Positions 1 through 64,000 of a stretch of 64,000 bases of DNA are shown here, one piece after another. The stretch is taken from IMG/VR virus record IMGVR_UViG_3300032233_002382, positions 1 to 64,000 of that record, one strand, 5' to 3'. Source of the stretch: a virus (taxonomy: Duplodnaviria > Caudoviricetes). The translations under genes and the position numbers were made by a program. How positions within the stretch are numbered: position 1 is the stretch's first letter; every line of letters begins with the position of its first letter. The notes under the pieces were generated by a model that saw only the letters and a program-made list of their open reading frames with translations, was not told where the DNA came from and did no database searches.

Positions 1-68
1 GACGATACTTTAGTATTCAATAAAGCCACAGTTACTAGAACAGGTGGCACTGCTCAGGTAGCCACTGA

Positions 69-635
69 TCAGGCATCTATTGATAAATACTTCTTACACT
101 CATATTTTCTAGATATCCAGCTTTCGCGCATATATTCGAGACCTACCCTAAGGCACACCTTTTGGTCCCGCTCTAAATCTGACCCATCAAATCCCGTAGT
201 TTTAGAAACAGCATATCCAGAACGATCTTCATACACCACTTTAAACCGAGATCTTCCTGACTTGTCGACCCCAAGATTAATCTGCATCAAGCACCAGTTG
301 GGATTCTTCGGATCATGGATCCCCAAACGCCTTAACCTGGTTTCTGAGTACAAAGTAGATATCATTAATCCAAGAGTAAAATACGGATCTCGAATTGGCT
401 CAACGTTTGACTCAAAGGCTAATTCATATAAATCAGAAGAAAGCGCCTCTAAAAATTCATAATCACGGGAATCCGAAATCTCCTCAACGTTTAATACATC
501 AAGAAGAGTCGCGAGTATGAAATGATGTCTCGGAAAAAGAAATCGACCATTCGCTATAATAGGTGCTTCTAATAAGGTAACCGGATAAAACATTATCAAA
601 CACAAAATAATTAATTTAGCCCAGGACCTAATCAC
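69..635 (-). CDS. Possible lytic transglycosylase (SLT/lysozyme-like) protein
   Basis: N-terminal hydrophobic segment; LYSET...CLMQIN...CLRVGLEYM loosely resembles the SLT ES/GLMQI/G..YL motifs. Confidence 0.35.
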   Translation of the reverse strand: MIRSWAKLIILCLIMFYPVTLLEAPIIANGRFLFPRHHFILATLLDVLNVEEISDSRDYEFLEALSSDLYELAFESNVEPIRDPYFTLGLMISTLYSETRLRRLGIHDPKNPNWCLMQINLGVDKSGRSRFKVVYEDRSGYAVSKTTGFDGSDLERDQKVCLRVGLEYMRESWISRKYECKKYLSIDA

Positions 636-891
636 TTATCTTTTCCCATTCGCAGTATTGAGTCAGACCCGGATGTTTACCCCCATACTTAAGAATCCGA
701 TTTTTTAAAAGATAGGCACCTTGAATTTTAATTATTTTATTAGAATTCGTTCGACTACGAATTGAGAAGTCAAACGACACCTGATCGTCTTTTACCATAA
801 GCGGTAAATCAGCCACTCGAAATTCAATATGATTGGTAAGATCTAAAAAGACAAAATAAGTTCTCACAGCTCCACTAGAATTTATATTCAA
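628..891 (-). CDS. Hypothetical protein
   Basis: 87-aa ORF abutting the downstream gene. Confidence 0.45.
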   Translation of the reverse strand: MNINSSGAVRTYFVFLDLTNHIEFRVADLPLMVKDDQVSFDFSIRSRTNSNKIIKIQGAYLLKNRILKYGGKHPGLTQYCEWEKISD

Positions 892-1620
892 ATGACACCT
901 CCGAAGAAAATTACAACTGAAAATACAGATCTTAAGAAGTATGTAACTAATGCCGTTAAACGGCTTGGTTCGAAAAAAGATGCTGTTTATTTTGCTGAGC
1001 TACTAACCGATCTAGTACGGAATAATTCCATACCGGTTGAATTATTAGACAGCATACCCCAAAACAGTAGCTACGTAGGGAAAACACGATTCGATCAAAT
1101 CTTTGATGCGGCAATGTTTTTAGCGTTCCCGGACTATCGAAAAGAGACTTTGACAAAATTTCTCGGCGATGTGAATAATGATGATGTAAAACTATGGAGA
1201 GTAGTGCTGCCTGAACGGTATAAAATAGCTCACGTGTTCATAAGGGCATCCACATATCAGGATGCTTTTGCTTTAGCTTGCGATTATGCTTGTAGAGCTC
1301 ATTTAAGACTATATAGAACTATACCATCAGACATAACCATCAGAGTCATGTTCGTGACTGAAAAAGCACTAAGAAGACATCTGAATGTCAGATGGGCAAA
1401 TAGGGTTAAAAAACGACACACTCTTCAAATCGGAGCTCGAGAATTCACCACAAAGCAGGTGAACGGAGCAAGAATTGCAGCATTGGGACACAGCCACAAC
1501 GACCCAAGACGAAGCATCGCAAAATATGCCGAAGTCAGAGATCTTGTTAGAACAAGAGTAAAAGCAGGATTAGTGAAACTAAGCAGCGTGGAGCTTGAAA
1601 CCTTAAAGGACGTACCATGA
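892..1620 (+). CDS. Hypothetical protein
   Basis: 242-aa ORF, ATGA overlap with the next gene. Confidence 0.7.
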   Translation: MTPPKKITTENTDLKKYVTNAVKRLGSKKDAVYFAELLTDLVRNNSIPVELLDSIPQNSSYVGKTRFDQIFDAAMFLAFPDYRKETLTKFLGDVNNDDVKLWRVVLPERYKIAHVFIRASTYQDAFALACDYACRAHLRLYRTIPSDITIRVMFVTEKALRRHLNVRWANRVKKRHTLQIGAREFTTKQVNGARIAALGHSHNDPRRSIAKYAEVRDLVRTRVKAGLVKLSSVELETLKDVP

Positions 1621-1940
1621 ACCTGGCTGTAGGATGCGACAAGTGCAAAATAAAAAACTACTGCGAAAAATACGGTAGCAGTCCGTTAGAGGTCAATAAT
1701 GTAAAATACCCATGTCATATAATTAACGGATATGGGCGCGAAGAGCTGCCCGCCTCAAAAGTCGGAAAATCTTCTAAAGACTGGTCCGAAAAAGGCAAAG
1801 CGCTAACCATTGTCGAACATCCCACAATAATAGATGAAATATTCCTATATGAAGTAATAAAGGTGTTTCACCCACCCATTAAACACGACCGAGAAAAGAA
1901 CATTAAGCCGCTCAGTTATCACCCAAAAAATCACAAATGA
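1617..1940 (+). CDS. Hypothetical Cys-containing protein
   Basis: 107 aa with CDKC...C...C; translationally coupled to the previous gene. Confidence 0.6.
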   Translation: MNLAVGCDKCKIKNYCEKYGSSPLEVNNVKYPCHIINGYGREELPASKVGKSSKDWSEKGKALTIVEHPTIIDEIFLYEVIKVFHPPIKHDREKNIKPLSYHPKNHK

Positions 1941-3235
1941 TCACCGATTGATATCGGGTCTACGGCCTGACACCACTGCATCAAATCAGGCAACACATCA
2001 TGGACTTTACGGTACATGTCGAATGCAATCCGTCGATAAGAAATATGGCCCTGCGGCTTAGTCCGAAGTTCCGTTAAATAGTATAGCTCCCGGAGATCCA
2101 TTCTGAAGAGCGATCGATGAAGATAACCCATTGGCACCATGTACTGATAGATCTCTGGATCGTTAACAACGGCATCGTTATCAAACGCCACGATCGACTC
2201 CATCGTGCGCTTGTATGTAGACTCGATTTCTGAATCTTTAAAATCATCGGGCGTTTCGTAGCCTATGTAAGGAGTCAAATATTCACTCCACTGTTCGCAG
2301 CGACGATGACGTTGAATATCTCTATAAGCGCCGTAGTCCATAGTAATGAGAAATTCTACATGGTGCCGCTTGAACACACTAGGAACCTGTGACTGCTTCC
2401 GTAAGGACATGTGACTACAAAACCGATCCCACGACATACCATATAACTCGAACACATGCGTTTTAAACTTCTCGAATGAATTTGTATCATAAGATATTAA
2501 ATCGACTCCAGAAACACATCTTGATGCCGGGACCGAGAAATTTGTAGTACGAATATCGAATAAGTCAGGCTCAGCATTTTTAATCAAGCTGGGCGTGATT
2601 TCAGATGCTGCTGCAAATACCTTTTCGCCAATTTCTCTAATCTCCGGATTTTGACTAGCTCGCGCTAAGCTCACCATATACCGAACATCCCGAAGATTCA
2701 TAACCGCAGCTAAATTGGTCCCCGTTCCCGCAGGTAGAAGATAACGTAGACTATCGTAAGCTCGAGCTCTGACTTTGGGTAAATTGCGACTTTTCTCGTC
2801 GTTCGGTAGATCCATGAGCTTACATGCGTTAGTTATAGACCAATCACACAGCCGATCATACTCTTCATAATATCGATTTATGAAATTCCGCACACTAGGA
2901 TCTTTGGTCGGATTTACGAACGAATCGCGAGAAAATTTCTGATACCTAGTGCTTTTCTCTGAATAACCGGCGCGTTGAAAAGATTCGATAAATTTAGAAG
3001 CAACCATACTTACGCCTTCAAAACATATGGGTATTACGCTCAACTCGGCCACGGAGCTATGACCGTAATTTATGACCCATTTCTCGTGGAACTTCTCCGA
3101 CTCTTCTCTTGAAAGAGAGTTCACTAATTCCACCGCTGAATCTGGCGACCTGGAGTATTTAGCCAGTACAGTTGCTTGTAAGGACGGGTGATAAAGCTTC
3201 CCATCTGAATCCTTAAGTACAAAAACGTTTGACAT
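1931..3235 (-). CDS. thyX: Flavin-dependent thymidylate synthase (long two-domain ThyX type)
   Basis: YGHSSVAE, SEKSTRY and YRDIQRHR motifs; 434 aa. Confidence 0.88.
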   Translation of the reverse strand: MSNVFVLKDSDGKLYHPSLQATVLAKYSRSPDSAVELVNSLSREESEKFHEKWVINYGHSSVAELSVIPICFEGVSMVASKFIESFQRAGYSEKSTRYQKFSRDSFVNPTKDPSVRNFINRYYEEYDRLCDWSITNACKLMDLPNDEKSRNLPKVRARAYDSLRYLLPAGTGTNLAAVMNLRDVRYMVSLARASQNPEIREIGEKVFAAASEITPSLIKNAEPDLFDIRTTNFSVPASRCVSGVDLISYDTNSFEKFKTHVFELYGMSWDRFCSHMSLRKQSQVPSVFKRHHVEFLITMDYGAYRDIQRHRRCEQWSEYLTPYIGYETPDDFKDSEIESTYKRTMESIVAFDNDAVVNDPEIYQYMVPMGYLHRSLFRMDLRELYYLTELRTKPQGHISYRRIAFDMYRKVHDVLPDLMQWCQAVDPISIGDHL

Positions 3236-3249
3236 GTTGAGGCTCCAGA

Positions 3250-3819
3250 ATGCCGATAGACGTCGAGAAAATACAGCAAAGAATCAACGAAATCAAAATC
3301 CCATTCATAAGAAGTCTTCACTCATTTGAAGGCATAGAAGAAACGTTCAAGCCATGGAAGCTTAATTTATCGCCATCGGCGCTGTACAACTGTTCGGTAG
3401 CCTGTAAAAAGGCGATGAAACTCAAGACCCCAGAAGTAAAATGGGTCAGCATTAAACGATGGGTTACGGTCACGCCCACAGGAATCGTGCTCCCTGAAGG
3501 TTGCTATCTATCGATAAAACGAAGAGAACATTTTGTAGCATCACCTAGCCCGAGACTAGAGAAACAGGATTTTATCTTAATAATGCTCCCATACGGGAAC
3601 GTTTGGTCACAAATCGAGCCAGATCGGCCCATTACCGAAGATTGGCTATGGTCCGAACTCGACGGAAAATTAGTATTTGAGCGACTAATCGATAAAGATG
3701 CAGTAAACCCCTTGAAGGGTTATTTCGCCGCCTGTAAAGATTATTTTGAGAAAAACCCCGATCAGATTGGAATCCACTTAAAGCGCAAAAAATCCATAGA
3801 ATCGACCACCGAAAAGTAG
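3250..3819 (+). CDS. Hypothetical protein
   Basis: 189-aa ORF ending at a strong hairpin. Confidence 0.7.
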   Translation: MPIDVEKIQQRINEIKIPFIRSLHSFEGIEETFKPWKLNLSPSALYNCSVACKKAMKLKTPEVKWVSIKRWVTVTPTGIVLPEGCYLSIKRREHFVASPSPRLEKQDFILIMLPYGNVWSQIEPDRPITEDWLWSELDGKLVFERLIDKDAVNPLKGYFAACKDYFEKNPDQIGIHLKRKKSIESTTEK

Positions 3820-3821
3820 AA

Positions 3822-3870
3822 ATATGAATGTGGGGATTTGCAATCAAGCCGCAAATCCCCACATTCATAT
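3822..3870. terminator. Bidirectional terminator hairpin
   Basis: 20-bp inverted repeat ATATGAATGTGGGGATTTGC / GCAAATCCCCACATTCATAT between convergent genes. Confidence 0.8.
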
Positions 3871-3878
3871 CATATCAT

Positions 3879-5054
3879 TTATTCTAAGTCGATGATTTCT
3901 TCATGGGACGCACCAGTGCCGATTAGCACAACCGGTACGTTTGCCGCCTCTTCTACCTTGCTAATGAAAGCTCTTGACTCTTTCGATAATTTCTCTAGTG
4001 CCTCTCTACCGCCCTTGATCCCGTTATCCTTCCAGTTAATGTACTGGATAAAATTAAGGCTGAGTTTGGTGGCACCGTTGACACGAACCGCATCCTGAAG
4101 CCCCAAAAAGCTGAAAGAGCAAACGCGCCGGATTCGCTTTGTAACGGTCGTCCGCTCGCGCTCGGCTAGAGCCTTCGCTTCCTCTGGAGGCATCCCAGAA
4201 TTACGAGCTACTTCTTCCCATGAAAGCTCCGTGCAGTCTGAATAAAAATCACCAGAATATCCCTTTTGCTGACCATCCTCGACAACGTTTCCTACGCGAA
4301 TAGGGAAAGTGCGAAGATTTAAATAGACATCGCCAACCATCGAAGGCGGAATCGCCATGTGATCCATAGCGGCCTGAACAGTGCAGTTACGGCTCGTGCA
4401 CTGGGGGTAGTGGCTCCCGTGGTCAATACTAAGAGCGTAGCCCTGGCTGCCTTCATGCAACCATGTTTCACCATGTTGAATAAAGCTGTGAGTCAGGTTA
4501 CGAAATTCCATCGCGTCCAGAACCGTAATGGACTGTAGCATTTCATCTGTGACCTGAACTCCGCCTTCAGTAAGCCACTGCTTCAAGGACGCGGAACCTG
4601 CGAGAGGCACATTAGACTTCCGCAATACTTTATCAGCAATCGCGGTTCCGGAGCCCTGCATGGTACTAGCTATGTGCTTAGTGCTTTCAGCGCCATCTCG
4701 CTCTCGAGCAGCATGACTCTCTAGTACTAAACTAGCTCGAGAATGAATGAAGAGCTTCGGGCGTCCACACTCTTCCCATTCCTTAATGAGCTGCTTCGGG
4801 TGAAATCCTGAACCTGGACTGATGAAGCCAATGATCCCCATGGACTTCTGCTTCTTAAGAGCTAAAGCTGTGGGGATCGCCTTAGCCACAAATTTCGTTC
4901 CATCGGGGAATAGAACAGAATGACCGGCATTCGGAAAATTCGAACTACTTACCTTCGTCACGTTATGCTTGTCGACTAGATAAGAAGAAATCTTACCCTT
5001 TCCGCTGCTCCCCCAGGCGGCATCCAAAATAACGTTGAACTTAGAGTTTTGCAT
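3879..5054 (-). CDS. purZ: PurZ-like 2-aminoadenylosuccinate synthetase (PurA superfamily)
   Basis: WGSSGKGK (Ser where PurA has Asp), PNAGH, EGSQG, RTFPIRVGN, ERTTVTKRIRR, and LNFIQY instead of PurA TKLD. Confidence 0.8.
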   Translation of the reverse strand: MQNSKFNVILDAAWGSSGKGKISSYLVDKHNVTKVSSSNFPNAGHSVLFPDGTKFVAKAIPTALALKKQKSMGIIGFISPGSGFHPKQLIKEWEECGRPKLFIHSRASLVLESHAARERDGAESTKHIASTMQGSGTAIADKVLRKSNVPLAGSASLKQWLTEGGVQVTDEMLQSITVLDAMEFRNLTHSFIQHGETWLHEGSQGYALSIDHGSHYPQCTSRNCTVQAAMDHMAIPPSMVGDVYLNLRTFPIRVGNVVEDGQQKGYSGDFYSDCTELSWEEVARNSGMPPEEAKALAERERTTVTKRIRRVCSFSFLGLQDAVRVNGATKLSLNFIQYINWKDNGIKGGREALEKLSKESRAFISKVEEAANVPVVLIGTGASHEEIIDLE

Positions 5055-5065
5055 TGGTTGGCCCT

Positions 5066-5851
5066 TTACCAGTTGTAGTGAGAAATTACATCGTCGATTT
5101 TAGCGTACAGAGCTTCGATCGTTCCGTCATTGACGACAATATGATGAAATTGCGAGTCCGGTATTTCGGTCTGTTCTATTTCAGATCGATGATTAAACGG
5201 CGGCTCCGTTATTTTCGGATGCTTAATACGAATAAAAATTGGCTCAGTTGTTCCGTCAGCCGCCTTTCTAGCCTCCTGAAATTCATGTTTGTGACGGAAA
5301 TCCGTAAAGACGGTCATAACCTTTTCCGGAGTGTCTGAGTTAGTTGTCGGAATTAACCCAAGCATTCGCGAATAGGCGAATCTTCCAGTCGCGATTTGCT
5401 TATGGATTTCGATGCCTTTTCTAACCCAAGAGTTTTCATACATAAGATTCATAAGTTCGCAGTACCTTTGTAACGCTTCTCTTGGAGACAGCCAGTATTT
5501 AGGGTCGTGCTGCCTGACCCAGACACGATCTTGGTCATCATCACCTTGATCGAAGCACCACCAAGGCACTGCGGCATCTACCCACTGATTCGACTCAGGT
5601 GTCAGTTCAGACGATATTCTAAATCTGGGAGGGTTGTTGGTCTTCGGGTATCTCAGGTCGCCAGCGTTTCGATTTCGGCTCGGCCCAAACAGTTGTGACT
5701 CTGTAAATCCATAAAGATCGGCCATATGGCGCTTCGCAGGATCAACTAAACCGGTTTGGATCGCCCCATATTTGGTGATCAAGCGCTTGGCGCTCTCGTC
5801 TTTCCCAACACCGGAGAATCCGGAAATGCAAACCATTAGATGTCGAGTCAC
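5066..5851 (-). CDS. Deoxynucleoside monophosphate kinase
   Basis: P-loop SGFSGVGKD, PAKR, SPREALQ, TDFRHKHE, HRSE and VVNDGTIEAL, the T4 gp1-like dNMP kinase pattern. Confidence 0.82.
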   Translation of the reverse strand: MTRHLMVCISGFSGVGKDESAKRLITKYGAIQTGLVDPAKRHMADLYGFTESQLFGPSRNRNAGDLRYPKTNNPPRFRISSELTPESNQWVDAAVPWWCFDQGDDDQDRVWVRQHDPKYWLSPREALQRYCELMNLMYENSWVRKGIEIHKQIATGRFAYSRMLGLIPTTNSDTPEKVMTVFTDFRHKHEFQEARKAADGTTEPIFIRIKHPKITEPPFNHRSEIEQTEIPDSQFHHIVVNDGTIEALYAKIDDVISHYNW

Positions 5852-6537
5852 CGTTCTCCCTCTTTCTTTATACTAATAGTACCGAAGGTACTGGCTGCAT
5901 ACCACACAATAAGATCCGCAATACCAAGCGGTTCATTATACTGTGAATTCATGTGTTTAATCATGTCAAGAGGAGAGTCGAATCCCCAGTGATTGGCCAT
6001 TCGAACCAAGTGGAGGTCAGGCTTGACCGATTCTAGTAGTCCGATATTTCGAGCCAAATGGTAACAGGTCACTTTCCCTATATAAGGCAACTTCACTAAT
6101 TTGGCCGGTTCGTTCAGATCCTCTGACTTAATCTGCTCCCATGATTTATGCATCAACGAGTTACAGAGCCATGAGGCCGTAGAATGAACGGCCTTTGCCT
6201 TCTGTTCGTTATTACAAACAATTTTCACAGATTCGAACATCTCGTCGAAGGATTGAGTAGACGCGCTCTTGTAGGTCCCGTACGCGGTTGCGAGTCTCGG
6301 AATAAAGTTACCTACTGCCTTCGCAGAAAACCCAGTGGCATGAACAACCCAGATATACTCAGAAAAGAACTTCTCGGGCGTAAGATCTTCGAATTTAACA
6401 GATTTAATTTTATTGATTTCTTCAGAATAATAAGTGTACGCAAATTCCCGGGCCTTTTGATAATATAACTGAGGTTCTCCATTGATATCCGGAGCGAATT
6501 TCGCGGCCTCAGCCGGAAGAAGCTTATGAGGTTCCAT
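5848..6537 (-). CDS. Helix-hairpin-helix DNA glycosylase-like protein
   Basis: LVKLPYIGKVTCYHLARNIG HhH motif followed by KPDLHLVR. Confidence 0.55.
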   Translation of the reverse strand: MEPHKLLPAEAAKFAPDINGEPQLYYQKAREFAYTYYSEEINKIKSVKFEDLTPEKFFSEYIWVVHATGFSAKAVGNFIPRLATAYGTYKSASTQSFDEMFESVKIVCNNEQKAKAVHSTASWLCNSLMHKSWEQIKSEDLNEPAKLVKLPYIGKVTCYHLARNIGLLESVKPDLHLVRMANHWGFDSPLDMIKHMNSQYNEPLGIADLIVWYAASTFGTISIKKEGER

Positions 6538-6546
6538 TTTAGGAAA

Positions 6547-6837
6547 TTACATCAGAACGCTTAAATGCGAAACGCCTTTTGGGCTAAGAACAAATGCAAT
6601 ATTTCGAGACCAAAGAGCTTTAACTCGATTTGTCCAAAGCTCACTAGAAACGCCGCATTCAACGGTAAAGGCATTCCAGCACGGTTCGCAAAAGACCGAA
6701 TGGTTGAGGTCTTTCGTATAACGTCGAGAAAATGAGGTGTCGATTCCACATACAGTGCAGCGCAGATGCTCGGGCTGCCAAAGGATTGAATGGGCCATAT
6801 AATCGATATCACAAAAACGACGTAACACTGAAATCAT
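6547..6837 (-). CDS. Hypothetical protein with two CxxC pairs
   Basis: CTVC...CEPC; co-oriented within the operon. Confidence 0.45.
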   Translation of the reverse strand: MISVLRRFCDIDYMAHSILWQPEHLRCTVCGIDTSFSRRYTKDLNHSVFCEPCWNAFTVECGVSSELWTNRVKALWSRNIAFVLSPKGVSHLSVLM

Positions 6838-6847
6838 TAGAACTGCT

Positions 6848-7072
6848 TTAGGACGCTTTTGTCTTGATCGAATTTAGGTCTATCTTTGTTAGTTCGTTTA
6901 AAAGACTACGGAAATTATCAAATATTTCTTCATCAGACAATTTGACAGATCCGATTTGATTTTCATTACGAATTTTGACTTCATTAGAAACTAGTTCCAA
7001 GGCTTCTAGAAGCGTTTCGTCATCATAAGATATGATGAGGTCCTTCAATGACGCAAGCTTATTGGAGTCCAT
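6848..7072 (-). CDS. Hypothetical protein
   Basis: 74-aa ORF in a tight operon. Confidence 0.6.
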   Translation of the reverse strand: MDSNKLASLKDLIISYDDETLLEALELVSNEVKIRNENQIGSVKLSDEEIFDNFRSLLNELTKIDLNSIKTKAS

Positions 7073-7078
7073 AGTTTA

Positions 7079-8131
7079 CTATACGATCGACACTGGAAAC
7101 GAATAAGTTTCTGAGGCAAAATCCGAATTTTGGTTATGATAAATACTAACAGTGCCACTTCCAACCTGTGATGACTCTGGAATCGTAATTACTCCACTGA
7201 CCGGGTTATTATAATAACCCTCAACGATGCCGAAAGAATACACATTTGAGGCTGAATCGACAAAAGTAATATCAAATTCACCGACTACAGACTGGGATGC
7301 GGACGGCGTAAAGGATATAATGTAATCCGAACCCCGTGTGAGACTGCCACTAGCATTAGTAAACGTAACAGAAGGAATCGAGACAGTTCCTCGAGCTACT
7401 AGCATCGAAGAGGTGTTGAAAGCTGTCTTGTAATTTATATTGTTTCGAATGAATCCATTATAATTGACCAGCAGTGGAAAATTGCCGGAGTGTAAAGGCA
7501 CAAACGAAGGAGAAGAAAACGTACCGTTTATCACCGGGATCGTAAGAGACTGATCATCGAATCGAATCAGCACATCGCCATTATTAATCACTGGGAACGG
7601 AGGCGGAGGTGTCGGAAACGAATCGACCGGCACAAGACTCGTAATCGAAACAGCGCCCGAAATGGACCCGATAGGAGCTATTAAACCTACGGTTAGTGGA
7701 GATACCGCATTAATAGTGAGATCAATGTTAGCCAGGTATGCGTATTGCGTGACAGATGATGAGGCAGGATAATCTGGCAAAGCACCTAAGTTTAGGCCAT
7801 ACCAAACGAATGTCTTAGGTGATCCATTTGCTAAGACGAGCGCTTCGGTAGTGTTGGCTGCTTGCACCACTACCCTGGCTTCGGGTGGGAAAGGTTTAGA
7901 ATAAATTATAACGTTGTACTGATCACCTACGCCAAGAGATAAATCAAACGACTGAACCGGGATAACGGTTTCATTAAATTGTGAGCCTGCTATCTGCCAG
8001 ATTAACTCAGTGTCGAGAGATAAAAATTCATTTACCTTATATTTTGCTTCTTCAAGACTTCTAGCGAAGACTGAATAAGCACTCGTGGCCGAAATAGGCT
8101 CAACGACGTAAACAACTTCATAAAGAGCCAT
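7079..8131 (-). CDS. Putative virion structural protein (beta-rich, Ig-like)
   Basis: 350 aa, S/T/V/P-rich beta-strand pattern with an internal repeat (YEVVY/YNVIIY...ARxxxEA). Confidence 0.5.
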   Translation of the reverse strand: MALYEVVYVVEPISATSAYSVFARSLEEAKYKVNEFLSLDTELIWQIAGSQFNETVIPVQSFDLSLGVGDQYNVIIYSKPFPPEARVVVQAANTTEALVLANGSPKTFVWYGLNLGALPDYPASSSVTQYAYLANIDLTINAVSPLTVGLIAPIGSISGAVSITSLVPVDSFPTPPPPFPVINNGDVLIRFDDQSLTIPVINGTFSSPSFVPLHSGNFPLLVNYNGFIRNNINYKTAFNTSSMLVARGTVSIPSVTFTNASGSLTRGSDYIISFTPSASQSVVGEFDITFVDSASNVYSFGIVEGYYNNPVSGVITIPESSQVGSGTVSIYHNQNSDFASETYSFPVSIV

Positions 8132-8139
8132 GGTATACC

Positions 8140-8394
8140 TCAGATATCTATTCGATTTAAAAGGTCAATTTCTTCTCTGAGGTCCTTGATAGATTCTCTA
8201 GCCTCTAACAATTCGACATTAAGTGCCTTGGCAGAATCCGTTAGATACTCATACATCTCTACAAACAACTCAGCGTCTGCTCGACTACTGAATTTACCAA
8301 TAACACGGCTTCCAGCCAACACAGTATTATCGGACCCTAAATTAAAGGGGCCTGGGGAGGCCTTAGCAATTAATACATCAAAAGGATTGCGCAA
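8140..8394 (-). CDS. Hypothetical protein with C-terminal coiled coil
   Basis: 84 aa, PGP..., LLEARESIKDLREE. Confidence 0.6.
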   Translation of the reverse strand: MRNPFDVLIAKASPGPFNLGSDNTVLAGSRVIGKFSSRADAELFVEMYEYLTDSAKALNVELLEARESIKDLREEIDLLNRIDI

Positions 8395-8408
8395 TCGACC
8401 CTCTCGGC

Positions 8409-8822
8409 CTAATTATTAACGTTACGAGATAAAATAAGCCGATTGCGCTTTTCTCGATATCGCTCTCGAGACGCAAGAAAATCATGGTCTCGACAGTATC
8501 CACGCTTGCAATTTTGGACCACTCGAATACTGCAACCCTCAGATTTACATGTTGGACCTAATTTCCAATGCTCTCTACAATATCCAGTCTTCGACCGCAC
8601 TCTTTTAACACAGCCGGAAAACCAACAGTATATCATAAATTCAGCTTCAGATTTCTTATTTTTAAGATGGCATTTAGTACAAAGCACAGAACGCCAATCG
8701 CACCTCGATAGACACCTGCGACAGGTGCCCCACCGATTTCGATGGATTTTACATACTCCCGTTACATTATCGGACCTGAGCTTCCTGTCGCATTTATCTG
8801 CTCTACAAATTTTAGGCAACAT
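8409..8822 (-). CDS. Basic protein with repeated C-x4-C...C-x2-H zinc-binding units
   Basis: CRADKC..GVCKIH, CWFSGC..GYCREH, CKSEGC..GYCRDH. Confidence 0.6.
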   Translation of the reverse strand: MLPKICRADKCDRKLRSDNVTGVCKIHRNRWGTCRRCLSRCDWRSVLCTKCHLKNKKSEAEFMIYCWFSGCVKRVRSKTGYCREHWKLGPTCKSEGCSIRVVQNCKRGYCRDHDFLASRERYREKRNRLILSRNVNN

Positions 8823-8865
8823 GTTTAAATTTACAATGTGGTCGACAAAATAGAGGTATGCCAGA

Positions 8866-11001
8866 ATGCCGACTTACGGAATTGTGCTAAGGTTGACTCA
8901 CACGGGCACAACAAATACATCCATCCCAATAAACGATGTCGCAATCGTAGAAAAAGGTTCTCCCATTTCTAAGAATGTCTACGTGCCCTTAAATGGCACT
9001 ATTGACCTGGCTTATGGAGGACTAGTTCCGTATTCTTTTGAAACGGGCACTATAAGATCGCTAATCAATGCAGGATTGGTAAACGCAACCATAATCCAGG
9101 GATCTGAATTTAGTTTTGGCCCAACTGGTCCAGCAGGAATCGATGGGCCAACGGGACCGCAAGGACAGATAGGACTCCCCGGTCAAACCGGACCAACAGG
9201 AAGTGCAGGTATACTTGGACCTGCTGGCCCTACAGGACTGGAAGGTCCAGCAGGTCCGACTGGTGGATCTGGAATCGAAGGACCTACAGGACCCACGGGA
9301 TTAAGTGCTACGCTTGGAGTAACTGCTGGAACCTACGGAGACGTTTCGAACATCCCTCAAATCACCGTCGACGTGAACGGTCAAATCACTTCCATCGTCG
9401 AACAGAACATTACTTCGACTAGCATTCTCACACTTTATGTCTCGAATGCTACTGGCAGTGATTCAAACGATGGGTTAACGCTTTTAACCCCTAAAAAATC
9501 AATTCAGGCGGCTGTCGACGCCGTAGGGTTATTTCTTGCGGCTGCTACCTCACCTAATGCGCACGCGACAATCAATGTAGCAGCACAGTCAACGGTTGAA
9601 GATTTTAACGTGACCGGAACTTATGCCGGGCGAGGATTGAACGCGAGCCCACTCGGCATTTTAATTCAGGGTGCAACTCCCACGATTTTATCGGGACCCC
9701 ACACACTTACCTCAGTGTCTTTAACCGACCCAGATAATACGGTTGTAGGATCCAACAATGGGGCTGAAGGAACAATCACAGTGCTCGGGGCTGGTTGGAC
9801 GGTTAACGCTTATGCCGGAAAATTCGTGCGGATCCAAGGCGGCGCAACAACAACATATGCTCCTATAAGTTCAAATACTTCAGACACATTGACGGTTATG
9901 CGACAAACGGGAGGTAGCCTAGGGTTTTCTGTAGGCAACACTATCGAAATCGTGCAGCCTTCTACCATCATGACTGGCGGGGTTGCAGTTAACTCTGCTA
10001 ATCTTCAGATTCGTGTCAACGATTTCCAAATAATAGGAACTGCTGGGACACCCCCGATTCGCACGATAGCGGCTGGAGTCTTAGGATTTAGTACATTTAA
10101 TCTACAACGCTGTATTATCGACTTCTCAGCTTATACTGGAGTAGGGTGGGCGTGCTCGAGTCAGATTCTTACGACTTGCCAAGTCGTGGCGGCTTTAGCT
10201 TTGCCTATAAACATGGTAATTGGAGTAGGCGGCATTTTCAGCGCATCTAGAACATATTTTAAGAACCTAGCTCGAATGGTATTAAGAGACTCAAGGTACT
10301 CGAGCTTTCTCTCTTGTGTTGTCGACGGACTTTCAAATGCGCAGGGGCTTGAACCGGGCGACGTTTGTAGAGCGCAGGGGTTTAAGTATAAAAACAATTC
10401 GGGACCGTTCGCGATTCGTGGAGAAGCGGGATTTGGTAACGGAAATAATCTTCAATCAGCATTGTTCACGAGTTCGGGAACGTCAGTTACCCATATCCTG
10501 TTGATAACGGCTAGCGGGTATAATCTCGAGGGCATAACGTTTATTAACGGAGCGATTGGAATTAACGCGACACTTGCGAGTCAAGCGAGCGGAATCGCAA
10601 CAACGCTAGCATTCTCTGGGACGCTAAATCCGATAGTGGCGGACGGAGCCAGCGCGGTTGCAGTTTCAGCCATCCAGGTGGGAACGGGCGCGACGACCGG
10701 GATTTCGGTGCTCGGGGCGAGCCGCTTGATTTGTGATGGAAATGTCGATTTCACGGGAACGACGAACCCGATCGTGCTTAGAGACGGGTCGACGCTTGTT
10801 ACGAGGGGAACGCTAAGCGGGACCGGAAATGTAGCACAACCGCTGGTGATCGTGAACGACGGTTCGAGGTTTGTGTGCGCGGCCACTCCAACGCTATCAG
10901 GCGGGTCGTCCGATTTAAGGTTCGACGGTACGACTAAAGCGTTCACCGACATGCCATTCGCAAACGCGGTTGGAAGCGCGGCTTCTGTGAGGAGCGCCTA
11001 A
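8866..11001 (+). CDS. Tail fibre/spike-like protein with collagen-like repeats and beta-helix-like C-terminus
   Basis: About 20 G-P-T/G-x-y triplets; YVSNATGSDSNDG...KSIQAAVD motif; G/A/T/V-rich C-terminal half. Confidence 0.7.
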   Translation: MPTYGIVLRLTHTGTTNTSIPINDVAIVEKGSPISKNVYVPLNGTIDLAYGGLVPYSFETGTIRSLINAGLVNATIIQGSEFSFGPTGPAGIDGPTGPQGQIGLPGQTGPTGSAGILGPAGPTGLEGPAGPTGGSGIEGPTGPTGLSATLGVTAGTYGDVSNIPQITVDVNGQITSIVEQNITSTSILTLYVSNATGSDSNDGLTLLTPKKSIQAAVDAVGLFLAAATSPNAHATINVAAQSTVEDFNVTGTYAGRGLNASPLGILIQGATPTILSGPHTLTSVSLTDPDNTVVGSNNGAEGTITVLGAGWTVNAYAGKFVRIQGGATTTYAPISSNTSDTLTVMRQTGGSLGFSVGNTIEIVQPSTIMTGGVAVNSANLQIRVNDFQIIGTAGTPPIRTIAAGVLGFSTFNLQRCIIDFSAYTGVGWACSSQILTTCQVVAALALPINMVIGVGGIFSASRTYFKNLARMVLRDSRYSSFLSCVVDGLSNAQGLEPGDVCRAQGFKYKNNSGPFAIRGEAGFGNGNNLQSALFTSSGTSVTHILLITASGYNLEGITFINGAIGINATLASQASGIATTLAFSGTLNPIVADGASAVAVSAIQVGTGATTGISVLGASRLICDGNVDFTGTTNPIVLRDGSTLVTRGTLSGTGNVAQPLVIVNDGSRFVCAATPTLSGGSSDLRFDGTTKAFTDMPFANAVGSAASVRSA

Positions 11002-11334
11002 ATGAAAATTCGGGACATCTTTTATTGCGAGAATTTTCCAAGTATAACTGGACTACCTGATGGTTTCGATGACGCGCGAATCGATTGGGATGAAAGGCTG
11101 AAGTTAGCTGAGATGGGGATGGATTCGATCGATTCGATCCGGGAAGACCGGGAGAAGCTTACCAAAGAAGGATATCACCTTGCGGTTGCGGGCGGATTTA
11201 TCGGAACGTGGCCGACTGAACCCGAACTGCTAAGTGGACCGGATTCGCATGGAGGATTCCGAATCGGATTTAAACATTCGCCAGATGCTTACTTATGTGC
11301 TGTCTGCCGGAGCCCGATTCGAATGAAGACATAA
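11002..11334 (+). CDS. Hypothetical protein
   Basis: 110 aa, directly follows the fibre gene. Confidence 0.55.
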   Translation: MKIRDIFYCENFPSITGLPDGFDDARIDWDERLKLAEMGMDSIDSIREDREKLTKEGYHLAVAGGFIGTWPTEPELLSGPDSHGGFRIGFKHSPDAYLCAVCRSPIRMKT

Positions 11335-11350
11335 GACCGATAAGATCCAA

Positions 11351-11938
11351 CTAAGCGGATAGTTTAAGTAAATAGCCCGAACGGTAGACTGGATGGTCGG
11401 GAGACCCGCTAGATACCGCTTTTTCAGATGAATCGGGAAAAAGAGGGACCTTCACCGGTTTCCCGGTCTTCGGATCTTTCATCATTACCGGTTTTCCAAT
11501 CTGAGGATCGAAAAGTTCGATGTTATATCCGTCCTTCAGCATTCGATACCAAGAAGCGATCGAATCTGGAGTCTGATGGATGTCAGAATAGACGGGACCG
11601 AGAGTCAATGCGAAGTCATACATCGTGCGACCGAGTTGCTTACCGCGATAACTTCTTTTGGTCGTTATATACTTAACTTGATGTCCGTCGCGATATTTCT
11701 CAAGATCCAGTTTTCCGACCGAAATTAACTTACCGTCTTTTTCGACGCAAAACGAGTAACTCCCGTATCTCTCGAGAATCTTATAACCGCCGAAGTCGAA
11801 CGTATGATGAGGCGGGAATTCGACGAAAAATTCATGAGATCGGTCGATTGCGGCGTCGTCGGACTCCTCGAACGGACCGACGTTAAAGACCGAAGTCTTA
11901 GATCCAGAGATGCGGGAAGCGATTCGAGAAAATCTCAT
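11351..11938 (-). CDS. GNAT-like protein with N-terminal IASRI motif
   Basis: YRGKQLGRTMY acetyl-CoA loop-like; paralogous YSD..QTP motif; starts MRFSRIASRISG. Confidence 0.55.
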   Translation of the reverse strand: MRFSRIASRISGSKTSVFNVGPFEESDDAAIDRSHEFFVEFPPHHTFDFGGYKILERYGSYSFCVEKDGKLISVGKLDLEKYRDGHQVKYITTKRSYRGKQLGRTMYDFALTLGPVYSDIHQTPDSIASWYRMLKDGYNIELFDPQIGKPVMMKDPKTGKPVKVPLFPDSSEKAVSSGSPDHPVYRSGYLLKLSA

Positions 11939-11980
11939 ATCGGTAATCGAAATCGCAAGCCTACGACAGTCGATCGACGG

Positions 11981-12532
11981 TTAGGTTATCTTGATGAGAA
12001 GATTGTTGTCGTCATAAAGATCGATTGAAGGATCTGCGCTCTTAATCTCTTTAGCCGAATGGTCCGGGACGAGCTCGGTGTCGAGAAGGTTTCCCGAATC
12101 CGGATCGAAAATCCGTATTTTATAACCGGACTGAAGCATTCGGTAACAAAGACTGCGGGCGTCTCGAGATTGGAAAGCGTCCGAATATACGGGTCCGAGG
12201 GAAAGGGCGAAGTCGTGAAACTTAAACCCGTAGTTCAGACCTTTCTTCCGGAATTCGGGCTTCATGTCGACCGTAGCAACCATGCGACCGTCTCGATATG
12301 GCTTTAAATCCATGTAACCGACCGGAATTGAGTCTAGGACGAAGACGTAAATACGACCCTTCTTAAGGATCTCGAATTCTCCAAATTTAAAGGTCTGGTC
12401 GGGGGAGTTCGGGGGACTGACCGACTCGAAATAAGAATCGACCGAGTGTTCAGAATTCGCGGGAAGCGAATCGAATCGGGAAAGAGCTATTCGATTCGAA
12501 ATGTTCAGTAACCTGACTCGAAGACGGTTCAT
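11981..12532 (-). CDS. GNAT-like protein, paralog of 11351..11938
   Basis: FRKKGL...DFALSLGPVYSDAFQS; start at the ATGA overlap. Confidence 0.55.
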   Translation of the reverse strand: MNRLRVRLLNISNRIALSRFDSLPANSEHSVDSYFESVSPPNSPDQTFKFGEFEILKKGRIYVFVLDSIPVGYMDLKPYRDGRMVATVDMKPEFRKKGLNYGFKFHDFALSLGPVYSDAFQSRDARSLCYRMLQSGYKIRIFDPDSGNLLDTELVPDHSAKEIKSADPSIDLYDDNNLLIKIT

Positions 12533-13191
12533 TTCTCCCACCACTCCTTGGGATTCATGGGCTTCGGATGCTCATGGAGAGGCTCTGGATCCTGCCAGCC
12601 CTTCGAAATGTCGTAATAAGGTTCGAAACGACCTTCACCGCCCTTCATGTTCGGGTGATCGATGATGAGCTCTTCGATGTCAAAGAGATGCTTAGAAGGT
12701 TCGTCCAAGATGCCATCGAAGATCTTTCGGAAGTTCGTGCAAACGCCGTCGACGCACATCCCGCGATAACCGCCTGCTATATAGACGGTCCCGAGCTGAT
12801 CACCTCGTTCGACCGTCTCGATGATATAATTGCCGATCTCATTATTGAAAGCCAGTTCGCCTAAGTGGATCTTAGGAGACGTAGGACCGTAACCGCGTCG
12901 CTCGCTGGTCGGATCTGCAACGTGAGTCATATCAAGGATGATTTCGAAGCCTTGGGATTCGAGTTCGGATTTAATTTCTTCATATCCTTCTTTCCCGACA
13001 AATAACTTGTAAAGAAGGGCGAATTTGCGGTCAAGATTCAGACCCGAGGTCTTTGACTTTAAGGTGTCGAAATATTTCGACCGGACGTCCGGATACATAT
13101 ACCACCCGATACCTAACATGTCGGGATGGACGAGTATGAGAATATTCTTCTCGGTTCCGGCGATACGAGAAGCGATTCGAGTGAGTCTCAC
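12529..13191 (-). CDS. Hypothetical protein with N-terminal IASRIA motif
   Basis: Starts MRLTRIASRIAG; 220 aa. Confidence 0.65.
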   Translation of the reverse strand: MRLTRIASRIAGTEKNILILVHPDMLGIGWYMYPDVRSKYFDTLKSKTSGLNLDRKFALLYKLFVGKEGYEEIKSELESQGFEIILDMTHVADPTSERRGYGPTSPKIHLGELAFNNEIGNYIIETVERGDQLGTVYIAGGYRGMCVDGVCTNFRKIFDGILDEPSKHLFDIEELIIDHPNMKGGEGRFEPYYDISKGWQDPEPLHEHPKPMNPKEWWEK

Positions 13192-13200
13192 GAGATACTC

Positions 13201-13719
13201 CTAAGAGGCCTTCAGAATCACGTGGTGTGGTTCGGAATCGACGTAAAGATCTATCGAATCGGACTTTAACTCCCGACCATCAACGTAGACTTTGTGTTCT
13301 TCACCAGATTCAGTATCGACTGCTATAACATCGAACAAACCAGACAGTATAACCCAGAGCTTCCTAGCTTCGGGCGTCTGAGTCTTATCACTATAAAGCG
13401 GTTTCTTAGATATGATGTACTGATACAAAATGGTCGACAGCTTCTGGCCAGAGAATTCGGGTTTCATGGCGGTCGTTGAGACCTGATATCCGTCCTTAAA
13501 AGAATTAGCTGACAAATAAGCTGCAGGCTTTCCGTCCACCATCAAAATATGTTTGGTGCCGTCCTCAATTATCTCGTGTCCCATAAATGAATGTGAACGG
13601 GGATTTTTCTTCAGCACCTCCGAATAAGCCCAGTCAACCATCTCGTCTTGAGAATGGACTCCCTTTAAGGTCGGCCTTCGGCTAATAGCGATTCGAGATG
13701 CAATACCTAGTACATCCAT
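13201..13719 (-). CDS. GNAT-like protein, third paralog
   Basis: FSGQKLSTILY...LYSDKTQTPEARKLW; start refined to MDVLGIASRIA. Confidence 0.55.
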   Translation of the reverse strand: MDVLGIASRIAISRRPTLKGVHSQDEMVDWAYSEVLKKNPRSHSFMGHEIIEDGTKHILMVDGKPAAYLSANSFKDGYQVSTTAMKPEFSGQKLSTILYQYIISKKPLYSDKTQTPEARKLWVILSGLFDVIAVDTESGEEHKVYVDGRELKSDSIDLYVDSEPHHVILKAS

Positions 13720-13913
13720 AACGAACCCGGAAAACACAAGGCTTAAATAGTATACTGGTTCCGGGGGACCCAAAAAGTTCTAAGAAAGGTCCTTTCTCTC
13801 CAAAAAAGGTTTTTTAAAATACCTACACACCTGAAAATTGGCACCCCAGAGATTTTCGAAATACCTATAATACTCAAAAACGGGACCGCCCACGCGAATA
13901 TCGGATGACCATC

Positions 13914-14225
13914 GGAAATCGGCGGGGACCCCCGTTTTCCCCAGACACGCGTCTCCCCCACCAAGAAGGGTGGGCGGAAATCGGGGGTATGGATACGTAT
14001 AGGGGGGATATAGGGGGATAGGTATACCCCCGGCGGAGATCGGCCTGCGCCCCCGTCTCTTGGGTGTGGCGGCGCTGCTCTTGCGCCGCTGCGCTGGGGT
14101 GGGCGGGGGCGGGGCCGGAAATCGGCTGCCCCGCCCGTCTCAGGGGTGGGCGGCGGCGGGGTGGTCCCGTGGCGCAGCCCCCGGCTCGACCGGAAGTCGA
14201 GCGACCCGCCCGTCGGCGGGATGCG
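13914..14225 (+). promoter_or_regulatory. Four tandem GGARR-N14-CGTY promoter-like motifs
   Basis: Motifs begin at 13914, 14035, 14117 and 14192, upstream of 14276. Confidence 0.7.
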
Positions 14226-14275
14226 AGGGCGGCGCGGCGCCCCGCAATCACCAAGCCGCGCAGGAGCCGACCAGC

Positions 14276-14695
14276 ATGAGCAACGTGAACACGATCGTCA
14301 GCAAGCTCGCCACCATCATCCCGCCCGTCATCGCCGCCCCGCCCAGCTACCCGTTCGTGGGCAAGAACGCGGTCAAGGCGACCCTCCTCGCGAACACCGA
14401 GGTGCAGCACCTCACCCTGCAGCTCATGTACCTGCTGCAGACCGACGAGGAGCAGAAGGCCAAGGACACGGAGGTCCGCAACCGCTGCGGGTTCATGTCG
14501 TCCGACGCCTACACCGGCTCGCTCCTCGCGGAGAAGCTGCTGCTGGGCATGGAGCTGGAGGGCGAGGAGGTGGCCAAGGCGGAGCGCATCGCCACCAAGT
14601 ACAGCAAGCAGCTCTCGCAGCAGCTCGTCCGCCACGCCTGCGCGCAGGACGCCCGCCTCGCGGCCTACGCCATCACCTTCTCCATCAAGGTCTAG
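14276..14695 (+). CDS. Hypothetical protein, family A copy 1 (YHLQT.DEQ..NR.GFMSSDA..KY.KQ)
   Basis: GGAGCCGACC RBS; high GC3; paralogs at 21581 and 35990. Confidence 0.85.
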   Translation: MSNVNTIVSKLATIIPPVIAAPPSYPFVGKNAVKATLLANTEVQHLTLQLMYLLQTDEEQKAKDTEVRNRCGFMSSDAYTGSLLAEKLLLGMELEGEEVAKAERIATKYSKQLSQQLVRHACAQDARLAAYAITFSIKV

Positions 14696-14782
14696 TCGGT
14701 CGGGCGGTCCCCGCCCCCACCCCTGCGAGGGGGTGGGGGCGGTCGCGTTTTCGGGTGGAAAATCATTTCCAAGGAGGCGACG

Positions 14783-14941
14783 ATGCTGCGGCACTTCGTG
14801 TTCGGGTTCGGCGGGCTGTGCGTTCTGGGTGTGTGCTTCATCGGTGGTTCGCAGACCACCCTGCCGCTCGTGGCGGGTGGATTCCTCGAGGGGGCGGTCA
14901 TGGGCTGGATCGCCTACGCGGTCACCCGCCCCGCCACCTAA
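14783..14941 (+). CDS. Small membrane protein (52 aa, not in ORF track)
   Basis: AAGGAGG RBS; MLRHFVFGFGGLCVLGVCFIGG...; followed by a hairpin. Confidence 0.7.
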   Translation: MLRHFVFGFGGLCVLGVCFIGGSQTTLPLVAGGFLEGAVMGWIAYAVTRPAT

Positions 14942-15030
14942 GGCAGGTCAGTCCATTTGAGGCCGGATCCCATCGCGGGATCCGGCCTCATTCGTATATC
15001 GGGTGAACCCATTTAACGGAGGTATGGCAT

Positions 15031-15210
15031 ATGTTTCTGAAGTACGTGGCAGCATTTCTCGCAGTCATGGCCATGGGGGTCGTCCTCAGCGCCTTCTGGA
15101 TCTACGCGTACCTCTTGATCGAGAATGCCCACCTAGGTCTCATCAAGGGAGTGACCCGTTCGACGCGGGAATGGCTCTGGACGTTCCGGCTCCGCAAGTC
15201 CATGTACTGA
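15031..15210 (+). CDS. Small membrane protein (59 aa, not in ORF track)
   Basis: GGAGG RBS; MFLKYVAAFLAVMAMGVVLSAFWIYAYLL... Confidence 0.6.
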   Translation: MFLKYVAAFLAVMAMGVVLSAFWIYAYLLIENAHLGLIKGVTRSTREWLWTFRLRKSMY

Positions 15211-15229
15211 GATATACTACACATTTCGA

Positions 15230-15270
15230 AGATATCCCCCACCCATCATCGAGATGGGTGGGGGATATCT
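15230..15270. terminator. Inverted repeat, 18-bp stem
   Basis: AGATATCCCCCACCCATC-ATCGA-GATGGGTGGGGGATATCT. Confidence 0.6.
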
Positions 15271-16139
15271 GTTTCGGGCGGAAGGTGTGAACGAAACGGA
15301 ACCGGAAGCTCGATCGGTCCGTCGTCTGTTGGGTGTGGGGCGACGCTGCAGCGTTCGTTCCCGATATACTGGTGGGGTCGCGCCAGTATATGGCATAGGG
15401 TAGTGCGACCCATCCCCTCACTCCGCCGAGTGATGGCACTCAGCCCAAGGGAGCGTGAGCCGTCTGGCGAGTGGCAGCTCGTGAGCGGGATAGTCTGCCG
15501 GAAGGGTGGGTAGGGGGATATGAAACCAAACCCCCGGCCATATGGCTAAAGTCTGGTCGATATATTGTCGGCCTACCCCACCAGGACGCCCAAGGCCGCA
15601 AATGGGGCGCCAATATGAAGACAGGGCCGCCGACCCTGAACCCGAACCAAGGAGGCGCAAGTGCAGCTGGCTTTCGAGATCTTCACGATCGGCGTGACTT
15701 CGTTCGCTTTCGGGCAGGCCGCATCGTTCGTGATCGACGTCGTTCGAGATAGGTAGTATATCGAACGAACCCCTGGCAGGGGTTCGGCGTGGAATGCCAG
15801 TTCGGAAGGGAGCCCTCGCGCTTGAGGGGCGTACCTTGGTCGGCTCCGCCCTTAGGGTGGTTGGCTCCCGACCCCGAATTCCGGCGAAACCACCCGAACC
15901 CCGCCAGGGGTTATTTCGTTGTCGGGTATCTATATCAAAATAAATCTTCAAAGTATACCCTATACCTCAAAGGGGACCGGAGATCGCGCCTCGCGCCCGT
16001 CATATGGATGTGGGGCGGCAGACCTACGGCGCCTGGGCGGATGCCAGCCAGGGGGTAGGGACCCGTGATAGACCATTGTGCGGCGGGATGGAAATCCTGG
16101 GCGATGGGAGCAATTAACTGCAATAAAGGAGCCGACCAA

Positions 16140-16622
16140 ATGCGAAACACCCTCTGCAACTGCCCGGTCACCATCAAGGGCCACGTCGAGCACATGGCCA
16201 AGTTCGTCGGCGTCCAGAAGAAGATGGACCCCGAGCTGGTCCCCGCGCTCGTCCGTAACCTCCGCTTGGCGGGGATGGCCAAGAAGCACATCCTCAAGCA
16301 CCTCTACGGCCTCGAGAGCAACCCGACGAGCAGGCCGACCATCACCGAGACCCGCCCCGCCGACCGGTGGGTGGCCTGCCGGACCGGTCACATCACGCCG
16401 CTCCTGGAGCACGCCAAGGTCTGCCCGAACGGCATCACCCCGCAGCACGTCATCGCGGCGTTCTGGTCCCACGGCAAGGCGGTGGCCCGCAAGAAGCACC
16501 CCAACGCGACCGCGCCGTGCGACACCCTGGCGAACCGCCTCATCGCTGAGGCCAACCGCCACGGTCTCAGCGGGATCGCGGAGGGCTTCAAGACCGCCAT
16601 GCGCTTCAACCGCACCTGGTAG
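16140..16622 (+). CDS. Hypothetical early-type protein
   Basis: GGAGCCGACC RBS; high GC3; motif at 15979 upstream; 34-bp palindrome downstream. Confidence 0.8.
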   Translation: MRNTLCNCPVTIKGHVEHMAKFVGVQKKMDPELVPALVRNLRLAGMAKKHILKHLYGLESNPTSRPTITETRPADRWVACRTGHITPLLEHAKVCPNGITPQHVIAAFWSHGKAVARKKHPNATAPCDTLANRLIAEANRHGLSGIAEGFKTAMRFNRTW

Positions 16623-16739
16623 TCCGAAAGGCGGTCGAGCCCCAGTCCCGTCGACGGGACTGGGGCTCGTGCTGTCTCTGGGTTAAGAGACCTATTTCCT
16701 TTGACTTCCTTTGCATTCAAAGGCATCGAGCACGGCACG

Positions 16740-17390
16740 AGTAGCCATCTATCCCTTTGAATAAAAGAGAAGTGCCCTTCTTTTAAAGACGCCGCGAGAT
16801 ATCGAGTTCTGACAGCGAATAGGGATATCGGAGTTCCGAATCCTTTATAGAGAGACCTCTCAGATTTTATAAGTTATATCCCATACTTTTATAAACTGAC
16901 ATAGATATATTGATAAAAAGTATCCTATATTTTCTTTAAATCTCAACACTCTAAACTTTTAAACTGTAAAGTGGGATGCAGACTACGGAAGAAGGGATCC
17001 AATCCCGTTGGAAGTTTGAAGTCCTGTTCGAGAGGATTCAAACTTCCAATCCCCTACCAGGGGATACCGGTATAACCGTGGAAGATTTAAAGAAAATATA
17101 GGATATCTAAAACTCCTCACTCTTAGATATCTAGAAAGAAAAAGTTTTTTTCTTTTCTTTCTTTTTCTTTTCTTCGATTCCGTTCTGCTTTATGAAATAA
17201 AGAAGAACCTCTGAGACGAAGTCTAAGAGTAATAAGTCTAGAAGCAATAGGAACAGTTTAACCAGTAGAAGTAAGAGTAGAAGCGTTAAAGGTAGAAACA
17301 GCGGATAATGCAGTAGATTTAGAAACAATATATACCATATATTTAGTAAAACAGTATGGGGTTGGTCCGCAGAGTTTTTATATGAATTAA
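16740..17390. other. AT-rich non-coding region with repeats (origin- or terminus-like)
   Basis: No credible ORF; pyrimidine tract, recurring TAGAA units, 13-bp inverted repeat at 17008..17049. Confidence 0.4.
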
Positions 17391-17394
17391 GTAT

Positions 17395-17838
17395 GTGGCG
17401 GACTTTATTAGAGTGGCTCGAAGTGTCTTGAATGTTCGGTATGCTTCGGGTATTTTAATTTATTCGAATAGCACCGGACGATTCCTTCTAATTCAAAGAA
17501 GCCAATCGGTCCCAGATCCTTTAACTTGGGGTCCGGTTTCTGGATATATTGAGAAGGGAGAAGATCCTCTTACGGCGGTTCGAAGGGAAGCATTTGAAGA
17601 AATCGGTCTAAGTCGTATAGAGATAGATCCGATCCCTCTTTACACGTTTGAGAATGAATCGCTGAAATTCTTTAATTTCATGGGGAACGTTGATAGGGAA
17701 TTCGATCCGGTACTCGATTCTGAATCGGTGGACTTCGTCTGGACTACTATGGACTCTCTACCGGCTCCCTTACACCCCAATTTCCAGATATTCGTAGATA
17801 GTTTCATAAACCCCTTGTTATCCTTAAAACGGGGGTGA
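17395..17838 (+). CDS. NUDIX hydrolase
   Basis: Nudix box GYIEKGEDPLTAVRREAFEEIG. Confidence 0.88.
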   Translation: MADFIRVARSVLNVRYASGILIYSNSTGRFLLIQRSQSVPDPLTWGPVSGYIEKGEDPLTAVRREAFEEIGLSRIEIDPIPLYTFENESLKFFNFMGNVDREFDPVLDSESVDFVWTTMDSLPAPLHPNFQIFVDSFINPLLSLKRG

Positions 17839-17842
17839 CCCA

Positions 17843-18061
17843 ATGCCTGGATTCGTAAAGACACCTGCTGACGAAAAGCTTTGGTCGAAAGCCAAAAGAC
17901 AAGCGAAGAAGGGTCTTGGCCTTAAGAAAACCCCGAAATCTGGGGAGGCAAAGGACTCGTTTTATGCTTACGCTAATAAAGTCTTTCATAACCTAAAGAA
18001 GCAGAAGAAAAAGAGGAAGGCCTCTTTAATTTCTATAGCTTCTCGGATCTCTAACCCTTAA
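17843..18061 (+). CDS. Small basic protein
   Basis: DEKLWSKAKRQAKK; Lys-rich; ends ISIASRISNP. Confidence 0.7.
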   Translation: MPGFVKTPADEKLWSKAKRQAKKGLGLKKTPKSGEAKDSFYAYANKVFHNLKKQKKKRKASLISIASRISNP

Positions 18062-18072
18062 AGGAGTCTGCA

Positions 18073-18276
18073 ATGAAGAAGGTGCTGTTCTGCGTCATGC
18101 TCTTCGCTTGCAAGCAGCCTGCTCCGTCCGCTCCGGACGCGTCCGTTGAGGTCGCGCCTCCTCCGGCGGTCATCAGTCCGGTTCCGGCTCCCGTGGCTGC
18201 TCCGGTGGTCGTCGAGGTGTTGGATGCCTCTGTTCCGGCTGTTGCGCCCGAAGCCGCAGTCGACGCCGGACACTAA
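18073..18276 (+). CDS. Small lipoprotein with Pro/Ala/Val-rich linker
   Basis: MKK + hydrophobic stretch + LFAC lipobox; AAGGAG RBS. Confidence 0.75.
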   Translation: MKKVLFCVMLFACKQPAPSAPDASVEVAPPPAVISPVPAPVAAPVVVEVLDASVPAVAPEAAVDAGH

Positions 18277-18328
18277 ATACTTTTCGGCCCCGGTCTCTTT
18301 TTGAGGTCCGGGGCCGAAAAGTATTTAG
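18275..18328. terminator. Bidirectional terminator
   Basis: TAAATACTTTTCGGCCCCGG...CCGGGGCCGAAAAGTATTTA between convergent genes. Confidence 0.75.
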
Positions 18329-18654
18329 GCTTTGGGAGCTTCTTCAGCGGGTTTCTCTTCCGCTTTTGGCTCTTCCTTCTTTTCCTCTTCCACCTTCTTG
18401 ATCGTCTGCTTTACCGGATGCCCCTTCAAGAGCTTCTGCATCTGGGCCGCTTTGTCGATGTTTAGCGCTAAACAGTTTAGAACAAGCGCCAACCAAAGGA
18501 AGAGATCGGGTACCTCTCCCTCAGAGTCCATCGCCTCTCGGACCTTATGGTTGAGCTGTGCGGCTGCAAGAGAAGCGACGGTCACTAAAGTCCCGCCGAG
18601 TCCGATAAGGTGGTCTACCTTCTGATTTCCGGTACTGATCGCGGTCAAGTCCAT
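18325..18654 (-). CDS. Hypothetical protein with charged tail
   Basis: GGAGG RBS before MDLTAIST. Confidence 0.65.
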   Translation of the reverse strand: MDLTAISTGNQKVDHLIGLGGTLVTVASLAAAQLNHKVREAMDSEGEVPDLFLWLALVLNCLALNIDKAAQMQKLLKGHPVKQTIKKVEEEKKEEPKAEEKPAEEAPKA

Positions 18655-18716
18655 TTGGAACCTCCTACACCCTCTGAACATAAAAGCTTTCAGGTTTTTG
18701 TTCAGTCACCTGTAGT

Positions 18717-19424
18717 ATGAACATACATAAAATAGCATCCCATATTTCCAGTTCAGGTTACATTAACTTCGACCGAATAAAGGACATGGCGAAGTCGCTC
18801 CTGGAGACGAAATTCCCAGGCAGTGGCAACGAAGCGGATTTGACCGACTTTATTGACCGAATGGTCAATAAAGCCAAGGGACTCGTGAAGCCTCATAGTT
18901 TCGAGTGGGACCGGTCTGGAACAACATATGAAGATGTCCTGGAGTCTATAATCGCTGAGTCTTTTGAGAAAGCCAAGAAGTTTTCCGGAAAGCCTACAGA
19001 TGTTGATTCCTACAAGAATATGATTGTGTACACGGTGGGGAGAGCGGCCAGGGACGTGTTGGGTCCCTTGAAGGAAATGCAGCGGTGGGAAAGACCGAAG
19101 CCTATGACAGACAAAGAAAGAAAAGATTTAGCGCATAAAATCAGATATGTTTTAAAAGCAATATTTTCTTCGAACGTTTCCGATGGTGAAATGGATGGTT
19201 TGTTGAATAGTTTATCAAATCTATCGAACGAGGAAAATATCGAAGATAGTTTGATTTCTCTGGTCGAGTATATCAAACGAAAACCAGAATCAGTTCAAAC
19301 TAAGGAAGAATTCCTCGAGGCTTTGAAGTCGAGAGTGGAAAGCCACCCTCAAAGAGAAAGAGTAAAATCAGCACTAAGGACAGAAGAGAAACTTTCCGAT
19401 TATTTCAAACGATCTGAAGAATAG
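18717..19424 (+). CDS. Hypothetical protein with N-terminal IASHIS motif
   Basis: Starts MNIHKIASHISS; AT-rich. Confidence 0.7.
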   Translation: MNIHKIASHISSSGYINFDRIKDMAKSLLETKFPGSGNEADLTDFIDRMVNKAKGLVKPHSFEWDRSGTTYEDVLESIIAESFEKAKKFSGKPTDVDSYKNMIVYTVGRAARDVLGPLKEMQRWERPKPMTDKERKDLAHKIRYVLKAIFSSNVSDGEMDGLLNSLSNLSNEENIEDSLISLVEYIKRKPESVQTKEEFLEALKSRVESHPQRERVKSALRTEEKLSDYFKRSEE

Positions 19425-19486
19425 CTCTTAAAATAGATTCCGAATACTTCGATGGCCGGTCTCCTCGCGGAGACCGGCCATCTCGT

Positions 19487-19765
19487 TTAGAGGGTCGAGG
19501 TCTGCTCCTCGAGGGGCGTGGGGTCCCACGAGGAGACCGGCTCGAAGCAGATCACCCCGTCCTCGACCTTCGCGACGAGGATGTCGGTCGAGCAGCACCC
19601 GCAGGAGTCGGTCTCCTCGCGGAGGATCTCGCCCATCTTCCCCGTGAGGAACGGGGCGATGGTCCCCAGCGTCCCCCTGATGACGAGGAACGAGCTGAAG
19701 TCCGGCGAGAGGTCCGAGAAGAACCCCTGCTTCTGGCGGAAGGTGAGGATTGTGTTCTTATCCAT
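19487..19765 (-). CDS. Hypothetical early-type protein
   Basis: Motif at 19826 (-); GGAGCCGACC RBS; high GC3. Confidence 0.8.
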   Translation of the reverse strand: MDKNTILTFRQKQGFFSDLSPDFSSFLVIRGTLGTIAPFLTGKMGEILREETDSCGCCSTDILVAKVEDGVICFEPVSSWDPTPLEEQTSTL

Positions 19766-19853
19766 CGGTCGGCTCCTTGGCGGCAGAAGCGCCGCACAGG
19801 AAGGACGGGCGGCGAGGTCGATCTCCGCCCGTCCTTCTGTTAGACTATCTGAT

Positions 19854-20069
19854 TTAGGCCCTCTCCCCGACGAGGAACTGGATGCCCCTCACGAGGCAGA
19901 AGGGGAGCGCCATGCCCGCCGCGACGCTCGCGAGGCCCGCGACGTTCACCTGCCAAGCAGGAACCTGCTCGAAGCCGGGGCATGTCGCGACGGACATGAA
20001 GTGGCCGCCGAACATCACGATCGCGCCCACGGTCATGAGCTTCTGGATCTCGGTCTGCTTCTTCCACAT
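19854..20069 (-). CDS. Small two-TM protein
   Basis: Motif at 20132 (-); GGAGG RBS; two hydrophobic segments. Confidence 0.7.
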   Translation of the reverse strand: MWKKQTEIQKLMTVGAIVMFGGHFMSVATCPGFEQVPAWQVNVAGLASVAAGMALPFCLVRGIQFLVGERA

Positions 20070-20149
20070 GATAGAGCCTCCAAGGTCGGCAGGAGCGCCG
20101 CACCAAGGAGACGGAGAGAGTAACAGGTTTCCGGTTGGCTTTAGATGGC

Positions 20150-20452
20150 TTACTTCGATTCAGATTTTGACTCTAAATTATGGATTCGTGCTTCAAGTGG
20201 GGCGACTTTTATCGAAAGTTCTTCGACTTTTGAATTCAGTTTCTCGAGAGTCTTATCTAACTGGTCCATTGAACGCTTGAGCAGATATCCGATAAAACCG
20301 AGAGCCAGCGTGACGGCTAGCGACAACGCCCAAACAGGAATGACGACACCGCCTGGAACGGTCGGGCTTTGAGCGGCTGCGGCTTCTGCCAAGACGAGCG
20401 GCATGCCACCGACCACCGCGAGAGCCGAACCGATCAAGCTGGAATCTGACAT
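20150..20452 (-). CDS. Small membrane protein with coiled-coil tail (holin-like topology)
   Basis: Two hydrophobic segments then LDKTLEKLNSKVEEL. Confidence 0.5.
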   Translation of the reverse strand: MSDSSLIGSALAVVGGMPLVLAEAAAAQSPTVPGGVVIPVWALSLAVTLALGFIGYLLKRSMDQLDKTLEKLNSKVEELSIKVAPLEARIHNLESKSESK

Positions 20453-20577
20453 TCTTGTGCTCCCGATTCTTTCTTTGATCCGGTAATAAAAGGCTTTAAA
20501 CATGATGCTTAAAAATAATCCCAACAACGAATTAGCCCTCTAACGAGATAAACCCGTTAGAGGGCTAACACGTCGCG

Positions 20578-20805
20578 TTATCGGGTCTTGAGCCATATCG
20601 CGATCGTTGCGGTGTCGACCGAGATGATCTCCTTCATCTCGACCTTATGGAAGGCCACCCACTCGGCGAACCCTTCGCGCCCCGAGGTGGTGTTCGGGAA
20701 TGTCATGGTCCCGAGGAGTGTTCCCTCCTCCGTCTTCAGCGGGAGATCGACCTCGCCGTTCGCGTGGAACGTCATCGTCGACTCCACCATTCGCCAGCCC
20801 ATCAT
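20578..20805 (-). CDS. Hypothetical early-type protein
   Basis: Motif at 20867 (-); GGAGG RBS. Confidence 0.7.
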   Translation of the reverse strand: MMGWRMVESTMTFHANGEVDLPLKTEEGTLLGTMTFPNTTSGREGFAEWVAFHKVEMKEIISVDTATIAIWLKTR

Positions 20806-20955
20806 GCTCGCCTCCGAATGCGCGTCCATCGCGCCCACCAGATGGACGAACAGACGGTCTGGTTTCCGCTCGTCTTGGTTTTAGCCAGGTACTTTTAAAG
20901 TAGATCCCTGGTTTGCGAACTGGGAATGGGCGTTGAGGCCCATTCCCAGTCGTGA

Positions 20956-21171
20956 CTAACCCATTCGGCTCAAGAGCTCCTTGCCGGTGGGCGTGGTCGT
21001 CAAGGTGTATCCCTTGCGCTCCACCAGCCGCAGCTCGACCATCTTGCTCACGAGCCGGTCGTACTGGTCGAGGCTCACCCCGTGCCCTTGGAAGGCCAGG
21101 AAGAGCGGCCCTTCGGGCGCGTTGCCGCCAGAACCCTCAATCGTCTCGAGCACCGCCTTGATGATCTCCAA
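20956..21171 (-). CDS. Small winged-HTH-like protein
   Basis: Motif at 21232 (-); LVSKMVELRLVERKG..YTLTTTPTGKELL resembles a wHTH wing. Confidence 0.55.
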   Translation of the reverse strand: MEIIKAVLETIEGSGGNAPEGPLFLAFQGHGVSLDQYDRLVSKMVELRLVERKGYTLTTTPTGKELLSRMG

Positions 21172-21580
21172 GCTCGCCTCCTCGCGGCACCAGCGCCGCC
21201 CACCAAGGAGACGACAGTCCGAGCTGATCTCCGCCGGACTTTAAAAGGGATGTTCAAAACGAATGGTCTGTCTCAAAGGGGACCGGAAGCTGGCGGGCCG
21301 TCGCGTCTGTTGGGTGCGGCGGCGGTGGTGCCGCACGGCGGCGCGGCGGAGATTGGGCTGCGGCGGCGTCGGTTGGGTGCGGACGACGCGAGTCGGCGGG
21401 GATTGAGCGACAGCCCCGTGTCTCGTAGGCTCCGATGGTCTGGCAATGTGCGTCCTGATGGAAATCGGGGGCATTGTCTTTCGGCAGCGTCGGGTGGTCC
21501 GACGTGAATCCGGAAACCGGTGAATCCCGCCGTCCATGGGATGGGAAGCGTCCCCCTGAGTGACGCATGGAGCCGACCAA

Positions 21581-22006
21581 ATGAACCACTTCAACTCGAT
21601 CGACACCGTCATGGCGTTCGTGGCGGAGAAGCTGCCGCCGGTCATCGCCGCGCCCCCGGCCTACCCCTTCATCGGGGAGAAGGCGGTCCGCGCCGCCCTG
21701 CAGAGCGACTACGACCTGCAGGAGGCGGTGCTCGTCATGCTCTACCACCTGCAGACGCAGGACGAGCAGGCGACCCGCGACACGAAGACCAAGAACCGGG
21801 CGGGCTTCATGAGCAGCGACGCCTTCCACGGCACCCGCATCGCGGAGGCGCTCGTCCTGGGCCTCTGCCTCGAGCACGAGGACATCGAGCGGGTGCAGCG
21901 CATCGCGACCAAGTACGCCAAGCAGACCACGGTCCAGCTCAGGCGGGTGGCGATGCAGCAGGATGCCCGTCTGGCGGCCTACGCCACGGTCTTCAGCATC
22001 AAGTAG
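21581..22006 (+). CDS. Family A copy 2
   Basis: Three promoter motifs upstream (21285, 21348, 21512); GGAGCCGACC RBS. Confidence 0.85.
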   Translation: MNHFNSIDTVMAFVAEKLPPVIAAPPAYPFIGEKAVRAALQSDYDLQEAVLVMLYHLQTQDEQATRDTKTKNRAGFMSSDAFHGTRIAEALVLGLCLEHEDIERVQRIATKYAKQTTVQLRRVAMQQDARLAAYATVFSIK

Positions 22007-22079
22007 TCCCGTAAGACGGACCGGCCCCTCTCCCTTGCGGGAGAGGGGCCGGATCTGTATTCGACATGACATTTTAAGA

Positions 22080-22694
22080 TTACTCTTCGAGTCGATCTAA
22101 TCTCTTTTGAAGTTCAGGCTTGAACTTTTTTGTAGCTTTCCGAATTTCATCTTTAAGAATAGACTCATATCTGTCGATCAGTCTTTGTTTTTCTTTTATA
22201 TCAGACTCATCTGATATCTTTTTCTCAACCATATCCAATCTATCTGTAAGAACTTTATATGCCATATTTTGTTCTTTGTCCATGAGTTCGATCATTAAAG
22301 ATTCTATATCCTTTTTCTTCCATTTCTCATCTATAATCCATCGATAGTTCGCATTGATTCGGTTTATTTCTTTGCGTTCCTTAGAATTGTGTTTGACTTC
22401 TTCCGGATCTTTAATGTACCCTTCTTCTGTCCATATTTCAGTGTATATGAAATCTGAAATATCATTTATCATTTGATGAAGTTTATCGACCGTCTGCTGT
22501 GTGGTTTTGGCTTGTCGGACAATACTAGATATAATATGTCGAAATGTACTGGATATGTTGATTTTTGATGGGTTATATGTTGATCCTTCCTCAATTCCGG
22601 CGGAACGTGATTCCTCTAAAAATTCTTCGTGAGTCGTATCAGGATCAACGATCCGCATAGTGATTTCACGAATCATGCTTGAAGTGATCGCCAT
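22080..22694 (-). CDS. AT-rich charged coiled-coil protein
   Basis: K/E/I-rich; abrupt composition change relative to neighbours; start uncertain. Confidence 0.65.
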   Translation of the reverse strand: MAITSSMIREITMRIVDPDTTHEEFLEESRSAGIEEGSTYNPSKINISSTFRHIISSIVRQAKTTQQTVDKLHQMINDISDFIYTEIWTEEGYIKDPEEVKHNSKERKEINRINANYRWIIDEKWKKKDIESLMIELMDKEQNMAYKVLTDRLDMVEKKISDESDIKEKQRLIDRYESILKDEIRKATKKFKPELQKRLDRLEE

Positions 22695-22803
22695 ATATAA
22701 TATATCTAATAAAGGATCCACATACTCCAGTGTCAGACCGGAGATCGGTCCGGCGTCTCGTCCTTTGGGTGGCGGCGGTGGTCGTCGCCCAGTAGGAGCT
22801 GAG

Positions 22804-23217
22804 ATGAAATCGCCTCGCTTGGTTAGGTTCGTCGAGGAGCACGCCGGTCTCGATGGCGTGGAGATGAAAGGACCCTGGGGTCGCGTGACGAAGTATGTCA
22901 CGGAGAACCGTATCTCAGGCCAGATCTTCGGGCCTGGCTTCCATGGGAGTGATTCCGCTATCGCCACCGTCCTCGAGGGCGTGATTTACGAGGTGATGGA
23001 GGAATTCGATGGAGAGCTCTATCCGGTCTTCGAACCGGACGACTCCTCTGAGTACGAATTCGGGGAGCGCGAAGCGATCGATGCTCGTCGAGCGCAGGAA
23101 CCGGAGCCTGAGGAGGATGTCGCTGAGACGCCTCGTGTGCTTCGACACAAGTTCCAGCGGGAACGTCGTCGCGAGCAATGTCGCCGGTTCGACGAGCACT
23201 ATCCCGAACTCGACTAA
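22804..23217 (+). CDS. Hypothetical early-type protein
   Basis: Motif at 22740; GGAG RBS. Confidence 0.7.
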   Translation: MKSPRLVRFVEEHAGLDGVEMKGPWGRVTKYVTENRISGQIFGPGFHGSDSAIATVLEGVIYEVMEEFDGELYPVFEPDDSSEYEFGEREAIDARRAQEPEPEEDVAETPRVLRHKFQRERRREQCRRFDEHYPELD

Positions 23218-23298
23218 TTTCCCTGGACGCAGGGGCGGAGATCGAGCCGCCCCTGCGTCCCCTTGGTGGGCGCGGTGGTCGCGCCATGGAGGCAGACG

Positions 23299-23709
23299 AT
23301 GTTTGAGAACAACCTGCGCGTGCAGTTCGTGGACAACAACACCCTGCTCGAGACGGTGGGCCGGTTCCAGGAGGTCCGCAAGGTGATCGAGGTCTTCGGC
23401 GCGACCGGCACGCTCAAGGCCATCTCCCCCGTCTACTGCTGCTACGACTGCGACGGGGAGGGCTGGTGGGAGGAGATCGCGGTCGTGAACGAGGGCCGCA
23501 TCTGGCCGACGTCCCCCTCCTCCTTCGAGCCGGAGAAGTTTGGCCCCGAACGCACCCTCCGCACCCGCAACACCACGTACGTCCTGGCGAACTACATGCC
23601 GGGGGCGGGGTGGCCCGACGCCCAGAGGTTCACCCGCAGGGAGGGGCGGCGCGCGGCGCGGCGCTTCGGCAAGGCCATCGTCGCGGAGGCGATGGCCGAG
23701 CTCGAGTAA
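23299..23709 (+). CDS. Hypothetical early-type protein
   Basis: Motif at 23237; GGAGG RBS; CYDCDG. Confidence 0.8.
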   Translation: MFENNLRVQFVDNNTLLETVGRFQEVRKVIEVFGATGTLKAISPVYCCYDCDGEGWWEEIAVVNEGRIWPTSPSSFEPEKFGPERTLRTRNTTYVLANYMPGAGWPDAQRFTRREGRRAARRFGKAIVAEAMAELE

Positions 23710-23934
23710 GATTGAGGGGAGGTCCCATTCGGGACCTCCCCTCATGTCGTTCAAAATGGCGGAGGATATCCGATTCGAACGGATGGTACCTTTCGATACG
23801 CCTGTTTAGTAGACAGGTGCCTTAGACCACTCGGCCAATCCTCCAGATCTTAAACTATACACCCCAAAGCAGATCGGAAATCGGTCGTTCGGTTCGTCTT
23901 TTTGGTGGGCGGTGGTCGCCCGATTGGAGGTCCG

Positions 23935-24228
23935 GTGCATTCTGGCGAGTCGAATCTGAACGGTAAGAAGGTGTGCGAGGATTGCGCCCAGTCTCTTGAG
24001 ACCAGGGTCTGCATGTCAGCGGCAGGATACTACCTCGGGAGCTGGTGTAACTGTGGCCCCTATTCCCGCGAGTCCGGGTATTTCGGCTCGAAGCAGGAGG
24101 CGGAGGTCTGCCTCAGGGAGTGGGAAGAGATGCTTCGGGTCGCCCACATCCATGAGGAGAGGCCCAGTCTCCCGAACGAGCGCAAGACCGGCTTCAACCC
24201 TGACGGTCTCACGGTCGAGTTCCTCTAA
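23935..24228 (+). CDS. Small Cys-containing protein
   Basis: Motif at 23876; GGAGG + GTG; CEDC...SAAGYYLG.WCNCGPYSRESGYF. Confidence 0.75.
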   Translation: MHSGESNLNGKKVCEDCAQSLETRVCMSAAGYYLGSWCNCGPYSRESGYFGSKQEAEVCLREWEEMLRVAHIHEERPSLPNERKTGFNPDGLTVEFL

Positions 24229-24546
24229 CTGCATGGCCCCTGGCGGGAATTCCCGCCAGGGGCCATGGGTGCATCAATGATCATTCTTGAATATCTCTCT
24301 TATCCTTTCGTCTGGGCTAAATTCTGCTTTCGGTTCGGATTCAAATACGGCTCGAAGAGGTTCCATTACTTCTGGCTTGAACGAATCTGGGTTCGGAACG
24401 GAGGCGAACTAAGGACCCTCAGGGAGCGCCAATGAGTCAGATGCATATCGGCCAGATCTTCTTGAACAAGTGTTCAGAAATCCTGGATTGTCTCCCGGAA
24501 ATCTCTGGTGTATCTCGTCTAGACGCACTAGAGGAGGCGTATTATA

Positions 24547-24861
24547 ATGTCCGATCTGCTTACGCCTGGGGACATCCAAATGCAATCCAATACGCCCGTG
24601 GAGTCCCCGAGTTCGACGAATTCAGACAACTCACTATTAGAGACGTCGACCTTCCCCGAACGACTCATCTATCGACTGGACGCTGCCGTTGCAGGGGAGA
24701 GTCTACACGACGTCATGCTTGCGATGGCTAGTGTGATCGGAAGGCGTTTCGGTAAGACACATTTCGGCTTAGTGTCCCATGTTTTATCATCAATGGTATC
24801 TATTGTTCGTCTCAATGACCAGGAATCATCATTGAAGCCCAAAGTCCGTCGCAAGAAGTGA
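24547..24861 (+). CDS. Hypothetical protein (frame ambiguous versus 24432..24731)
   Basis: Two overlapping frames; neither recognisable. Confidence 0.35.
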   Translation: MSDLLTPGDIQMQSNTPVESPSSTNSDNSLLETSTFPERLIYRLDAAVAGESLHDVMLAMASVIGRRFGKTHFGLVSHVLSSMVSIVRLNDQESSLKPKVRRKK

Positions 24862-24948
24862 TCTGATTTAAAGAAGGTCGGAAGCTGGTCGCTGGGCGCG
24901 TCTCCTTGGTGGGCGGCGCGCCCATTCCTCGCGCCAGGAGCCGACCAC

Positions 24949-25218
24949 ATGCAGGCAGATTTCACCCAGCTCGACGGCACGGCCACTCGCGACCAGCGGG
25001 TCTCCCTCAGCGACGTCCTCTCCTTCCTCCAGAAGCCGGAGGCGGCCATCGCCCACGTGAAGAGCAATGGGGTCGAGGTGGTCGTCTACAAGGACGCGGG
25101 GTTTGGCGTGACGGTGGGGGTCGAGACGGAGAGCCAGGAGATGGCCTTCCGGGAGTTCTCCGCCCAGGAACAGGCGCTCAAGTACATGATCCTCTCGCTC
25201 GCCGCCGGTTCCCGCTAG
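24949..25218 (+). CDS. Hypothetical early-type protein, distantly similar to the next two
   Basis: Motif at 24880; GGAGCCGACC RBS; VSLSDVLSFLQKP resembles ITMGDVVEHLQKP. Confidence 0.8.
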   Translation: MQADFTQLDGTATRDQRVSLSDVLSFLQKPEAAIAHVKSNGVEVVVYKDAGFGVTVGVETESQEMAFREFSAQEQALKYMILSLAAGSR

Positions 25219-25300
25219 AGAAAGTTGGAAGTCCGCCGCGCCGCCCGTCTATTGGATGGGCGGCGCGGCGCCCATTTCATCCCCGCGCATGGAGCCGACC

Positions 25301-25570
25301 TTGAAAATCACAGGATTTAAGTTCGGGACGCCGTACGTGAGCGAGACCCTGGTCACGATGGCGGATGTAGTGGAGCACCTCAAGCACCCCGACTGCGACG
25401 CGGTGTGGATTCGCAATGGGCGCCGCAAGGCCACGATCCTGGGTGCGATGAACGATGGGTCCGTCACCGTCAACGTCGAGGGTCCCGGTCGAGATGCCTC
25501 CTCCTTCCGTCAATTCACCGATCCGCTCATGGCGGCATTCTACGCCGCGAGTGAGGTCCGTTCCCACTAG
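25301..25570 (+). CDS. Tandem duplicate copy 1
   Basis: Motif at 25227; GGAGCCGACC + TTG. Confidence 0.8.
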   Translation: MKITGFKFGTPYVSETLVTMADVVEHLKHPDCDAVWIRNGRRKATILGAMNDGSVTVNVEGPGRDASSFRQFTDPLMAAFYAASEVRSH

Positions 25571-25627
25571 AATGTCAGACTTCCCACAGAAAGGACGTCC
25601 TTTCTGTGGGAAGTCGGGAGATCAAAC

Positions 25628-25900
25628 GTGAAGATCACTGGATTCTTGCATGGGCGCAATCACCTTCGGTCCGAAGTCCTCATCACGATGGGTGATGTGG
25701 TGGAACACCTTCAAAAGCCTGGGTGTGATGCTGTTTGGGTCCGCCTGGGTCGCCGAAATGCCACCATTCTGAGTCCTCGTGGTGATGGTGTTTTCTCTGT
25801 TAGTGTCGAGGGTCCTGGGCATGATTCAGACAAATTCCATCAATTCACGAATCCCCTGATGGCCGCTTATTTCGCAACCAGTGCAGTTCGTTCCCGATAG
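25628..25900 (+). CDS. Tandem duplicate copy 2
   Basis: KITGF..CDAVW.R.GRR.ATIL..VEGPG..QFT.PLMAA shared with copy 1. Confidence 0.75.
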   Translation: MKITGFLHGRNHLRSEVLITMGDVVEHLQKPGCDAVWVRLGRRNATILSPRGDGVFSVSVEGPGHDSDKFHQFTNPLMAAYFATSAVRSR

Positions 25901-25931
25901 ACTTCCCATTTCACCCGAACCAGGAGCCACA

Positions 25932-26840
25932 ATGCAGATCATCTTCGAGAAGGGCAATGTCATTCCGTTCGAGCAGCTCCCTATCAATTCGATCGCCCTG
26001 GATGGGTATGTCCAGGGACCGCAGGTCGACCCGATCAACCGCAAGTACTCCTTCGATCACCATGCGGGCTGCCTGAGGCTCGTTACTAAGGCGACCTGCG
26101 AGCAGGTGCTTGAGAGCATCCTGCTCGGCCTCACCACCGACGAGAATACGAAGATCTTCATCAACGACATCGACGGGGATACGGCTCTGAGCGTCTGGCT
26201 GCTCCTGAATCAGGATAAGGCACGGGACTCCGACGTCCAGTTCCTCGTGCGAGCAATCGGACTCACGGACGCCCATGGTCCGGCATTCAAGCCGCACCCC
26301 ATGCACAATGAGCTCACTCCTCCCCCGCCTTGGATCAAGGATTCTCCCCCGCAGTCACTGGGGATGCTGGAGGGGATGCTCGAGAAGCTTACTCTCTGGC
26401 ACCAAGGGAAGTTCAATCCCTCTCCTAAGTCCGAAGAGCTCTCGAAGGGATGGGCATGGAGCCCTCAGAAGGGATGGTTCGCGGTCGAGGTGAAGGGCGG
26501 GATGGAGGGCTTCTATGCTGCCGGGGCAGTACTCGGATTCCTCTACCAGAGGCTCCCGGATGGGACCTTCATGTACACGGTCGCCAAGGCTTCGGATCTC
26601 GTTCCGGCGAAGTTGGGTCCTGGTAGCCAGGTTCGTCCGGTAACGGACGTCTCCCAGTTCGAGAACACCATCATGGGTCGCCTGGGGGTGGTGGAGCAAT
26701 TGAAGAACCCCGCCCAGTCCCTCGCGCACACCTGGGGTGGCGGGACGAGCATTGGCGGTTCCCCGCGCAATGCAGATGGCTCCTCGAGCATGCTGCCGCC
26801 TGAGCAAGTCCTCGAGATCTTCCAGCAGTTCCAGCCATAG
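25932..26840 (+). CDS. DHH-like phosphoesterase fold protein
   Basis: IALDG, FDHH and NDIDGDT motifs; GGAG RBS. Confidence 0.45.
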   Translation: MQIIFEKGNVIPFEQLPINSIALDGYVQGPQVDPINRKYSFDHHAGCLRLVTKATCEQVLESILLGLTTDENTKIFINDIDGDTALSVWLLLNQDKARDSDVQFLVRAIGLTDAHGPAFKPHPMHNELTPPPPWIKDSPPQSLGMLEGMLEKLTLWHQGKFNPSPKSEELSKGWAWSPQKGWFAVEVKGGMEGFYAAGAVLGFLYQRLPDGTFMYTVAKASDLVPAKLGPGSQVRPVTDVSQFENTIMGRLGVVEQLKNPAQSLAHTWGGGTSIGGSPRNADGSSSMLPPEQVLEIFQQFQP

Positions 26841-26896
26841 TGTGAGTCAAACAACCCCAAGAGCGTTTGCTCTTGGGGTTGTTTGTATGGTTTTAT

Positions 26897-27607
26897 ATGA
26901 GCTTACCTGATATAAAGCATATTAACGATTTGCAAGATATGCTAGACCGTAATGAGCCATTTAGTTTCGTTAACTATTGTGATGGTGAATGGAAGCAAAT
27001 ACTTGGTGCGACTTCCGGTGCTCAGTGCGATGGTCAGAGCTTCACAGCGGAAGGTAGAGACTTACTGATAGACTGCATACGAAACCACCGAGACATGTAC
27101 TACATGACTCAGTTCCACTGGCGAGATACGCCCATATGTTTCGAACTATTTAGAAATCTAGGAATAGGACAAGGAATTAAGTGGTTCGACCGAAACATCA
27201 TACTACACAAGCTTTGGAATGGGGAGATAGGGCCTTTTCTTTCTAGTATAAAGAAAAAGAAGGTCCTTATTGTTGGTCCACAGCATATGAAGAACATCGA
27301 AATAATTGATCCGGTCGGGTTTGTGGTCGTTCCTTCTTCAAATGCTATGTCGGACCGAACCCGGATTCTCAACGAATCGATCGAGAAAATAGAAGAACTT
27401 AAACCAGACGTAGTAACCGTTTCGGCTTCGTTTCTTGCCAAAGTGTTAGTTCATGAGCTTCATAAGAAGTATGGCGATACTAAATGGTTGCTTGACGTAG
27501 GAAGCCTGTGGGATCCGTTCTGTGGCGTTCTGTCCAGATCACCCTATAGAGTCGAAAAGTGGACACAGTCAGAGGAAAAGATCCGATCCTATCTTAAGCA
27601 ACACTAA
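26897..27607 (+). CDS. GT-D-fold glycosyltransferase-like protein
   Basis: PFSFVNYCDGE, VLIVGP, LLDVGSLWD. Confidence 0.6.
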   Translation: MSLPDIKHINDLQDMLDRNEPFSFVNYCDGEWKQILGATSGAQCDGQSFTAEGRDLLIDCIRNHRDMYYMTQFHWRDTPICFELFRNLGIGQGIKWFDRNIILHKLWNGEIGPFLSSIKKKKVLIVGPQHMKNIEIIDPVGFVVVPSSNAMSDRTRILNESIEKIEELKPDVVTVSASFLAKVLVHELHKKYGDTKWLLDVGSLWDPFCGVLSRSPYRVEKWTQSEEKIRSYLKQH

Positions 27608-27686
27608 ATAATCATCGGGGGCCAACGGATTGACTTCGTTGGCCCCCGATAACTGTAGCTCGCACTCTAGAGTAACCTAAATTACA

Positions 27687-27935
27687 TTAAACGTCGTATG
27701 TTGATGTTAGTTTAATGTTCTTTGCAGCTTTCTCGAGTGCTTTAGCTGTGGCCTTTTCGGCCTGCTCTTCTAGTTCTTCATGGCGTTCTTGGTCGAGTGC
27801 TTCCGTCTTTTTCTTTAATTCTTCGTGATAATCTGCGTCGAGATCTTCCATCTGCTTCTCGACTTGCTTCTTCACCTTATCCATGACCTTCTCTACTTCG
27901 GTCAGGGCGAGGTGAAACCTTTTAACGTCACTCAT
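27687..27935 (-). CDS. Small coiled-coil protein
   Basis: E/K-rich heptads; coupled to the upstream gene. Confidence 0.65.
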   Translation of the reverse strand: MSDVKRFHLALTEVEKVMDKVKKQVEKQMEDLDADYHEELKKKTEALDQERHEELEEQAEKATAKALEKAAKNIKLTSTYDV

Positions 27936-28309
27936 TAGTGCGACCCGTGCTCAGCAGGCTTCTCTGCGCTCTTCTCCATCTCGGCAAGGAGAGCGGAGTG
28001 GAAAGTCTCATTACCGGTGCACATCTCGCCATACTCGGCCATCTTCTTAGCCATCTTACCACAATGATCGGCTGCCTCAGCGTAGTTGTGCTGCTTCATG
28101 CAGGTCTTCATCTGCTCTTCGCAGGTTTTAACCTCAGACCAGCACTCCTGAGCCTTAGCGGCCCAAGCAGCGTACTGCTCGTCCGATTGAACGGCCTTCG
28201 CGATAATCCGTCGAAGGTCAGCAACCACAAGCTCCTTGGATGGATTGGTAGAAGCGTTGAGTTTAGAAGCAACGCGGCGAAGTTCGGCTGATAACTGGCT
28301 AGGGGTCAT
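27935..28309 (-). CDS. Protein with N-terminal PSxLSxxLRRIA domain
   Basis: MTPSQLSAELRRVASKLNASTNPSKELVVADLRRI; AAGGAG RBS. Confidence 0.8.
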   Translation of the reverse strand: MTPSQLSAELRRVASKLNASTNPSKELVVADLRRIIAKAVQSDEQYAAWAAKAQECWSEVKTCEEQMKTCMKQHNYAEAADHCGKMAKKMAEYGEMCTGNETFHSALLAEMEKSAEKPAEHGSH

Positions 28310-28435
28310 ATTATATCTCCTTATTAGGTGGCCTGATATAACCTCTAAACAAAAATTTATGTAATTTGATCGATATTGGAAATCCGGTTGTTGGCTTCGT
28401 TTGTCCTGTGGGCGGGTTGCCCGTGGAGGTGTCGG

Positions 28436-28639
28436 ATGGCTAGGACTCGTGCTTTGTCAGCTGGTGAAGTCGATTTGCTCGGTGTGTTCATTCCGTCGGA
28501 TCGGGTCGAGGCGATCAGGGTGGCGCTGAAGGAAGGCAAATCGGTACTGCTCGAAGAGAGCGAATTCAAGGATCCAGGTGAAGATTATTGTAAGGTGATC
28601 GTTGAAGGAACGTGTATGGCTTATCTACCTGGATACTAG
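28436..28639 (+). CDS. Hypothetical early-type protein
   Basis: N15 variant of the motif at 28378; GGAGG RBS. Confidence 0.7.
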   Translation: MARTRALSAGEVDLLGVFIPSDRVEAIRVALKEGKSVLLEESEFKDPGEDYCKVIVEGTCMAYLPGY

Positions 28640-29398
28640 GTTCCGTAAACAGGTGGCGTGATAGTTCACGTCATCCCAAACGTTTTGCGGGCATTCTGAA
28701 TGAAGGGTTTGGCCTACATCATCCAGTGTCAGACCCTTCGTTGATTTAAACCGGTTCATGAGCTCTCGTATCCGAAGCCAAACCATATATCTCATAGCAG
28801 ATCTGCGTCCGGTTTCGTCGGCCTGTAATAGCGATCCTGGTCGAATCCTATACTCGTAGACTGCATCGTCTATATGGTTCATTTTCCCGAACGTCTGAGT
28901 TATTTCAAGTATCATCGAATCGTAACTGACTCGTATGTTCGGGTTCGTTCCGCCGATGCGTTTAAGATAATCAGTTCGATATAGTGCCTGCCACGACTGA
29001 TCCTTCGTGTCTTGGCTCTTTCCATCCATTTCAATGACTCGGCAAATGCCAGACACGGCGTGCGACTCACCAATCGCACCGACGAGCCGTTCGATTCGGT
29101 CTGCATGACTGAAGTCGTCGGAATCGTGCGGCATCCAGAAAGGTGAATTGCAAGCGGCGAGAGATATTGCATGAGCGAAGTATGGGCCTCGATTTTGCGG
29201 TAAGTCATACCTGACGATTCTACGATCTGTTAAATCAGATATCGGGGACCAGCAGGCTGGCGACATCCCATCGTTTATTATGAATATTATATAGTCTTGG
29301 TGTGTTTGATTTAAGATTCCAAGGATGGCGTCTCGAATTAGGTGACTTGTCCCAAAATAAGGAACTGAAATTGTTATTTGTGGATTTTCCATGGCCAC
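28625..29398 (-). CDS. GT2-family glycosyltransferase
   Basis: TISVPYF, IINDG, NRGPYFA, PHDSDD. Confidence 0.85.
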   Translation of the reverse strand: MAMENPQITISVPYFGTSHLIRDAILGILNQTHQDYIIFIINDGMSPACWSPISDLTDRRIVRYDLPQNRGPYFAHAISLAACNSPFWMPHDSDDFSHADRIERLVGAIGESHAVSGICRVIEMDGKSQDTKDQSWQALYRTDYLKRIGGTNPNIRVSYDSMILEITQTFGKMNHIDDAVYEYRIRPGSLLQADETGRRSAMRYMVWLRIRELMNRFKSTKGLTLDDVGQTLHSECPQNVWDDVNYHATCLRNLVSR

Positions 29399-31560
29399 AG
29401 TTCTTTCACAACCCTGTTTTGTTCTTCTGAGGTATTTTTACTGTTTTTAGCGTTAGTTTTTGCTGCTGCATATATCGAGTCGTTCGATGTTCCAGGGAAT
29501 TCCCAGCACCACATTTCGCTTCTTTCCACGGCAATGAATGGGACTTTCTGTTGTTGTCCGAGTTTCGCAAACCAAACATCGGCCATGTTTGGTATAGGGA
29601 AATCTGATAATTTAACATCGATTGAGCCGTCGAAATACCCGATTGTTCCTGATCCGAGCAAGTGTACGTGCGTATCTTTCCCGAGTTCTTTCGCAAAATG
29701 TAAGACGTTTCTTTCTTTATAGTAGTTTGAATTACCAGTGATTTGAACGCCATGTAAACCGACAACTGATTTCTTTCCGTACTGTGTTACTTTAGATACC
29801 AAGTAATCAACATAGTTTGGTGGGTAGTTTATGTCGTCATCCACCAGCATCCGGAAGTTTCCTTTGTCAAACTGTTCACACCAAAACAGTTTCCCTACGT
29901 CTCCCATATTACCATGGTCTTGGGATCGTGCAATAACACACCCGTCTAAGAAACCGGGTATGGACGAGTATCCGTTTAGATAAACACACAGCTTATCGAC
30001 TTGAGACTTCAAAGAATTTACGACTTTTTCTAATGAGATGACTCGTGAGCTTATGGAAGCCAAGGAAGCTATTCTTGGGTTTTCGTTTATTTTATTTGTT
30101 TCAATGAAAGCGACTTTCTTTGGGTTGGTGTCTACGGATTTTACTTCGGTATTCATCAAAGATTTCGGAACGTATGGTCTAACAAACACATGTTTTGCTT
30201 TGACTGAGTGATCATTAAATATCGTAGATAAATTCCAATTAGTTATGAACGAACACTTCAGCGAAGACTGTCGAATCTTCTTCTCTAAGGTTTGTTGTCT
30301 AGATCGAGTTGATATGTGAGTTAGAACATCAACACACATCACCATGTCGGCTTGTGGTATTTCGGATTCTACACAGTCCGACACGATGAATTTCATGTTC
30401 GGCAGTGCTGAAGCAGAACAGGATGCCACCGCAGTCGGCGAGATGTCGATCCCGACATAAGTGACGTCCGGGTGACGTGACATTACTGCTCTTGCTATTC
30501 TCCCATCCCCGCTTCCTACATCAAGCACGCTCTTTATTCCATACTTAGTTATTAGGCGACTTAGTTCTTTTACTTTCCATTCCGCTTCTATCCCCTCAGA
30601 TCCTGATCCACTATTTCCACCGGAAGCATATCTTTGTTCCCAAAACAAAGACTCGTTATAGTCTTCATTCGCCTTCTTCGGCTTTTCTTCTAAAACCCTC
30701 GGCTTCTCTTCCGTTGAAGGTTTTGGAGGCGTTGCAACCGCATTGACTTTAGATGCAATGACTTCCGGTTTTTGGGTGCTGGTCCTTAATATTAATTCAG
30801 ATAGATCGGCGGAAAGAGCAAAAACCTCCTGTTTTATATCAAAGGGTATCTGAGACTCTATAATTCTTCTGATTCTTTCGGCGGTTGCCATTTCTGGCTT
30901 TTCCACCTCTTTAATCATCGTGCGTTCGTACTCTATTGCGTCTTGCCTGATTAGAGACTTTATATTAGTGTTGTCATTAACTGTCAGCGAGTTCGGTCTT
31001 AGGATATAGGAATATAGCTCTTCTTCGATTTGTGTTGTTTTCCCTAGAACTTTGCACAGGTGTATCAGTGTCGAGTCAAAACCGACTCGTCGTGAAGGGT
31101 TTATTCCTCCGATAGACTTTAGGAATTTTGTTCTATATAGGGCAGACCAATGCGGAAAACTTTTCGATGGTAGTTTACTTCCATCTACGTTTATTTTGTT
31201 ATACTTGTTGAATACGACATCCTGATTTGCTGATCTCGATAATAATTTTTCGAGTCTATCAAGTCTGCTAATGTCATCTGAGTCGTGTGGAAGCCAGAAT
31301 TCTGTATTGCATGATAATAGACTGATGGCGTGAGCAAAATAAGTCCCGGAATTCTTCCTGATATCGAATCGAACAACTCTCGGATCGTCTATACCCCTCA
31401 GAGGCTCCCACACTTTATTTGTATCACCGCCATCGTTCAGTATGACTAGTCTGAAATCACGAAAGGATTGATTTAATATACTTTTCACGGACTCGAGAAT
31501 CCTGTCTCCCGTTCCATAGTATGACATAGATATGGTGATCTTCGGATTATCCAGACCCAT
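29374..31560 (-). CDS. Multidomain GT2 + SAM methyltransferase + second GT-like domain
   Basis: N-terminal GT2 paralogous to the downstream gene; FWEQRYASGGNSG...VLDVGSGDG; C-terminal VDDDINYP. Confidence 0.8.
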   Translation of the reverse strand: MGLDNPKITISMSYYGTGDRILESVKSILNQSFRDFRLVILNDGGDTNKVWEPLRGIDDPRVVRFDIRKNSGTYFAHAISLLSCNTEFWLPHDSDDISRLDRLEKLLSRSANQDVVFNKYNKINVDGSKLPSKSFPHWSALYRTKFLKSIGGINPSRRVGFDSTLIHLCKVLGKTTQIEEELYSYILRPNSLTVNDNTNIKSLIRQDAIEYERTMIKEVEKPEMATAERIRRIIESQIPFDIKQEVFALSADLSELILRTSTQKPEVIASKVNAVATPPKPSTEEKPRVLEEKPKKANEDYNESLFWEQRYASGGNSGSGSEGIEAEWKVKELSRLITKYGIKSVLDVGSGDGRIARAVMSRHPDVTYVGIDISPTAVASCSASALPNMKFIVSDCVESEIPQADMVMCVDVLTHISTRSRQQTLEKKIRQSSLKCSFITNWNLSTIFNDHSVKAKHVFVRPYVPKSLMNTEVKSVDTNPKKVAFIETNKINENPRIASLASISSRVISLEKVVNSLKSQVDKLCVYLNGYSSIPGFLDGCVIARSQDHGNMGDVGKLFWCEQFDKGNFRMLVDDDINYPPNYVDYLVSKVTQYGKKSVVGLHGVQITGNSNYYKERNVLHFAKELGKDTHVHLLGSGTIGYFDGSIDVKLSDFPIPNMADVWFAKLGQQQKVPFIAVERSEMWCWEFPGTSNDSIYAAAKTNAKNSKNTSEEQNRVVKELWPWKIHK

Positions 31561-31660
31561 ACATTCTCCTAGGACTAATTAATTATACCCACCAAGCCCG
31601 ATTGGAAACTTGTGTGGTCGTTCGTCCATCACGTGGGCCTCCGCCCGTCGGGTGATAAAC

Positions 31661-31873
31661 ATGGTGGTTTTAATCGACAAGCAGGGTCGTGAGTATAACT
31701 GGAGGGTCGGTCACCCTAAGGTCGAAGATCTGGAAGTGAGGAAACTCCAGGCAGACGGAGATGAGCTTATATTGATCCTGACGAAAGTTCAGAACATACC
31801 TTTGGCACCCAACAGGCGAGTGGTAGTCTGGTCCGGAGATACCGCTCAATTCATATACGACAACGCTCTGTGA
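31661..31873 (+). CDS. Hypothetical early-type protein
   Basis: Motif at 31604; LQADGDEL. Confidence 0.7.
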   Translation: MVVLIDKQGREYNWRVGHPKVEDLEVRKLQADGDELILILTKVQNIPLAPNRRVVVWSGDTAQFIYDNAL

Positions 31874-31874
31874 T

Positions 31875-32141
31875 TCAAACTCGTGAAGTCGGGACTTGGT
31901 TCTCTATCTTTTCTTTGAGTCCAGTGTCGGCAATTCCGTTCAGTAGTTTCAGCCACTCGGATGTTGATAGTGTAAAAGTGACCGAAATCATATCATGGCA
32001 GCCAATGCTGTGTCCGCACATCTCGCAAAATCCGTCTTGTGTAGGCGAATAATATCTGCAGGACTGCGGTTGCCTGTTCGGGTTGCAATTGTCATGATCT
32101 AACGACGCGACTCTTGATGCTATATGACTAATTTTCGACAT
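31875..32141 (-). CDS. Small Cys-containing protein with N-terminal IASRVA motif
   Basis: MSKISHIASRVAS; C..Y...FCEMCGH. Confidence 0.65.
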   Translation of the reverse strand: MSKISHIASRVASLDHDNCNPNRQPQSCRYYSPTQDGFCEMCGHSIGCHDMISVTFTLSTSEWLKLLNGIADTGLKEKIENQVPTSRV

Positions 32142-32270
32142 ATACACCCCGTTTCACGACCAGACGAGTTAGCAAAAACCTATTGAGGAATTTTCCTGAT
32201 TCGTATCCGGAAGTCCGACCCGCCGCACGTTTCATTTGTGGAGGCGGCGGGCTTGCCGTCTGGAGGTCAG

Positions 32271-32525
32271 ATGAGCTTCTTGATCAAGCGTCCTTTTGCC
32301 GATGGACTTGCGAACGCCATTATCCACAACGGTCTCAAGGAAATCTCGATCGCCTGCGATGACTCGTGCGGGATGATGAAGGACTACAGCCGAAGCGACA
32401 TTCGCCTTTACCGTGATAACAAGAACGCGACTCATGAGGTTTGGCCTGAAGTCGGACCTAGCGGGACGGTTTACGCGACGCTGGAAAACATCGAGAAAGC
32501 AATCGCCTGGCTGAAGGAGGTCTGA
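32271..32525 (+). CDS. Hypothetical early-type protein
   Basis: Motif at 32209; GGAGG RBS. Confidence 0.75.
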   Translation: MSFLIKRPFADGLANAIIHNGLKEISIACDDSCGMMKDYSRSDIRLYRDNKNATHEVWPEVGPSGTVYATLENIEKAIAWLKEV

Positions 32526-32526
32526 A

Positions 32527-32703
32527 ATGGTCTACCTGAAGAGTCTGCTGATCGCCGTTGGGATCGTTTACCTCATCGGTTCTTGGGTGAACTGGGTTGG
32601 TGAAAGCGATGAACACTTGTTCCGTATCATGAACTGCATGTCAGACCATAAGGATGTGAGCCGTCAAGAAGCTGTGTATCTTTGCGAACGGGAGGTCCGG
32701 TGA
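32527..32703 (+). CDS. Small membrane protein (58 aa, not in ORF track)
   Basis: GGAGG RBS; N-terminal TM segment; GTGA overlap with the next gene. Confidence 0.6.
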   Translation: MVYLKSLLIAVGIVYLIGSWVNWVGESDEHLFRIMNCMSDHKDVSRQEAVYLCEREVR

Positions 32704-33473
32704 AGACTTGGGTGATCGGTGATGTGCATGGTTGTTCGGTGGAGCTCGCTCAGCTCCTGAGAATGGCTAGTGGGCTGACACAGAACGAACCGCACCGTTT
32801 CATTTTCCTGGGTGACCTTGTACACAAGGGACCGGATCCGAAGGGCGTTATCGCTCAGGTGCGTGGGGTTCTGCATGACCGCCCTGGAAGCGTCTGCCTT
32901 GCAGGGAATCATGAGGAGATCGAGATCCGGGCTTCGATGAAGGATCCGAAGAAGACCCCTGAGGAACCCGTACGACAGAAGCTCGACAACCTGTCGGCGG
33001 ACGAGATCGAATTCCTAAAATCCCTCCCTCTCCTCCACCAGTTCGAGGTTGATGGGAGTAAGTACATCGCAGTTCATGGCGGCATTCCTCCTTCCTTCCC
33101 CAAGGCCTATCCGGAGGGAATCGGGGAGATTCCGGCCGACTGGCATAAGGGCGGTGGAAAGAAGATGGACCGCCTGCGCCGGTTTCTTCGCGCAAGGTAT
33201 GTCAACCCGGCAGGCGATATGGTCGCCATGGGACAGGAGAAGCCGGAAGACAAGTTCTGGGCGGAGGTCTATCAGGGCGAGTACGGGGTCGCTCTTTTCG
33301 GGCATGATCCGTCTGAGACTGGAGCGATCCGATTTTTCCCGAATGCTATTGGACTCGACACTGGGTGTGTCTTTGGTCGAAGTCTGACCGCGTACTGCCT
33401 GGAGGATGGACTGATTCTTCAGGTTCAGGCCGAGCGTCAGTACGCCGAATTCCTCAACAGGAACGCAGAGTAG
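32700..33473 (+). CDS. Calcineurin-like metallophosphoesterase (PrpA/ApaH/Pnkp-phosphatase type)
   Basis: GDVHG, GDLVHKGP, GNHE, VHGG, FGH, GLDTGC. Confidence 0.92.
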   Translation: MKTWVIGDVHGCSVELAQLLRMASGLTQNEPHRFIFLGDLVHKGPDPKGVIAQVRGVLHDRPGSVCLAGNHEEIEIRASMKDPKKTPEEPVRQKLDNLSADEIEFLKSLPLLHQFEVDGSKYIAVHGGIPPSFPKAYPEGIGEIPADWHKGGGKKMDRLRRFLRARYVNPAGDMVAMGQEKPEDKFWAEVYQGEYGVALFGHDPSETGAIRFFPNAIGLDTGCVFGRSLTAYCLEDGLILQVQAERQYAEFLNRNAE

Positions 33474-33491
33474 ATGTAAGATGAGGAGACC

Positions 33492-34196
33492 ATGACACAC
33501 AAAGATTCAATCGAGTATTACCGCAGCGTTGCGAAGAATTTCCCTCCCCTGAAGAGGGAGGATGAAACCAAACTTTTGAAGAGAGTCAAAAGGGGAGATA
33601 AGCAAGCCCGAGAGCTCCTTGTTAAGCATAACTTAAACCTTATAATTATGCTTGCCAAAAAGCAAGAAAAGACCGGACTGGCACTCGAGGATCTAGTCCA
33701 AGAAGGAATGGCGGGTTTTGTTCATGCCATAGACAAGTTTGACCTCAAGAAGGAAGTGAAGCTATCGACCTACGCGGTTTGGTGGGTCAATGCTTTCATA
33801 TTCCGCCACGCGAGGTCCGCTCGCGGTCCGGTCAAGTTGCCGAACAAGCGGAAGGATGGAGAGCTCCCGCCGTTCCCACGTTCCGTGTCGATGTCGTCGC
33901 CGATCGGGGAAAACGATGACGGAGAGTTTCTGGATTTGTTCGCTGACGAATCGCCGCTCATTGATGAACAATATGACCGTGAGACCGCAAGCGGCGGGAT
34001 TCGCTCATCCCTGAAGAAGATGGGATCCTTAGGATCAATCGGACGTGACATTGTTTATGAGCGTCTAATGGCAGAAGAGCCTATGACGCTCGATGAGATC
34101 GGAAAGCGGCACGGGCTCTCTAGGGAACGAATTCGTCAGTTAGAGGTCGGAGTTAAAGATAAGCTCCGGAAGCGTCTCATGGACTATGCAGCTTAA
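33492..34196 (+). CDS. Sigma70-family RNA polymerase sigma factor (RpoH/group 3-like, compact)
   Basis: Region 2 EDLVQEG...AIDKFD...STYAVWW; region 4 MTLDEIGKRHGLSRERIRQLE. Confidence 0.92.
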   Translation: MTHKDSIEYYRSVAKNFPPLKREDETKLLKRVKRGDKQARELLVKHNLNLIIMLAKKQEKTGLALEDLVQEGMAGFVHAIDKFDLKKEVKLSTYAVWWVNAFIFRHARSARGPVKLPNKRKDGELPPFPRSVSMSSPIGENDDGEFLDLFADESPLIDEQYDRETASGGIRSSLKKMGSLGSIGRDIVYERLMAEEPMTLDEIGKRHGLSRERIRQLEVGVKDKLRKRLMDYAA

Positions 34197-34274
34197 ATCG
34201 CATCGGAGATCAGTTCGGTCCGCCGTCTCGTGTGTGGGCGGCGGTGGTCGCCGCCCCTATCCACGGGGTGACGC

Positions 34275-34487
34275 TTGGGTGACATCAGGACGGCTTTCGC
34301 GCAGATGACCTATCTCCGAGAGGAGATGGCTCCACCGGCCCCTTTCGAGCCATCGGTCTACACTAAAGCAGATCGTACTCACATGGAGAGGCGATATCGC
34401 CAGCTTGGCCATTCGATCTCTGACCAAGCGACCGAGTTCCTCAAGGCTAATGGGTTCCGGCCTGGTGGTTTGAAGAAGATCAAGTAG
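34275..34487 (+). CDS. Hypothetical early-type protein
   Basis: Motif at 34205; hairpin downstream. Confidence 0.6.
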   Translation: MGDIRTAFAQMTYLREEMAPPAPFEPSVYTKADRTHMERRYRQLGHSISDQATEFLKANGFRPGGLKKIK

Positions 34488-34573
34488 TCACGAGGCCCGT
34501 GGGGATCATTCCCCATGGGCCTCGTTCGTTTTTAGGGTTATTTTAAAAATCGCTATTTGCTGTAAAATCAGTT

Positions 34574-34762
34574 ATGGAGGATTCTAAAGTGAGCTACGTT
34601 ATTCGGGAAGTTTATCCGCTTGGTGGACATAATGTGACGGACAATCAGGGTCAGGTTATGTATTTTCGGTCTGAGCAGGATGCTGAAAAGACTGCATCGA
34701 CTTTGAACAAAATGAAGAAGGATGCTACACGTCTCTTCATAGTAGTGCCCGACACCCATTAA
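34574..34762 (+). CDS. Hypothetical protein
   Basis: 62-aa ORF. Confidence 0.5.
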   Translation: MEDSKVSYVIREVYPLGGHNVTDNQGQVMYFRSEQDAEKTASTLNKMKKDATRLFIVVPDTH

Positions 34763-35266
34763 GATAAGTGCACTGTTGCTGCATAAGCCAGAAGGACTTC
34801 TCGATCTAATACTTCGAGAAGTCCCTCTGGCGTTCTATTATCCAGGAAGTCCATACGTTTGACGTACCCATCAACTTCGATCATGACTGATGCAGACATT
34901 TTGGTAACTAACACCCGGACATCATTGTACCTCAAGACCCATACGACATGAGGATCGTTCGGCATCCATTTCCTTGGATCAGATAGGGCGTTTCGCCATT
35001 TCTCAATCTCAGGATTCATGTATCTTCCTCACTACGATAATTTGACTCAAGAATTCCACGACTTCTTTTAAATCGCGTGCGGACGGTACATCGTCAAAAT
35101 ATCTAGTTTCAAGGTCGTTCTGGATCCGGACTGAAACTGGGATTCCTTTCCGAGATTTCGCCCCTATCAAAACAGCCAATCCCGGTTTATCGAAGTATCT
35201 GTTAACGGGTAACTTCGTTGTGGTTCGTGTCTTCACGAGATTTTCGAGATCGGGAAATGGAACCAT
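34759..35266 (-). CDS. Two small coupled genes (35009..35266 and 34759..35019), both C-terminally tagged
   Basis: Motif at 35306 (-); end VRKIHES and AATVHLS. Confidence 0.7.
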
Positions 35267-35353
35267 CAGACCTCCCACAATACGACGAACGAGTCGGTAG
35301 ATTTCCGAGTGCCTTATGAAGTTCTTATGTGCTTCCGAGTGTAAGGAGAAACC

Positions 35354-35815
35354 ATGACCCCATCTGAACTGTCAGCTGCACTTCGCAAAATCGCCGCTAA
35401 GATCGACGCCTCTAAGAATCCGTCCCGAGAGCTCGTTATTTCAGACATCCAAAGAGTAGCTTCGAGACTGGTTACAGCGGCTTGGCAACCCCACAAAGCT
35501 AAGAATGTAGAAGAAGTAGACATGAGTAAGCTCCCAAGGCAGCTTTTAACCGGTACCACCATGGGAGACATAGTTCGTGGTGTTCTAAAGCACATGAAGG
35601 ACGAACAGCCTGTTAGAATGTCTCTTTCGGGCAAGGGTCCTCTTGGGACTGACATTTCAGTCGACATCGACGACGGTCAGATCACCATTAAGGTGCTTAA
35701 AGCTGAAAAGGATATGAAAGCTCCGACGGATGATTCGGTAGCTTTATCAGCTTCCATGCCTCTCAAGGATTGGGTCAAGGAAAATAAAGCCGCTATCGAA
35801 AAAGAAAAGCGGTAG
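35354..35815 (+). CDS. Protein with N-terminal PSxLSxxLRRIA domain
   Basis: MTPSELSAALRKIAAKIDASKNPSRELVISDIQRVASRL; AAGGAG RBS. Confidence 0.8.
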   Translation: MTPSELSAALRKIAAKIDASKNPSRELVISDIQRVASRLVTAAWQPHKAKNVEEVDMSKLPRQLLTGTTMGDIVRGVLKHMKDEQPVRMSLSGKGPLGTDISVDIDDGQITIKVLKAEKDMKAPTDDSVALSASMPLKDWVKENKAAIEKEKR

Positions 35816-35989
35816 TTCACAAAACGTTCTACTAACTTTTGGGCCGCCTAGGGTAACCTAGGCGGCCCAAATCGTATTTATGGTGCATAATCAAGTTCAA
35901 AGTGCGATCGGAGATCGGCTGGCCACGGCGTCATGTGGATGGGACGGCGCCAGCCGCATTTAGCGGCGGCCGCTCCCTTGGAGCCGACC

Positions 35990-36421
35990 ATGACCCGCAA
36001 CAATCTCTCCACCCTCAACGACACCATGGCGGTGCTCTGCGAGGCGATCCCGCCCATCGTGGCTCAGCCGCCCCTCTATCCCTTCATCGGGGTCAAGGCC
36101 GTCAAGGCCCGCCTCGAGGCGGATCTGGTGGTCCAGCACGCCACCCTGGCGATGCTCTACCACCTGCAGACGGGTGATGAGCAGCAGGCCAGGGACACCC
36201 ACCACAAGAACCGTGCTGGCTTCATGAGCAGTGATGCGTTCACGGGCACCCGGTTGGCTGAGAAGCTGATTCTTGGTCTCGAGCTGGAGCCGGATGAGCT
36301 CGAGCGGGCCTCCCGCATTGCAACCAAGTACTCCAAGCAGCTCTCCATCCAGCTGCGGCGGGTGGCGATGCAGGAGAACCCCATGCTGGCGAGCTACGCC
36401 GTCACTTTCAGCATCAAGTAG
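35990..36421 (+). CDS. Family A copy 3
   Basis: Motif at 35910; GGAGCCGACC RBS. Confidence 0.85.
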   Translation: MTRNNLSTLNDTMAVLCEAIPPIVAQPPLYPFIGVKAVKARLEADLVVQHATLAMLYHLQTGDEQQARDTHHKNRAGFMSSDAFTGTRLAEKLILGLELEPDELERASRIATKYSKQLSIQLRRVAMQENPMLASYAVTFSIK

Positions 36422-36554
36422 TCTGGGCTGAAGACCCCGGCTCCCCTCGAGGGGAGCCGGGGTTCGGCTTAATGTGGATCTGTTTTGAAATAAATCGGAA
36501 ATCGGGCGCGGCTCTCGTCCTGCTTGTGCGGCGCGGTGCCGCAAGGAGTCGACC

Positions 36555-36890
36555 ATGGGACTGGAACTGAATTTGCCTGAGGACTACAAGCTTTCTGCGG
36601 GAGAGATCGACAATATCGTCTACTTGACGTGCAAGTATGCTGTTGACTGGCCTATGCGTCAGGTGGACCTCTTTGTTTGCAAGATGATGGCGGGTCTCGA
36701 TAAGCCAGATGCCCCGACCGGTTCGAAGGCGGTAGAGAAACTGCTTGAAGTAACCTGCGATTATCTGTGGGACCATGTGTGCGGTGAGCCCGATGACTTC
36801 ACCGCAAAGAGTCTCGTTGAGCACATGGAGCCTGCACTAACCCAGTGGTATCAGAACAGCACTCCGGAAGAGCGTGCCAAGACAGAATAA
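36555..36890 (+). CDS. Hypothetical early-type protein
   Basis: Motif at 36497; GGAGTCGACC RBS. Confidence 0.75.
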   Translation: MGLELNLPEDYKLSAGEIDNIVYLTCKYAVDWPMRQVDLFVCKMMAGLDKPDAPTGSKAVEKLLEVTCDYLWDHVCGEPDDFTAKSLVEHMEPALTQWYQNSTPEERAKTE

Positions 36891-36941
36891 TGTAATTTCG
36901 AGGGCCCTGGGAGAATTCTCCCAGGGCCCTAGGGGTGTTTC

Positions 36942-37403
36942 GTGGGCGATAACAGGTATCGAAGTAAGGATCCGGCTTTGAATGATGTCCGATTTCGAAT
37001 CACAGAAGAGATCCGCAAGAATATTGAGGCCACGATCCGAGAAGAGATTGGTCGGCAGGTTAACCGTCAGATCACCCCTCTGCTTAAAGGGGATCTGAAT
37101 GGGATCGTCGTCAGGTACGTGGAAGAGGCCGCAAAGGGGCATGTCGGTGCCGTTCTCGGCATCAATTCCAAAGGTAGGACGAACGATCTGTTTAAGCATC
37201 TTGTTAAGGCAGTTGCGTCAGATCCAGACTTCGCCACAAACATGCGTCAGTTTGTTTTAGGAGAGATGAACCAACTGGTGGAGAGGCACTGGGCGAATGC
37301 ATATAAGAATGGTCTCGCAATGAAGATGAGGAAGATGCTTCGAGATACCTGGCGGGAGATGATTGTGCGGGAGATTCAGGAAGAACCTGGAGATGACAAT
37401 TAA
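36942..37403 (+). CDS. Hypothetical helical protein
   Basis: 153-aa ORF. Confidence 0.7.
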   Translation: MGDNRYRSKDPALNDVRFRITEEIRKNIEATIREEIGRQVNRQITPLLKGDLNGIVVRYVEEAAKGHVGAVLGINSKGRTNDLFKHLVKAVASDPDFATNMRQFVLGEMNQLVERHWANAYKNGLAMKMRKMLRDTWREMIVREIQEEPGDDN

Positions 37404-37492
37404 ATGAGTCCGGGAATCGGCCGCGCCGCGCGTCCTCTTTGTGGGCGCGCGGGCGGGCGCGTCCGACCCAAATTCCGCCCAGGAGCCGACCA

Positions 37493-38176
37493 ATGAGCTG
37501 CATGATCAAGATCGACGGTGTGAAGAAGACCAGCACCCAGAAGGCCCGTGGGTATCGCGGCAACACCCATCGCCCCTGGAACGACCAGCACCGCTCGGTG
37601 GAAGATCTCCTCGGTGTGGGATTCTCGTGCTACACCACCCCTATCATTGAGCACCTGAAGATCTGCAAGGAGTGCAATCTGAATCGGGTCATGTGGTTGC
37701 TCGAGAAGGAGAGCGTGTCCGCAAACTCCCACTCGGAGCGGATCGCAAGGACCTTCTTCGACGACCCCCGGACCACCCGCAAGCAGGCGACCAATACCTT
37801 GGTCAAGCTCCAGGGTTTGAATAGCCTCTTCTGGCTCGGAACCAAGCTTTCGAAGGAGGAATTCTTCGAGGCCATCCGGATGGCCTACCTCAAGGCGGCA
37901 ATGGATTCGGCAAGCTACCGGCAGCTCCCCCTGTTCAAGACGGTGATCCCTCGCAGCGCGCGGGTCGCTTGGGATGCCACCCGTCCGAACGCGGAGGTCG
38001 CGCTCCAGGGCCCTCACCCGTTCGGGCCGGATCGTTCACGATACACCAAAATGTCCGTTGAGAATCGGGAGCTTCTCACGAAGGCGGCCACTCTGATCAA
38101 CGCCAAGATGACGTTCCCGAATACCATGGATGAGCTCGAGCGCACCGCCATCGTCCATAAGATCCAGACTAGCTAG
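37493..38176 (+). CDS. Hypothetical early-type protein, tagged
   Basis: Motif at 37412; GGAGCCGACC RBS; HLKICKEC; ends IVHKIQTS. Confidence 0.8.
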   Translation: MSCMIKIDGVKKTSTQKARGYRGNTHRPWNDQHRSVEDLLGVGFSCYTTPIIEHLKICKECNLNRVMWLLEKESVSANSHSERIARTFFDDPRTTRKQATNTLVKLQGLNSLFWLGTKLSKEEFFEAIRMAYLKAAMDSASYRQLPLFKTVIPRSARVAWDATRPNAEVALQGPHPFGPDRSRYTKMSVENRELLTKAATLINAKMTFPNTMDELERTAIVHKIQTS

Positions 38177-38297
38177 TCTGAAATGGATGCCTGGTCCCCT
38201 CAATGAGGGGACCAGGCATGGTCCGTAAATCCAACATGGAAGTCGTCTGTCTCCCTCGTTCTCTCTGTGGGCGCGTGGTGCGTCCGTGGGGTGTATT

Positions 38298-38636
38298 ATG
38301 CGGATATGTGTCGAGTGTGGCGGGGATTTTGACCCGAAGTCCCCTCAGAAGAAGGCGGTCGGTGGTCTTATTACCCAGTGCCCCGAGTGTTCTGAGGAGG
38401 TCGTGGCTAAGCACGCAGGTGTTACTGCGGGTGATGGTAAGCAGGCTGGAGTCCAGGTATTGGCTTTCGAATCCCCTCAGGCACGCGAAGGATTCCTGAG
38501 TTATTGGAAGGCAGCCACCGGCCTATATACTGGAAAGCAGTGCCAGATGGGTCGAGGCCAACCGAATTCGCCGAAGATGGAATTCCGTAAAGTAACCGAG
38601 CACGGTGTCGGAATGAATCATAAGGGGAAGTCATGA
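38298..38636 (+). CDS. Zn-ribbon protein
   Basis: CVECG...CPECS; motif at 38238. Confidence 0.75.
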   Translation: MRICVECGGDFDPKSPQKKAVGGLITQCPECSEEVVAKHAGVTAGDGKQAGVQVLAFESPQAREGFLSYWKAATGLYTGKQCQMGRGQPNSPKMEFRKVTEHGVGMNHKGKS

Positions 38637-38863
38637 TATCGCGCAATCAGTTCGTTGGTCTCATGGTTGTTCTTTTCTCGTTGCTCTTTTTGGTTCTGGG
38701 TGTTCGGGTGTGCCACGATTCTGGTGCCACCTCATCCAGCGCGGTCTGCCAGGAGGCCTGCTATCCAAATCCGGTAGATCGGGTATCTGGTAGACAGTGC
38801 TTTTGTCAGGCAACCATTACAATTAAGGAGATTCCAAATGAAGAGGTTCCTCGTAGTCGATGA
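38633..38863 (+). CDS. Small membrane-anchored Cys-rich protein
   Basis: TM segment then CQEACYP..CFC. Confidence 0.6.
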   Translation: MISRNQFVGLMVVLFSLLFLVLGVRVCHDSGATSSSAVCQEACYPNPVDRVSGRQCFCQATITIKEIPNEEVPRSR

Positions 38864-39209
38864 TATGCAGGTGAGGCACGACGAATTTGACCGGATTCTG
38901 GCAGGGAATCAGGTGATCCATACTTGGAATGTGATGCAGGCATTTCTTCAGATCCGAGAAGACTTCAGGGATGAGAAGAAGTTCGACACTATCTTTCTTG
39001 ATCACGACATTGAGGAAGGAGACGACAGGCGAGATGTGATCGAACTTGTACACTGGATTGTCAAGACGCCTTGGGTTCGTGACCAGCTTAAGAAGGATGG
39101 GACGAATTTCTTCATCCACAGCTGGAATAATCATGGGGCGCAGAACATGAAGGCGCTTCTCGAGGATGCCGGATTCGAAGTAAAAGTGAAGCCGTTTAGG
39201 GTGGGATAA
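38838..39209 (+). CDS. Receiver-like domain (cyclic-phosphate-processing receiver type)
   Basis: LVVDD, IFLDHD, IHSWN..GA..M. Confidence 0.7.
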   Translation: MKRFLVVDDMQVRHDEFDRILAGNQVIHTWNVMQAFLQIREDFRDEKKFDTIFLDHDIEEGDDRRDVIELVHWIVKTPWVRDQLKKDGTNFFIHSWNNHGAQNMKALLEDAGFEVKVKPFRVG

Positions 39210-39885
39210 GCAAGTGGTCGAAGTCGAAGAATTTATCCCTGAAGTCTGCTTTATACCAGCGTGGGCTGAAACCAAGGTGGGTTTCAGCCCACGCCCATAA
39301 CATGACTTCGAGATGAAGTCTGGGATACAGAGACTGGAACGCTTGTCTGTGGAAGTTGTAAAATGATATGAGATCGTGTAGATGCCCTGTGAAGAACCCA
39401 CCTAAGAATCTCCAATATAATGTTTCGATGTCAGATGTAGGGGATTCTTCCCATCCAGGAATCACTAAACCACATCCCAAGTGATGGAGTTTATTTAGCT
39501 GTGCCAGCGTCTGCGGATGATGTTTCAGGATATGCATTATACCGAAATCGATCCAAGATAATCGTTCATCCGGCACTAATTTCATCGCCCGAACCATGAA
39601 TTCGGTCTTGGCGTTCGTGATGAGGTAGTAGTCTTCGGGCGGATCGGAAATTCGACGTTCCGGTCGTTTAACTTGTGAGCGGACGAACTGGTAAGTCCAT
39701 AGGTCTTGTATGGTAAGATAAACGACGCGGACGTTTGGATAGTTTACTCGACCTTCTAACGACTTGTCTAGAAATAAGATGATCGGAATTTCAGTTGCCG
39801 CAAGAGAATCGAATTCCGCCAAATATTCATCGACAGTCTTTTTAGACGACCCGTCTTCATAACATATGAAGGCCGACACGAACAT
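39196..39885 (-). CDS. HtrL/YibB-like (glycosyltransferase-related) protein
   Basis: NAKTEF...WIDFGI.H...WRFLGGFF.G; start refined to MFVSAF. Confidence 0.55.
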   Translation of the reverse strand: MFVSAFICYEDGSSKKTVDEYLAEFDSLAATEIPIILFLDKSLEGRVNYPNVRVVYLTIQDLWTYQFVRSQVKRPERRISDPPEDYYLITNAKTEFMVRAMKLVPDERLSWIDFGIMHILKHHPQTLAQLNKLHHLGCGLVIPGWEESPTSDIETLYWRFLGGFFTGHLHDLISFYNFHRQAFQSLYPRLHLEVMLWAWAETHLGFSPRWYKADFRDKFFDFDHLLIPP

Positions 39886-39909
39886 AAACCACGTTACCTG
39901 GAGAAATAA

Positions 39910-40266
39910 GTGAAGCCCGCAGACATGACCCTTTTTGGTGGAAACTCGGTTCATCGGATTCTGGACGCATTGGCGTACGAACTGGGTGAGCATCACGATG
40001 TCGAAACCAAGTGGTTGTGGAATCTGTCGGAGCCCTACACATGCGGTTGGAAGATCGATCCAGACAGCCTTTTGGCTGAGAACCTGTTCAAGGTATTTCC
40101 GAAGCCTGGATTGAGTCAGTTCGAAGAGCCTGAGGATTTCGAATCCCTTGATGTGGATGCGAAGTTTGCTTGGCAGATGAAGAGAATTCTCGAATCAACC
40201 GGCTATCAATTTGCTTATGAATCCGGTCTCCTCCGTGGTCTCCCCCTCGGGGTCGAGCCTCGATGA
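39910..40266 (+). CDS. Hypothetical protein
   Basis: 118 aa, coupled to the deaminase gene. Confidence 0.55.
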   Translation: MKPADMTLFGGNSVHRILDALAYELGEHHDVETKWLWNLSEPYTCGWKIDPDSLLAENLFKVFPKPGLSQFEEPEDFESLDVDAKFAWQMKRILESTGYQFAYESGLLRGLPLGVEPR

Positions 40267-40604
40267 ATCCATATAAGTATTTCGAGATCGCCGCGAAGTT
40301 CGCTGTTCTTAAGGAAGATCAACGGGTCCACCGCCTGGGTGCGGTCGGTGTCCGACGCGATGGCGTTCTGGTCGGTGCTTATAACTCGCCTGCGCCCGAC
40401 AAGCTACCGAAGGCGCACGCGGAAGCACGGCTCGCCCGTAAGCTCGACAAGGGCGCTACCGTATTCGTTGCTCGCGTTGCTAAGTCCGGAATACGACTCG
40501 CTCGACCTTGCGCATCCTGTCAGGCTTTCCTGAAGGCGGCAGAGGTCGAGCGAGTTTATTACACGATTTCTGAGACTGAGTACGGAGTTATCGACCTCGT
40601 GTAG
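40263..40604 (+). CDS. Cytidine/deoxycytidylate deaminase-like protein
   Basis: HAE...PCASC zinc motif. Confidence 0.85.
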   Translation: MNPYKYFEIAAKFAVLKEDQRVHRLGAVGVRRDGVLVGAYNSPAPDKLPKAHAEARLARKLDKGATVFVARVAKSGIRLARPCASCQAFLKAAEVERVYYTISETEYGVIDLV

Positions 40605-40606
40605 TA

Positions 40607-41374
40607 CTAAAGACCGTGAGTAATGAGACCGTTCTCAACGGTAAGGATGTCGTGAACTTCATGACCTTCCCGAGTGGCCACGGCCTCCACAGCCATCGTG
40701 AAAGCATCGATTGGTCTTAAACTATTAAATTCATCCGGACTAAACATCTGAGCACTTTCCGGCGGATCGAACGTCTGTCTTGACCCACCACGTCCGGCTG
40801 ACACCACACTGACTCTAGTCTTCATTCCTCCACAGTCGATCGTACCTTCCACGTTGCTCGCACTTTTTTCGCCCAGGAAATCACACCTGTGGAGAGTTAT
40901 AGTGCATGAAGGACCGAGCTCAGTCGGTCCTATATCGACAGGCTTATTTAAGACGTTGACTTGCCCACCGACAGCAGCTACCAATTTCCTAATATCCTTC
41001 AAAACTAATTCTTTCGAGGGACTCTTAGATTTTTCGATCCCCGCCGCGATGCGGCGGAGTTCCTGACTAAGATCTGACGGTTTCATTCGACTGGCCTTTC
41101 TGGGTTTTTGTGAACCCTTGAGAAATGTTCCGACGAGTTTCGCGATCTCACCGAAGTGCTTATCGCTGAGCTTCTGCTTCTCGATTCCGGAAAGGACGCG
41201 ACCGTAGTGGGCGGCCTTCTGCATTATCGAGTCGTCCATCGGGACCGTGACGCCGCCCTTCTCGATCGCTCCGAGCGCCCCACATAACATCGCGTGCTCT
41301 CTGGATTTCGGGTCCTCGGCGGCTTCTGCGACTCGCTTCGGGTCGCTAAGTTCAGATAAGGATGGCTTCGACAT
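40607..41374 (-). CDS. Protein with internal PSxLSxxLRRIA domain
   Basis: MKPSDLSQELRRIAAGIEKSKSPSKELVLKDIRKL at mid-protein. Confidence 0.7.
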   Translation of the reverse strand: MSKPSLSELSDPKRVAEAAEDPKSREHAMLCGALGAIEKGGVTVPMDDSIMQKAAHYGRVLSGIEKQKLSDKHFGEIAKLVGTFLKGSQKPRKASRMKPSDLSQELRRIAAGIEKSKSPSKELVLKDIRKLVAAVGGQVNVLNKPVDIGPTELGPSCTITLHRCDFLGEKSASNVEGTIDCGGMKTRVSVVSAGRGGSRQTFDPPESAQMFSPDEFNSLRPIDAFTMAVEAVATREGHEVHDILTVENGLITHGL

Positions 41375-41416
41375 ACTTTTAGGCCTCCAACGACGTCTGT
41401 CATTGGAGGCCTAAAT

Positions 41417-42184
41417 TTAAAATCCTAGATCGTCTTCACCAAACCCAAGGTCATCAAATTCATCCTCGGACGGTTTCTTAGTGGATGATGGGTTTTGTTT
41501 CAACTTAGACTGGAATGGTTTATTGAGTCCAATAAGTGCCTCTTCGAGGTATCCCTTGAAAACGTCTTCTGATCTTTCTCCAACGGCGGTTTCAAGATCA
41601 TGGGTTGCAAGATAATCTTTAATCTTCTTCAAACCTAGTACCTTTTGAAGCACGTTATTTAGTGCCTTTTCAGGGGACATGGGTTTCTTCTTATCATACA
41701 ACATATCCAGGTAATACTTCTGGATTTCAGGGTGTTTTTCCAGCTCCGAGCGGATTAGAAGGATCATATCCTCAAGATCCTTCGGTCGACCTGAACGAAC
41801 TTTCAGTGCGGTCAGGGCGTGCTGGCTTATGACTGGGACTCCGTCTCGGATTGTCGGATCAGATAAGGCATCAGAAGGCAGGCCATCTGCAAAAAGAAAA
41901 TCGACCTCTATGCCGAGGTGTTCGGTTGACCAAATCGGCAATTTCCCGGAAGGCGTTTCGCTGGATTTGCCTCCTGGGAACAGACGTTTAATTTGCTGTT
42001 TGGATCTAGAATCCACCAAGATGTCTATATCTTGCGTGGTCCGTCCGCTTATGTAAGTTCCCATAGCGATGCCGCCGACCACAGCATGCGGGATCCGATT
42101 ACTAGTCAGTGTTTGCGAAATGTCCTTCACGACCTCTCGAAGGTTCTCGCCAACTTCTTCGTAAGCCGCATAACGTAAGATCAT
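41417..42184 (-). CDS. Nucleotidyltransferase-fold protein
   Basis: VVGGIAM...RTTQDIDIL; LKVRSGRPKDLED. Confidence 0.7.
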   Translation of the reverse strand: MILRYAAYEEVGENLREVVKDISQTLTSNRIPHAVVGGIAMGTYISGRTTQDIDILVDSRSKQQIKRLFPGGKSSETPSGKLPIWSTEHLGIEVDFLFADGLPSDALSDPTIRDGVPVISQHALTALKVRSGRPKDLEDMILLIRSELEKHPEIQKYYLDMLYDKKKPMSPEKALNNVLQKVLGLKKIKDYLATHDLETAVGERSEDVFKGYLEEALIGLNKPFQSKLKQNPSSTKKPSEDEFDDLGFGEDDLGF

Positions 42185-42197
42185 CCGGAGCCTCCAT

Positions 42198-43577
42198 ATG
42201 GAGAAACAATTAAAGATGTCTTACGGCGATCACCGGATGGTGGCTACCAAAACATTTGATCCCATGGCCGCAAATTTAACGATTCATCTTCATTGTGAAT
42301 CATGCAATAGTCACATCCAGTCGCGATATACCGAGTTTGAACAAGTCCTGAACCCTTCATTTTACGAAGACTTCTTCGAAAGCGCTTGCCGAATATTTCG
42401 AAAAACATTTCCTGAATCGTGTGATGAAACTAAAGTCAAACAAGTTCACGATTCTTGATGTACGGCAGAAGTCTCCAAAATCCGGGAAGACGGAATTCGT
42501 TCGGGTCTGGCACATACTGACGAAGTACATGGCATAGATTCAATTTGTTTTCGAATTACTCATGATGCACGGAGTCAGCTATCCAGTATTGAGTCGCGAC
42601 CTGTACCATAGTCTCGACTACCTGATCCACTGTCGGATTCGGCGGACACTTGGCGAGACAGGGTGTTCTTGCTTGCCAGCCAACGTCCTGAGTGATTCCA
42701 AGATCGCCCATTAGAGCTAAGTCATCGCCTGCTTGGCTCGAGAGCATACTTCCGAACCTCAAGAGCCACGTGCTTCGATCATTCAAGTCATCTTCCGTTG
42801 CTTCCACATTAACTTCCCATACTTCAAAAAGGTCTCCGTGACGTTCATTGAACGCTTTGGAGACCTTTCCGATAAACTCCTGGGTCACCACTGCTCCTTC
42901 CTCCAGTCCCGCTTAGTTTCACGGGACTTTCGGCGATCCTTCATGATGCGGGTACCAGCCTTTCCGGCCAGCACCATCTGCATCGCAATGTAATTTCGCG
43001 GCTTCTTGACTTCAATTCTCATCTCAAGCTTCGGCTTGTCCATTTGATCCTCCATCAACCAAACGAGCGAACGATCCAATTTCCGAATTCGTTTGACTGT
43101 GGTGTAATTTGTTGTATGGCAGAGAAGCGACCGATACTCGTCATTAAGGGTCAAGCGGCGCTTCCGTTTGCTGATATATGCACAAATAAGCGTCACGTAT
43201 CTTATCTGAGACCGATCTTTGAGTGTAATGCTCCTTCATGCGCTCCGAAAAAACTACACGCAGCTTAATAAATGCCTAGAATCGCACATTCGAAACGCCC
43301 TGGTAGTCTTCGTCGCAAACATAACCGCGAGCGGTTGATTAAAGCGCGTATTTTATTGAAAGAGAAAGAAATTCATATACGCGAAGTCGAACAGCTCACC
43401 GGGATCGGAGTAGGACAAACAACCCTGATGATCCAGGGTAAAGCCAGAATGGATCAAGTTACTGTTATGCTAATAGAGACGATCGCGAAGTATCCATCAA
43501 CGATGCGTCAGATTGAGCTCATGTGGCAAGGCCATACAATTGATGAAGTTGCGGCCATCATGGTTCATGAATCATGA
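42198..43577. CDS. Four small genes: 42198..42458(+), 42556..42891(-), 42885..43196(-), 43272..43577(+); three carry the C-terminal tag
   Basis: End VKQVHDS, ADSVHHE and AIMVHES; the last has an HTH-like IREVEQLTGIG segment. Confidence 0.6.
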
Positions 43578-44756
43578 ACTTGCCATGCTGCGTGTTCGTC
43601 GCAGTCTAGAGCTGTGTGAATTCCATCATAAATTTCGATCCTTGCGTCATTCGGTGGCTTGTCGTTCGCCAACCAAGCAAGGCGTCTATCAATATCAGAA
43701 CTCGTGCCTCCGCACTTACGACAAACCCAGTAGTCGCCTAGTCGGAGTTTCCCGATTTCAGATGGTACTTCATGCGGTTTAATATAGAACCACAAATGAG
43801 CCATTTCAAACAGTACTTATGCTTCCATCATTTCTCTTACGATTTTCTCATTCTTAACGTCGTCACAAGTTAATATAACGCACCCAGTAGTTGCGGCTCC
43901 GAAGAGAATAGTTATGTACATTCCACCATGTGCCATAGATCCGCATTTAGTACACTGACCACCAAACCGGTTCGAACGCACCCAGTGTCCGTAGTTTTCC
44001 TTTGAATGCTTTAAATTCCATACGACATCATAAACGAATCGAATTGGAGTCCATATGCGCCAATAACGCATATATGTCTCTTTATAAACCATGGTGAAAA
44101 TTAATCCGAGGAATGGACCAATTATGAAGACAATCATGAAGATCTCTTGAGTCATTCGATATCCGTTTATATTGGTGTTCACTCATGACTTATGGATCTG
44201 AGCTACCATGAGCTCATCGCATGTCATGTGGTTTCCTCCCCCGACCCATATTTTAGCTTCGTTTGGTGGTTTGTCTGAGACGAAATGGAACATCCAAGAT
44301 GCTATGTTCTTATGAGTTGCACTACACTTAGTACACTGCCATTCATTATGAGAACCCCTGTCGACTAATTCCCATTTATGGCTCATGAGCTCGTTACATA
44401 GCGAACAATGCAATCTCTGTCCAAACATTCTTTAGCTTCAATTCCATGCCGACATTTTTCCTGAACAAACAAATCATTCAGATTGTATGGCTCGTGAAGG
44501 AGATCTGCAATTGCATTTGCGATAAAGGCAAGTATGATTCTCACGATTTCATCACCTGGGCTAACACTATCTGATGGCAGTGGTAGAATGCTGCCTTACC
44601 GTGTCCGTCTATGATCGTTATCTGAAATTCCGGGAGTGGTTTACCGTAGTGTTGACATACTTTATATCCGCAGTTCTGACATCGATACCAAATCTCGCCA
44701 TACTCACTTTCGTCATCAGTCAGCTGCCAGTCATGATGTTCAAGATCCATGAACAA
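43565..44756 (-). CDS. HxW-CxxC-C Zn-finger microproteins, cluster 1 (43565..43804, 43817..44182, 44183..44386, 44541..44756)
   Basis: Shared H-x-W...C-x2-C...C + tag architecture. Confidence 0.7.
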
Positions 44757-45329
44757 ACGCTGCCTGACATTCGGGATCTTCGCAGTATCGAATATCCCGT
44801 GAATGTTTACATATGTTGTTCAGGGCCCTCATGATCCTAGCGTCTTCTTCTGCCTGTATTTGGAGCTTCATCTGATGTTCTAGATGCGACATAATATCAA
44901 CCGACACAGAATCGACCAAAGCATTCGATGTGGACTCCAGAACGATCTTTCTCAGTTTATTGATCATGAATCAACTCGACTATGCACGATTTATCGTCAC
45001 ATTTTTCTGCTTCTTTAAGATGCTTACATATCGAATACCTACCATATATGGATCCGAATAAAATCGATTTCGCATCATTTCGGATTAAATTAATTTCTTG
45101 TTCGAAGTGTTCATTCGTCGTGGATGTACTCAGCGACGCATTTAGGGTTATCGCATTCACCTGGTCTTTTATCATGTTCGCAGTTCCATTTCAGGCCGTA
45201 AATCAATGCGTCGTGTACGCTCGGTGGATACCTGTTCATATGTGCCTGACTATGCTTCTTAGCCATTTCAAGCCACTTCTTTTTGTCCTCTTCCGTCACT
45301 TCCGGGATCGGAAACCTGATCGAGGTCAT
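44383..45329 (-). CDS. CxH-x6-C-x4-C microproteins (44383..44544, 44740..44967, 44957..45175, 45111..45329)
   Basis: Identical ligand spacing in four ORFs; 44383..44544 found by manual translation. Confidence 0.7.
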
Positions 45330-46014
45330 TTAGGACTCCCACGACTCGGAGCATGTCGTCCGCAACCAGGTTCAGTTTATCATCCACGTCGGGAAAGCGC
45401 TCGCGCAGCAGCGGGAGCACGGTCTGCCGGAGCCAGACGCGGGTGTAGCGGTCGTTTGAGTTGCTCGGATCGGTTGCGGCCTCGAGCCGGTGGACGCCGC
45501 AGTACGCAGCGAGAGCGGAACGCGACACGCGCAGCAGCGGACGGAAGACGCGACCGGACAGCGGCGGCAACACGGCGAGCGAGCCAGCGCCCGACGCACG
45601 CAGCAGGCGGAGCAGCACCGTCTCCGCCCTGTCGTCGCTGTGGTGCGCGGTCACAACCCAATCAGCGCCGTACCGGATTCGGGCGTCATAGAGCTCGGTG
45701 TAGCGACCGTCCCTGGCTCGCGCCTGGATATTGCCGCCCGGCTCGACCTGGATTCGGCGAGTCTCGTAGGTGATCCCAAGAGACCTCGACAATTTCTCGG
45801 CGAGCTGAAGTTCTGAATCGGCTTCAGGACGAATCCCGTGATTCACTCCAACGGCTGCCACGACTTCGTGGCCGAGCTTCTTCGCTACGTGCGGGAATGC
45901 TTTAAGGAGGGCTTGGGAGTCAGGACCGCCGCTCACAGCCAAGACAAACTTCTGTGGATTCGAAAAAGATTCTTTCAGCGACTTCTCGATCGAGCCATTG
46001 ACCGTCATGATCAT
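45268..46014 (-). CDS. tilS: tRNA(Ile)-lysidine synthetase (short form)
   Basis: AVSGGPDS, VNHGIR, ARDGRY, TAHHSDDRAETVLLRLLR, RPLL, DPSN. Confidence 0.92.
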   Translation of the reverse strand: MIMTVNGSIEKSLKESFSNPQKFVLAVSGGPDSQALLKAFPHVAKKLGHEVVAAVGVNHGIRPEADSELQLAEKLSRSLGITYETRRIQVEPGGNIQARARDGRYTELYDARIRYGADWVVTAHHSDDRAETVLLRLLRASGAGSLAVLPPLSGRVFRPLLRVSRSALAAYCGVHRLEAATDPSNSNDRYTRVWLRQTVLPLLRERFPDVDDKLNLVADDMLRVVGVLNDLDQVSDPGSDGRGQKEVA

Positions 46015-46071
46015 ACCCCAAAATACAACGAGGCCCCCGTCGAATTCGACGGGGGCCTCGCAAAACTTCCG

Positions 46072-46449
46072 TTAGGCCTGGCCGACCTGAGGTGACATTC
46101 GAGGATCCGCAGCGATCATCTGTCGTGCGACCTCCATTCCGCGACCACGGACGATCACGCTCATGTAGTCGCCCGTCACGCCATACCGATCAAACGCGAA
46201 TTGCGTCTTGGTTCCACGCTTGATCAGTGGGAGATGACCGGCTCGGCGGAGAGACTCCACGTCAACTCCGCCTCGCTGGCCTCGCTTGTAGTCGTATCCG
46301 TCGAACTTCGCGACGTCCTCAAGGAACTCCTGGAAATCCTCCTCGGTCGTCACAACGGACGTCATCTTCCAAGGACCGGGATCCCCGACCGGGGACTTCG
46401 TGAGGACTTCGAACTCATGAACGCTAAAGGTATCCTGGCTCATCTGCAT
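46072..46449 (-). CDS. Hypothetical protein
   Basis: AAGGAG RBS; 125 aa. Confidence 0.7.
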   Translation of the reverse strand: MQMSQDTFSVHEFEVLTKSPVGDPGPWKMTSVVTTEEDFQEFLEDVAKFDGYDYKRGQRGGVDVESLRRAGHLPLIKRGTKTQFAFDRYGVTGDYMSVIVRGRGMEVARQMIAADPRMSPQVGQA

Positions 46450-46636
46450 CTCCTTAGATAAACTCTCGGGTGGTCTTCCCGTCGGGGTGGAATTGCACGA
46501 TAACGTCCTTCTTGCCGCTTGCGATCATGTTCATGGCGATCTCCCACTCGAGACTCGCCTCAGGAGGAGCACCGGGGTTGGAGAGGACTGACATGTAGAT
46601 CGGGATGCTCATCTTCTGCGATTGCACTACGCCTCC

Positions 46637-47026
46637 TTAGGGAAAACTAGCGGAATGGCCGCCAAGATCGGTGAACACCTTCGGGTCAATCCCCGGCTTC
46701 TGAGACTTCGCATCTGCCACAACGACTGTGCGGGTCTTATCTTGCATCACCTCACGCACCTTCTCGAGCACCTCCGGAAGAGCGCGCCGGACTTCGGAGA
46801 TGATGACGGTGGCGTCCGGAGACGTCGACCGGACCTCAGCCGAGAACGTTTCGACGTCCATCATATCGACCTCGAGCAAGATCGGCTCAATCCCCTTCTT
46901 CCAACATTCTTCCTTTACCATCATAACAGCTCCGGTCGAGCTGCCGGTCGTTACCAAGAGCGGTTCCCCTGGCTTCATTAGATCCCCGAGAGACGTTCCC
47001 TTGCCGTGGTCACATGACTGGCTCAT
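46637..47026 (-). CDS. Degenerate AAA+-like fragment or hypothetical protein
   Basis: Motif at 47091; VIISEVRRA resembles a Walker B region but there is no intact P-loop. Confidence 0.45.
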   Translation of the reverse strand: MSQSCDHGKGTSLGDLMKPGEPLLVTTGSSTGAVMMVKEECWKKGIEPILLEVDMMDVETFSAEVRSTSPDATVIISEVRRALPEVLEKVREVMQDKTRTVVVADAKSQKPGIDPKVFTDLGGHSASFP

Positions 47027-47112
47027 CAACACCTCCAACGGACGAGCGCCGCGCCCGCCCACACAAGGGACGAGCGCGGCGTCCGACTTCCAGATTTACT
47101 TCAGTGGTAGTT

Positions 47113-47640
47113 CTATCCTTTGTCAGTCTCATGGAGAATCTTCTCGATCAACGCCACCCGATACTTCTTTCTCTTAATCTCCTGAAGCTTACTAATTAAG
47201 AGTTGGTTCTGCTTGGCAAGCTCCTGATATTCCCAGACTTCTTTCGGAATCTCGTCATCGGGGACCCGAATTTTCATGCAGAGAGACTCGATGGGTGGTT
47301 TTTCCGCCACGAGTTCATATTCGTACTTACCGTCGAAAATCTCACTCTGACGGAAGTAAATATCGATCTCGGTACCAGGAATCACTAATTCGATCGAAGG
47401 AACGACTTTGGATAGGCTCTTCGGAATGTAGTCGAGAGGACCGTTTGAGTGGGCACCGACCTTGCCAAAGATGAGATTCATTTTCTTCTGAACTTCGGCG
47501 AGTTCCTGGTTGATCAGCTCCTCGGCCTTTGCCGCGATATAGTCGGCAATTTCGGATACGGTGAGCTTGCTCTCGGCATATGTTGCCATCAGGTTGGCCG
47601 TAATTCCATCAATCTTTTCAATCGCGCCAGTCTTCGACAT
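47113..47640 (-). CDS. Hypothetical early-type protein
   Basis: Motif at 47707; GGAGG RBS. Confidence 0.75.
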   Translation of the reverse strand: MSKTGAIEKIDGITANLMATYAESKLTVSEIADYIAAKAEELINQELAEVQKKMNLIFGKVGAHSNGPLDYIPKSLSKVVPSIELVIPGTEIDIYFRQSEIFDGKYEYELVAEKPPIESLCMKIRVPDDEIPKEVWEYQELAKQNQLLISKLQEIKRKKYRVALIEKILHETDKG

Positions 47641-47938
47641 ATCGAACCTCCAAAATGGTGACGCCCTGCGCGTCCCACAGAGGGAACGAGCGGGGCGTCC
47701 GACTTCCATATCTGATTTAAGGGATCCGATATTTCACTTCAATAAGTTAGTCGAACGGGTAGTAGTCTCGGATTCACACACCCATCAACCCTGAACTAGT
47801 GCCGGTCTTTCATTATACGTAAGTCGCTTCTCTCTGAAAGTGTAGTTGTCCCGGCATCACTTTCACATCAAAGAGTCGCCTAGGCTAGCCTTACGACCAG
47901 CCCGTACTAACTAGAGAACCATACATAGGGCCTCCTTT

Positions 47939-48599
47939 CTAAGAGTTATGGACTTCATAGACGGGTCGGTTTTTGATCTTATTCGCGATCGTGATTCCGA
48001 TCTTCCGAAGGTTCATCATTGATTCAGGCCTGAAGCGAACTCGATAAAACATACGAGGGTGTTGCTCAACCGTCATCACGTAAACCGAGACTTCGCGTTC
48101 ATCAACGCCGATCGAGAGGTTGTAGGAGTGATCATCTTTCGTGATTAGGATGTCCCATCCCTCATGAGCCTCCGCTCGCATCTTAAACCTAGGACGGTTG
48201 AAGACGGAGCGGAGGCTCGTCGAGACGTGATCCCTTAGAGCGTAGAATGGCTCGCGACTATGCAGCACTCTTCTTCGCCTTCTGGATTGCCTGAGCGTAC
48301 TTGGTCAGCTCGTAAACAGCTCTCTCAAACCGGCTGTGCGCTCGCGACCAATCCTGCTTACACTCGAGAGATTGCTTCTCCCAGTCAGCCCCCTTCTCCT
48401 TCTCGAAGCGCTTGAAGTGGTCGTTCTTGTCGTCGTGGGCGTTCACAAGTTCCTCGAGAAGAGAATCGAGTCCCTTGTCCAGCGCCTTGGCCTCGATCTC
48501 AAGACTGTAGAGTCGTGTGCTGACGGCCTTGTTCAGTTCAGTCGTCGCGTTACGGATGGTTTCGATCGCCTTCGTGATCATCTCGGTCTCGGTCATCAT
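47939..48599 (-). CDS. Two genes: 48258..48599 (coiled coil) and 47939..48268 (tagged, VYEVHNS)
   Basis: Motif at 48660. Confidence 0.7.
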
Positions 48600-48796
48600 A
48601 ACCCCCAAAGAGGGCGGGAGAATCCGCCCACACAACAAACGCACCGACGGCCCGATTTCCATACTGACTTCAGACTTCCCACCATTGAGCCAAGAACATA
48701 CCGATTAGTGACGTCCAAATACAAGACCACCGAAGGGTCTCATCGGTTGCAAATACACCGATAAAGAACATGAACGAAAGAATACCTTGAGTTCTC

Positions 48797-49539
48797 TTAG
48801 TCAACGTTAACCATCTGTTCAGCAATGACCCTTCGTTCAGTTCGCCTGTTCACTCGTGCAGTATCTCCATCCTTCCTCGCGTGGCACATTCCCGAGTGGT
48901 CTGAACAATTACACCCGAGGGCACTGCGCTTCCTGAACTTCCCAGGCTCCTCAGCGTCCTGCTTAGTGGACCAGCTGAACCAGGAATAGACCCGCTGGCG
49001 GAGCTTAGCCCGCTTGGCAACGATCTTCCCGTTCCGATGCCGACGCTCTGATCTATGCATTAGTCCTCCACTTGGACTTCATGAACCGAATAAGGAACGG
49101 TCTGAACGAACTCAATCATCTGTTCCCGACGCTCATCGCCCGCAGGAAGCAGACGATAAACGGTCTGGAAATAGCGAACAAATCGCTCAAGCTCCTCGTG
49201 CGATCCAGACTCCTTGATCGTGTTAAAATCTACCTCCATCGACTCTTCTTCCTCGTTATGGATCTCGATCGGAGTGATCAGGTCCTTGAACTGCTCCATG
49301 AACTTGATGCCGTCCTCTTGCATGAAGCTCCATACCCCGTCGTTCAGGTAAGTGATAAAATTGCTTGAGAGGACGAGATCCTCATTTGCTGCGTTACAGG
49401 CCTTGCGCGCCTTCTCCTCGCTCTTATAAAGAGAGCGCGGGCTTGAATAACCCTCTGTCGCGTTATAGTAGTTGTCGTCGTACTCGTAGTGGGTTTCAAG
49501 AACCGCGTACATCAACTGAGTGCTCTTCTTCTTAGCCAT
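48797..49539 (-). CDS. Two coupled hypothetical genes (49060..49539, 48797..49060)
   Basis: Stop-start coupling; GGAGG RBS. Confidence 0.7.
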
Positions 49540-49916
49540 TAGTCCACCACCTCAACATTGTGACGGGAAAGGGAAATGGTCATCGGACGGGGCTTGATCT
49601 CAGGAGCGCCCATCCACGGCTCCATCGGGAGAGAAGCAAGACACTTTTCAAGCGTCGGAATGTGGCCTAGATCTTCGATCACATGAGCCTCGAGGATATC
49701 ACGCACCGCAACGGTCTTTCCATCCGAGTTTGTGATATAGACCCCGAACTTATCTTGGCCTTGGTAGATCCCCCAGGCGTTATGGAGAATCATCCGGTGC
49801 CTCATGTCGGGCACCAGCATTTTCGTGTGGTCCATCCACTCATGAAGCGGGATGTAGTCGTCGAGCTTGCCGCCGAACTTACGAACAGAATTCTTGGCGT
49901 GCGTCAAAGGCTTCAT
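49539..49916 (-). CDS. DUF6915-like protein
   Basis: PLTHAKNSVRKFGG..DY..LH.W.D...RHR..LH...G...EAHVIEDLG.IP; motif at 49957. Confidence 0.6.
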   Translation of the reverse strand: MKPLTHAKNSVRKFGGKLDDYIPLHEWMDHTKMLVPDMRHRMILHNAWGIYQGQDKFGVYITNSDGKTVAVRDILEAHVIEDLGHIPTLEKCLASLPMEPWMGAPEIKPRPMTISLSRHNVEVVD

Positions 49917-49966
49917 GCGAACCTCCACCGGAGAAACGAGCGGAGCGACCGACTTCCACATTTACT

Positions 49967-51124
49967 TCAGTGCTCGTATGGGTGTGGAACGACAACAACT
50001 TCTCCATCTTCAGTCTCAACTTCCACCGATCGGTTTTCCAGCACCTTCATCTGCAACTTCGGGCTAGTTCCAGCAAAGGCTAGAATTAGGGCTTCATCTG
50101 GGTGGATGGCTTCGTGGTGACCTTCCCCGCACCACATGAACATCCGGATTGGTGGGAAAATGTCCATGTACTTAAGCTTCGGATGATCGATCTTGATGAC
50201 TAGACAGTCTTCAACCCGAGTCTCACCGACTTCCCAAGCGTATCCGTGAGTTTCAATCATTCCCTTGATGCAGGTGCGAGCCCAGCCAGGAAGAGACTTA
50301 ACGTCTTGCTTCTCGAACTTCATCCCGGAATTGACGAGCTCTTCGAACTTATCTGAAACTCTCGCGATCAGATCGTCGATTTCCTTGTCGGTCATCTTAG
50401 GCTCCCATCACATTCTCTACGCAGAATTCATCAAGTGCTTCCTGGAACACCTGCTGCCATTCTTCTCGAGTCAGCTTCGCTACGTTGCGCTGCCCCATCC
50501 AATGTTTAAGCCGGAGCTTTACTCCATCAGTTACTTGGGTCTTCTGGTATTGCCTCAAATTCGATACTTCAACTTCTTCAAAAGACTGGACCTGACCGCC
50601 AAGCCACCTAATATGGCCTTCGCTATACTTGTCTTTCCACTTCGTCGGATCGCCGTGAGTTAACAGGTGTTTCTCGCAAATCCCGATGATGGCTTCTTGT
50701 CGCCAACGACCGTTTGTCCGAACCTTGAAGAACTTCTTCCCATACTTCGGGCACGTACCGATCTTTTCGTGGTTGTACTTCTCGTTGAAGCTCTTCACGA
50801 GCACCTGACATCTGGTCGACATATTACCTCCTATTCCGAATGAGTCCGTCTAACTTCCTTATCATGACTACAGATCTTCATCAGATTCACATAGTGCAGA
50901 ACGGCTGCCATCGGAGCATGGTGGATTATCGCGACAAAGTACTCGCTCTCTTCTAGCTCGGAGAAATACTCCGCATCTTCATGGCCCGCATTCGGGCCAG
51001 ATATTACAACGAATCGGGCTCGAGGACTAGTCTCTTCGCCCTCGATACCGGTTACTAGACTATAATCATAATCGGTATCGACTATGATCGACCCGACACG
51101 AATCTCATCGGACGAAATAGGCAT
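49967..51124 (-). CDS. Three hypothetical genes (50831..51124, 50397..50822, 49967..50395)
   Basis: Motif at 51168; the first two end VRRTHSE and VENVMGA. Confidence 0.7.
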
Positions 51125-51176
51125 GCGCGGCTCCTCCCGTGGTGGGACGAGCCGCGCTGCCGATTTCCGGATTATT

Positions 51177-51491
51177 TTAATCGTGCCCGTATTCGATCAG
51201 AAAAACGCCTGCCATGGCTACGAACATTCCCACTAAAGACATAGGGGAGATGGATTCACCTTCTTTCCATACGACCCAACCAACCGCCATCAAAATGACT
51301 ACTGTTTCCCAGATAACTAGGGATGACCCAAGGTCATTCCCATCCTTCAGGATCTTCGCCCAAATGAAGGCGTCGATCACGTAAGAAGCAAGACCCCAAG
51401 CAATGTGAGTCTTGCCGAGTGACCAACGCTTTAAAAGGATATCACCAAGGACGTTAAATGCAGCGCCGAGAAAAATCCAAAAGAATTTCAT
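51177..51491 (-). CDS. SMR/DMT-like four-TM membrane protein
   Basis: 104 aa, four hydrophobic segments, GDILLK...GE.IS...LVG. Confidence 0.75.
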   Translation of the reverse strand: MKFFWIFLGAAFNVLGDILLKRWSLGKTHIAWGLASYVIDAFIWAKILKDGNDLGSSLVIWETVVILMAVGWVVWKEGESISPMSLVGMFVAMAGVFLIEYGHD

Positions 51492-51992
51492 TCGCAGGAT
51501 CGAGCAAACGAGACAGCTTCAGACTTAGCCGTCTCGAGGCTATTCGAACTCCCGTTACCGACTAAACAGCCGTTCCCCTGTTCGTCGAACTGCATGACGG
51601 TCCAAAAGTACTTGCCTCGAAAATTGGTAACCGAAACTTTTTTATCGCTAAAAGACGTTTCATAGTTCTCGCGATCATCCTGCGCCCAGTTCATTTCGAC
51701 TCCATCAGGTTTCGTGAATATCCTCTAAGATATCGTCCACAAAAGCTGGGCTCAACGGAATCTCTCCTAAAATCCTCTCGAATTGCTCGGGAGGCGCGCC
51801 AGCTTTCGCTAACGCTACCGCCTGAGCAATGCAAGCGTTCTTCATGTTCTGTGCGGCGAATTTATACGCCTCATCCGAGAGACGCTGATATTCCCGATAG
51901 GCGTTATGTAAATCAGCCTGAAGCTTCTGAATGGTTTGTTCTAACTTCATGGCTCGATTTTTGAGGTCGTTAAATTCGACTGCCGGTTTCAT
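51488..51992 (-). CDS. Two small genes (51705..51992 tagged LEDIHET; 51488..51694)
   Basis: Tight operon spacing. Confidence 0.65.
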
Positions 51993-51998
51993 TGGAAC

Positions 51999-52304
51999 TC
52001 ACCCTACTAAGAAAACTCCGATTATGAGAAACAATATCCCGCACACTTGCTTTATAGTCACCTCAGTACCAGAGATTATTGCTGCCACGTACCAGGATAA
52101 GTTGTAGCTTACATCAAGTACTGCCGAAGTGAGCAATAAACTGGCAAAAGGCCTTCGGAAAGCCTCTGCCCAGACCGCGACCATTCCTACTGAACCTATG
52201 AGAGTAAACCACCAAGGCAAACTGCCGGATCGGATGTGGTGAGCAACCGATCCGGCAGTCAGACCAAGGCATATCGTGATGAAGATGATTATCTGGAATC
52301 GCAT
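51999..52304 (-). CDS. SMR/DMT-like four-TM membrane protein
   Basis: 101 aa, four hydrophobic segments, ...QVCGILFLIIGVFLV. Confidence 0.7.
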   Translation of the reverse strand: MRFQIIIFITICLGLTAGSVAHHIRSGSLPWWFTLIGSVGMVAVWAEAFRRPFASLLLTSAVLDVSYNLSWYVAAIISGTEVTIKQVCGILFLIIGVFLVG

Positions 52305-52326
52305 CCAGACACTTTACGTGCCCGGT

Positions 52327-53487
52327 TTATTCGTAGTTGCGGGCCGCAATGAAAATCGGGAACCTCGGAACCTGATCCTTGGACAGCTCGAAGTATCGGA
52401 AGGTGACCTGGGTGCCGACCGGAGGTGGATTTCGTCGGATTGCGTCTGAGATCCCACTACCGATGTTGAACTGAACGCCGTTCGGGAGCTGGCAGATGAG
52501 TCCGCCGGTCATCCCCTTGAGGCGGCCCTTCCCTGGCATGTGTCCAATGACCTCGGCCTCGGCGTCGAAGAATGTCTTGACTTTCAGAAGCGAGTGACTG
52601 CGCTGCGCCTCGTACTTGGAGCCAGGCTCCCGAAGCATCAGACCCTCGCCTCCGAGCGCCTCAATCCGCTTCAGCTCGCTCTTGAGGTGTGCGAAGCCCT
52701 TACAGACCTCCTGATCCAGCATCAGAGCGTACGGAGCGTTCCGAATCAGCTCCTTGGCCTTCGCGATTCGTTCCTCGAACCCTCCAGGAACACTCGGAGC
52801 GTCGAAGACCTCATATTTGACCTGCTTCCATGCGTCGCCGGAGTTCAGGGTCTTCACAACCGAGATCGTTTCAGCGAACTTCCCACGACCGATAATCAGC
52901 TCTCCATCCAGAGGACAGTCGGGTAGACCTGCCTTAAACCACTCAGGGGCCGTGTAGATGTTCCCGTTGCGGGAGAGGAAATCCTTGCCGTCCCAATAGG
53001 CCCGAACCCCATCCCGCTTCTCGCTCAGCCACCATCCGGTCGGGTCCTGCTCGCCGTCCCATGAGTGTGCAAGGAGGACGGGAGGGCCGTAGAGGTCGGC
53101 CTTCTCATCCTGACGGAGCTTCCGCCCCTCCTTCGCGGCCCGCTCGAGCACCTCGCGAGCACGTTCGGGCGTGCAGGTGAACTTCTTGTCCGGTTCCGGA
53201 TTGACCGGATAGCCGTCCGAAGACACGGAGACGGCCTCCGGAGCCTTCTGGGAGACCGGAATGGCCTGAACCACCACCCCTCCCATATTGCGCGCAAGAC
53301 GGGCGGCCTCGTTTGCCTCGCCATGGACCTTCTTGGTGTGCTTACAGGTCTTCAGATCGACCTTCCCACCCGAATTGCGCCAGGCAGGGCAATCGCAAGA
53401 CCAGATTCGGTCGTCGTGATTCTTGACCACGTACGGATTCTTGCCCGATCCCTGAACTGTCGTGGACTCACCGGCTGCAAGCGACAT
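52327..53487 (-). CDS. lig: ATP-dependent DNA ligase with N-terminal SWIM zinc finger
   Basis: SCDCPAW...CKH; motif I SEKRDG; LDGEL; EGLMLR; LLKVK; RFP; motif at 53546. Confidence 0.93.
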   Translation of the reverse strand: MSLAAGESTTVQGSGKNPYVVKNHDDRIWSCDCPAWRNSGGKVDLKTCKHTKKVHGEANEAARLARNMGGVVVQAIPVSQKAPEAVSVSSDGYPVNPEPDKKFTCTPERAREVLERAAKEGRKLRQDEKADLYGPPVLLAHSWDGEQDPTGWWLSEKRDGVRAYWDGKDFLSRNGNIYTAPEWFKAGLPDCPLDGELIIGRGKFAETISVVKTLNSGDAWKQVKYEVFDAPSVPGGFEERIAKAKELIRNAPYALMLDQEVCKGFAHLKSELKRIEALGGEGLMLREPGSKYEAQRSHSLLKVKTFFDAEAEVIGHMPGKGRLKGMTGGLICQLPNGVQFNIGSGISDAIRRNPPPVGTQVTFRYFELSKDQVPRFPIFIAARNYE

Positions 53488-53555
53488 GATTCCTCCATAG
53501 GCGGACGCCCCGCCCACCAGCAGAACGGGCGGAGCGTCGGATTTCCAGATTCGAC

Positions 53556-55522
53556 TCACGAGTTGTGGATCTTATCGATAAACGTCTGTTCTCTTTCCCA
53601 CATCTTGATACAGATTCGATTGCAAAATGTCGTGAAACCGCAATGCTCAGTGCAATGACCCGCTACACACCGTTTATCCTTGAACGATCGGCAATTCTCC
53701 CTCGAGCAATAGTATTTCATCTTCCTAGATTCGGAATGGTAACAAGCCCCGAAACCTGCAATGAACGCAGTGATTGCAGCGAGGATTCCAATAGCAATCG
53801 CTTGACCTACCATCATTGCTTCATAACCCAAAGAACCGGTTCATCTCGAGCGAAATCCCAATAAACCTTCCCATCCTTTGTCGACCCTGTAACCTTCACA
53901 ATCTTAGACCAGATCGGGCGTCCGCCGGTCGAATTCCGATTCGGTAGAATCGTCACAATTTTCGTGTCACCGGACGACGTGCTCAGGTACCCGGAAGCCG
54001 TATCCCCGTGCTCATACCAGACCTTCACGCGTGTGCGGTATGAACGACCCGGATGTTTAATGAGATCGAGCATTACCTTGCAAAGGGACTCCGGCCATTC
54101 ATTGCGGAAAGTGATCCCATCGATGATCATGTGTTCATGACTTTCTCCAAGACATCTTTGACTTGATCCCAAAACACCATCTTCCGAACGGTCAACCGAA
54201 TGACGTCCGGGCGAAGCCATTTCCAGGTTTTAGCCTTCTGAGTCTTAGTGATAGCGGGAAGAGTAAGTTCGTTTTTCGATTTTGGGCAGAGGTAACCGGA
54301 TTCGTGAGTCCCGTCCGAATAATGAACAGTGACCCAAATCGGAAGGTTCTCGGTCTGCTGAATTACGAAGAAGGAGACACGCTCCTTCAGCTCGTCTGGC
54401 CACTCATCAAAGAATGAGAGGTCAGACGCTTTCACAATGTTTACTCAACCTGTTAGCCAGGTTCTGAATAGCTTCCTGTGGAGTCTTACCGGTTGTCTGA
54501 ATTCCGACACACGCCGCAACCCACCCGTCCGGCGTCCTTGCAACCACGACCGGTCCAGTCCGGTCGAGCCTAATATCATCCAAGTCAACATTCATCTCAG
54601 GACTCCTCATAAGCTTTCAGCGCGGCCAGATATGGCTCCGATTTTTTAATGGCGTCTTCGATGAACGCTAAATACCTACCAGGTGGGGTTAGAACTCGAC
54701 CACTATCGTCTTGAGCTAGAATGTCCCTCTCTGGCTCATTGATACCTACGACGGCGTTTGCGGTGAACTGAATGCCATCCATCACTCCCTTCACAGTGAA
54801 GGAAGGAGTATCGATCGGGTCCAGTGTCTTGATGAACTCGGGCGATTTCAGATCAGCATCGGTCAGTGCGTAGTCATCCTTGAAGTTACGTTCGATGGTA
54901 CTGATGCTTAGTCTCATTTAGTGCTCCTTGATTCGCTTGCCATCACCGATCCAAAACATCCCAACCCCGTTCGAGCGGTCGAGCCACTCGTCCAGATTGG
55001 CGTGAAGGAAAGCACGCCATTCGGTATCGGTCATGCCCTTCGAATCATGCTGAGGTGGGCAGATGTCCGAATGGACGCTCTCCCCGTCCTCGTTGAGATA
55101 CTCGATTTCTGCGTGAACTTCGGCCATGTGTGCAACCTCCACCCAACGAACGAGCGGAGCGACCGATTTCCGGATTTGACTTAAGCTTCCATGACTTTCT
55201 TGACTTTCTTTAAACTTGGGCAGTCATCAATGATCTTTGATATCTGTTCGGTCGGATCTTGAGTATAGAAATAATAGTGGGCAAGAGACCCTATCATAAA
55301 TATCACTTCATAAAGCGATTTCTGACTGCCTAATATGTACCCGCGAATGAATCCCAGTCTTGTGGCTCTAGAAATATCGCCGCTACCGGCATCGGATAAC
55401 ACGTATCCTGGGACAGCTTCTATAGCTTCTTCAAAAGTCTCGCCGAGTCCGACGCCGATATCCTTAGCCAACAAGCGCTCGTACTGGTTTATACCGTGAA
55501 GGAAGACCCTTATCTGCGGCAT
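53556..55522 (-). CDS. Run of small genes: 55181..55522, 54918..55127, 54597..54917, 54422..54610, 54127..54435, 53813..54220, 53556..53831
   Basis: Motifs at 55564 and 55171; four end in the tag; 54127 and 53813 share W..L...V.V.Y..G....GYL. Confidence 0.7.
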
Positions 55523-55621
55523 CAAACACCTCCACAGACCGAACGAGCGGAGCGGTCGACTTCCAGATTTGACTCAAATAAGCTGATGGCCCGTCACCTA
55601 ATCCGGTGACGGGCCATCAAT

Positions 55622-55698
55622 TGGTAGGTCCCCGGTGACTTGAACACCGAACCCCCTGATTATGAGTCAGGCGCTCTAACCTGTTGAGCTAGGGACCC
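55622..55698 (-). tRNA. tRNA with CAT anticodon, probably Ile2 (lysidine type)
   Basis: GGGTCCC TA GCTC...CCTGA CTCATAA TCAGG...TTCAAGT...GGGACCT A CCA; TilS encoded in the window. Confidence 0.85.
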
Positions 55699-55740
55699 AA
55701 ACTTCTACTTGTCGAACTTTACATCTGAGGAATTTCCGTT

Positions 55741-56079
55741 CTACTCATCATCCTCTTCATACTCGTCGTCTTCATCCTCTTCTTCTTCGATCAAGTCGTC
55801 TTCCGTATAACTATCGGCGAAACATTCATCACAAATCCGTCCATCCTCGACGACTTTTGCCTTCTTCGCCTTCGCTAATCCCTTGAATGCCTTGTCGCAG
55901 ATGGCGCAGTGCGAGCAAGTCTCACAGAGCTTCTTCCCGATTGACGCTTCAGCATCACAGAGCGCACACTCTTCAGGTGCTATCGACTCGTCGTCTGTAT
56001 CGCTTCCTTCATCTTCATCTTCAAGACTCTCAAGTTCTTCGTCTCGGTCGATCTCTTCGGTTTCGCGCTTACGACCCAT
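55741..56079 (-). CDS. Highly acidic protein with two CxxC-CxxC units
   Basis: D/E-rich; CALC, CETC, CAIC, CDEC. Confidence 0.75.
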   Translation of the reverse strand: MGRKRETEEIDRDEELESLEDEDEGSDTDDESIAPEECALCDAEASIGKKLCETCSHCAICDKAFKGLAKAKKAKVVEDGRICDECFADSYTEDDLIEEEEDEDDEYEEDDE

Positions 56080-56083
56080 ATGG

Positions 56084-56296
56084 TCACCTCGTTTGGACGT
56101 CCCGAGCCATAGAAATCGGAAAATAAGTGTTGATCAAAAGACCCTTATCTTCTCGGCTCAACGTTACCGTCATCAGATCCGGATCGTAAGTCACCAAGTG
56201 ACCAAAGGCACGGCGACCATCAGACAGCTGGACGTCCACGTTTTTACCCACGAGCTTCGCAAGACCTTGAGGAGTCTGCCATTCACCGTTCTGCAT
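56084..56296 (-). CDS. Sm/LSm-like (Hfq-fold) protein
   Basis: LAKLVGKNVDVQLSDGRRAFGHLVTYDPDLMTVTL matches the Sm1 pattern. Confidence 0.65.
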   Translation of the reverse strand: MQNGEWQTPQGLAKLVGKNVDVQLSDGRRAFGHLVTYDPDLMTVTLSREDKGLLINTYFPISMARDVQTR

Positions 56297-56340
56297 TTAA
56301 ATCCCCTTTAGGGGTTAGAAGTGAGTCATGCTCGTTTAAA

Positions 56341-58706
56341 TCACGAGCCATTGATTTTACTTACAATGATCTCTTCGCAGGTTCCCGTATGTCTTAAATC
56401 GCCTTTTACGATACGATCAGGTTCTGGCGTAGATCCATCATGAACAACTTCGGTAACTCCGCAGTTCAGGCATTTCCACAAGTTATAACGAGGCGGGGGT
56501 CTTTTGGTTCGGTTCACCCAATCATGAGGCATGAACTTGCTCCGCCTGCTTCTCCTCGCAGGTAAGCCACTTACCCCCATTACCCTGAACCAGCATCCCT
56601 GAATGCGGGCTCTGGTCCAGGTTAATCATCATCGTAGAACCACAATTGCGGCAATGGTACCGCTCCCAGTAATTGTCAGGGGAACTGTCCGTAATCGACC
56701 ATCGATGACCCATGTGAGCCTCCACGGACCGGACGAGCGGAGCGGACGACTTCCAGATTAGCTTCGATGAACACTCTCGGCTTGTTTCTCTTCGCAAGTC
56801 ATCGGCGGTCCGTTATGATAACTAGACACGAGCTCTTCCCCGTCAGGAGGTTCATGAATCTTATAGATTACTGATCCGCATGAAAGGCATTTATATCTGT
56901 AGTGTTCTTGGCTTGTTCGGCCTTGTCCTTCCCACTTCCATTTATGAGACATTCACGACTCCATCACGTTCTTCGCAACCGCCTCACTACAGGACATGTG
57001 AATTTTCTGAAATGGTATGTTCCCGTACCAGAATTTGTAATGAGGACTGGGCTTCTTTCTTTGATGCCATTCGTGATCACAATTCGTACATTTCCAATAC
57101 GAGCAAGCATTCGTCTCTATCCACACCCAACTATGCATCTTGGATGTTCTCCACCATTTTCTCTTTACAATTGAGCAGCTTTTTCCGGTCTTTCGATAAG
57201 GAGAGTCCTGTGGGCTTGGGCGGTGTAGGATCCATGTAGCTAGAAGCGCGAGAATCACAACGGGAGCAAATCCAGAAATGAGTTACCCTATCGTCCTCGG
57301 TAGGGCCCTCAAACCCTCGATAAACCCAGTCATGATTCGTGGACATCAGCGGCTTGAGCCTCCATACACGTCATGAACGTGGCGACGCGTACATGGTCTC
57401 TATATATCTCCGCACTCATAGGACTTGGAATGCCTTCCCGACATCGAGTGAGGCTATGACAGTTCTGACACTCCCACCATCCGGACTTCGCACCGGACTT
57501 AATGCTTGGATCAGTATAGCGCTTCCAGTTATGATTCATGTACTGACCTCACGGTCATTAGTTCTTGGATTTCTTCACATGAAACATCTTTAGCATCTCT
57601 AAAACTAAGCTTAAAATCTTCGCTAGGTTTCCCAGATTGCGTCCACTGGGAACCGCAGTTATTACAACGCCACAGGGTGTCCCACCCGCTATTCGTAAAA
57701 TTCAAGATCTTAGTGACTGGTAACCAGTTATGATTCATGGATCAGCCTAGCCTGAAGTTCTTCACAAGTCAATTGGCCGAGTCTGATACCAACTGAGACC
57801 AAGAGTACTGAATCGGGCGGTTCATCATCCATCTCCCCAATCCCCCATTCAAGGCACTTCTGACACCGGAATTCGAACTGTCCGAACTTATTCCGACCAT
57901 CATATTTCCACTCATGAGGCATGAAGGTTCCTGACCTGAATTTCTTCACATGTCATTTTGACGGTCTTGGTCGGGATCTTCATCTCTGGATCAGGGTCCG
58001 GTGCACTTTGATGGGTTCTGGTATAGCAACCGCATTTTTCGCAATGGAATGTAACCGTGGTCGAATGAGAGGGCCACTCGTGACACTGCCAATCATGAGG
58101 CATGTACTTCTCTCACAATATTGAGTTCCGACATTTCATTACACTGAAGGAACGCACCCGTCTGATAATCGAACACTTTCTCAGTCGGATCAGGCTTGCT
58201 AGCGTGGAACGACCAGTGATCGCACTTCTTGCACCACCAGTAACCGCCAAGTTCAATATATCTATGACGATTGGACCGATTCGGCGAGAAGAAGGTTCGA
58301 AACCAGTTCAACCATCCGTTTAGCTGAAGCTTCATCTCGGGTGTTACCTTCTATGAAGTGGCCATAACCTTGTAACGCATACTTCCAGATGGAATCCTTG
58401 CTCCAGACCGAGGCATTGCAACCATCATCACTTACATAGAAGAATCTACCAGAACCAGGATCATATTGCCATCTAGGATTCTTGAACATGATACACTTTC
58501 ATGAGATGGCAGTCATGGAAATCCAGTGTGAATCGGTTCGGATGCTCCAGTCGACAAGGCTGAAAGTATTTTACCCCATTATCCTCGGCCTGCTCGAACA
58601 AAACAGGTCGGCCGGGCGTCGGATAGACGTCCCCGACCCAGTAAGTTGCACAACTCCGACACATCCACACTCGATTCAGATTGGTTTTGATCCAGGTGTG
58701 CCTCAT
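56341..58706 (-). CDS. HxW-CxxC-C Zn-finger microprotein array, cluster 2 (11 members plus tagged 58262..58489)
   Basis: 56341..56532, 56522..56713, 56758..56952, 56953..57138, 57131..57346, 57330..57539, 57529..57738, 57728..57922, 57912..58103, 58093..58335, 58473..58706. Confidence 0.8.
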
Positions 58707-59185
58707 TAGACTCCCCCATACTTCTTCTCCATCTGGTCTAGCCACTTAAATAACGCGTCGTTTGGCTTACTGTAAGCGTAATAGTCCGTTTCGTGTTCAG
58801 GTGAACTCGGACTCGCGTGCTTCCACCGGCCAGGGAACTTGATGACCTCACCGTCATCATAAGTCTTCTCGTGTGGTTCCAAGATATATTCGACGGGCTC
58901 ATTGCAGACCGAGCACCAGGAGCCAATTAAATTCGACACATTCTCGATTTCCGAGGGAAGAATCTCGTTAAGCTCTTCAAGAGGCTGGACGGTTCCGAAT
59001 GGCGGACCGTTATCATAATGATATTCCTGAAAGACGAAGTGGCGACCGAATTTCTCTCGAATTCCATTGAATCCGTTTTCAGCTTTATTAAAGACACCGA
59101 ACTTTAAGTTCCTTGACGCGATGCGATATAAGACTCGATCCTTACAATCTTCTCGCTTGATGTATCCAGGCATGGTCCTACTCAT
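58706..59185 (-). CDS. Hypothetical protein
   Basis: 159 aa, WCSVC. Confidence 0.7.
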   Translation of the reverse strand: MSRTMPGYIKREDCKDRVLYRIASRNLKFGVFNKAENGFNGIREKFGRHFVFQEYHYDNGPPFGTVQPLEELNEILPSEIENVSNLIGSWCSVCNEPVEYILEPHEKTYDDGEVIKFPGRWKHASPSSPEHETDYYAYSKPNDALFKWLDQMEKKYGGV

Positions 59186-59683
59186 TCTGAAGATTTCGGA
59201 CCATCATCTGGTCACAGTCGTGGAAATTAGTAAACTGAATCTTAGCGGAACTTAATGGTCTGCAGCAATAATAAATGTCCATCCCATCCATCTCTTTTAT
59301 GCCTAGTCCAATTGTCATAGTTCGGTTCGGAAGGCGGTTACCAAGCCACTTCGTCTTACACTGGTTACAAATCCATGTCGAATGATATGCACTAAGTTCT
59401 TCCCATTTATGAGCTCGCATGCTCAAGCCTGATTAACATGCAAAGTCGCCATGAAACCGCAGTCGCGGAATTCACTTACATCGAACTGGTGTGGAACATG
59501 CATCCCAACTTCGTAGTAGGAAACGCCCCCAGTCTGAGAGACTGTTCCCTGCACATTCTTCACCGTGGTCGGGTAGCTCGATCCACGATACCTGGTTCCG
59601 CAATCCGAGCAAATGAACACACGAGAATGGATGCTGCCCTGTGATAAGTCGGGACCAGATTTCTTCCATCGGTGTTTCTTCAT
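59178..59683 (-). CDS. Two more Zn-finger family members (59423..59683, 59178..59426)
   Basis: HRW/HKW...CxxC...DC + tag; motif at 59745. Confidence 0.75.
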
Positions 59684-59758
59684 TATTCACCAACACGCCA
59701 GCGCGGCGGCCCCCATGATAGGAACGCGCCGCGCCGCTGATTTCCGTGTATGATTTAG

Positions 59759-59932
59759 CTATTCCGCCTGAGACGGTTTCTCAGGCCTCACCATACAAAA
59801 GCGGCAATTAGGATCTCTACACTGGGCCTCTAGCCACTTGTCGCACGGGACGCAATAGTATGCGTCATGTCGATCGTTCCGGATGACTTTGGGTTTTGCG
59901 CAACCGCATTCAGGATAGAATTTAGGCATCAT
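59759..59932 (-). CDS. Cys-rich 57-aa protein (not in ORF track)
   Basis: ...DAYYCVPCDKWLEAQCRDPNCRFCMVRPEKPS. Confidence 0.7.
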   Translation of the reverse strand: MMPKFYPECGCAKPKVIRNDRHDAYYCVPCDKWLEAQCRDPNCRFCMVRPEKPSQAE

Positions 59933-60793
59933 TATCATCCATTGGATCTGGGAGACCGCGAATCACCCACGCACACTCGTCGGCTCCGTGGGCGGTCAAA
60001 GACTCGTGTGGATGAGCGAGAGCCGACCGACATTTCATGGCCACAAGGTCGCTTGCCTGTGCTGCCGCATCCCGCATCGCTTTAACGCCTCGTTTGAAAG
60101 CTAACTTCTCATAGTCCTTGCGGAGAGCGATCATCTCGGACGTCATCTTATTCACGTCTTCTTGAGAGTACGTCAGATCTACGGGCTCTGCAAGAACTTC
60201 ATTGATTTTGTGCTCAAGTTCGCCAATGTATCGAACGCCCATATACTCACCAAGAACGAGACGGTTCGAAGCGATAACGCCCTGGGCTTCTTCAAGAGTT
60301 TCCCTTATCTTATCACTCATCTTGAACATTCCTCACTGACATGTATTCGCAGTCGTGGAAATTCCATTCTACGATATAGACACCAGCTCTTACATCTGGA
60401 ATTCTATGAAATTGCGACATCTCAGTACCCTGAAAATGCTTGGTGTAACACTGTCCCTTGCGAGGCTTTTCCATCCCGTAGGCGGTGGAATCACATTCAT
60501 TGCAAATCCAAAACAAATCACGCTCTGGAGCTTTTCTCCATTTGTGCGTTTTCATCCGATTTTGCCTCCAAGTAGGACTTCAGAAGATTGACATCTTGGA
60601 TTATCAAATCTATCTTCTTCTGATTCGGTGGCTTCCCGTACGAACCATCCTGGTGACACTGAATCTGGAATTCCTGCTCCCGAACCATATCACATACTAC
60701 CTTTCGATAGGCTTCCATCAGCTCATCGGGTGAGAATCGAACTGACTTATCGTACATGGCAAAATGAAGATAATTCTCAACGGTCGGCTTCAT
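59922..60793 (-). CDS. Three genes: 60518..60793, 60313..60555 (Zn-finger family, VRNVQDE), 59922..60329
   Basis: Motif at 60838. Confidence 0.7.
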
Positions 60794-60878
60794 GTGATCA
60801 AACCTCCACCGGAGGAACGAGCGGAACGTCGGATTTCCATATTTAGGTTTTTATATACTGTTACACCTGGAGGATATC

Positions 60879-61385
60879 ATGAAACCAACCGACCTATCGT
60901 CAGCTCTACGCCGCATCGCTTCGAAAATCGAAGCTTCAAAATCCCCAAGCCGAGAACTCGTACTCAAAGATTTGAATAGTTTGGTTCGGAAGATGGCTAT
61001 GGATGATGATTCTCAGGATGATAGTAGTCTTCCTACCGGCGTACATGAAGTCATATCTATGCCGAATGCCGAGTTCACTGTCACTATCGATTGTACGAGG
61101 GGGAGTTCTGGAGTCATAGGTGAGTGTACCATCCAGATACAATCTGAGTGGTCTGAAATCCCGTCTGTAGTTTCTGCTGTACAAAGTATTGATAGAGAAA
61201 TCAACAGTGCCACCACTGGTGAATATTGGGCTATGGTACCAGACAACTTGCCCAAGGCGGCTCGAAGCGCCACGGACGGTTGGATAACTGGATACCTTGT
61301 GTGGTGCTTAGAAAATGGGAAATTCGAAGGCCAACCTGATATCGGTCAGTTTATTTTCAAGTTTGACGTTCTTTTCGAAGGCTAA
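60879..61385 (+). CDS. Protein with N-terminal PSxLSxxLRRIA domain
   Basis: MKPTDLSSALRRIASKIEASKSPSRELVLKDL; GGAGG RBS. Confidence 0.8.
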   Translation: MKPTDLSSALRRIASKIEASKSPSRELVLKDLNSLVRKMAMDDDSQDDSSLPTGVHEVISMPNAEFTVTIDCTRGSSGVIGECTIQIQSEWSEIPSVVSAVQSIDREINSATTGEYWAMVPDNLPKAARSATDGWITGYLVWCLENGKFEGQPDIGQFIFKFDVLFEG

Positions 61386-61463
61386 TAACCGGCTAGATGA
61401 CGATCATGATTCCATTCACGAATCATGAGCCAAACTAAGCGAACCAAAGAATCTTCGATGTAT

Positions 61464-61521
61464 AAAAAGCCGGAGTGATAAGCGCACCAGACTGAAACTG
61501 GGCTTATCACTCCGGCTTTTT
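61464..61521. terminator. Bidirectional intrinsic terminator
   Basis: AAAAAGCCGGAGTGATAAGC...GCTTATCACTCCGGCTTTTT. Confidence 0.85.
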
Positions 61522-61539
61522 CTTTCCAGATCTTCATAT

Positions 61540-61617
61540 TGGCGCTCCTGGAGGGAGTCGAACCCCCGACCGTCGCCTTAGAAGGGCGCTGCTCGTATCC
61601 AGCTGAGCTACAGGAGC
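61540..61617 (-). tRNA. tRNA-Arg(TCT)
   Basis: GCTCCTG...CGCC CTTCTAA GGCG...TTCGACT...CAGGAGC G CCA. Confidence 0.92.
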
Positions 61618-61619
61618 AA

Positions 61620-61795
61620 ATATCCCATCAGGTCCGGTCGGCGTTGCAGCGCCGCCCTTCGCATACTGCAATATACCGCGCTTTCTCAAAGGCGCGCCTG
61701 ATGGAAAACGAGTCCCTGCCGGTCAATTCCGGTAGATTCACGGTGTTCAGCACACCGCCATTCTTTTACCGCCCTTAGCGGGCAGTCCAGGGAAA
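61620..61795 (-). ncRNA. Candidate structured RNA between tRNA-Lys and tRNA-Arg
   Basis: No ORF; nested stems CCATCAGG/CCTGATGG and TCCCTG/CAGGGA enclosing several hairpins. Confidence 0.4.
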
Positions 61796-61871
61796 TGGTG
61801 AGGACGGTGGGGTACGATCCCACAACCAACGGCTTAAAAGGCCATTGCTCTACCAATTGAGCTACGTCCCC
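61796..61871 (-). tRNA. tRNA-Lys(TTT) with non-canonical T-loop
   Basis: GGGGACG...ATGGC CTTTTAA GCCGT...GTGGG ATCGTAC CCCAC CGTCCTC A CCA. Confidence 0.9.
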
Positions 61872-62195
61872 GAAATCTGACTGATTTTACATTTAAAGTG
61901 TCGGCTCGCCCCATAACCCGACCGAATTGCCGAGTATTTTCCACCCGCTGCCGACCGATCCGCCTGAGGAAAGACGAACCCCCTGTGATTACGATTTTAG
62001 GAGTGGTAAATCGCGTGCGGCTCACCGCAAGCCGTTTTTATTTCTTGTTGGCTCGCCCCGTCGGGATTCCACTCCCGAACACCGCCGCTACCAACTTGTG
62101 CTTCCTGGAAAGGTTTAACAGGAAGCTTTGCCCCTGTGATCCGCTGAGAGGCGGTAGATGAATTCGCCTTCAGCTTGCGCTCACGCTCGCGTTTG
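61872..62195 (-). ncRNA. Candidate structured RNA of about 300 nt
   Basis: Several hairpins, internal repeats GGGGCGAGCC and TCACAGGGG, promoter-like motif at 62221. Confidence 0.45.
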
Positions 62196-62222
62196 CTTGA
62201 CGTTCGATTGTCGAGATTTCCG

Positions 62223-62444
62223 CTATCGCTTAGGCTTAATAGTCCCGATGATAGGCGATTCATCCTCGGTAGACCAGAGGGCATTCAGGGCTCTTTCCAG
62301 AGCCCTGGGATCTTCCATGACTTCTGACACGACTGCAACATTAGGGATGTCGAGCAAAAGTTCTTCATTGATTGGACCTGAATAAACGGGCTCGTTTCCA
62401 AGCGTAACGCGGAATTCTTTAGAAGCTGGAATTTTGATCTTCAT
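62223..62444 (-). CDS. Hypothetical protein
   Basis: GAGG RBS before MKIKIPAS. Confidence 0.6.
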   Translation of the reverse strand: MKIKIPASKEFRVTLGNEPVYSGPINEELLLDIPNVAVVSEVMEDPRALERALNALWSTEDESPIIGTIKPKR

Positions 62445-62456
62445 GGCGACCTCATC

Positions 62457-62532
62457 TGGAGCGGGAGACGGGATTCGAACCCGCGACATTCAGCTTGGAA
62501 GGCTGACGCTCTACCAACTGAGCTACTCCCGC
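62457..62532 (-). tRNA. tRNA-Gly(TCC)
   Basis: GCGGGAG...TCAGC CTTCCAA GCTGA...TTCGAAT...CTCCCGC T CCA. Confidence 0.95.
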
Positions 62533-62533
62533 A

Positions 62534-62620
62534 TGGTGGTTGGGGTTGGATTTGAACCAACGAAAGTCATTGACTGGCTGATTTACAGTCAGCTCCCTTT
62601 GGCCGCTCGGGCACCCAACC
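62534..62620 (-). tRNA. tRNA-Tyr(GTA)
   Basis: GGTTGGG...GCTGA CTGTAAA TCAGC, long variable arm, CCCAACC A CCA. Confidence 0.93.
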
Positions 62621-63040
62621 TTAAATATCTACTAGACCAGCGTGATGCTCAGCATGACAGTTATGGCAAAGCAAAGCACACTTATCTATTTCTTCTTTTA
62701 TTATTTCCCATCTTCTCGTTCGACCATCGTTCAATCCAAACGATTTTTGGGATTTGTCTTTATGGTGGAAGGTTAGTGCTGCTAACGATTTAGAATACCC
62801 ACAAATTTCACATTTCCCGCCTTTGTATTCTACTGATTTCCTCTTCATCTCTTGTCGATAAGCTGTAACAAGAGCCATATTCTTTTGTTTCTTATCGAAT
62901 CCTGGCAGTCCGGGGCCTGACTTCTGGTTCTTAAAAGGGCTGCACTTGAAACACTTTGTTCGGTTTGAAAGGGAGTGAGTCTTACCTTCAATCGTAATCA
63001 ACTTGGGTATTTCACCACCACAGGATTTGCAGCTCTTCAT
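62621..63040 (-). CDS. HNH endonuclease (homing-type) inside the tRNA cluster
   Basis: GGKCEICGY...LTFHH...CALLCHNCHAEHH; N-terminal CxxC pairs. Confidence 0.88.
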   Translation of the reverse strand: MKSCKSCGGEIPKLITIEGKTHSLSNRTKCFKCSPFKNQKSGPGLPGFDKKQKNMALVTAYRQEMKRKSVEYKGGKCEICGYSKSLAALTFHHKDKSQKSFGLNDGRTRRWEIIKEEIDKCALLCHNCHAEHHAGLVDI

Positions 63041-63083
63041 AACAGGGGCACGTTAATAGAGCTCTATTAACGTGCCCCTGTTA
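63040..63083. repeat. 44-bp perfect palindrome spanning the HNH 5-prime leader
   Basis: TAACAGGGGCACGTTAATAGAG|CTCTATTAACGTGCCCCTGTTA. Confidence 0.9.
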
Positions 63084-63085
63084 AT

Positions 63086-63161
63086 TGGCTCCTGGGGAGG
63101 GATTCGAACCCCCGACATGGCGGTTAACAGCCGCCCTCTCTGCCAGCTGAGATACCCAGGA
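63086..63161 (-). tRNA. tRNA-Asn(GTT)
   Basis: TCCTGGG...GGCGG CTGTTAA CCGCC...TTCGAAT...CCCAGGA G CCA. Confidence 0.93.
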
Positions 63162-63193
63162 GTGAAACTATCCAGGAGCGAACTAACTACACT

Positions 63194-63541
63194 TTACCAC
63201 GGCTCGTCTTCATAGAGATCGAAGAACGTGTTTTCGTAATCGTGACCGTCGTCGTGTTTTACGCTGCGCCGTGCTGTCGGCTCTTTCCGCATTCGCGCCG
63301 CGCCGCCGTCGACCGGCTCGGCCTCGATCGGTGCGACGGGCGCGGCCTTCTTGCGCTTTCGCGTCTTCGGCGTGTGCGGTCCGTGCGGTCCGTCGCGCAT
63401 CGGGAATTCGGTGATTCCGCCACACCAACAGCATTTATTCCCATGGAAACAGTGGGTATCATCCCGATCAAACCACCCTAGTCCACGCTTCTCATTGTCG
63501 ATCGATCTTTCCATACAATGATCAGGTCCCAAATTCGGCAT
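63194..63541 (-). CDS. Hypothetical protein with Cys/His motif
   Basis: HC...HCFHGNKCCWCG; start refined to MPNLGP. Confidence 0.6.
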   Translation of the reverse strand: MPNLGPDHCMERSIDNEKRGLGWFDRDDTHCFHGNKCCWCGGITEFPMRDGPHGPHTPKTRKRKKAAPVAPIEAEPVDGGAARMRKEPTARRSVKHDDGHDYENTFFDLYEDEPW

Positions 63542-63649
63542 GAATTTCCCTATTAAAAGAATGCCGCTTGTAGGAATTCGGCGCAGCGGCGGCACCGGAA
63601 TTGGGCATCCTACTTACCCGTATTGATAGAAATTACCGGACTCATAATT

Positions 63650-63955
63650 TCATTCTTCGGGAGGAATCGGCTTTAGTTCCAGGGGTGGACGGCGTTTATA
63701 CTTCCGAACCCAGAAGAATGGGGTAGTCTCAAGATCTGGGCCATCGAAATGATCCCACTTTATTATTCCAGCAGGCACGTTCCCATAACGTCTTGGCTTT
63801 GAACCGGGTATCGGTGCAAATTCCTTTGTAACTGTAACAACGGTGCCCTTCTTATTGATATCTAATTCGAGATAAACTCGATCTCCTACTTTGATATCAT
63901 CACCTAAATAAGGTTCCGAGGAGATACGAACCGCAATATTGTTGATGTCGATCAT
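63650..63955 (-). CDS. Small protein with N-terminal IAVRIS motif (SH3/KOW-like strand pattern)
   Basis: MIDINNIAVRISS; IKVGDRV...KGTVV. Confidence 0.7.
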   Translation of the reverse strand: MIDINNIAVRISSEPYLGDDIKVGDRVYLELDINKKGTVVTVTKEFAPIPGSKPRRYGNVPAGIIKWDHFDGPDLETTPFFWVRKYKRRPPLELKPIPPEE

Positions 63956-64000
63956 ATGATCACCCCTCATCCAGGCGATCTATTAAAAATTGGTAGGGAT

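Follow-up and report, generated by a model that had tools for sequence, protein, structure and literature searches.

Does a huge phage make 2-aminoadenine (Z) and write it into its DNA in place of adenine, or does it carry one more adenylosuccinate synthetase (PurA)? The question is raised by a purZ-type gene at positions 3879..5054 (minus strand) of the window, the 64-kb stretch analyzed here, taken from the very start of a 307,777-bp IMG/VR contig with a CheckV completeness of 72%. A reading of the window from sequence alone had proposed that this gene encodes PurZ rather than PurA and that its carrier is a large phage with a probable high-GC host. The length of the contig bears out the large phage. 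The high-GC host is not supported: contig GC is 46.4%, and only local stretches reach as much as 64%. We conclude that the gene product (the query below) is an intact but divergent PurZ-type enzyme, a candidate succino-amino-deoxyadenylate synthase of a divergent huge-phage subfamily. Trees, residues and fold support this assignment; its catalysis of dGMP + Asp + (d)ATP to dSMP is inferred.

Residues that separate the query from PurA

The ORF listing gives an ATG start, a product of 391 aa and coordinates exactly as first reported. The protein is a member of PF00709 (121.6 bits in Pfam), and its motifs therefore reflect homology and not a chance match; in PHROGs it matches phrog_1211 (PurZ) at 4.6e-59. 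The sequence-only reading had singled out GSSGKG, ERTTVTKRIRR and LNFIQY as standing in place of PurA motifs, and this held in the ORF and in an alignment with E. coli PurA. The three motifs occupy residues 15-20, 300-310 and 333-338, opposite GDEGKG, EFGATTGRRRR and LTKLDV of E. coli PurA, and they are invariant across 38 family members. In the P-loop, Ser16 takes the place of the catalytic Asp13 of PurA; in phiVC8 PurZ, an exchange of this Ser for Asp reportedly relaxes selectivity. The Gly before the TT pair becomes Thr302, Lys331 becomes Phe335, and Asp333 becomes Gln337, so that the base pocket is made of Phe335, Gln337 and Tyr338 in place of the GTP-reading Lys331/Asp333. A P-loop was detectable in 224 of 269 retrieved homologues; all 224 have Ser there, and none has Asp.

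Are these the residues that matter? Twelve sites separating PurZ from PurA have been published (bioRxiv 10.1101/2025.10.22.683976), and the query is identical to phiVC8 PurZ at 8 of them, including S14 (query S16), T262 (T302), F295 (F335) and Y298 (Y338). At these four sites the 16 PurAs in our trees have, respectively, Asp; Gly/Ala; Lys/Gly/His/Arg; and Val/Lys/Arg and other residues. The significance of the pocket residues Phe295 and Tyr298 of phiVC8 was reported in the same preprint, and that of Gln308 of S-2L in PMC8342488. S23, T273 and Q308 of S-2L PurZ contact substrate (PMC8342488); their equivalents in the query are S16, T302 and Q337. The residues reported to contact the dGMP 2-amino group and the ATP adenine are all conserved. 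In S-2L PurZ, a loop insertion by a conserved Val crowds the sugar C2' (PMC8342488), and the alignment places a loop insertion adjoining the conserved Val in the query as well (VGNVVEDGQQKGYSG). At the position of phiVC8 PurZ Phe12, beside the 2-amino group, the query differs in having Trp14, as do E. coli PurA and many other PurAs. This position varies within the Ser-type clade described below: the residue is Tyr in S-2L PurZ and Trp in 59 of 114 Ser-type representatives.

Curated family models place the query less decisively, and its status as a divergent subfamily is an addition to what the first reading had recognized. The NCBIfam PurZ model NF038379 is its best-scoring model, at 194.2 bits, below the curated cut-off of 300; both reference types lie above (phiVC8 PurZ at 397 bits, Archimedes PurZ0 at 325 bits). 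Close behind is the archaeal PurA model NF003295 at 186 bits (cut-off 368); TIGR00184 gives 143 bits (cut-off 396). The query thus falls below every curated NCBIfam family cut-off, and its identity to any GenBank phage PurZ is at most 35%. It and its relatives are publicly named "adenylosuccinate synthetase". By the catalytic Asp13, by the Lys/Asp pocket and by the curated cut-offs, however, the query is not PurA.

Phylogeny and fold place the query with PurZ

We built two trees, one of 146 rows and a more careful one of 59 rows. Archaeal PurA outgroups came from a PF00709 search of archaeal genomes, which were reached via an archaeal 16S primer sequence. Nine short and six long archaeal PurAs plus E. 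coli PurA made up the 16 PurA rows. Proteins with the Ser-type P-loop form one clade (UFBoot 100 / SH-aLRT 99) that excludes the 15 archaeal PurAs and E. coli PurA. In both trees the query lies in an inner clade with phiVC8 and S-2L PurZ (96/94), and PurZ0 of phage Archimedes takes a basal position among the Ser-type proteins and is not part of that inner clade. A constraint that grouped the huge-phage clade with the PurAs cost 44.4 lnL units (AU test p 0.028), with the caveat that this group was named only after the tree had been inspected. Tree placement shows that the query belongs with PurZ, apart from PurA and PurZ0. The claim of PurZ rather than PurA is supported by both trees, the AU test and the PurZ-type residues; the activity is inferred.

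An AlphaFold2 (AF2) model of the query (pLDDT 84.1, pTM 0.87; loops 129-134 and 205-222 at low confidence) had phiVC8 PurZ (DgsS; 6fko, 6fm1, 6tnh) and S-2L PurZ (7odx) as its top five Foldseek matches in the PDB. P. horikoshii PurA ranked below those structures; TM was about 0.8 by target length against PurZ and PurA structures alike. Homology, clade membership, residue states and fold are thus shown.

How close is the query to characterized enzymes? It shares with phiVC8 and S-2L PurZ the P-loop Ser, the TTVTK loop and an NFxQY/NFxNY ATP pocket, but identity is only 29-32% and the query is longer (391 aa versus 343-359 aa). Four insertions set it apart from phiVC8 PurZ: one adds about 25 aa near residues 155-180, a second lengthens the loop at 256-267, a third adds 13 aa at 284-296, and the last is a C-terminal segment of the type seen in archaeal PurA and PurZ0. 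The PurZ0 enzyme, gp50 of Gordonia phage Archimedes (7vf6), resembles the query in its Ser-type P-loop, TTVT loop, similar length and C-terminal segment. Its pocket, however, is a PurA-like SMADQ with Asp, whereas the query has NFIQY. Short archaeal PurA (P. horikoshii, 5k7x and 2d7u; NF003295) gave the top raw PDB sequence score with the query (113.6 bits) and shares its compact architecture in addition to the near-equal NCBIfam score. Yet all nine short archaeal PurAs sampled have the P-loop Asp, carry Gly/Ala where the query has Thr302, and lack the F/Y pocket, and they fall outside the Ser-type clade (100/99).

Genes adjoining purZ

A terminator-like 20-bp hairpin with a T-rich tail behind it (3823..3869, minus strand) lies directly past the purZ stop codon, between purZ and a convergent ORF (3250..3819, plus strand). 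It is a consensus match only, and its function is inferred. The convergent ORF, which lies between purZ and thyX, encodes a conserved 189-aa protein of unknown function that had no match in Pfam, PHROGs, NCBIfam or the ESM Atlas; copies 36-64% identical occupy the equal position in 17 related loci. Beyond it is a gene for a ThyX-type flavin-dependent thymidylate synthase (1931..3235, minus strand; PF02511 127 bits; TIGR02170 54.8 bits, below its cut-off of 87.9). thyX regularly accompanies purZ in this lineage: of 23 related IMG/VR loci, defined as those with at least 54% PurZ identity, 17 have it no more than 3 kb away.

Upstream of purZ by 11 nt, on the same strand, is a gene for a deoxynucleoside monophosphate (dNMP) kinase (5066..5851, minus strand; phrog_139 3.1e-26; Pfam DNMK 27.1 bits, at the cut-off). 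A role as dZMP/dGMP kinase is possible and is inferred. The kinase gene was not found beside purZ in the related loci examined.

Partner genes elsewhere on the contig

The sequence-only reading had recognized no DatZ, MazZ or DpoZ in the window. This held for the window only. About 132 kb from purZ, the contig has an operon of abutting genes at 136,825-140,551 that encodes an HD protein, a MazG-like protein (these two at 136.8-138.0 kb), an IMP dehydrogenase and GuaA.

The HD protein (contig 136,825-137,454) is a YfbR-like hydrolase of the DatZ/YfbR family (PF12917 69.6 bits; PF13023 35.6 bits), and its best PHROG is phrog_7076, "dATP triphosphohydrolase" (2.9e-20). Unlike S-2L DatZ, which has W20 (sugar) and I22 (adenine), it has Tyr/Ser at these positions, as do 6 of 6 relatives. 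A Y20-T/S22 pair is prevalent among YfbR-like proteins of dZ-enriched contigs (bioRxiv 10.1101/2025.10.22.683976). In a PDB search E. coli YfbR outscored S-2L DatZ (35 versus 15 bits). Because the protein is closer to E. coli YfbR and lacks W20/I22, it may be a dNMP nucleotidase rather than a dATPase.

The MazG-like pyrophosphatase (contig 137,463-137,963) scores 26.6 bits with PF12643, for which the cut-off is 27, and matches phrog_229 at 5.9e-07. In a weak alignment it apparently lacks Asp60, the guanine N2 reader of S-2L MazZ, and it is not detectably MazZ-1 or MazZ-2 (DUF550). MazG PF03819 and DUF550 PF04447 had no match in the contig, which at about 72% completeness does not prove absence. 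Both partners were detected by profile searches; tblastn of S-2L DatZ, MazZ and PrimPol against the contig returned only a weak DatZ match (E 0.016) and nothing for MazZ.

The third and fourth genes of the operon encode a 355-aa IMP dehydrogenase without CBS domains (TIGR01302, 434 bits) and the GMP synthase GuaA (704 bits). Could the former be a GMP reductase, which would drain GMP? We rejected this, since the GMP reductase model gave 205 bits against 434 for IMP dehydrogenase. PurB is encoded at contig 81.5 kb (447 bits, above the cut-off). PurC was not found in the contig or in seven related genomes, and we therefore rejected the view that PurB is part of a de novo purine set.

The polymerase (contig 147,401-150,250) is an ordinary PolA that carries a 3'-5' exonuclease domain and is not DpoZ: it scores 60 bits with NF038380 (cut-off 500) and 39 bits with NF038381 (cut-off 350). 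The proposed search of the genome for datZ, mazZ and the polymerase gene thus returned a DatZ-family HD protein, a MazG-like protein and PolA. PurZ0 phages use dUTPase-like DutZ, DmtZ and DUF5664 (PMC12884076). In the contig, DUF5664 (PF18909) and NDT (PF05014) had no match, nor did DNA_pol_B PF00136, with the same reservation about completeness; the one dUTPase-superfamily protein seen there scores as a dCTP deaminase.

The S-2L Z-cluster is datZ-mazZ-purZ (PMC8342488). All three enzyme families occur in the query genome, with the HD and MazG-like genes adjacent. Unlike in S-2L, purZ is remote from that pair, the operon continues into guaB-guaA, and purB is carried.

A lineage of huge phages carries the gene

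More than 120 close homologue clusters of the query exist, publicly named as it is. Eight terminal-repeat IMG/VR genomes with a PurZ homologue measure 356-436 kb, whereas known Z-genome phages, among the papers and GenBank records that we searched, are siphoviruses and podoviruses of 38-85 kb. Where PurZ identity reaches 59% or more, each of the five terminal-repeat genomes (363-436 kb) has adjacent HD and MazG-like genes. The huge phages include at least two PurZ sublineages. Neither a close complete relative of 315 kb (G022) nor the more distant huge-phage sublineage, both with PurZ homologues, has a detectable HD or MazG partner. Kin share genes, and the joint presence of these genes in a single phage lineage therefore does not count as independent evidence. 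A sequencing-run search found this DNA only in the probable source run, as contigs, and in no independent sample. Gene content, operon layout and conservation in related huge phages are thus shown.

A proposed route to Z

The claim that this phage may make dZTP and replace adenine met a favorable result in every computational test proposed for it, and we consider it likely that the PurZ pathway works in this phage and that its genome is mostly ZTGC. Both the enzyme activity and the occurrence of Z in the DNA of virions are inferred, without biochemistry or base analysis.

In the proposed route, phage GuaB and GuaA would pull IMP towards GMP, and phage ribonucleotide reductase with host kinases would give dGDP and dGTP. 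dGMP would come from the MazG-like enzyme or from normal turnover. PurZ would convert dGMP to dSMP, from which phage PurB would take off fumarate to leave dZMP, and the dNMP kinase adjoining purZ, with host kinases, would yield dZTP. The deoxyadenylate pool may be lowered by the DatZ/YfbR-family HD hydrolase, and also by PurZ if it burns dATP. Phage PolA would then build DNA with Z largely or wholly in place of A. All substrate specificities and the sequence of steps are inferred, as is the occurrence of Z in virion DNA.

Several points count against this reading. Biochemical and base-composition evidence is lacking, the NF038379 cut-off was failed, and the archaeal PurA score is nearly equal. 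The roles of the HD and MazG-like proteins are uncertain, PolA is not DpoZ, and the helpers are missing in some relatives. PurB, GuaB and GuaA could also fit a plain purine-interconversion set.

A bolder reading, towards which we lean only slightly, extends ZTGC DNA to a whole lineage of uncultivated huge phages with terminal-repeat genomes of 356-436 kb and at least two PurZ sublineages. Its members would share an extended, largely self-sufficient Z route (GuaB-GuaA, PurZ, PurB and dNMP kinase), a DatZ variant carrying Tyr/Ser and a conventional PolA, and some would clear dATP by unknown means.

Alternative explanations

Perhaps PurZ is active, but Z replaces adenine only partly or at some stage only, or Z nucleotides serve another end, such as a host-replication poison or a precursor? 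This possibility arises because the phage has neither a Z-selective polymerase nor a proven dATPase. In its favor are a PolA that is not DpoZ, an HD protein that lacks W20/I22 and, in the PDB search, came out nearer to YfbR, a dNMP nucleotidase, than to DatZ, and several related complete genomes without both helpers. However, S-2L also lacks DpoZ, and its DNA is described as fully Z-substituted; the S-2L datZ-mazZ-purZ triad suffices to place Z in E. coli DNA (both PMC8342488). Carriage of GuaB, GuaA, PurB and a dNMP kinase also suggests bulk flux and not a trace product. We regard partial or other use of Z as unlikely.

Less room remains for a PurA-like auxiliary metabolic enzyme that converts IMP to adenylosuccinate and, with PurB, GuaB and GuaA, serves both the AMP and the GMP branches in a phage with canonical DNA. 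The public label, the presence of PurB, IMP dehydrogenase and GMP synthase, the archaeal PurA score near the PurZ score and the PurA-like Trp14 all speak for it. Against it, the catalytic Asp13 is Ser in the query and in all retrieved homologues with a detectable P-loop, and Phe/Gln and Tyr stand where PurA has the GTP-reading Lys/Asp, a state shared with PurZ enzymes that use ATP. Both trees put the query inside PurZ, apart from the 16 PurAs, and the AU test disfavors a PurA grouping. Moreover, a DatZ-family HD hydrolase would oppose a gene set that boosts adenylate. We judge this explanation very unlikely.

The enzyme could also use a third pair of substrates that has yet to be described, such as GMP or a different 6-oxopurine nucleotide, and yield a product other than dSMP. 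This is allowed by the divergence of the subfamily (four insertions, every curated cut-off missed) and by the poorly modelled loops 129-134 and 205-222, but it is likewise very improbable given the conserved contacts to the dGMP 2-amino group and ATP adenine and the C2'-crowding loop insertion of S-2L PurZ that the query retains.

Implications of a Z-substituted lineage

The DNA modifications of jumbo phages listed in a 2026 review comprise uracil, deazaguanine and acyl-adenine and do not include 2-aminoadenine. In the literature that we searched, nothing relevant linked PurZ, 2-aminoadenine, diaminopurine or Z-genome to jumbo, huge or megaphages. The jumbo Listeria phage LPJP1, whose description cites a Z paper in passing only, is thought to carry uracil.

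If the lineage is Z-substituted as we propose, base replacement can extend to genomes of about 430 kb, which would far exceed in size all other natural genomes that use a non-canonical base, and it works with a polymerase other than DpoZ. The supply genes GuaB and GuaA and the downstream PurB, left to the host in open accounts of the pathway, would support it from the phage genome. The more than 120 clusters labelled "adenylosuccinate synthetase" in public data would be misnamed. Recovery of such phages would be biased, because Z-DNA does not behave like ordinary DNA in restriction-based and some native-DNA methods. The claim of Z-DNA can be tested without an isolate, on environmental DNA, by a published restriction-enrichment method.

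The purZ-type gene and its setting

The purZ-type open reading frame occupies exactly 3879..5054 on the minus strand, as the sequence-only reading had stated, and runs from an ATG start to encode a protein of 391 aa, hereafter the query. All three motifs described in that reading are present, GSSGKG (residues 15-20), ERTTVTKRIRR (300-310) and LNFIQY (333-338), and in alignment A1 they lie opposite GDEGKG, EFGATTGRRRR and LTKLDV of E. coli PurA. The gene is flanked by ThyX and dNMP kinase genes and is the last of a minus-strand run: the dNMP-kinase stop codon is 11 nt upstream of the purZ start, and a 20-bp hairpin followed by a T-rich tail lies 3' of the purZ stop codon. Searches of protein families, PHROGs, NCBIfam and the Atlas gave no lead for a 189-aa plus-strand ORF at 3250-3819. 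Seventeen related huge-phage loci keep it (36-64% identity) in the interval from purZ to thyX, and it might be an unrecognised member of the nucleotide module.

A single IMG/VR virus contig of 307,777 bp, without terminal repeats and with a CheckV completeness of 72%, contributes its first 64 kb as the window. The reading's aside about a probable high-GC host failed, since contig GC is 46.4%. Local GC reaches 60-64% at 14001-16000 and 20001-22000, against the contig average of 46%, and these stretches probably gave rise to the remark. Elsewhere in the window, the 711-aa product of 8866-11001 (plus strand) contains collagen triple-helix repeats and has matches among phage tail-fibre PHROGs.

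Similarity scores do not separate PurZ from PurA

The query clearly belongs to the adenylosuccinate-synthetase superfamily (PF00709, 121.6 bits), and among PHROGs it matches the PurZ family phrog_1211 best (4.6e-59). Is it PurZ or PurA? A sequence search of the PDB gave a tie, with Pyrococcus horikoshii PurA at 113.6 bits and the phiVC8 and S-2L PurZ enzymes at 110.9 bits, and raw similarity leaves the question undecided. The top NCBIfam model was PurZ NF038379, with 194 bits and so below its 300-bit cut-off, followed by archaeal PurA, whose cut-off is 368, with 186 bits. Since the query misses the NF038379 cut-off that phiVC8 PurZ (397 bits) and Archimedes PurZ0 (325 bits) reach, it is a divergent relative. 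Because the scores were ambiguous, we settled membership by phylogeny and diagnostic residues.

From the family alignment, AlphaFold2 produced a model (mean pLDDT 84.1, pTM 0.87) with low confidence in two loops only. The model's five top Foldseek matches in the PDB were to phiVC8 PurZ with ATP and dGMP (6fko, 6fm1, 6tnh) and S-2L PurZ (7odx); P. horikoshii PurA came next, and PurZ0 (7vf6) ranked 18.

Phylogeny and diagnostic residues group the query with PurZ

For the tree, we combined 150 representatives drawn from 1.84 billion searched proteins with close family members of the query; phiVC8 PurZ, S-2L PurZ, Archimedes PurZ0 and E. coli PurA, all from annotated records; and 15 archaeal PurAs, found by matching an archaeal 16S primer and then searching the matched genomes with PF00709. 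Both a 146-row tree and a careful 59-row tree recovered a single clade of proteins with Ser in the P-loop (ultrafast bootstrap 100, SH-aLRT 99), with PurZ0 at its base and every PurA outside. The query fell in an inner clade with phiVC8 and S-2L PurZ (96/94). The tree check proposed in the sequence-only reading thus came out for PurZ and apart from PurA. Within the inner clade, the query's subclade is well supported (100/95 in the 59-row tree, 98 in the 146-row tree) and separate from that of the characterised phiVC8 and S-2L enzymes. Constraining the huge-phage subclade to group with the PurAs cost 44.4 log-likelihood units (p-AU 0.028); this value is only indicative because the constrained group was named after the tree had been seen.

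A metaGPA preprint (bioRxiv 10.1101/2025.10.22.683976) lists twelve positions that distinguish the PurZ of dZ-modified contigs from PurA and reports that an S14D mutation abolishes selectivity. Query residues S16, T302, F335 and Y338 match the PurZ states, and the query also agrees at P233, Y244, W252 and S273 of that list; it departs from the list at F12 (Trp), I34, P144 and G256. Asp holds the Ser position in all 16 PurAs, none of which has the F/Y pair. The PurZ-specific substrate contacts of S-2L PurZ, S23, T273 and Q308 (PMC8342488), correspond to S16, T302 and Q337, and in both proteins an insertion follows the conserved Val in the IRVGN strand. Among 269 retrieved homologues, a P-loop was detectable by pattern in 224, every one of which has Ser and none Asp. 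W14-G-S-S-G-K-G, T302-T-V-T-K and N334-F-x-Q-Y are invariant across 38 family members. We consider it very likely that the query is a dGMP-using PurZ, an inference from sequence alone without an enzyme assay.

Partner genes on the contig

The sequence-only reading had recognised no DatZ, MazZ or DpoZ in the window, and this held; the rest of the contig does carry HD and MazG-like genes. They open a tight four-gene plus-strand operon at contig positions 136,825-140,551. The first gene encodes a YfbR-like HD protein (PF12917, 69.6 bits; best PHROG phrog_7076, "dATP triphosphohydrolase", 2.9e-20) and is followed after 8 nt by the MazG-like gene (PF12643 at 26.6 bits, just under its cut-off of 27; phrog_229). 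An IMP dehydrogenase gene that lacks the CBS insert (434 bits with TIGR01302, at most 205 bits with GMP reductase models) overlaps the latter by 4 nt and abuts a GMP synthase gene (NF000848, 704 bits).

An adenylosuccinate lyase gene, purB, lies outside the window at contig 81,477-82,775 on the plus strand (locus L227:1486-2784; TIGR00928, 447 bits, over the cut-off); close copies occur in only some related genomes (G003, G007, G008, G012 and G022). Could PurB serve de novo purine synthesis? No SAICAR synthase (PurC) was found in the contig or in seven related genomes, which rules this role out. The other reaction of PurB is removal of fumarate from a succinyl-purine nucleotide, the step after PurZ.

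The contig also encodes ribonucleotide reductase, dCTP deaminase and, at contig 147,401-150,250 on the minus strand (L213:1401-4250), a PolA of 949 aa that includes a 3'-5' exonuclease domain. At 60 bits, below the cut-off of 500, this PolA is not DpoZ; S-2L likewise lacks DpoZ. The best GenBank phage match of the PolA, at 35% identity, is in a 485-kb uncultured phage (LR745208.1), where the match is broken into four pieces, suggesting inteins in that record; no PurZ-like match was found there. The replication and nucleotide region at contig 126-156 kb (loci L212 and L213) further encodes RecA, two sigma-70-like proteins, a ferritin-like protein, pyroglutamyl peptidase, a carbon-nitrogen hydrolase, DnaJ, a DnaG-type zinc-ribbon protein and a DnaB-like helicase.

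The gene set fits a single proposed flow, from IMP through GMP, dGMP and PurZ to dZTP. A ZTGC genome would take both purines from guanylate, which would explain the phage-borne guaB-guaA pair. Gene identities and layout are shown; every substrate preference in this flow is inferred. Tyr and Ser replace the S-2L DatZ specificity residues W20 and I22 in the HD protein, and its PDB-search score was higher for YfbR, a dNMP nucleotidase (35 bits), than for DatZ (15 bits). A Y20-T/S22 pair is prevalent in YfbR-like proteins on dZ-enriched contigs (bioRxiv 10.1101/2025.10.22.683976), which is suggestive without testing the HD protein itself. The MazG-like protein retains the usual acidic ExxE...ExxD pattern. 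By our reading of a weak alignment, it seems to lack the Asp with which S-2L MazZ reads guanine N2, so no base preference can be assigned to it. Taken jointly, it is likely that the pathway works and that the genome is largely Z-substituted, as a prediction made without base analysis. The observation of the sequence-only reading is confirmed, and its interpretation is supported so far as sequence analysis reaches.

Distribution among phages

Clustering at 90% identity gave more than 120 homologue clusters at 63-81% identity to the query, 12 of them including contigs of 200-445 kb; where a public name is given, it is "adenylosuccinate synthetase". No GenBank phage record exceeds 35% identity to the query, and the PurZ carriers there measure about 38-85 kb. 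Query homologues occur at 47 IMG/VR loci, and all eight terminal-repeat genomes among these measure 356-436 kb. The HD and MazG-like genes are adjacent in all five terminal-repeat genomes whose PurZ is at least 59% identical and in a 257-kb fragment. Six of the 13 IMG/VR contigs with this HD subfamily bear PurZ (257-436 kb), and most of the others are fragments from samples that also have a PurZ-bearing fragment. The order purZ, 189-aa ORF, thyX is kept in 17 of the 23 loci where PurZ identity is 54% or more. All these co-occurrences fall within one phage lineage; hence, they show conservation, not an independent functional link.

No HD, HD_3, DUF550 or MazG-like partner was detected in G022 (315 kb, complete, locus L051), whose PurZ is 62% identical and intein-interrupted, or in a sublineage with 41-45% PurZ identity and genomes of 354-395 kb. 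The genomes rated 98-100% complete in which no such partner was detected, G014 (371 kb, L035), G017 (395 kb, L040), G020 (356 kb, L047), G023 (354 kb, L053) and G022, have no explained means of lowering dATP.

PurZ chemistry is already known, and Z phages of Pseudomonadota, Cyanobacteriota and Actinomycetota fall in at least seven groups (PMC12884076). The open papers on Z phages that we searched mention neither jumbo phages nor phage-borne GMP synthesis, two jumbo-phage overviews mention neither adenylosuccinate synthetase nor 2-aminoadenine, and one of these, a 2026 review, names uracil, deazaguanine and acyl-adenine as the only DNA modifications of jumbo phages. Within that open literature, subscription papers excluded, no description was met of the PurZ subfamily, of huge phages that carry it or of the extended set of genes (GuaB, GuaA, PurB, the Tyr/Ser HD protein and a non-DpoZ PolA).

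Intein-sized insertions of about 350-450 aa split PurZ homologues at two catalytic-motif sites, site A just after NAGH (query residue 45) and the other near YPxC/TSRN (residues 219-229). They occur in P0121, P0122, P0124, P0130, P0131, P0141, P0142, P0148, P0153 and P0244 and at L025:1621-4071 and L051:1576-3993. P0124 (1197 aa) has inserts at both sites, and in some site-A inserts a terminal HN precedes Ser, Thr or Cys.

Follow-up and report, generated by a model that had tools for sequence, protein, structure and literature searches.

Why is one short helix, with the core RIASRI, located at the N- or C-terminus of about a dozen otherwise mostly unrelated proteins of a huge phage and of its environmental relatives? 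The question arises from the first 64 kb (hereafter the window) of a record of 307,777 bp (~308 kb) from an uncultivated phage. The record is only ~72% complete, and its whole gene set was taken from a rough call of 399 ORFs. The phage belongs to a clade of huge phages related to phage G that has many environmental relatives and whose MCP family comprises more than 1,600 protein clusters in public data. A clear tag was not found in the nearest cultured relatives, Tunturi_5 and phage G, and therefore nothing can be transferred from these two phages. The hosts of the nearest cultured relatives belong to the Acidobacteriota and the Bacillus group.

The consensus of the tag, hydrophobic-x-[RK]-I-A-[SA]-[RK]-[IV]-[SA]-[GS], is usually located 4-8 residues past Met1 and sometimes at the C-terminus. 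The pattern IA[SV][RH][IV][SA] was detected within the first 20 residues of 9 of the 399 rough-call ORFs and at residues 6-8 of 9-10 proteins, whereas within-protein shuffling of the proteome yielded no N-terminal occurrence in any of 200 shuffles. The N-terminal enrichment over shuffled proteomes that was anticipated in the original prediction is thus observed. An unbiased count over the whole genome returned RIAS, IASR, ASRI and SRIA as the four commonest N-terminal 4-mers, and IAS[RKH][IV] was present 14 times in the six-frame ORFs of the 307,777 bp, mostly directly behind Met. A tag matrix trained on this genome resulted in 12 N-terminal versus 5 internal matches in three related huge phages, a ~21-fold N-terminal excess over internal matches per scanning window, compared with ~0.55 matches per genome in shuffled sequences. 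The codons of the tag vary, with serine specified by TCN and AGT and arginine by CGN and AGA, and those of isoleucine and alanine vary as well. This synonymous variation argues for selection on the tag peptide and was the reason for rejecting an element that acts in the mRNA, for example a downstream box or a regulator site. A membrane-targeting helix was considered unlikely, since the tag comprises only about two turns with an apolar face of Ile, Ala and Ser. The tag is accordingly a real element that is selected at the peptide level, favours protein termini and is portable across unrelated protein bodies. A literature search with the motif strings found no relevant paper.

The tagged genes are listed in Table 1, together with genes of a related but separate class (class B) that is described below. 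All tag peptides of the original prediction are present, at 11938, 12532, 13191 (with a GTG start), 13719, 32141 and 63955 on the minus strand and at 18717 on the plus strand, as is the C-terminal copy claimed at 17843, which ends the ORF 17843-18061. The NUDIX protein (MADFIRVARSV), which had been included as a weak member, was removed from the set because of its negative score on the tag matrix.

Table 1. Tag and hairpin-domain genes in the window and further tag members elsewhere in the record
Position	Strand	Feature	Remarks
11351..11938	-	class A gene, 195 aa	starts MRFSRIASRISG; body weakly GNAT-like; paralogue of 11981 and 13201
11981..12532	-	paralogue of 11351 and 13201	degenerate tag MNRLRVRLLNISNRIALS; 9.2 bits on tag matrix
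12529..13191	-	class A gene, 220 aa	RLTRIASRIAG; GTG start behind AGGAG
13201..13719	-	class A gene, 172 aa	MDVLGIASRIAISRRPT; GNAT-like paralogue; tag runs into hairpin-loop-like SRRPT
17395..17838	+	NUDIX hydrolase, not a tag member	NUDIX E=1.2e-15; tag matrix -6.7 bits
17843..18061	+	very basic 72-aa protein	C-terminal tag SLISIASRISNP, then stop; 14.0 bits
18717..19424	+	class A gene, 235 aa	MNIHKIASHISSS; matches no family
27935..28309	-	class B gene, 124 aa	N-terminal hairpin, core LRRVASKL; E=4.5e-23
31875..32141	-	class A gene, 88 aa	Cys/His-rich; MSKISHIASRVAS
35354..35815	+	class B gene, 153 aa	hairpin core LRKIAAKI; profile match
40607..41374	-	class B domain	residues 97-140 of 255-aa ORF
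60879..61385	+	class B gene, 168 aa	hairpin core LRRIASKI; sequence used for folding
63650..63955	-	class A gene, 101 aa	MIDINNIAVRISSE
84446	+	class A member outside window
152343	-	class A member outside window
215380-215769	-	C-terminal tag copy outside window
233102	-	class A member outside window
246215	-	class A member outside window
279898-281010	-	weaker tag member outside window	370-aa family

Once the tags are stripped, the protein bodies are mutually unrelated with the exception of the trio 11351, 11981 and 13201, which are paralogues, so the claim that the bearers are unrelated applies to most of them but not to these three. The notion of a modular label was borne out, as the tag is found on unrelated bodies, is attached to either end of the protein and recurs in related phages on proteins that are not orthologous. 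Most bearers of this phage are without a homologue in the three relatives, which have tagged proteins of their own. Homologue searches for two tagged bodies returned only the queries themselves, an Atlas feature search yielded no reliable match for the 84446 and 246215 proteins, and no tagged body exceeded the curated threshold in Pfam or PHROG, the GNAT match of 11351..11938 being borderline (Acetyltransf_1, E=4.5e-4). The body encoded by 12529..13191 is an isochorismatase-like lead only, with an Atlas feature score of 0.84 that is under the reliable range. The public gene call for this gene begins at residue 25, and the tag is thereby lost.

With respect to gene context, the tagged genes are scattered over the whole genome. 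They had been described as AT-richer, which applies in comparison with the window (50% GC) but not with the genome, as their mean GC content of 45.6% is close to the genome median of 45.3%. Likewise, the GGARR-N14-CGTY motif is missing upstream of the tagged genes as predicted (0 of 24 for GGARR-N14-CGTY-N7-TG within 120 nt), but this absence is not significant, since only 22 of all 399 genes have the motif. A k-mer search of the regions upstream of tagged and structural genes detected no late promoter common to them. Class A genes are mostly devoid of Shine-Dalgarno sites, which suggests low-level, regulated proteins and would be compatible with a tag that serves as the recognition site of an enzyme (a modifier, a protease or a degron unfoldase) processing phage proteins or timing their removal. 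This explanation is extremely doubtful, because no enzyme gene lies consistently beside the dispersed tagged genes, no radical-SAM gene is present in the ~72% complete record, and it is difficult to see why the head protease and conserved head-module proteins should carry a degron. A radical-SAM-linked leader was dropped for the same lack of a radical-SAM gene.

The LRR[IV]A[SA]K[IL] sequences had been regarded as occurrences of the same motif. Their cores were found in 27935-28309 (minus strand), at 35354 and 60879 (plus strand) and at residue ~108 of 40607-41374 (minus strand), but they are part of a distinct 40-residue helical hairpin domain (class B) and not of the short tag (class A). Class B represents an undescribed domain family in its own right, with more than 1,000 protein clusters in which the domain is joined to unrelated bodies, more than 130 of which carry it as an N-terminal module. 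Searches of Pfam and PHROG with this domain returned nothing above the curated threshold and DUF7433 only below it. In this genome, the short tag is carried by about a dozen proteins and the hairpin domain by ten. In the 255-aa ORF the domain begins at an internal Met (nt 41086) that is possibly the true start, and the model of the 60879..61385 hairpin consists of helices 3-19 and 25-44 (pLDDT 92.6). A Foldseek search of the hairpin against the PDB found no match at E<=0.001 and only generic helix-loop-helix matches, the best of which, although non-significant, are designed helix-loop-helix dimers. The C-terminus of the P22 scaffolding protein is likewise a helix-loop-helix coat-binding domain, and the class B domain resembles it as a ~40-residue helical hairpin with conserved basic residues that could dock a protein to a capsid component. 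The P22 domain, however, is the C-terminus of a single scaffold, whereas class B is an N-terminal module of many unrelated proteins, and no significant fold or sequence match was obtained for class B.

Positions 11-20 of the hairpin profile match the class A core, and the tags of 13201 and 18717 extend into a hairpin-like loop and second-helix sequence. The tag might thus have no sorting role and be a remnant first hairpin helix or a favoured N-terminal capping helix that domain shuffling has spread and that is retained because it serves folding, stability or oligomerisation; helical hairpins often self-associate, in line with the designed dimers among the non-significant fold matches, and two hairpin copies are present in 20 of 150 class B proteins. 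We consider this explanation unlikely, since a remnant would neither hold a fixed distance from Met1 nor recur at C-termini, and would not stay conserved on orthologues of 40-55% identity whose flanking residues vary. Moreover, the Ile face packs against helix 2 in the hairpin model, yet most class A proteins are without helix 2.

Indirect support for the head as the destination of the tagged proteins comes from the head module. In this record, the head genes include those of the MCP (263152-264039), a candidate scaffold (264983-266296), the protease (266335-267888) and the portal (272009-273781). The 370-aa family encoded at 279898-281010, 8 kb upstream of the portal gene, has kept M-x3-8-[KR][IV]A-x-R[IV][AS] in 13 of 15 orthologues. 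Its AF2 model is poor overall (pLDDT 51) and readable only in the tag region, where a short helix (residues 4-14) is followed by an unstructured linker, both at low confidence (pLDDT 35-46). An 83-aa protein beside the portal carries the motif at its C-terminus in most relatives, and in most orthologues of an 804-aa protein after the portal an IA-x-R-[IVL]-type motif is conserved near residue 75. In this phage and in 23 of 24 relatives, the head-maturation protease (phrog_18299) terminates in [WKM]KG[KR]I[AGS]S, a hydrophobic residue and a further 2-5 residues, the strict [KR]IAS being present in 22 of the 24. This tail is located outside the catalytic domain (residues ~100-338 of 517), is devoid of the second basic residue and scores negative on the tag matrix, so that it has only [KR]IAS and the hydrophobic residue in common with the tag. 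Terminal tags in at least two genomes were detected in only 3 of 116 clade-conserved families, 2 of which flank the portal; the head-module enrichment rests on few independent families.

At the sequence level, the tag is conserved on head-module proteins across the clade. The motif at the termini of these proteins, together with the [KR]IAS tail of the protease, supports the prohead as the destination of a T4-like targeting tag. The head loading proposed in the original prediction agrees with both features. Inspection of the tagged proteins revealed no conserved cleavage motif at a fixed distance downstream of the class A tags, and none was detected behind the hairpin in 138 class B domains. 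For the protease, the scaffold, the 804-aa protein and other head proteins, sequence searches of Pfam and the PDB gave no match. Most likely, the tag serves as an address label through which proteins are loaded into the virion. We favour, at slightly less than even confidence, its more specific form, in which the tag is a transferable docking peptide for the assembling virion, most likely for the prohead scaffold core, in the manner of the T4 CTS.

The CTS of phage T4 is carried by IPI, IPII, IPIII and Alt (Mullaney and Black 1996, summarised in PMC7411985) and binds the prohead core (PMC7411985). Like the CTS, the tag is a short (~10-residue) N-terminal peptide on unrelated proteins of a large myovirus, including enzymes, is portable between bodies and belongs to genes scattered outside the head module. 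Unlike the CTS, the tag is also found at C-termini and in a 40-residue domain form, and no Glu-type cleavage site was recognised behind it; a direct comparison of x-R-I-A-S-R-I-A-G with MKTYQEFIAE gave zero shared positions. Among prohead proteases, HK97 gp4 has a C-terminal targeting tail or propeptide. The C-terminal propeptide of the SPN3US protease (gp245) was proposed to target the enzyme into the prohead (PMC7411985). The protease described here likewise has a conserved extreme C-terminus outside its catalytic domain, in this case with a [KR]IAS core. The HK97 and SPN3US tails were not reported to be common to a cargo family, whereas the tail described here is a variant of the tag, not an identical copy. 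In phage P1, the first 30 residues of DarB suffice for encapsidation, with residues 6-10 as the critical part (PMC9024508). This position is similar to that of the tag, the core of which starts from residue 5-8 on, but P1 has one known client and a stepwise Dar assembly, whereas the sequences suggest at least a dozen clients per genome in this clade. Encapsulin cargo-loading peptides are short, terminal, attached to diverse cargo and recognised by the inside of a shell with the HK97 fold. The tag resembles them in its length, its occurrence at either terminus and its diverse putative cargo, but its consensus is not of the GSL type, the tagged genes are dispersed and not adjacent to a shell gene, and the shell in this case is a genuine phage capsid, equipped with portal, scaffold and protease.

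Tagged genes are also present in tail and neck regions: 215380 adjoins a probable tube gene, 233102 is located near the neck and a class B trio lies beside the sheath gene. The destination could therefore be the virion as a whole or a different hub. The tag might be a general docking helix for a tail or neck assembly line, the actin-like Volactin filament of the phage or a replication or assembly compartment, with the head proteins as mere clients. The relative G004 shows the same gene order, with a tagged acidic protein next to Volactin and sheath, and Volactin is present in tag-bearing phages (this phage, G004 and G005) and absent from the tag-less Tunturi_5 and phage G. Short terminal amphipathic helices often dock on actin-like filaments, as established for ParR-ParM, which was counted in favour of such a hub. 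We nevertheless regard this explanation as rather unlikely, because the co-occurrence with Volactin tracks clade membership and is not independent, and because the related tail on the head-maturation protease and the conserved tagged families flanking the portal would be left unexplained. A clade-wide sorting code in which tag and hairpin together address a non-capsid hub, for instance a Volactin filament or an assembly compartment, appears very unlikely; if true, these abundant environmental huge phages would possess a system for addressing proteins within the cell, with about 20 clients in each genome.

In the favoured prohead model, proteins of the clade would join the assembling virion through the terminal tag helix, most likely at the prohead scaffold core, and the tag would act like the CTS of the internal proteins of T4 and like the tails that target prohead proteases. 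The bearers would comprise core head-module proteins and a fast-changing accessory set of GNAT-like, isochorismatase-like and very acidic or basic small proteins. The accessory proteins would be carried in the head, from where they could pass into the host along with the DNA. Should the tag be a virion-loading signal, sequence could reveal which proteins are packaged and possibly injected by a very abundant clade of uncultivated huge phages, and the GNAT-like and isochorismatase-like enzymes would affect the host right at the time of infection. The related motif of the protease would point to one receptor for enzyme and cargo and would provide a handle for finding this receptor. The tag would moreover be a small portable element for putting foreign proteins into large capsids.

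Genes with a short terminal IASRI-like tag (core RIASRI) are here termed class A. All peptides on which the original prediction of a shared N-terminal address label was based were confirmed in place. Throughout the 307,777-bp record (G000), the pattern IAS[RKH][IV] occurs 14 times in six-frame open reading frames, mostly a few residues past a methionine. The stricter pattern IA[SV][RH][IV][SA] was found within the first 20 residues of 9 of the 399 reading frames of a rough gene call, and the count becomes 10 with the 32141 gene, the tag of which has valine at the second hydrophobic position. The expected positional enrichment over shuffled proteomes was borne out, as no protein had the pattern there in any of 200 within-protein shuffles. 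Additionally, RIAS, IASR, ASRI and SRIA take the top four places in an unbiased count of N-terminal 4-mers across the proteome, and the core Ile-Ala begins at residue 6-8 in all canonical N-terminal members. The tag copies differ by synonymous codons (TCN and AGT for serine, CGN and AGA for arginine), which places the constraint at the level of the peptide rather than the mRNA. The commonest C-terminal 4-mers genome-wide, TCEE and CEEI, are distinct from and unrelated to the tag; a series of small CxxC proteins with LTCEEI-like tails is encoded at 259032-260264.

Other parts of the prediction required revision. The tagged proteins had been described as unrelated. Once the tags are stripped, 11351, 11981 and 13201 are paralogues that give a borderline GNAT match; BLAST shows all other class A bodies to be mutually unrelated. 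On a tag matrix, 11981 scores 9.2 bits and is a degenerate copy. A NUDIX protein proposed as a weak member scores -6.7 bits on it at the N-terminus and does not belong to the group. The GC content of the tagged genes (45.6%, genome median 45.3%) is ordinary, and they seem AT-rich solely by comparison with the small, GC-rich genes of the window. The GGARR-N14-CGTY motif is indeed absent upstream of 24 of 24 tagged genes, which is not significant for a motif found in only 22 of 399 genes. For the 12529-13191 gene, the body of which is an isochorismatase-like lead, a public gene call begins only at residue 25 and thereby loses the tag; a GTG start with a well-spaced AGGAG 7 nt upstream is the better fit and retains the first strand of the isochorismatase-like fold. 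The window also contains tRNA genes for Met, Arg, Lys, Gly, Tyr and Asn at 55622-63161 and for Ser at 23757, and the region immediately upstream of the 63650-63955 gene resembles the 3' end of a further tRNA crossing the right edge.

The LRRIASKI-type peptides, previously assigned to the same core, do share it with the tag but sit in a distinct longer module, which defines the class B genes. This N-terminal module of about 40 residues has the consensus M-[KTN]-P-S-x-L-S-x-x-L-R-R-I-A-S-x-I-D-x-S-K-N-P-S-R-x-L-V-x-x-D-L. A profile built from nine copies and searched against 1.84 billion proteins matched 1,024 representative clusters at E<=0.001, 191 of these at E<=1e-10. Among the best 150 matches the domain lies at the extreme N-terminus in 143, occurs twice in 20 and has a C-terminal copy in 11; 133 unrelated groups of bodies are represented. 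One match examined derives from a phage contig that also carries Mom and Volactin genes. Five related huge-phage records contain 3-8 copies apiece, and the domain is absent from Tunturiibacter phage Tunturi_5 and Bacillus phage G. AF2 (115 sequences) predicted a confident helical hairpin with helices at 3-19 and 25-44 (pLDDT 92.6), for which the PDB provided no significant match; no Pfam family holds the domain. The hairpin is an undescribed domain family. The short tag corresponds to its positions 11-20, that is helix 1, and class A N-termini align to this part of the profile, though not at significant E-values, which is no surprise for a stretch of ten residues. We read the short tag as a relative of the hairpin reduced to helix 1. 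Strong Shine-Dalgarno sequences precede the class B genes, as they do the major head protein (MCP) gene, but are lacking in most class A genes; this contrast fits abundant class B and low-copy class A products but is only a hint. In 233102, TATAAT precedes the ATG by 7 nt, and this gene may be leaderless.

Features of the record other than the short tags of the window. Positions are those of the record; single numbers are the coordinates by which genes are named, with the strand as sign where available.
Feature	Position	Remarks
Portal	272009-273781	phrog_16240
Head-maturation protease	266335-267888	phrog_18299
Major head protein (MCP)	263152-264039	phrog_2522, E=2e-46
Tail sheath	221929-227310	1,793 aa; sheath domain confined to last ~350 residues (phrog_2839)
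Scaffold candidate	264983-266296	between protease and MCP
Class B, clear	27935-28309	
Class B, clear	35354-35815	
Class B, clear	40607	internal; domain 40952-41086
Class B, clear	60879-61385	
Class B, clear	69735	
Class B, clear	216602	
Class B, clear	218198	
Class B, clear	219197	
Class B, clear	262511	
Class B, clear	282438	
Class B, probable	215769	divergent
N-terminal tag	84446+	
N-terminal tag	152343-	
N-terminal tag	233102-	extremely acidic protein
N-terminal tag	246215-	
C-terminal tag	215380-215769 (-)	
Weaker tag	279898-	
Likely tag	153069	
Likely tag	86307	

The phage is a huge myovirus, represented by a single record (46% GC, about 72% complete according to CheckV); the window covers its initial 64 kb. 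By MCP its closest cultured relatives are Tunturi_5 (45%) and phage G (37%). Public metagenomes contain the clade in abundance. IMG/VR has 39 loci related to the portal (65-81% identity), part of them on contigs 240-436 kb long, and the MCP family comprises 1,687 clusters at E<=1e-10, the best 120 of them 85-96% identical. This MCP conservation is extraordinary, with ordinary divergence in the portal, the scaffold candidate (36-51%) and the protease (38-63%). The scaffold candidate has a low-complexity middle rich in Ala, Pro and Glu and, at the C-terminus, the conserved stretch L-E-x-L-W-[DE]-R-P, likely its coat-binding end.

Four conserved head-module families bear the motif clade-wide. The first is a 370-aa protein (279898-281010) encoded 8 kb upstream of the portal gene, 13 of 15 orthologues of which start with M-x3-8-[KR][IV]A-x-R[IV][AS], behind which come a Ser/Gly linker and the conserved block RTAGKIEF; the AF2 model, poor overall, places a helix at residues 4-14 ahead of a disordered linker. 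The second, an 83-aa protein adjoining the portal, has the motif at the C-terminal end in most orthologues of the relatives, not in G000, and the third, an 804-aa protein directly past the portal, has in most orthologues a motif of the IA-x-R-[IVL] type around residue 75, behind a very basic N-terminus. The fourth is the head-maturation protease: in 23 of 24 relatives its last 8-11 residues read KG[KR]I[AGS]S, then a hydrophobic residue and a further 2-5 residues (WKGKIASIATI in G000), with only the [KR]IAS core common to this tail and the tag. Of the 116 families that two or all three of three relatives conserve, only three have a terminal tag in at least two genomes, and two of these flank the portal. 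A class B gene directly follows the MCP gene in G000 (262511) and lies 1.8 kb after it in the related genome G001. The tag is tentatively viewed as a prohead or virion targeting signal, a reading given slightly less than an even chance on account of the link to the protease and the head module, which does not make it certain.

Some tagged genes, however, have tail and neck genes as neighbours: 215380 adjoins a probable tube gene, three class B genes are located alongside the sheath gene, and 233102 lies close to the neck and to an actin-like gene. The tag may therefore lead to the virion as a whole or to a different hub. Docking on such a different hub is considered unlikely, and a structural remnant quite improbable. 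A Volactin-family actin-like gene is located at 229153-230154, between the neck and sheath genes; Volactin is found in G000 and the related genomes G004 and G005, is absent from Tunturi_5 and phage G and thus co-occurs with the tag, a co-occurrence that follows clade membership.

With respect to known systems, an N-terminal capsid-targeting sequence (CTS) of 10-20 residues brings Alt and the internal proteins of T4 into the prohead core, and prohead entry of the SPN3US protease through a C-terminal propeptide has been proposed (PMC7411985); encapsidation of P1 DarB needs no more than its first 30 residues (PMC9024508). As a targeting signal, the tag would work like a T4-type CTS without being related to it in sequence. 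Cleavage and packaging are defining features of the latter. No conserved cleavage site was found after the short tag or the hairpin domain, and Pfam and PDB sequence searches placed the protease in no family from which a specificity could be read. That the tag is instead an enzyme recognition or degron site seems very improbable. The system further differs from the known cases by its use at both termini, by the folded 40-residue form distributed over more than 1,000 protein clusters and by the core in common with the protease tail.

A position matrix of the tag, trained on G000 alone, was run on three related genomes taken whole, G001 (257 kb), G004 (377 kb) and G005 (393 kb), each of which has 4-6 tags at N-termini and one at a C-terminus. 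It matched 12 of 29,460 N-terminal windows and 5 of 255,798 internal ones, an approximately 21-fold difference, with at least one of the five internal matches coming after an in-frame methionine; the shuffled control gave about 0.55 matches per genome. The tag is clade-wide and portable. Most tag bearers of G000 have no homologue in these three genomes, and two tagged bodies searched in a collection of 5.8 billion proteins matched only themselves. Since the bearers mostly lack homologues in the relatives, the label persists while the proteins that bear it are exchanged.

Follow-up and report, generated by a model that had tools for sequence, protein, structure and literature searches.

The window analysed here is the opening 64 kb of a huge-phage contig of 307,777 bp from a freshwater source. 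It carries many copies of a motif, GGARR-N14-CGTY-N7-TG, which raises the question of what the motif is and which factor reads it. The first-pass annotation had described 39 copies and proposed a class of ECF-like promoters with an unusually short spacer, read by a phage RNA polymerase, the phage sigma factor encoded at 33492 or a hijacked host ECF sigma factor.

A rigidly spaced motif clusters in one block of the genome

We found 44 matches to GGARR-N14-CGTY in the window, against 5.87 expected from 100 dinucleotide shuffles (sd 2.25; maximum 12). In the whole contig the N14 spacing gave 70 matches and each other spacing from N10 to N20 gave 19-28; because N14 alone stands out, the spacer length is fixed. 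A weight matrix spanning positions -12 to +38, trained on the same sites that it scored, gave bimodal scores over the whole contig, with 53 sites above 20 bits and just 4 more at 12-20 bits, and the maxima of the same matrix in five Markov-simulated genomes were 11-20 bits. All 53 sites fell within 13.9-79.4 kb, 40 of them in the window and 13 at 64.8-79.4 kb. The matrix scan of the contig identified no site at 0-13.9 kb or 80-308 kb, in agreement with the earlier statement that the first 13.9 kb are free of copies. Thirty-eight of the 39 positions first described were high-scoring sites, while the last, 62221, scored below 9, lacked the TG and is probably a chance match; two in-window sites, 39646 on the plus strand and 43084 on the minus strand, had been missed, so that the window total is 40. 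The sites in the window are the following.

13914..14224, plus strand: four tandem sites (13914, 14035, 14117, 14192), 25-47 bits, with which the region opens, upstream of gene 14276-14695
15304..16011, plus strand: two sites (15304, 15979), 38.7 and 37.4 bits
19794..21232, minus strand: four sites (19826, 20132, 20867, 21232), 35-40 bits, each 30-32 nt before a gene of 71-92 aa
21285..21544, plus strand: three tandem sites (21285, 21348, 21512), 28-42 bits, before gene 21581-22006 and divergent from 21232
22740..25259, plus strand: five sites (22740, 23237, 23876, 24880, 25227), 38-51 bits
28378..32241, plus strand: sites 28378 (N15), 31604 and 32209, with 21, 26.5 and 39 bits
34205..39678, plus strand: six sites (34205, 35910, 36497, 37412, 38238, 39646), 32-50 bits
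35274..35306, minus strand: single site, 24.7 bits, whose GGAGG coincides with the predicted start, 9 nt upstream of the start codon
43052..43084, minus strand: innermost minus-strand site at the convergence zone (43084), 40.3 bits
47059..51168, minus strand: five sites (47091, 47707, 48660, 49957, 51168), 33-54 bits; 47091 is the best of the genome
53514..56754, minus strand: four sites (53546, 55171, 55564, 56754), 43-49 bits
59713..60838, minus strand: two sites (59745, 60838), 34.5 and 34.9 bits

The consensus of the sites was AA-N8-C-GGAARTCGG, a GC-rich 10-nt spacer and CGTY-N3-T-N3-TGG. The motif is thus bipartite, with a spacer of variable sequence, in a conserved block of about 45 nt. 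GGAARTC and CGTY were near-invariant across the 53 sites, the -35 box being as conserved as the -10 box, and CGTY contains no A. A spacer other than N14 was seen solely at 28378, the weakest site, as had been noted, and the TG placed 7 nt past CGTY in most copies was recovered as T at +30 in 83% and G at +31 in 86% of the sites (counted from the first G of GGAA).

Sites face small genes, and most predicted leaders open with a stem-loop

Coding sequence makes up about 90% of the genome, yet 49 of the 53 sites were intergenic, and the other four overlapped weak or tiny ORFs of the home-made gene caller that was used for all gene calls. Every site (53/53) faced a co-oriented gene, with the conserved TGG standing 9-50 nt upstream of the start codon. 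The orientation converged at 40-43 kb, within the 40-46 kb proposed before, and a divergent point followed at 67.6 kb. Genes in the region had 51% GC and a median length of 108 aa, compared with 44.5% GC and 233 aa elsewhere, in line with the first description of small GC-rich genes behind the sites. The predicted regulon comprises 53 promoters and about 130 mostly small orphan genes, together with a DNA ligase (Pfam match; preceded by site 53546), a superoxide dismutase, an AAA ATPase and tRNAs. Site 32209 stands at the head of an operon (two small genes, a metallophosphatase and a sigma factor, s1).

Downstream of the TGG we identified either a GC hairpin followed by GGAGG or, in about ten cases, GGAGG directly; at 55171, 55564 and 56754 the predicted start reads TGGAGG. 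Over leader positions +1 to +30 the GC content was 73% and the fold energy averaged -11.2 kcal/mol, and pairing began 0-4 nt past T30 in 36 of the 43 long leaders. The transcription start is most likely the G or GG of TGG, 9-10 nt past the C of CGTY, and a start predicted there would agree with the constant onset of the hairpin. 5'-terminal stem-loops stabilise bacterial and phage mRNAs, as in the ompA leader. The phage leaders resemble stem-loops of the ompA type in that a stable hairpin starts 0-4 nt from the predicted 5' end and precedes the ribosome-binding site; unlike the ompA leader, the phage hairpin is built into a whole promoter class, and its function is putative. A GTGGT loop recurred in six leaders, including those of 22740, 23237 and 23876, where leader folding placed it on a GC stem, and could instead be a protein-binding site. 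The leaders of 15304 and 15979 were long, GC-rich and structured (folds of -30 and -24 kcal/mol), with no clear ORF nearby, and matched no family in an Rfam search.

The promoter class is conserved in related phages

Syntenic relatives kept the boxes at orthologous positions, and syntenic contigs whose s1 is 55-61% identical retained the CGTT/CGTC-N7-TG element and the hairpin. The position of site 32209 was conserved ahead of the orthologous operon in L090, L094 and L109, and the invariant columns of this promoter were exactly GG, TC, CGT and GTG. A blind search for rigidly spaced motifs recovered CGGA-N16-CGTC in this phage genome. In the related genome G002 it found GACA-N16-CGTC at 18 sites on one strand, at 134-163 kb, in a cluster likewise headed by a comparable four-copy tandem array. 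Further variants were CGTA-N17-YGTA in G005 and CGGA-N17-CGTA in G009, and no clear motif was found in the G003 fragment or in G006. The first G of GGAA and the G of CGT were separated by 20 nt in this genome and by 20-21 nt in relatives. The variant-bearing phages span 40-57% GC, and one relative combines two -35 types. The promoter family recurs, together with two sigma-like genes, in several related genomes of 257-436 kb. Judged from these sequence comparisons, the motif is a real, clade-wide, ECF-like promoter class with a rigid spacer.

The motif resembles ECF promoters with a shortened spacer

Like the promoters of ECF (group 4) sigmas (E. coli sigmaE, B. subtilis sigmaW, alphaproteobacterial EcfG, M. 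tuberculosis sigmaH), the motif pairs a GGAA-type -35 box with a CGT/GTC-type -10 box, both of them near-invariant, across a spacer of rigid length, which bears out the initial ECF-like assignment. The start of ECF promoters lies a few nt past the -10 box, where the phage start is predicted. The classical layout is GGAAC-N16/17-CGT; in sigmaE, sigmaW and EcfG promoters the first G of GGAA and the G of CGT are 22-23 nt apart, and against the 20 nt measured here the spacer is indeed unusually short, as first suggested. We know of no ECF holoenzyme geometry with a spacer so short, 2-3 bp below the classical one; because of this difference, recognition may depart from the ECF model. The phage class also differs in that conservation reaches into the spacer (TCGG, GC-rich) and to TGG, in that no anti-sigma partner and no autoregulated sigma gene lies beside a phage site, and in its phage setting, with 53 sites clustered in one 65-kb region. 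ECF sigmas require a rigid spacer, and sigmaH works best with 17 bp (10.1101/534826).

Other promoter types were rejected. The boxes differ from the housekeeping sigma-70 promoter (TTGACA-N16-18-TATAAT); sigma-70-like sites at 13.8-33.7 kb were at chance level (14 vs 14.3 expected), and only 6 intergenic near-consensus sites were identified in the whole contig. A T4-type middle promoter combines an activator box near -30 with a sigma-70 -10 box, TAnnnT, and does not fit the A-free CGTY, and a T4-type late promoter (gp55) uses the -10 element alone and does not fit a -35 box that is equally conserved. A PurZ-like gene is located at 3879-5054; given this gene, it is a speculative possibility that a -10 box free of adenine is adapted to DNA carrying 2-aminoadenine in place of adenine.

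Candidate readers of the motif

Three sigma-like genes and one upstream element bear on the question of the reader.

33475..33482, plus strand: TGTAAGAT, an element of the promoter-like, -10-only TGTAnnnT class, 17 nt before the s1 start codon
33492..34196, plus strand: sigma factor s1, 234 aa, Pfam Sigma70_r2 and r4
contig 144,037-144,696, minus strand, outside the window: sigma-like s2, 219 aa, ECF-like
contig 306,140-307,426, minus strand, outside the window: sigma-like s3, 428 aa, with a zinc-ribbon insert (~250 aa)

We consider s2 or s3 to be likelier readers than s1, a choice made by elimination and co-occurrence. Both belong to the clade core: s2 homologues number more than 270, with 46-75% identity, and s3 orthologues were found in G002 and in all five complete genomes. 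Their predicted structures are sigma-like with weak Foldseek matches (E >= 0.017); in the models, the N-terminal domain of s2 is similar to region 2 of sigmaE bound to -10 DNA, and the C-terminal domain of s3 to the sigma4 domain of SigL (TM 0.75). Upstream of s3 we identified TTGACT-N18-TGcTATAAT, and upstream of s2 TTGnnn-N17-TGnTAGAAT, which is conserved in L111. The matrix scan did not find the motif in the upstream sequence of either gene, and the autoregulation typical of ECF sigmas is therefore absent. Region 2 of s2 was near-identical where the -10 box ends in C (this genome and G002) or in A (G005), a point against s2 as the reader of every variant.

A hijacked host ECF sigma factor was also among the readers first suggested, and another alternative sigma of the host would be a similar case. 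The boxes do resemble GGAAC/CGTT-type ECF promoters, and a host factor would spare the phage from first making its own sigma, should these genes be the earliest. However, ECF sigmas are normally kept inactive, the spacing is 2-3 bp below that of classical ECF promoters, the phage itself encodes three sigma-like genes, and shifted-box versions of this architecture are found in related phages with 40-57% GC, whose hosts probably differ; one relative mixes two -35 types. We regard this reading as unlikely.

It also appears quite unlikely that s1 reads the sites and amplifies its own operon, as the first-pass annotation had allowed. The gene does sit within the operon headed by site 32209, its orthologues have so far been seen solely on motif-bearing contigs, and the protein has no sigma3 domain and hence the two-domain layout of ECF sigmas. 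Its nearest NCBIfam models, however, were RpoS, RpoH and RpoD, and alignment with RpoS revealed a group-1/2 sigma4.2 helix (SRERIRQLE) and the segment STYAVWW (STYAxWW). RpoS and RpoD read TTGACA and an A-containing -10 box, and s1 is a poor candidate because its helix and segment are of this type and ill-suited to GGAA/CGTC boxes. The RERIRQ helix and the STYAxWW segment were invariant among eight aligned orthologues, although their contigs differ in the -35 box (GGCGCC vs GGAAGTC), and G002 has the promoter class, yet no s1 orthologue was found in the 257 kb examined. The TGTAnnnT element was kept directly before s1 in three lineages (including L090/L091 and L093) and fits the s1 domain better; this class is spread over the whole genome and has the T4-late-like (gp55) layout of a -10 element alone. 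Taken together, these features suggest that s1 is better suited to the -10-only class and, itself a member of the regulon, is probably not the reader of the motif.

Very unlikely, finally, is a reading without sigma, in which the sites would serve a phage polymerase that escaped detection, act as operators for a DNA-binding regulator or mark the borders of mobile gene cassettes. In its favour, conservation extends over a long block (~45 nt), the downstream genes are GC-richer than the remaining genome, as imported cassettes might be, and by the CheckV estimate about 28% of the genome may be missing. Against it, the signal is bipartite, asymmetric and strictly gene-oriented, stands at a fixed distance from ribosome-binding sites, heads blocks as tandem arrays, and has sigma-type -35/-10 geometry instead of a palindromic operator or the one contiguous block of about 20 nt that forms a T7-type promoter. 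The phage polymerase named as a reader at first likewise found no backing, as a beta-subunit search for a multisubunit enzyme gave no match, and a PF00940 search for a single-subunit enzyme gave none either, with a positive control that was also empty; the contig ends overlap by 103 bp, which suggests that the contig is nearly complete.

A proposed sigma cascade and its meaning

Alongside the observed sites, with their rigid spacing, placement, orientation and conservation, we propose that, with fair probability, the motif acts as promoter for a single temporal class of genes and is recognised by the host core RNA polymerase with a phage-encoded ECF-like sigma. GGAARTC would then form the -35 box and CGTY the -10 box, and the sigma, conserved in the clade, would be s2 or s3, both apparently made first from host sigma-70-type promoters. 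Most transcripts would then carry a GC-rich 5' stem-loop, GGAGG and the start codon, with about ten opening on GGAGG, and the stem-loop would probably shield the mRNA end from decay. Made within the regulon, s1 would probably turn on the next class, the TGTAnnnT -10-only promoters.

SPO1 (gp28, then gp33/34) and T4 (early, middle, late) are phages with stepwise sigma cascades. The proposed scheme is like theirs in using host core polymerase, in replacing sigma stepwise with its own consensus for each class, and in placing the sigma gene of the next step inside the previous regulon. It differs in its box sequences, with an ECF-like -10 box that contains C and no A, in its set of sigma-like proteins (three or more, one of which bears a zinc-ribbon insert), and in showing no appropriation signal of the MotA/AsiA type. 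Sigma factors are encoded by those jumbo phages that lack a polymerase of their own (group 2, Iyer et al. 2021, PMC7824862). This phage matches that group in that the searches yielded no phage polymerase, that it has several sigma factors and that recruitment of host core is predicted. That survey covers proteins, not promoters, whereas here the cognate promoter family and its clade variants are laid out. The phage-sigma strategy is already known, while the box sequence is new and the spacing unusually tight.

A more speculative reading, which we hold only tentatively, is that a sigma/promoter pair co-evolves in this freshwater huge-phage clade with a geometry 2-3 bp tighter than in characterised ECF holoenzymes. 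If true, the domain that reads the -35 box would be repositioned, perhaps through the ~250-aa zinc-ribbon insert of s3, and promoters would be recognised on bacterial core polymerase in a structurally new way; if confirmed, the tight geometry would widen the known placements of sigma domains on that enzyme. The short rigid spacer also offers compact, probably orthogonal sigma/promoter parts for synthetic biology. For the biology of this uncultured 308-kb phage, the result is a readable transcription map: one 65-kb block with about 130 mostly orphan genes is assigned to a single promoter class, a second, -10-only class is suggested for the remaining genome, and three sigma-like proteins are identified that could form a cascade. 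Because the promoter family and two sigma-like genes recur across the clade, variation in boxes and proteins can be paired to derive rules of specificity.

The bipartite motif is almost certainly a promoter class of the phage

The window holds 44 copies of the motif GGARR-N14-CGTY where 5.9 are expected, and its spacer proved as rigid as the first-pass annotation had described, since over the whole contig the N14 spacing gave 70 matches and each other spacing from N10 to N20 gave 19-28. The consensus reads AA-N8-C-GGAARTCGG, a GC-rich 10-nt spacer and CGTY-N3-T-N3-TGG(G/A)(C/G)G, with information-rich columns that reach well past the three boxes first noticed. When a 50-column weight matrix was scored over the whole contig, the matches separated cleanly: 53 sites exceeded 20 bits, and four scored between 12 and 20 bits. 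Simulated sequence reached 11-20 bits. Thirty-eight of the 39 positions in the first-pass annotation were confirmed, the remaining one (62221) being probably a chance match, and two further sites missing from that list, 39646 (+) and 43084 (-), bring the window to 40. All 53 sites fall at 13,914-79,378 of the contig, which agrees with the reported absence from the first 13.9 kb. Nearly all are intergenic although the genome is about 90% coding, and the next gene always runs in the same direction, again as claimed. Tandem arrays head blocks of sites: one array of four spans 13.9-14.2 kb, and another of three spans 21.3-21.5 kb. Sigma-70-type consensus sites showed no excess over chance in the motif region. 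An exact-pattern scan of the viral_contigs collection with the extended motif returned 81 single chance matches and no record with several copies. We take the motif to be a real, well-defined phage promoter class; the original observation stands, its interpretation was partly right, and the main correction concerns the role of the sigma factor encoded in the window.

The window covers bases 1-64,000 of the contig, a single linear IMG/VR virus record of 307,777 bp with 46% GC. Its final 103 bp (307,675-307,777) repeat bases 116-218 in direct orientation, the initial 115 bp having no partner, and the sequence suggests that the ends probably join at about 307.56 kb. The contig is therefore probably nearer complete than the CheckV estimate of 72%, which may be too low. 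A 4.8-kb stretch compared by megablast with the phage collection gave no matches. Parts of the contig occur in public DNA runs from freshwater or riverine metagenomes, where their shares of the sampled words are small; no RNA run was listed among the public sequencing runs matching the phage. Genes in the window include those for ThyX, a PurZ-like adenylosuccinate synthetase, a collagen-repeat protein, a glycosyl/methyltransferase, an ATP-dependent DNA ligase and a sigma factor. Six tRNAs were found by two programs in agreement, and tRNAs were the sole matches in an Rfam search. A tRNA-Ser (anticodon ACT) called by ARAGORN at 23757-23844 (-), on the strand opposite to the neighbouring genes, had no Rfam confirmation and is probably a false call. 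The PurZ-like gene (3879-5054, -) adjoins ThyX (1931-3235, -), and its product is 31-35% identical to phage proteins annotated as 2-aminoadenine pathway enzymes, including that of cyanophage S-2L; the phage DNA may contain 2-aminoadenine. Alongside this gene, we noted that the -10 box of the promoter class has no adenine.

Leaders, predicted start point and genes served

At most sites the start codon lies 9-50 nt after the G of the conserved TG, and two leader types were distinguished. About 43 sites have leaders of at least 20 nt, the first 30 nt of which are 73% GC; in 36 of them a stem of at least 5 pairs starts 0-4 nt past T30 (the conserved T at +30 from the first G of GGAA), followed by GGAGG and then the start codon. 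Ten other sites carry TGGAGG, which places the ribosome-binding box at the predicted 5' end, with the start codon 9-14 nt after the G. The onset of the hairpin is fixed relative to CGTY, which is indirect evidence that transcripts would begin with the G or GG of TGG, 9-10 nt past the C of CGTY, where an ECF-type holoenzyme would also start. A 5'-terminal stem-loop is a known protector of mRNA ends, and the leader stem-loops may shield the ends of these transcripts. A GTGGT pentaloop on a GC stem is common to six leader hairpins, located at window 22740-23900, at 34205 and at contig 68398 (position 4398 of locus L005); the loop also occurs in the related contigs L090, L093 and L109 and recalls hairpins that are bound by proteins, for example lambda boxB.

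The genes served are small and GC-rich, as first described (median 108 aa against 233 aa elsewhere; GC 51% against 44.5%). Most have no Pfam family; those assigned encode a ligase, a metallophosphatase, the sigma factor s1, a PP-loop ATPase, a superoxide dismutase, an AAA ATPase, a DUF2201 metallopeptidase and a DUF6915 protein. At window 15304-15660 and 15979-17400, the promoter is followed by several hundred nucleotides of GC-rich, strongly folding sequence with no convincing ORF. These stretches match no Rfam family and are possible non-coding RNAs.

The promoter architecture is conserved across the phage clade

Seven orthologues of s1 (55-71% identity) were identified on short metagenome contigs. 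A scan of viral_contigs with s1 for close relatives gave nothing beyond 30% identical sigma factors. The orthologue contigs are syntenic (metallophosphatase plus sigma factor) and share the element CGTT/CGTC-N7-TG with a GC hairpin. GGAAGTCGG is present in three of the related contigs (L093, L094 and L109), and GGCGCC replaces GGAAGTC at many sites in two others (L090 and L091). Across four lineages, the promoter of the orthologous operon keeps as invariant columns exactly GG, TC, CGT and GTG, with spacer and leader diverged, which is the footprint predicted by a functional two-box promoter.

In the more distant genomes G005-G009, TCGG-N10/11-CGTY-N7-TG was not enriched because the boxes differ there, so a blind search was needed. 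We looked for 4-mer pairs in which a single spacing is strongly favoured, restricted to intergenic DNA because the whole-genome version was dominated by pentapeptide-repeat genes of G002. On the present genome this search recovered CGGA-N16-CGTC.

Rigid-spacing motifs in related genomes
G002 (IMG/VR record, 257 kb, 40% GC): GACA-N16-CGTC; 18 sites, one strand only, 134-163 kb
G009 (complete, 377 kb): CGGA-N17-CGTA; about eleven clustered sites, 222-260 kb
G005 (complete, 393 kb): CGTA-N17-YGTA; N17 gives 56 matches against 5-22 at other spacings

The G002 sites read GACAGTCGG-N11-CGTC-N7-TG(G); their spacers are GC-rich, and the cluster opens with four copies in tandem. No clear bipartite motif emerged from the rigid-spacing search of G006 and the G003 fragment. 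The architecture of the clade is thus a CGGAA/CGTAA-like box and a rigid 20-21 nt gap to CGTx, often with a GC-rich spacer and regional clustering. In the uncultured phage LR745208.1 (loci L126-L150), the CGTC class is absent, and about 37 intergenic copies of TAAA-N17-CGATA have the geometry of sigma-28/FliA promoters.

Candidate readers of the sites

Three sigma-like genes were found in the contig:
144,037-144,696, minus: s2, 219 aa
306,140-307,426, minus: s3, 428 aa
33492-34196: s1, 234 aa, within the window

Of these, s2 and s3 are candidate readers of almost equal weight, with s2 marginally ahead. Comparison of their recognition helices with the -35 boxes of five genomes favoured neither. 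Profile searches place s2 weakly with the ECF group. Its homologues, at 46-75% identity, number more than 270 and lie on contigs reaching 436 kb. Its structural model has two helical domains resembling full-length sigmaE, as well as sigmaE region 2 on -10 DNA, with weak E-values. Three points favour s2: the modelled ECF-like region 2 fold, the invariance of region 2, which would match that of the GT core, and the variability of the last helix. Against it, G002 (CGTC) and G005 (YGTA) have almost the same region 2.

The second candidate, s3, is a possible reader to which we give a slightly lower weight. Pfam assigns a sigma4 domain to its residues 375-422, and the protein also contains an insert rich in Cys and His and an N-terminus that resembles region 2; nearly all best structural matches of its model are sigma factors (SigL sigma4 domain, TM 0.75), and its nearest feature-space clusters are ECF-like. 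Orthologues occur in G002 and all five complete genomes. In its favour, s3 is missing from LR745208.1 (485 kb, ligase 40% identical) along with the motif, GGARR-N14-CGTY showing no excess there, and it has the strongest early promoter. With s2 and s3 as queries, phmmer detected no sigma factor among PDB sequences. The s3 orthologues of G005-G009 (loci L179-L185) have an additional helix-turn-helix domain of about 100 aa at the C-terminus, absent from this phage and G002, the two genomes with the -10 box CGTC. The 917-aa neighbour of s3 has no sigma domain in Pfam. A 685-aa protein at contig 130,712-132,769 (+) matches Sigma70_r4 at residues 358-391 and is possibly another transcription factor.

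That a host factor reads the sites is unlikely: the architecture spans a phage clade of widely differing GC, which argues against the ECF sigma of one host and for a clade-conserved phage factor. About as improbable is s1, which the first-pass annotation had listed among three possible readers. Its best matches are RpoS, RpoH and RpoD models, and alignment with E. coli RpoS shows that STYAxWW and the sigma4.2 helix are kept (SRERIRQLE vs TRERVRQIQ), with the sigma3 domain missing. Such segments read an A-containing -10 and a TTGACA-type -35, not CGTC and GGAA. Moreover, the helix is invariant among orthologues on contigs whose -35 boxes differ, and G002 has the promoter class yet no s1 orthologue in the 257 kb searched. 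We conclude that s1 is probably expressed as part of this regulon and is not the factor that reads it. Any other reader is the least likely case. No beta-subunit homologue was found in the contig, and a search for a single-subunit polymerase gave no match, its own control being equally silent.

A second promoter-like class and a putative sigma cascade

TGTAnnnT is the sole enriched -10-like octamer in intergenic DNA (73 copies against 36 expected); upstream regions that lie outside the block of sites show a 3.7-fold enrichment. It has no conserved -35 box, and TGnTAnnnT showed no enrichment. For nine copies a start codon follows after 13-14 nt, so that the mRNAs would be leaderless. One copy 17 nt upstream of s1 is kept in three lineages, and the T-A-n-n-n-T core suits the RpoS-like region 2 of s1.

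Examples of TGTAnnnT in the window
33475
34561
43258 (-)
46027 (-)
58495 (-)

Both s2 and s3 are preceded by sigma-70-type promoters: the one in front of s3, TTGACT-N18-TGcTATAAT, ranks first among such sites in the contig, its TTGACT being kept in G002, and TTGnnn-N17-TGnTAGAAT before s2 is kept in the related contig L111. The simplest reading is a three-step cascade of the SPO1 type, in which the host sigma-70 would make s2 and s3, one of these two would fire the 53 promoters including that of the s1 operon, and s1 would then boost itself and switch on TGTAnnnT genes genome-wide.

Outside the promoter block, several intergenic regions contain a near-palindromic box, CGGAAATTCC. In three places a TGTAnnnT element follows it at 4-7 nt, and one copy sits in the s3 leader; the box may be a regulator binding site.

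Copies of the CGGAAATTCC box (contig coordinates)
81434
122314
136168 (-)
217837
220372
254247
307487 (-)

Relation to known promoters

Boxes of this kind and a rigid spacer are hallmarks of ECF promoters (10.1101/534826; PMC3817407). When the phage sites were set in a common register with sigmaE, sigmaW, EcfG and sigmaH promoters, the phage boxes lay 2-3 bp closer, and, unlike in ECF systems, no autoregulated ECF gene was found at any phage site. The sites thus work like ECF promoters but depart from them in these two features. The ECF classification left out phage ECF-like sigma factors (10.1101/2019.12.11.873521), jumbo-phage surveys list sigma factors and not promoters (PMC7824862), and our literature search found no paper describing this motif. 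It is possible, though not likely, that the tight box geometry stems from a new arrangement of the sigma domains.
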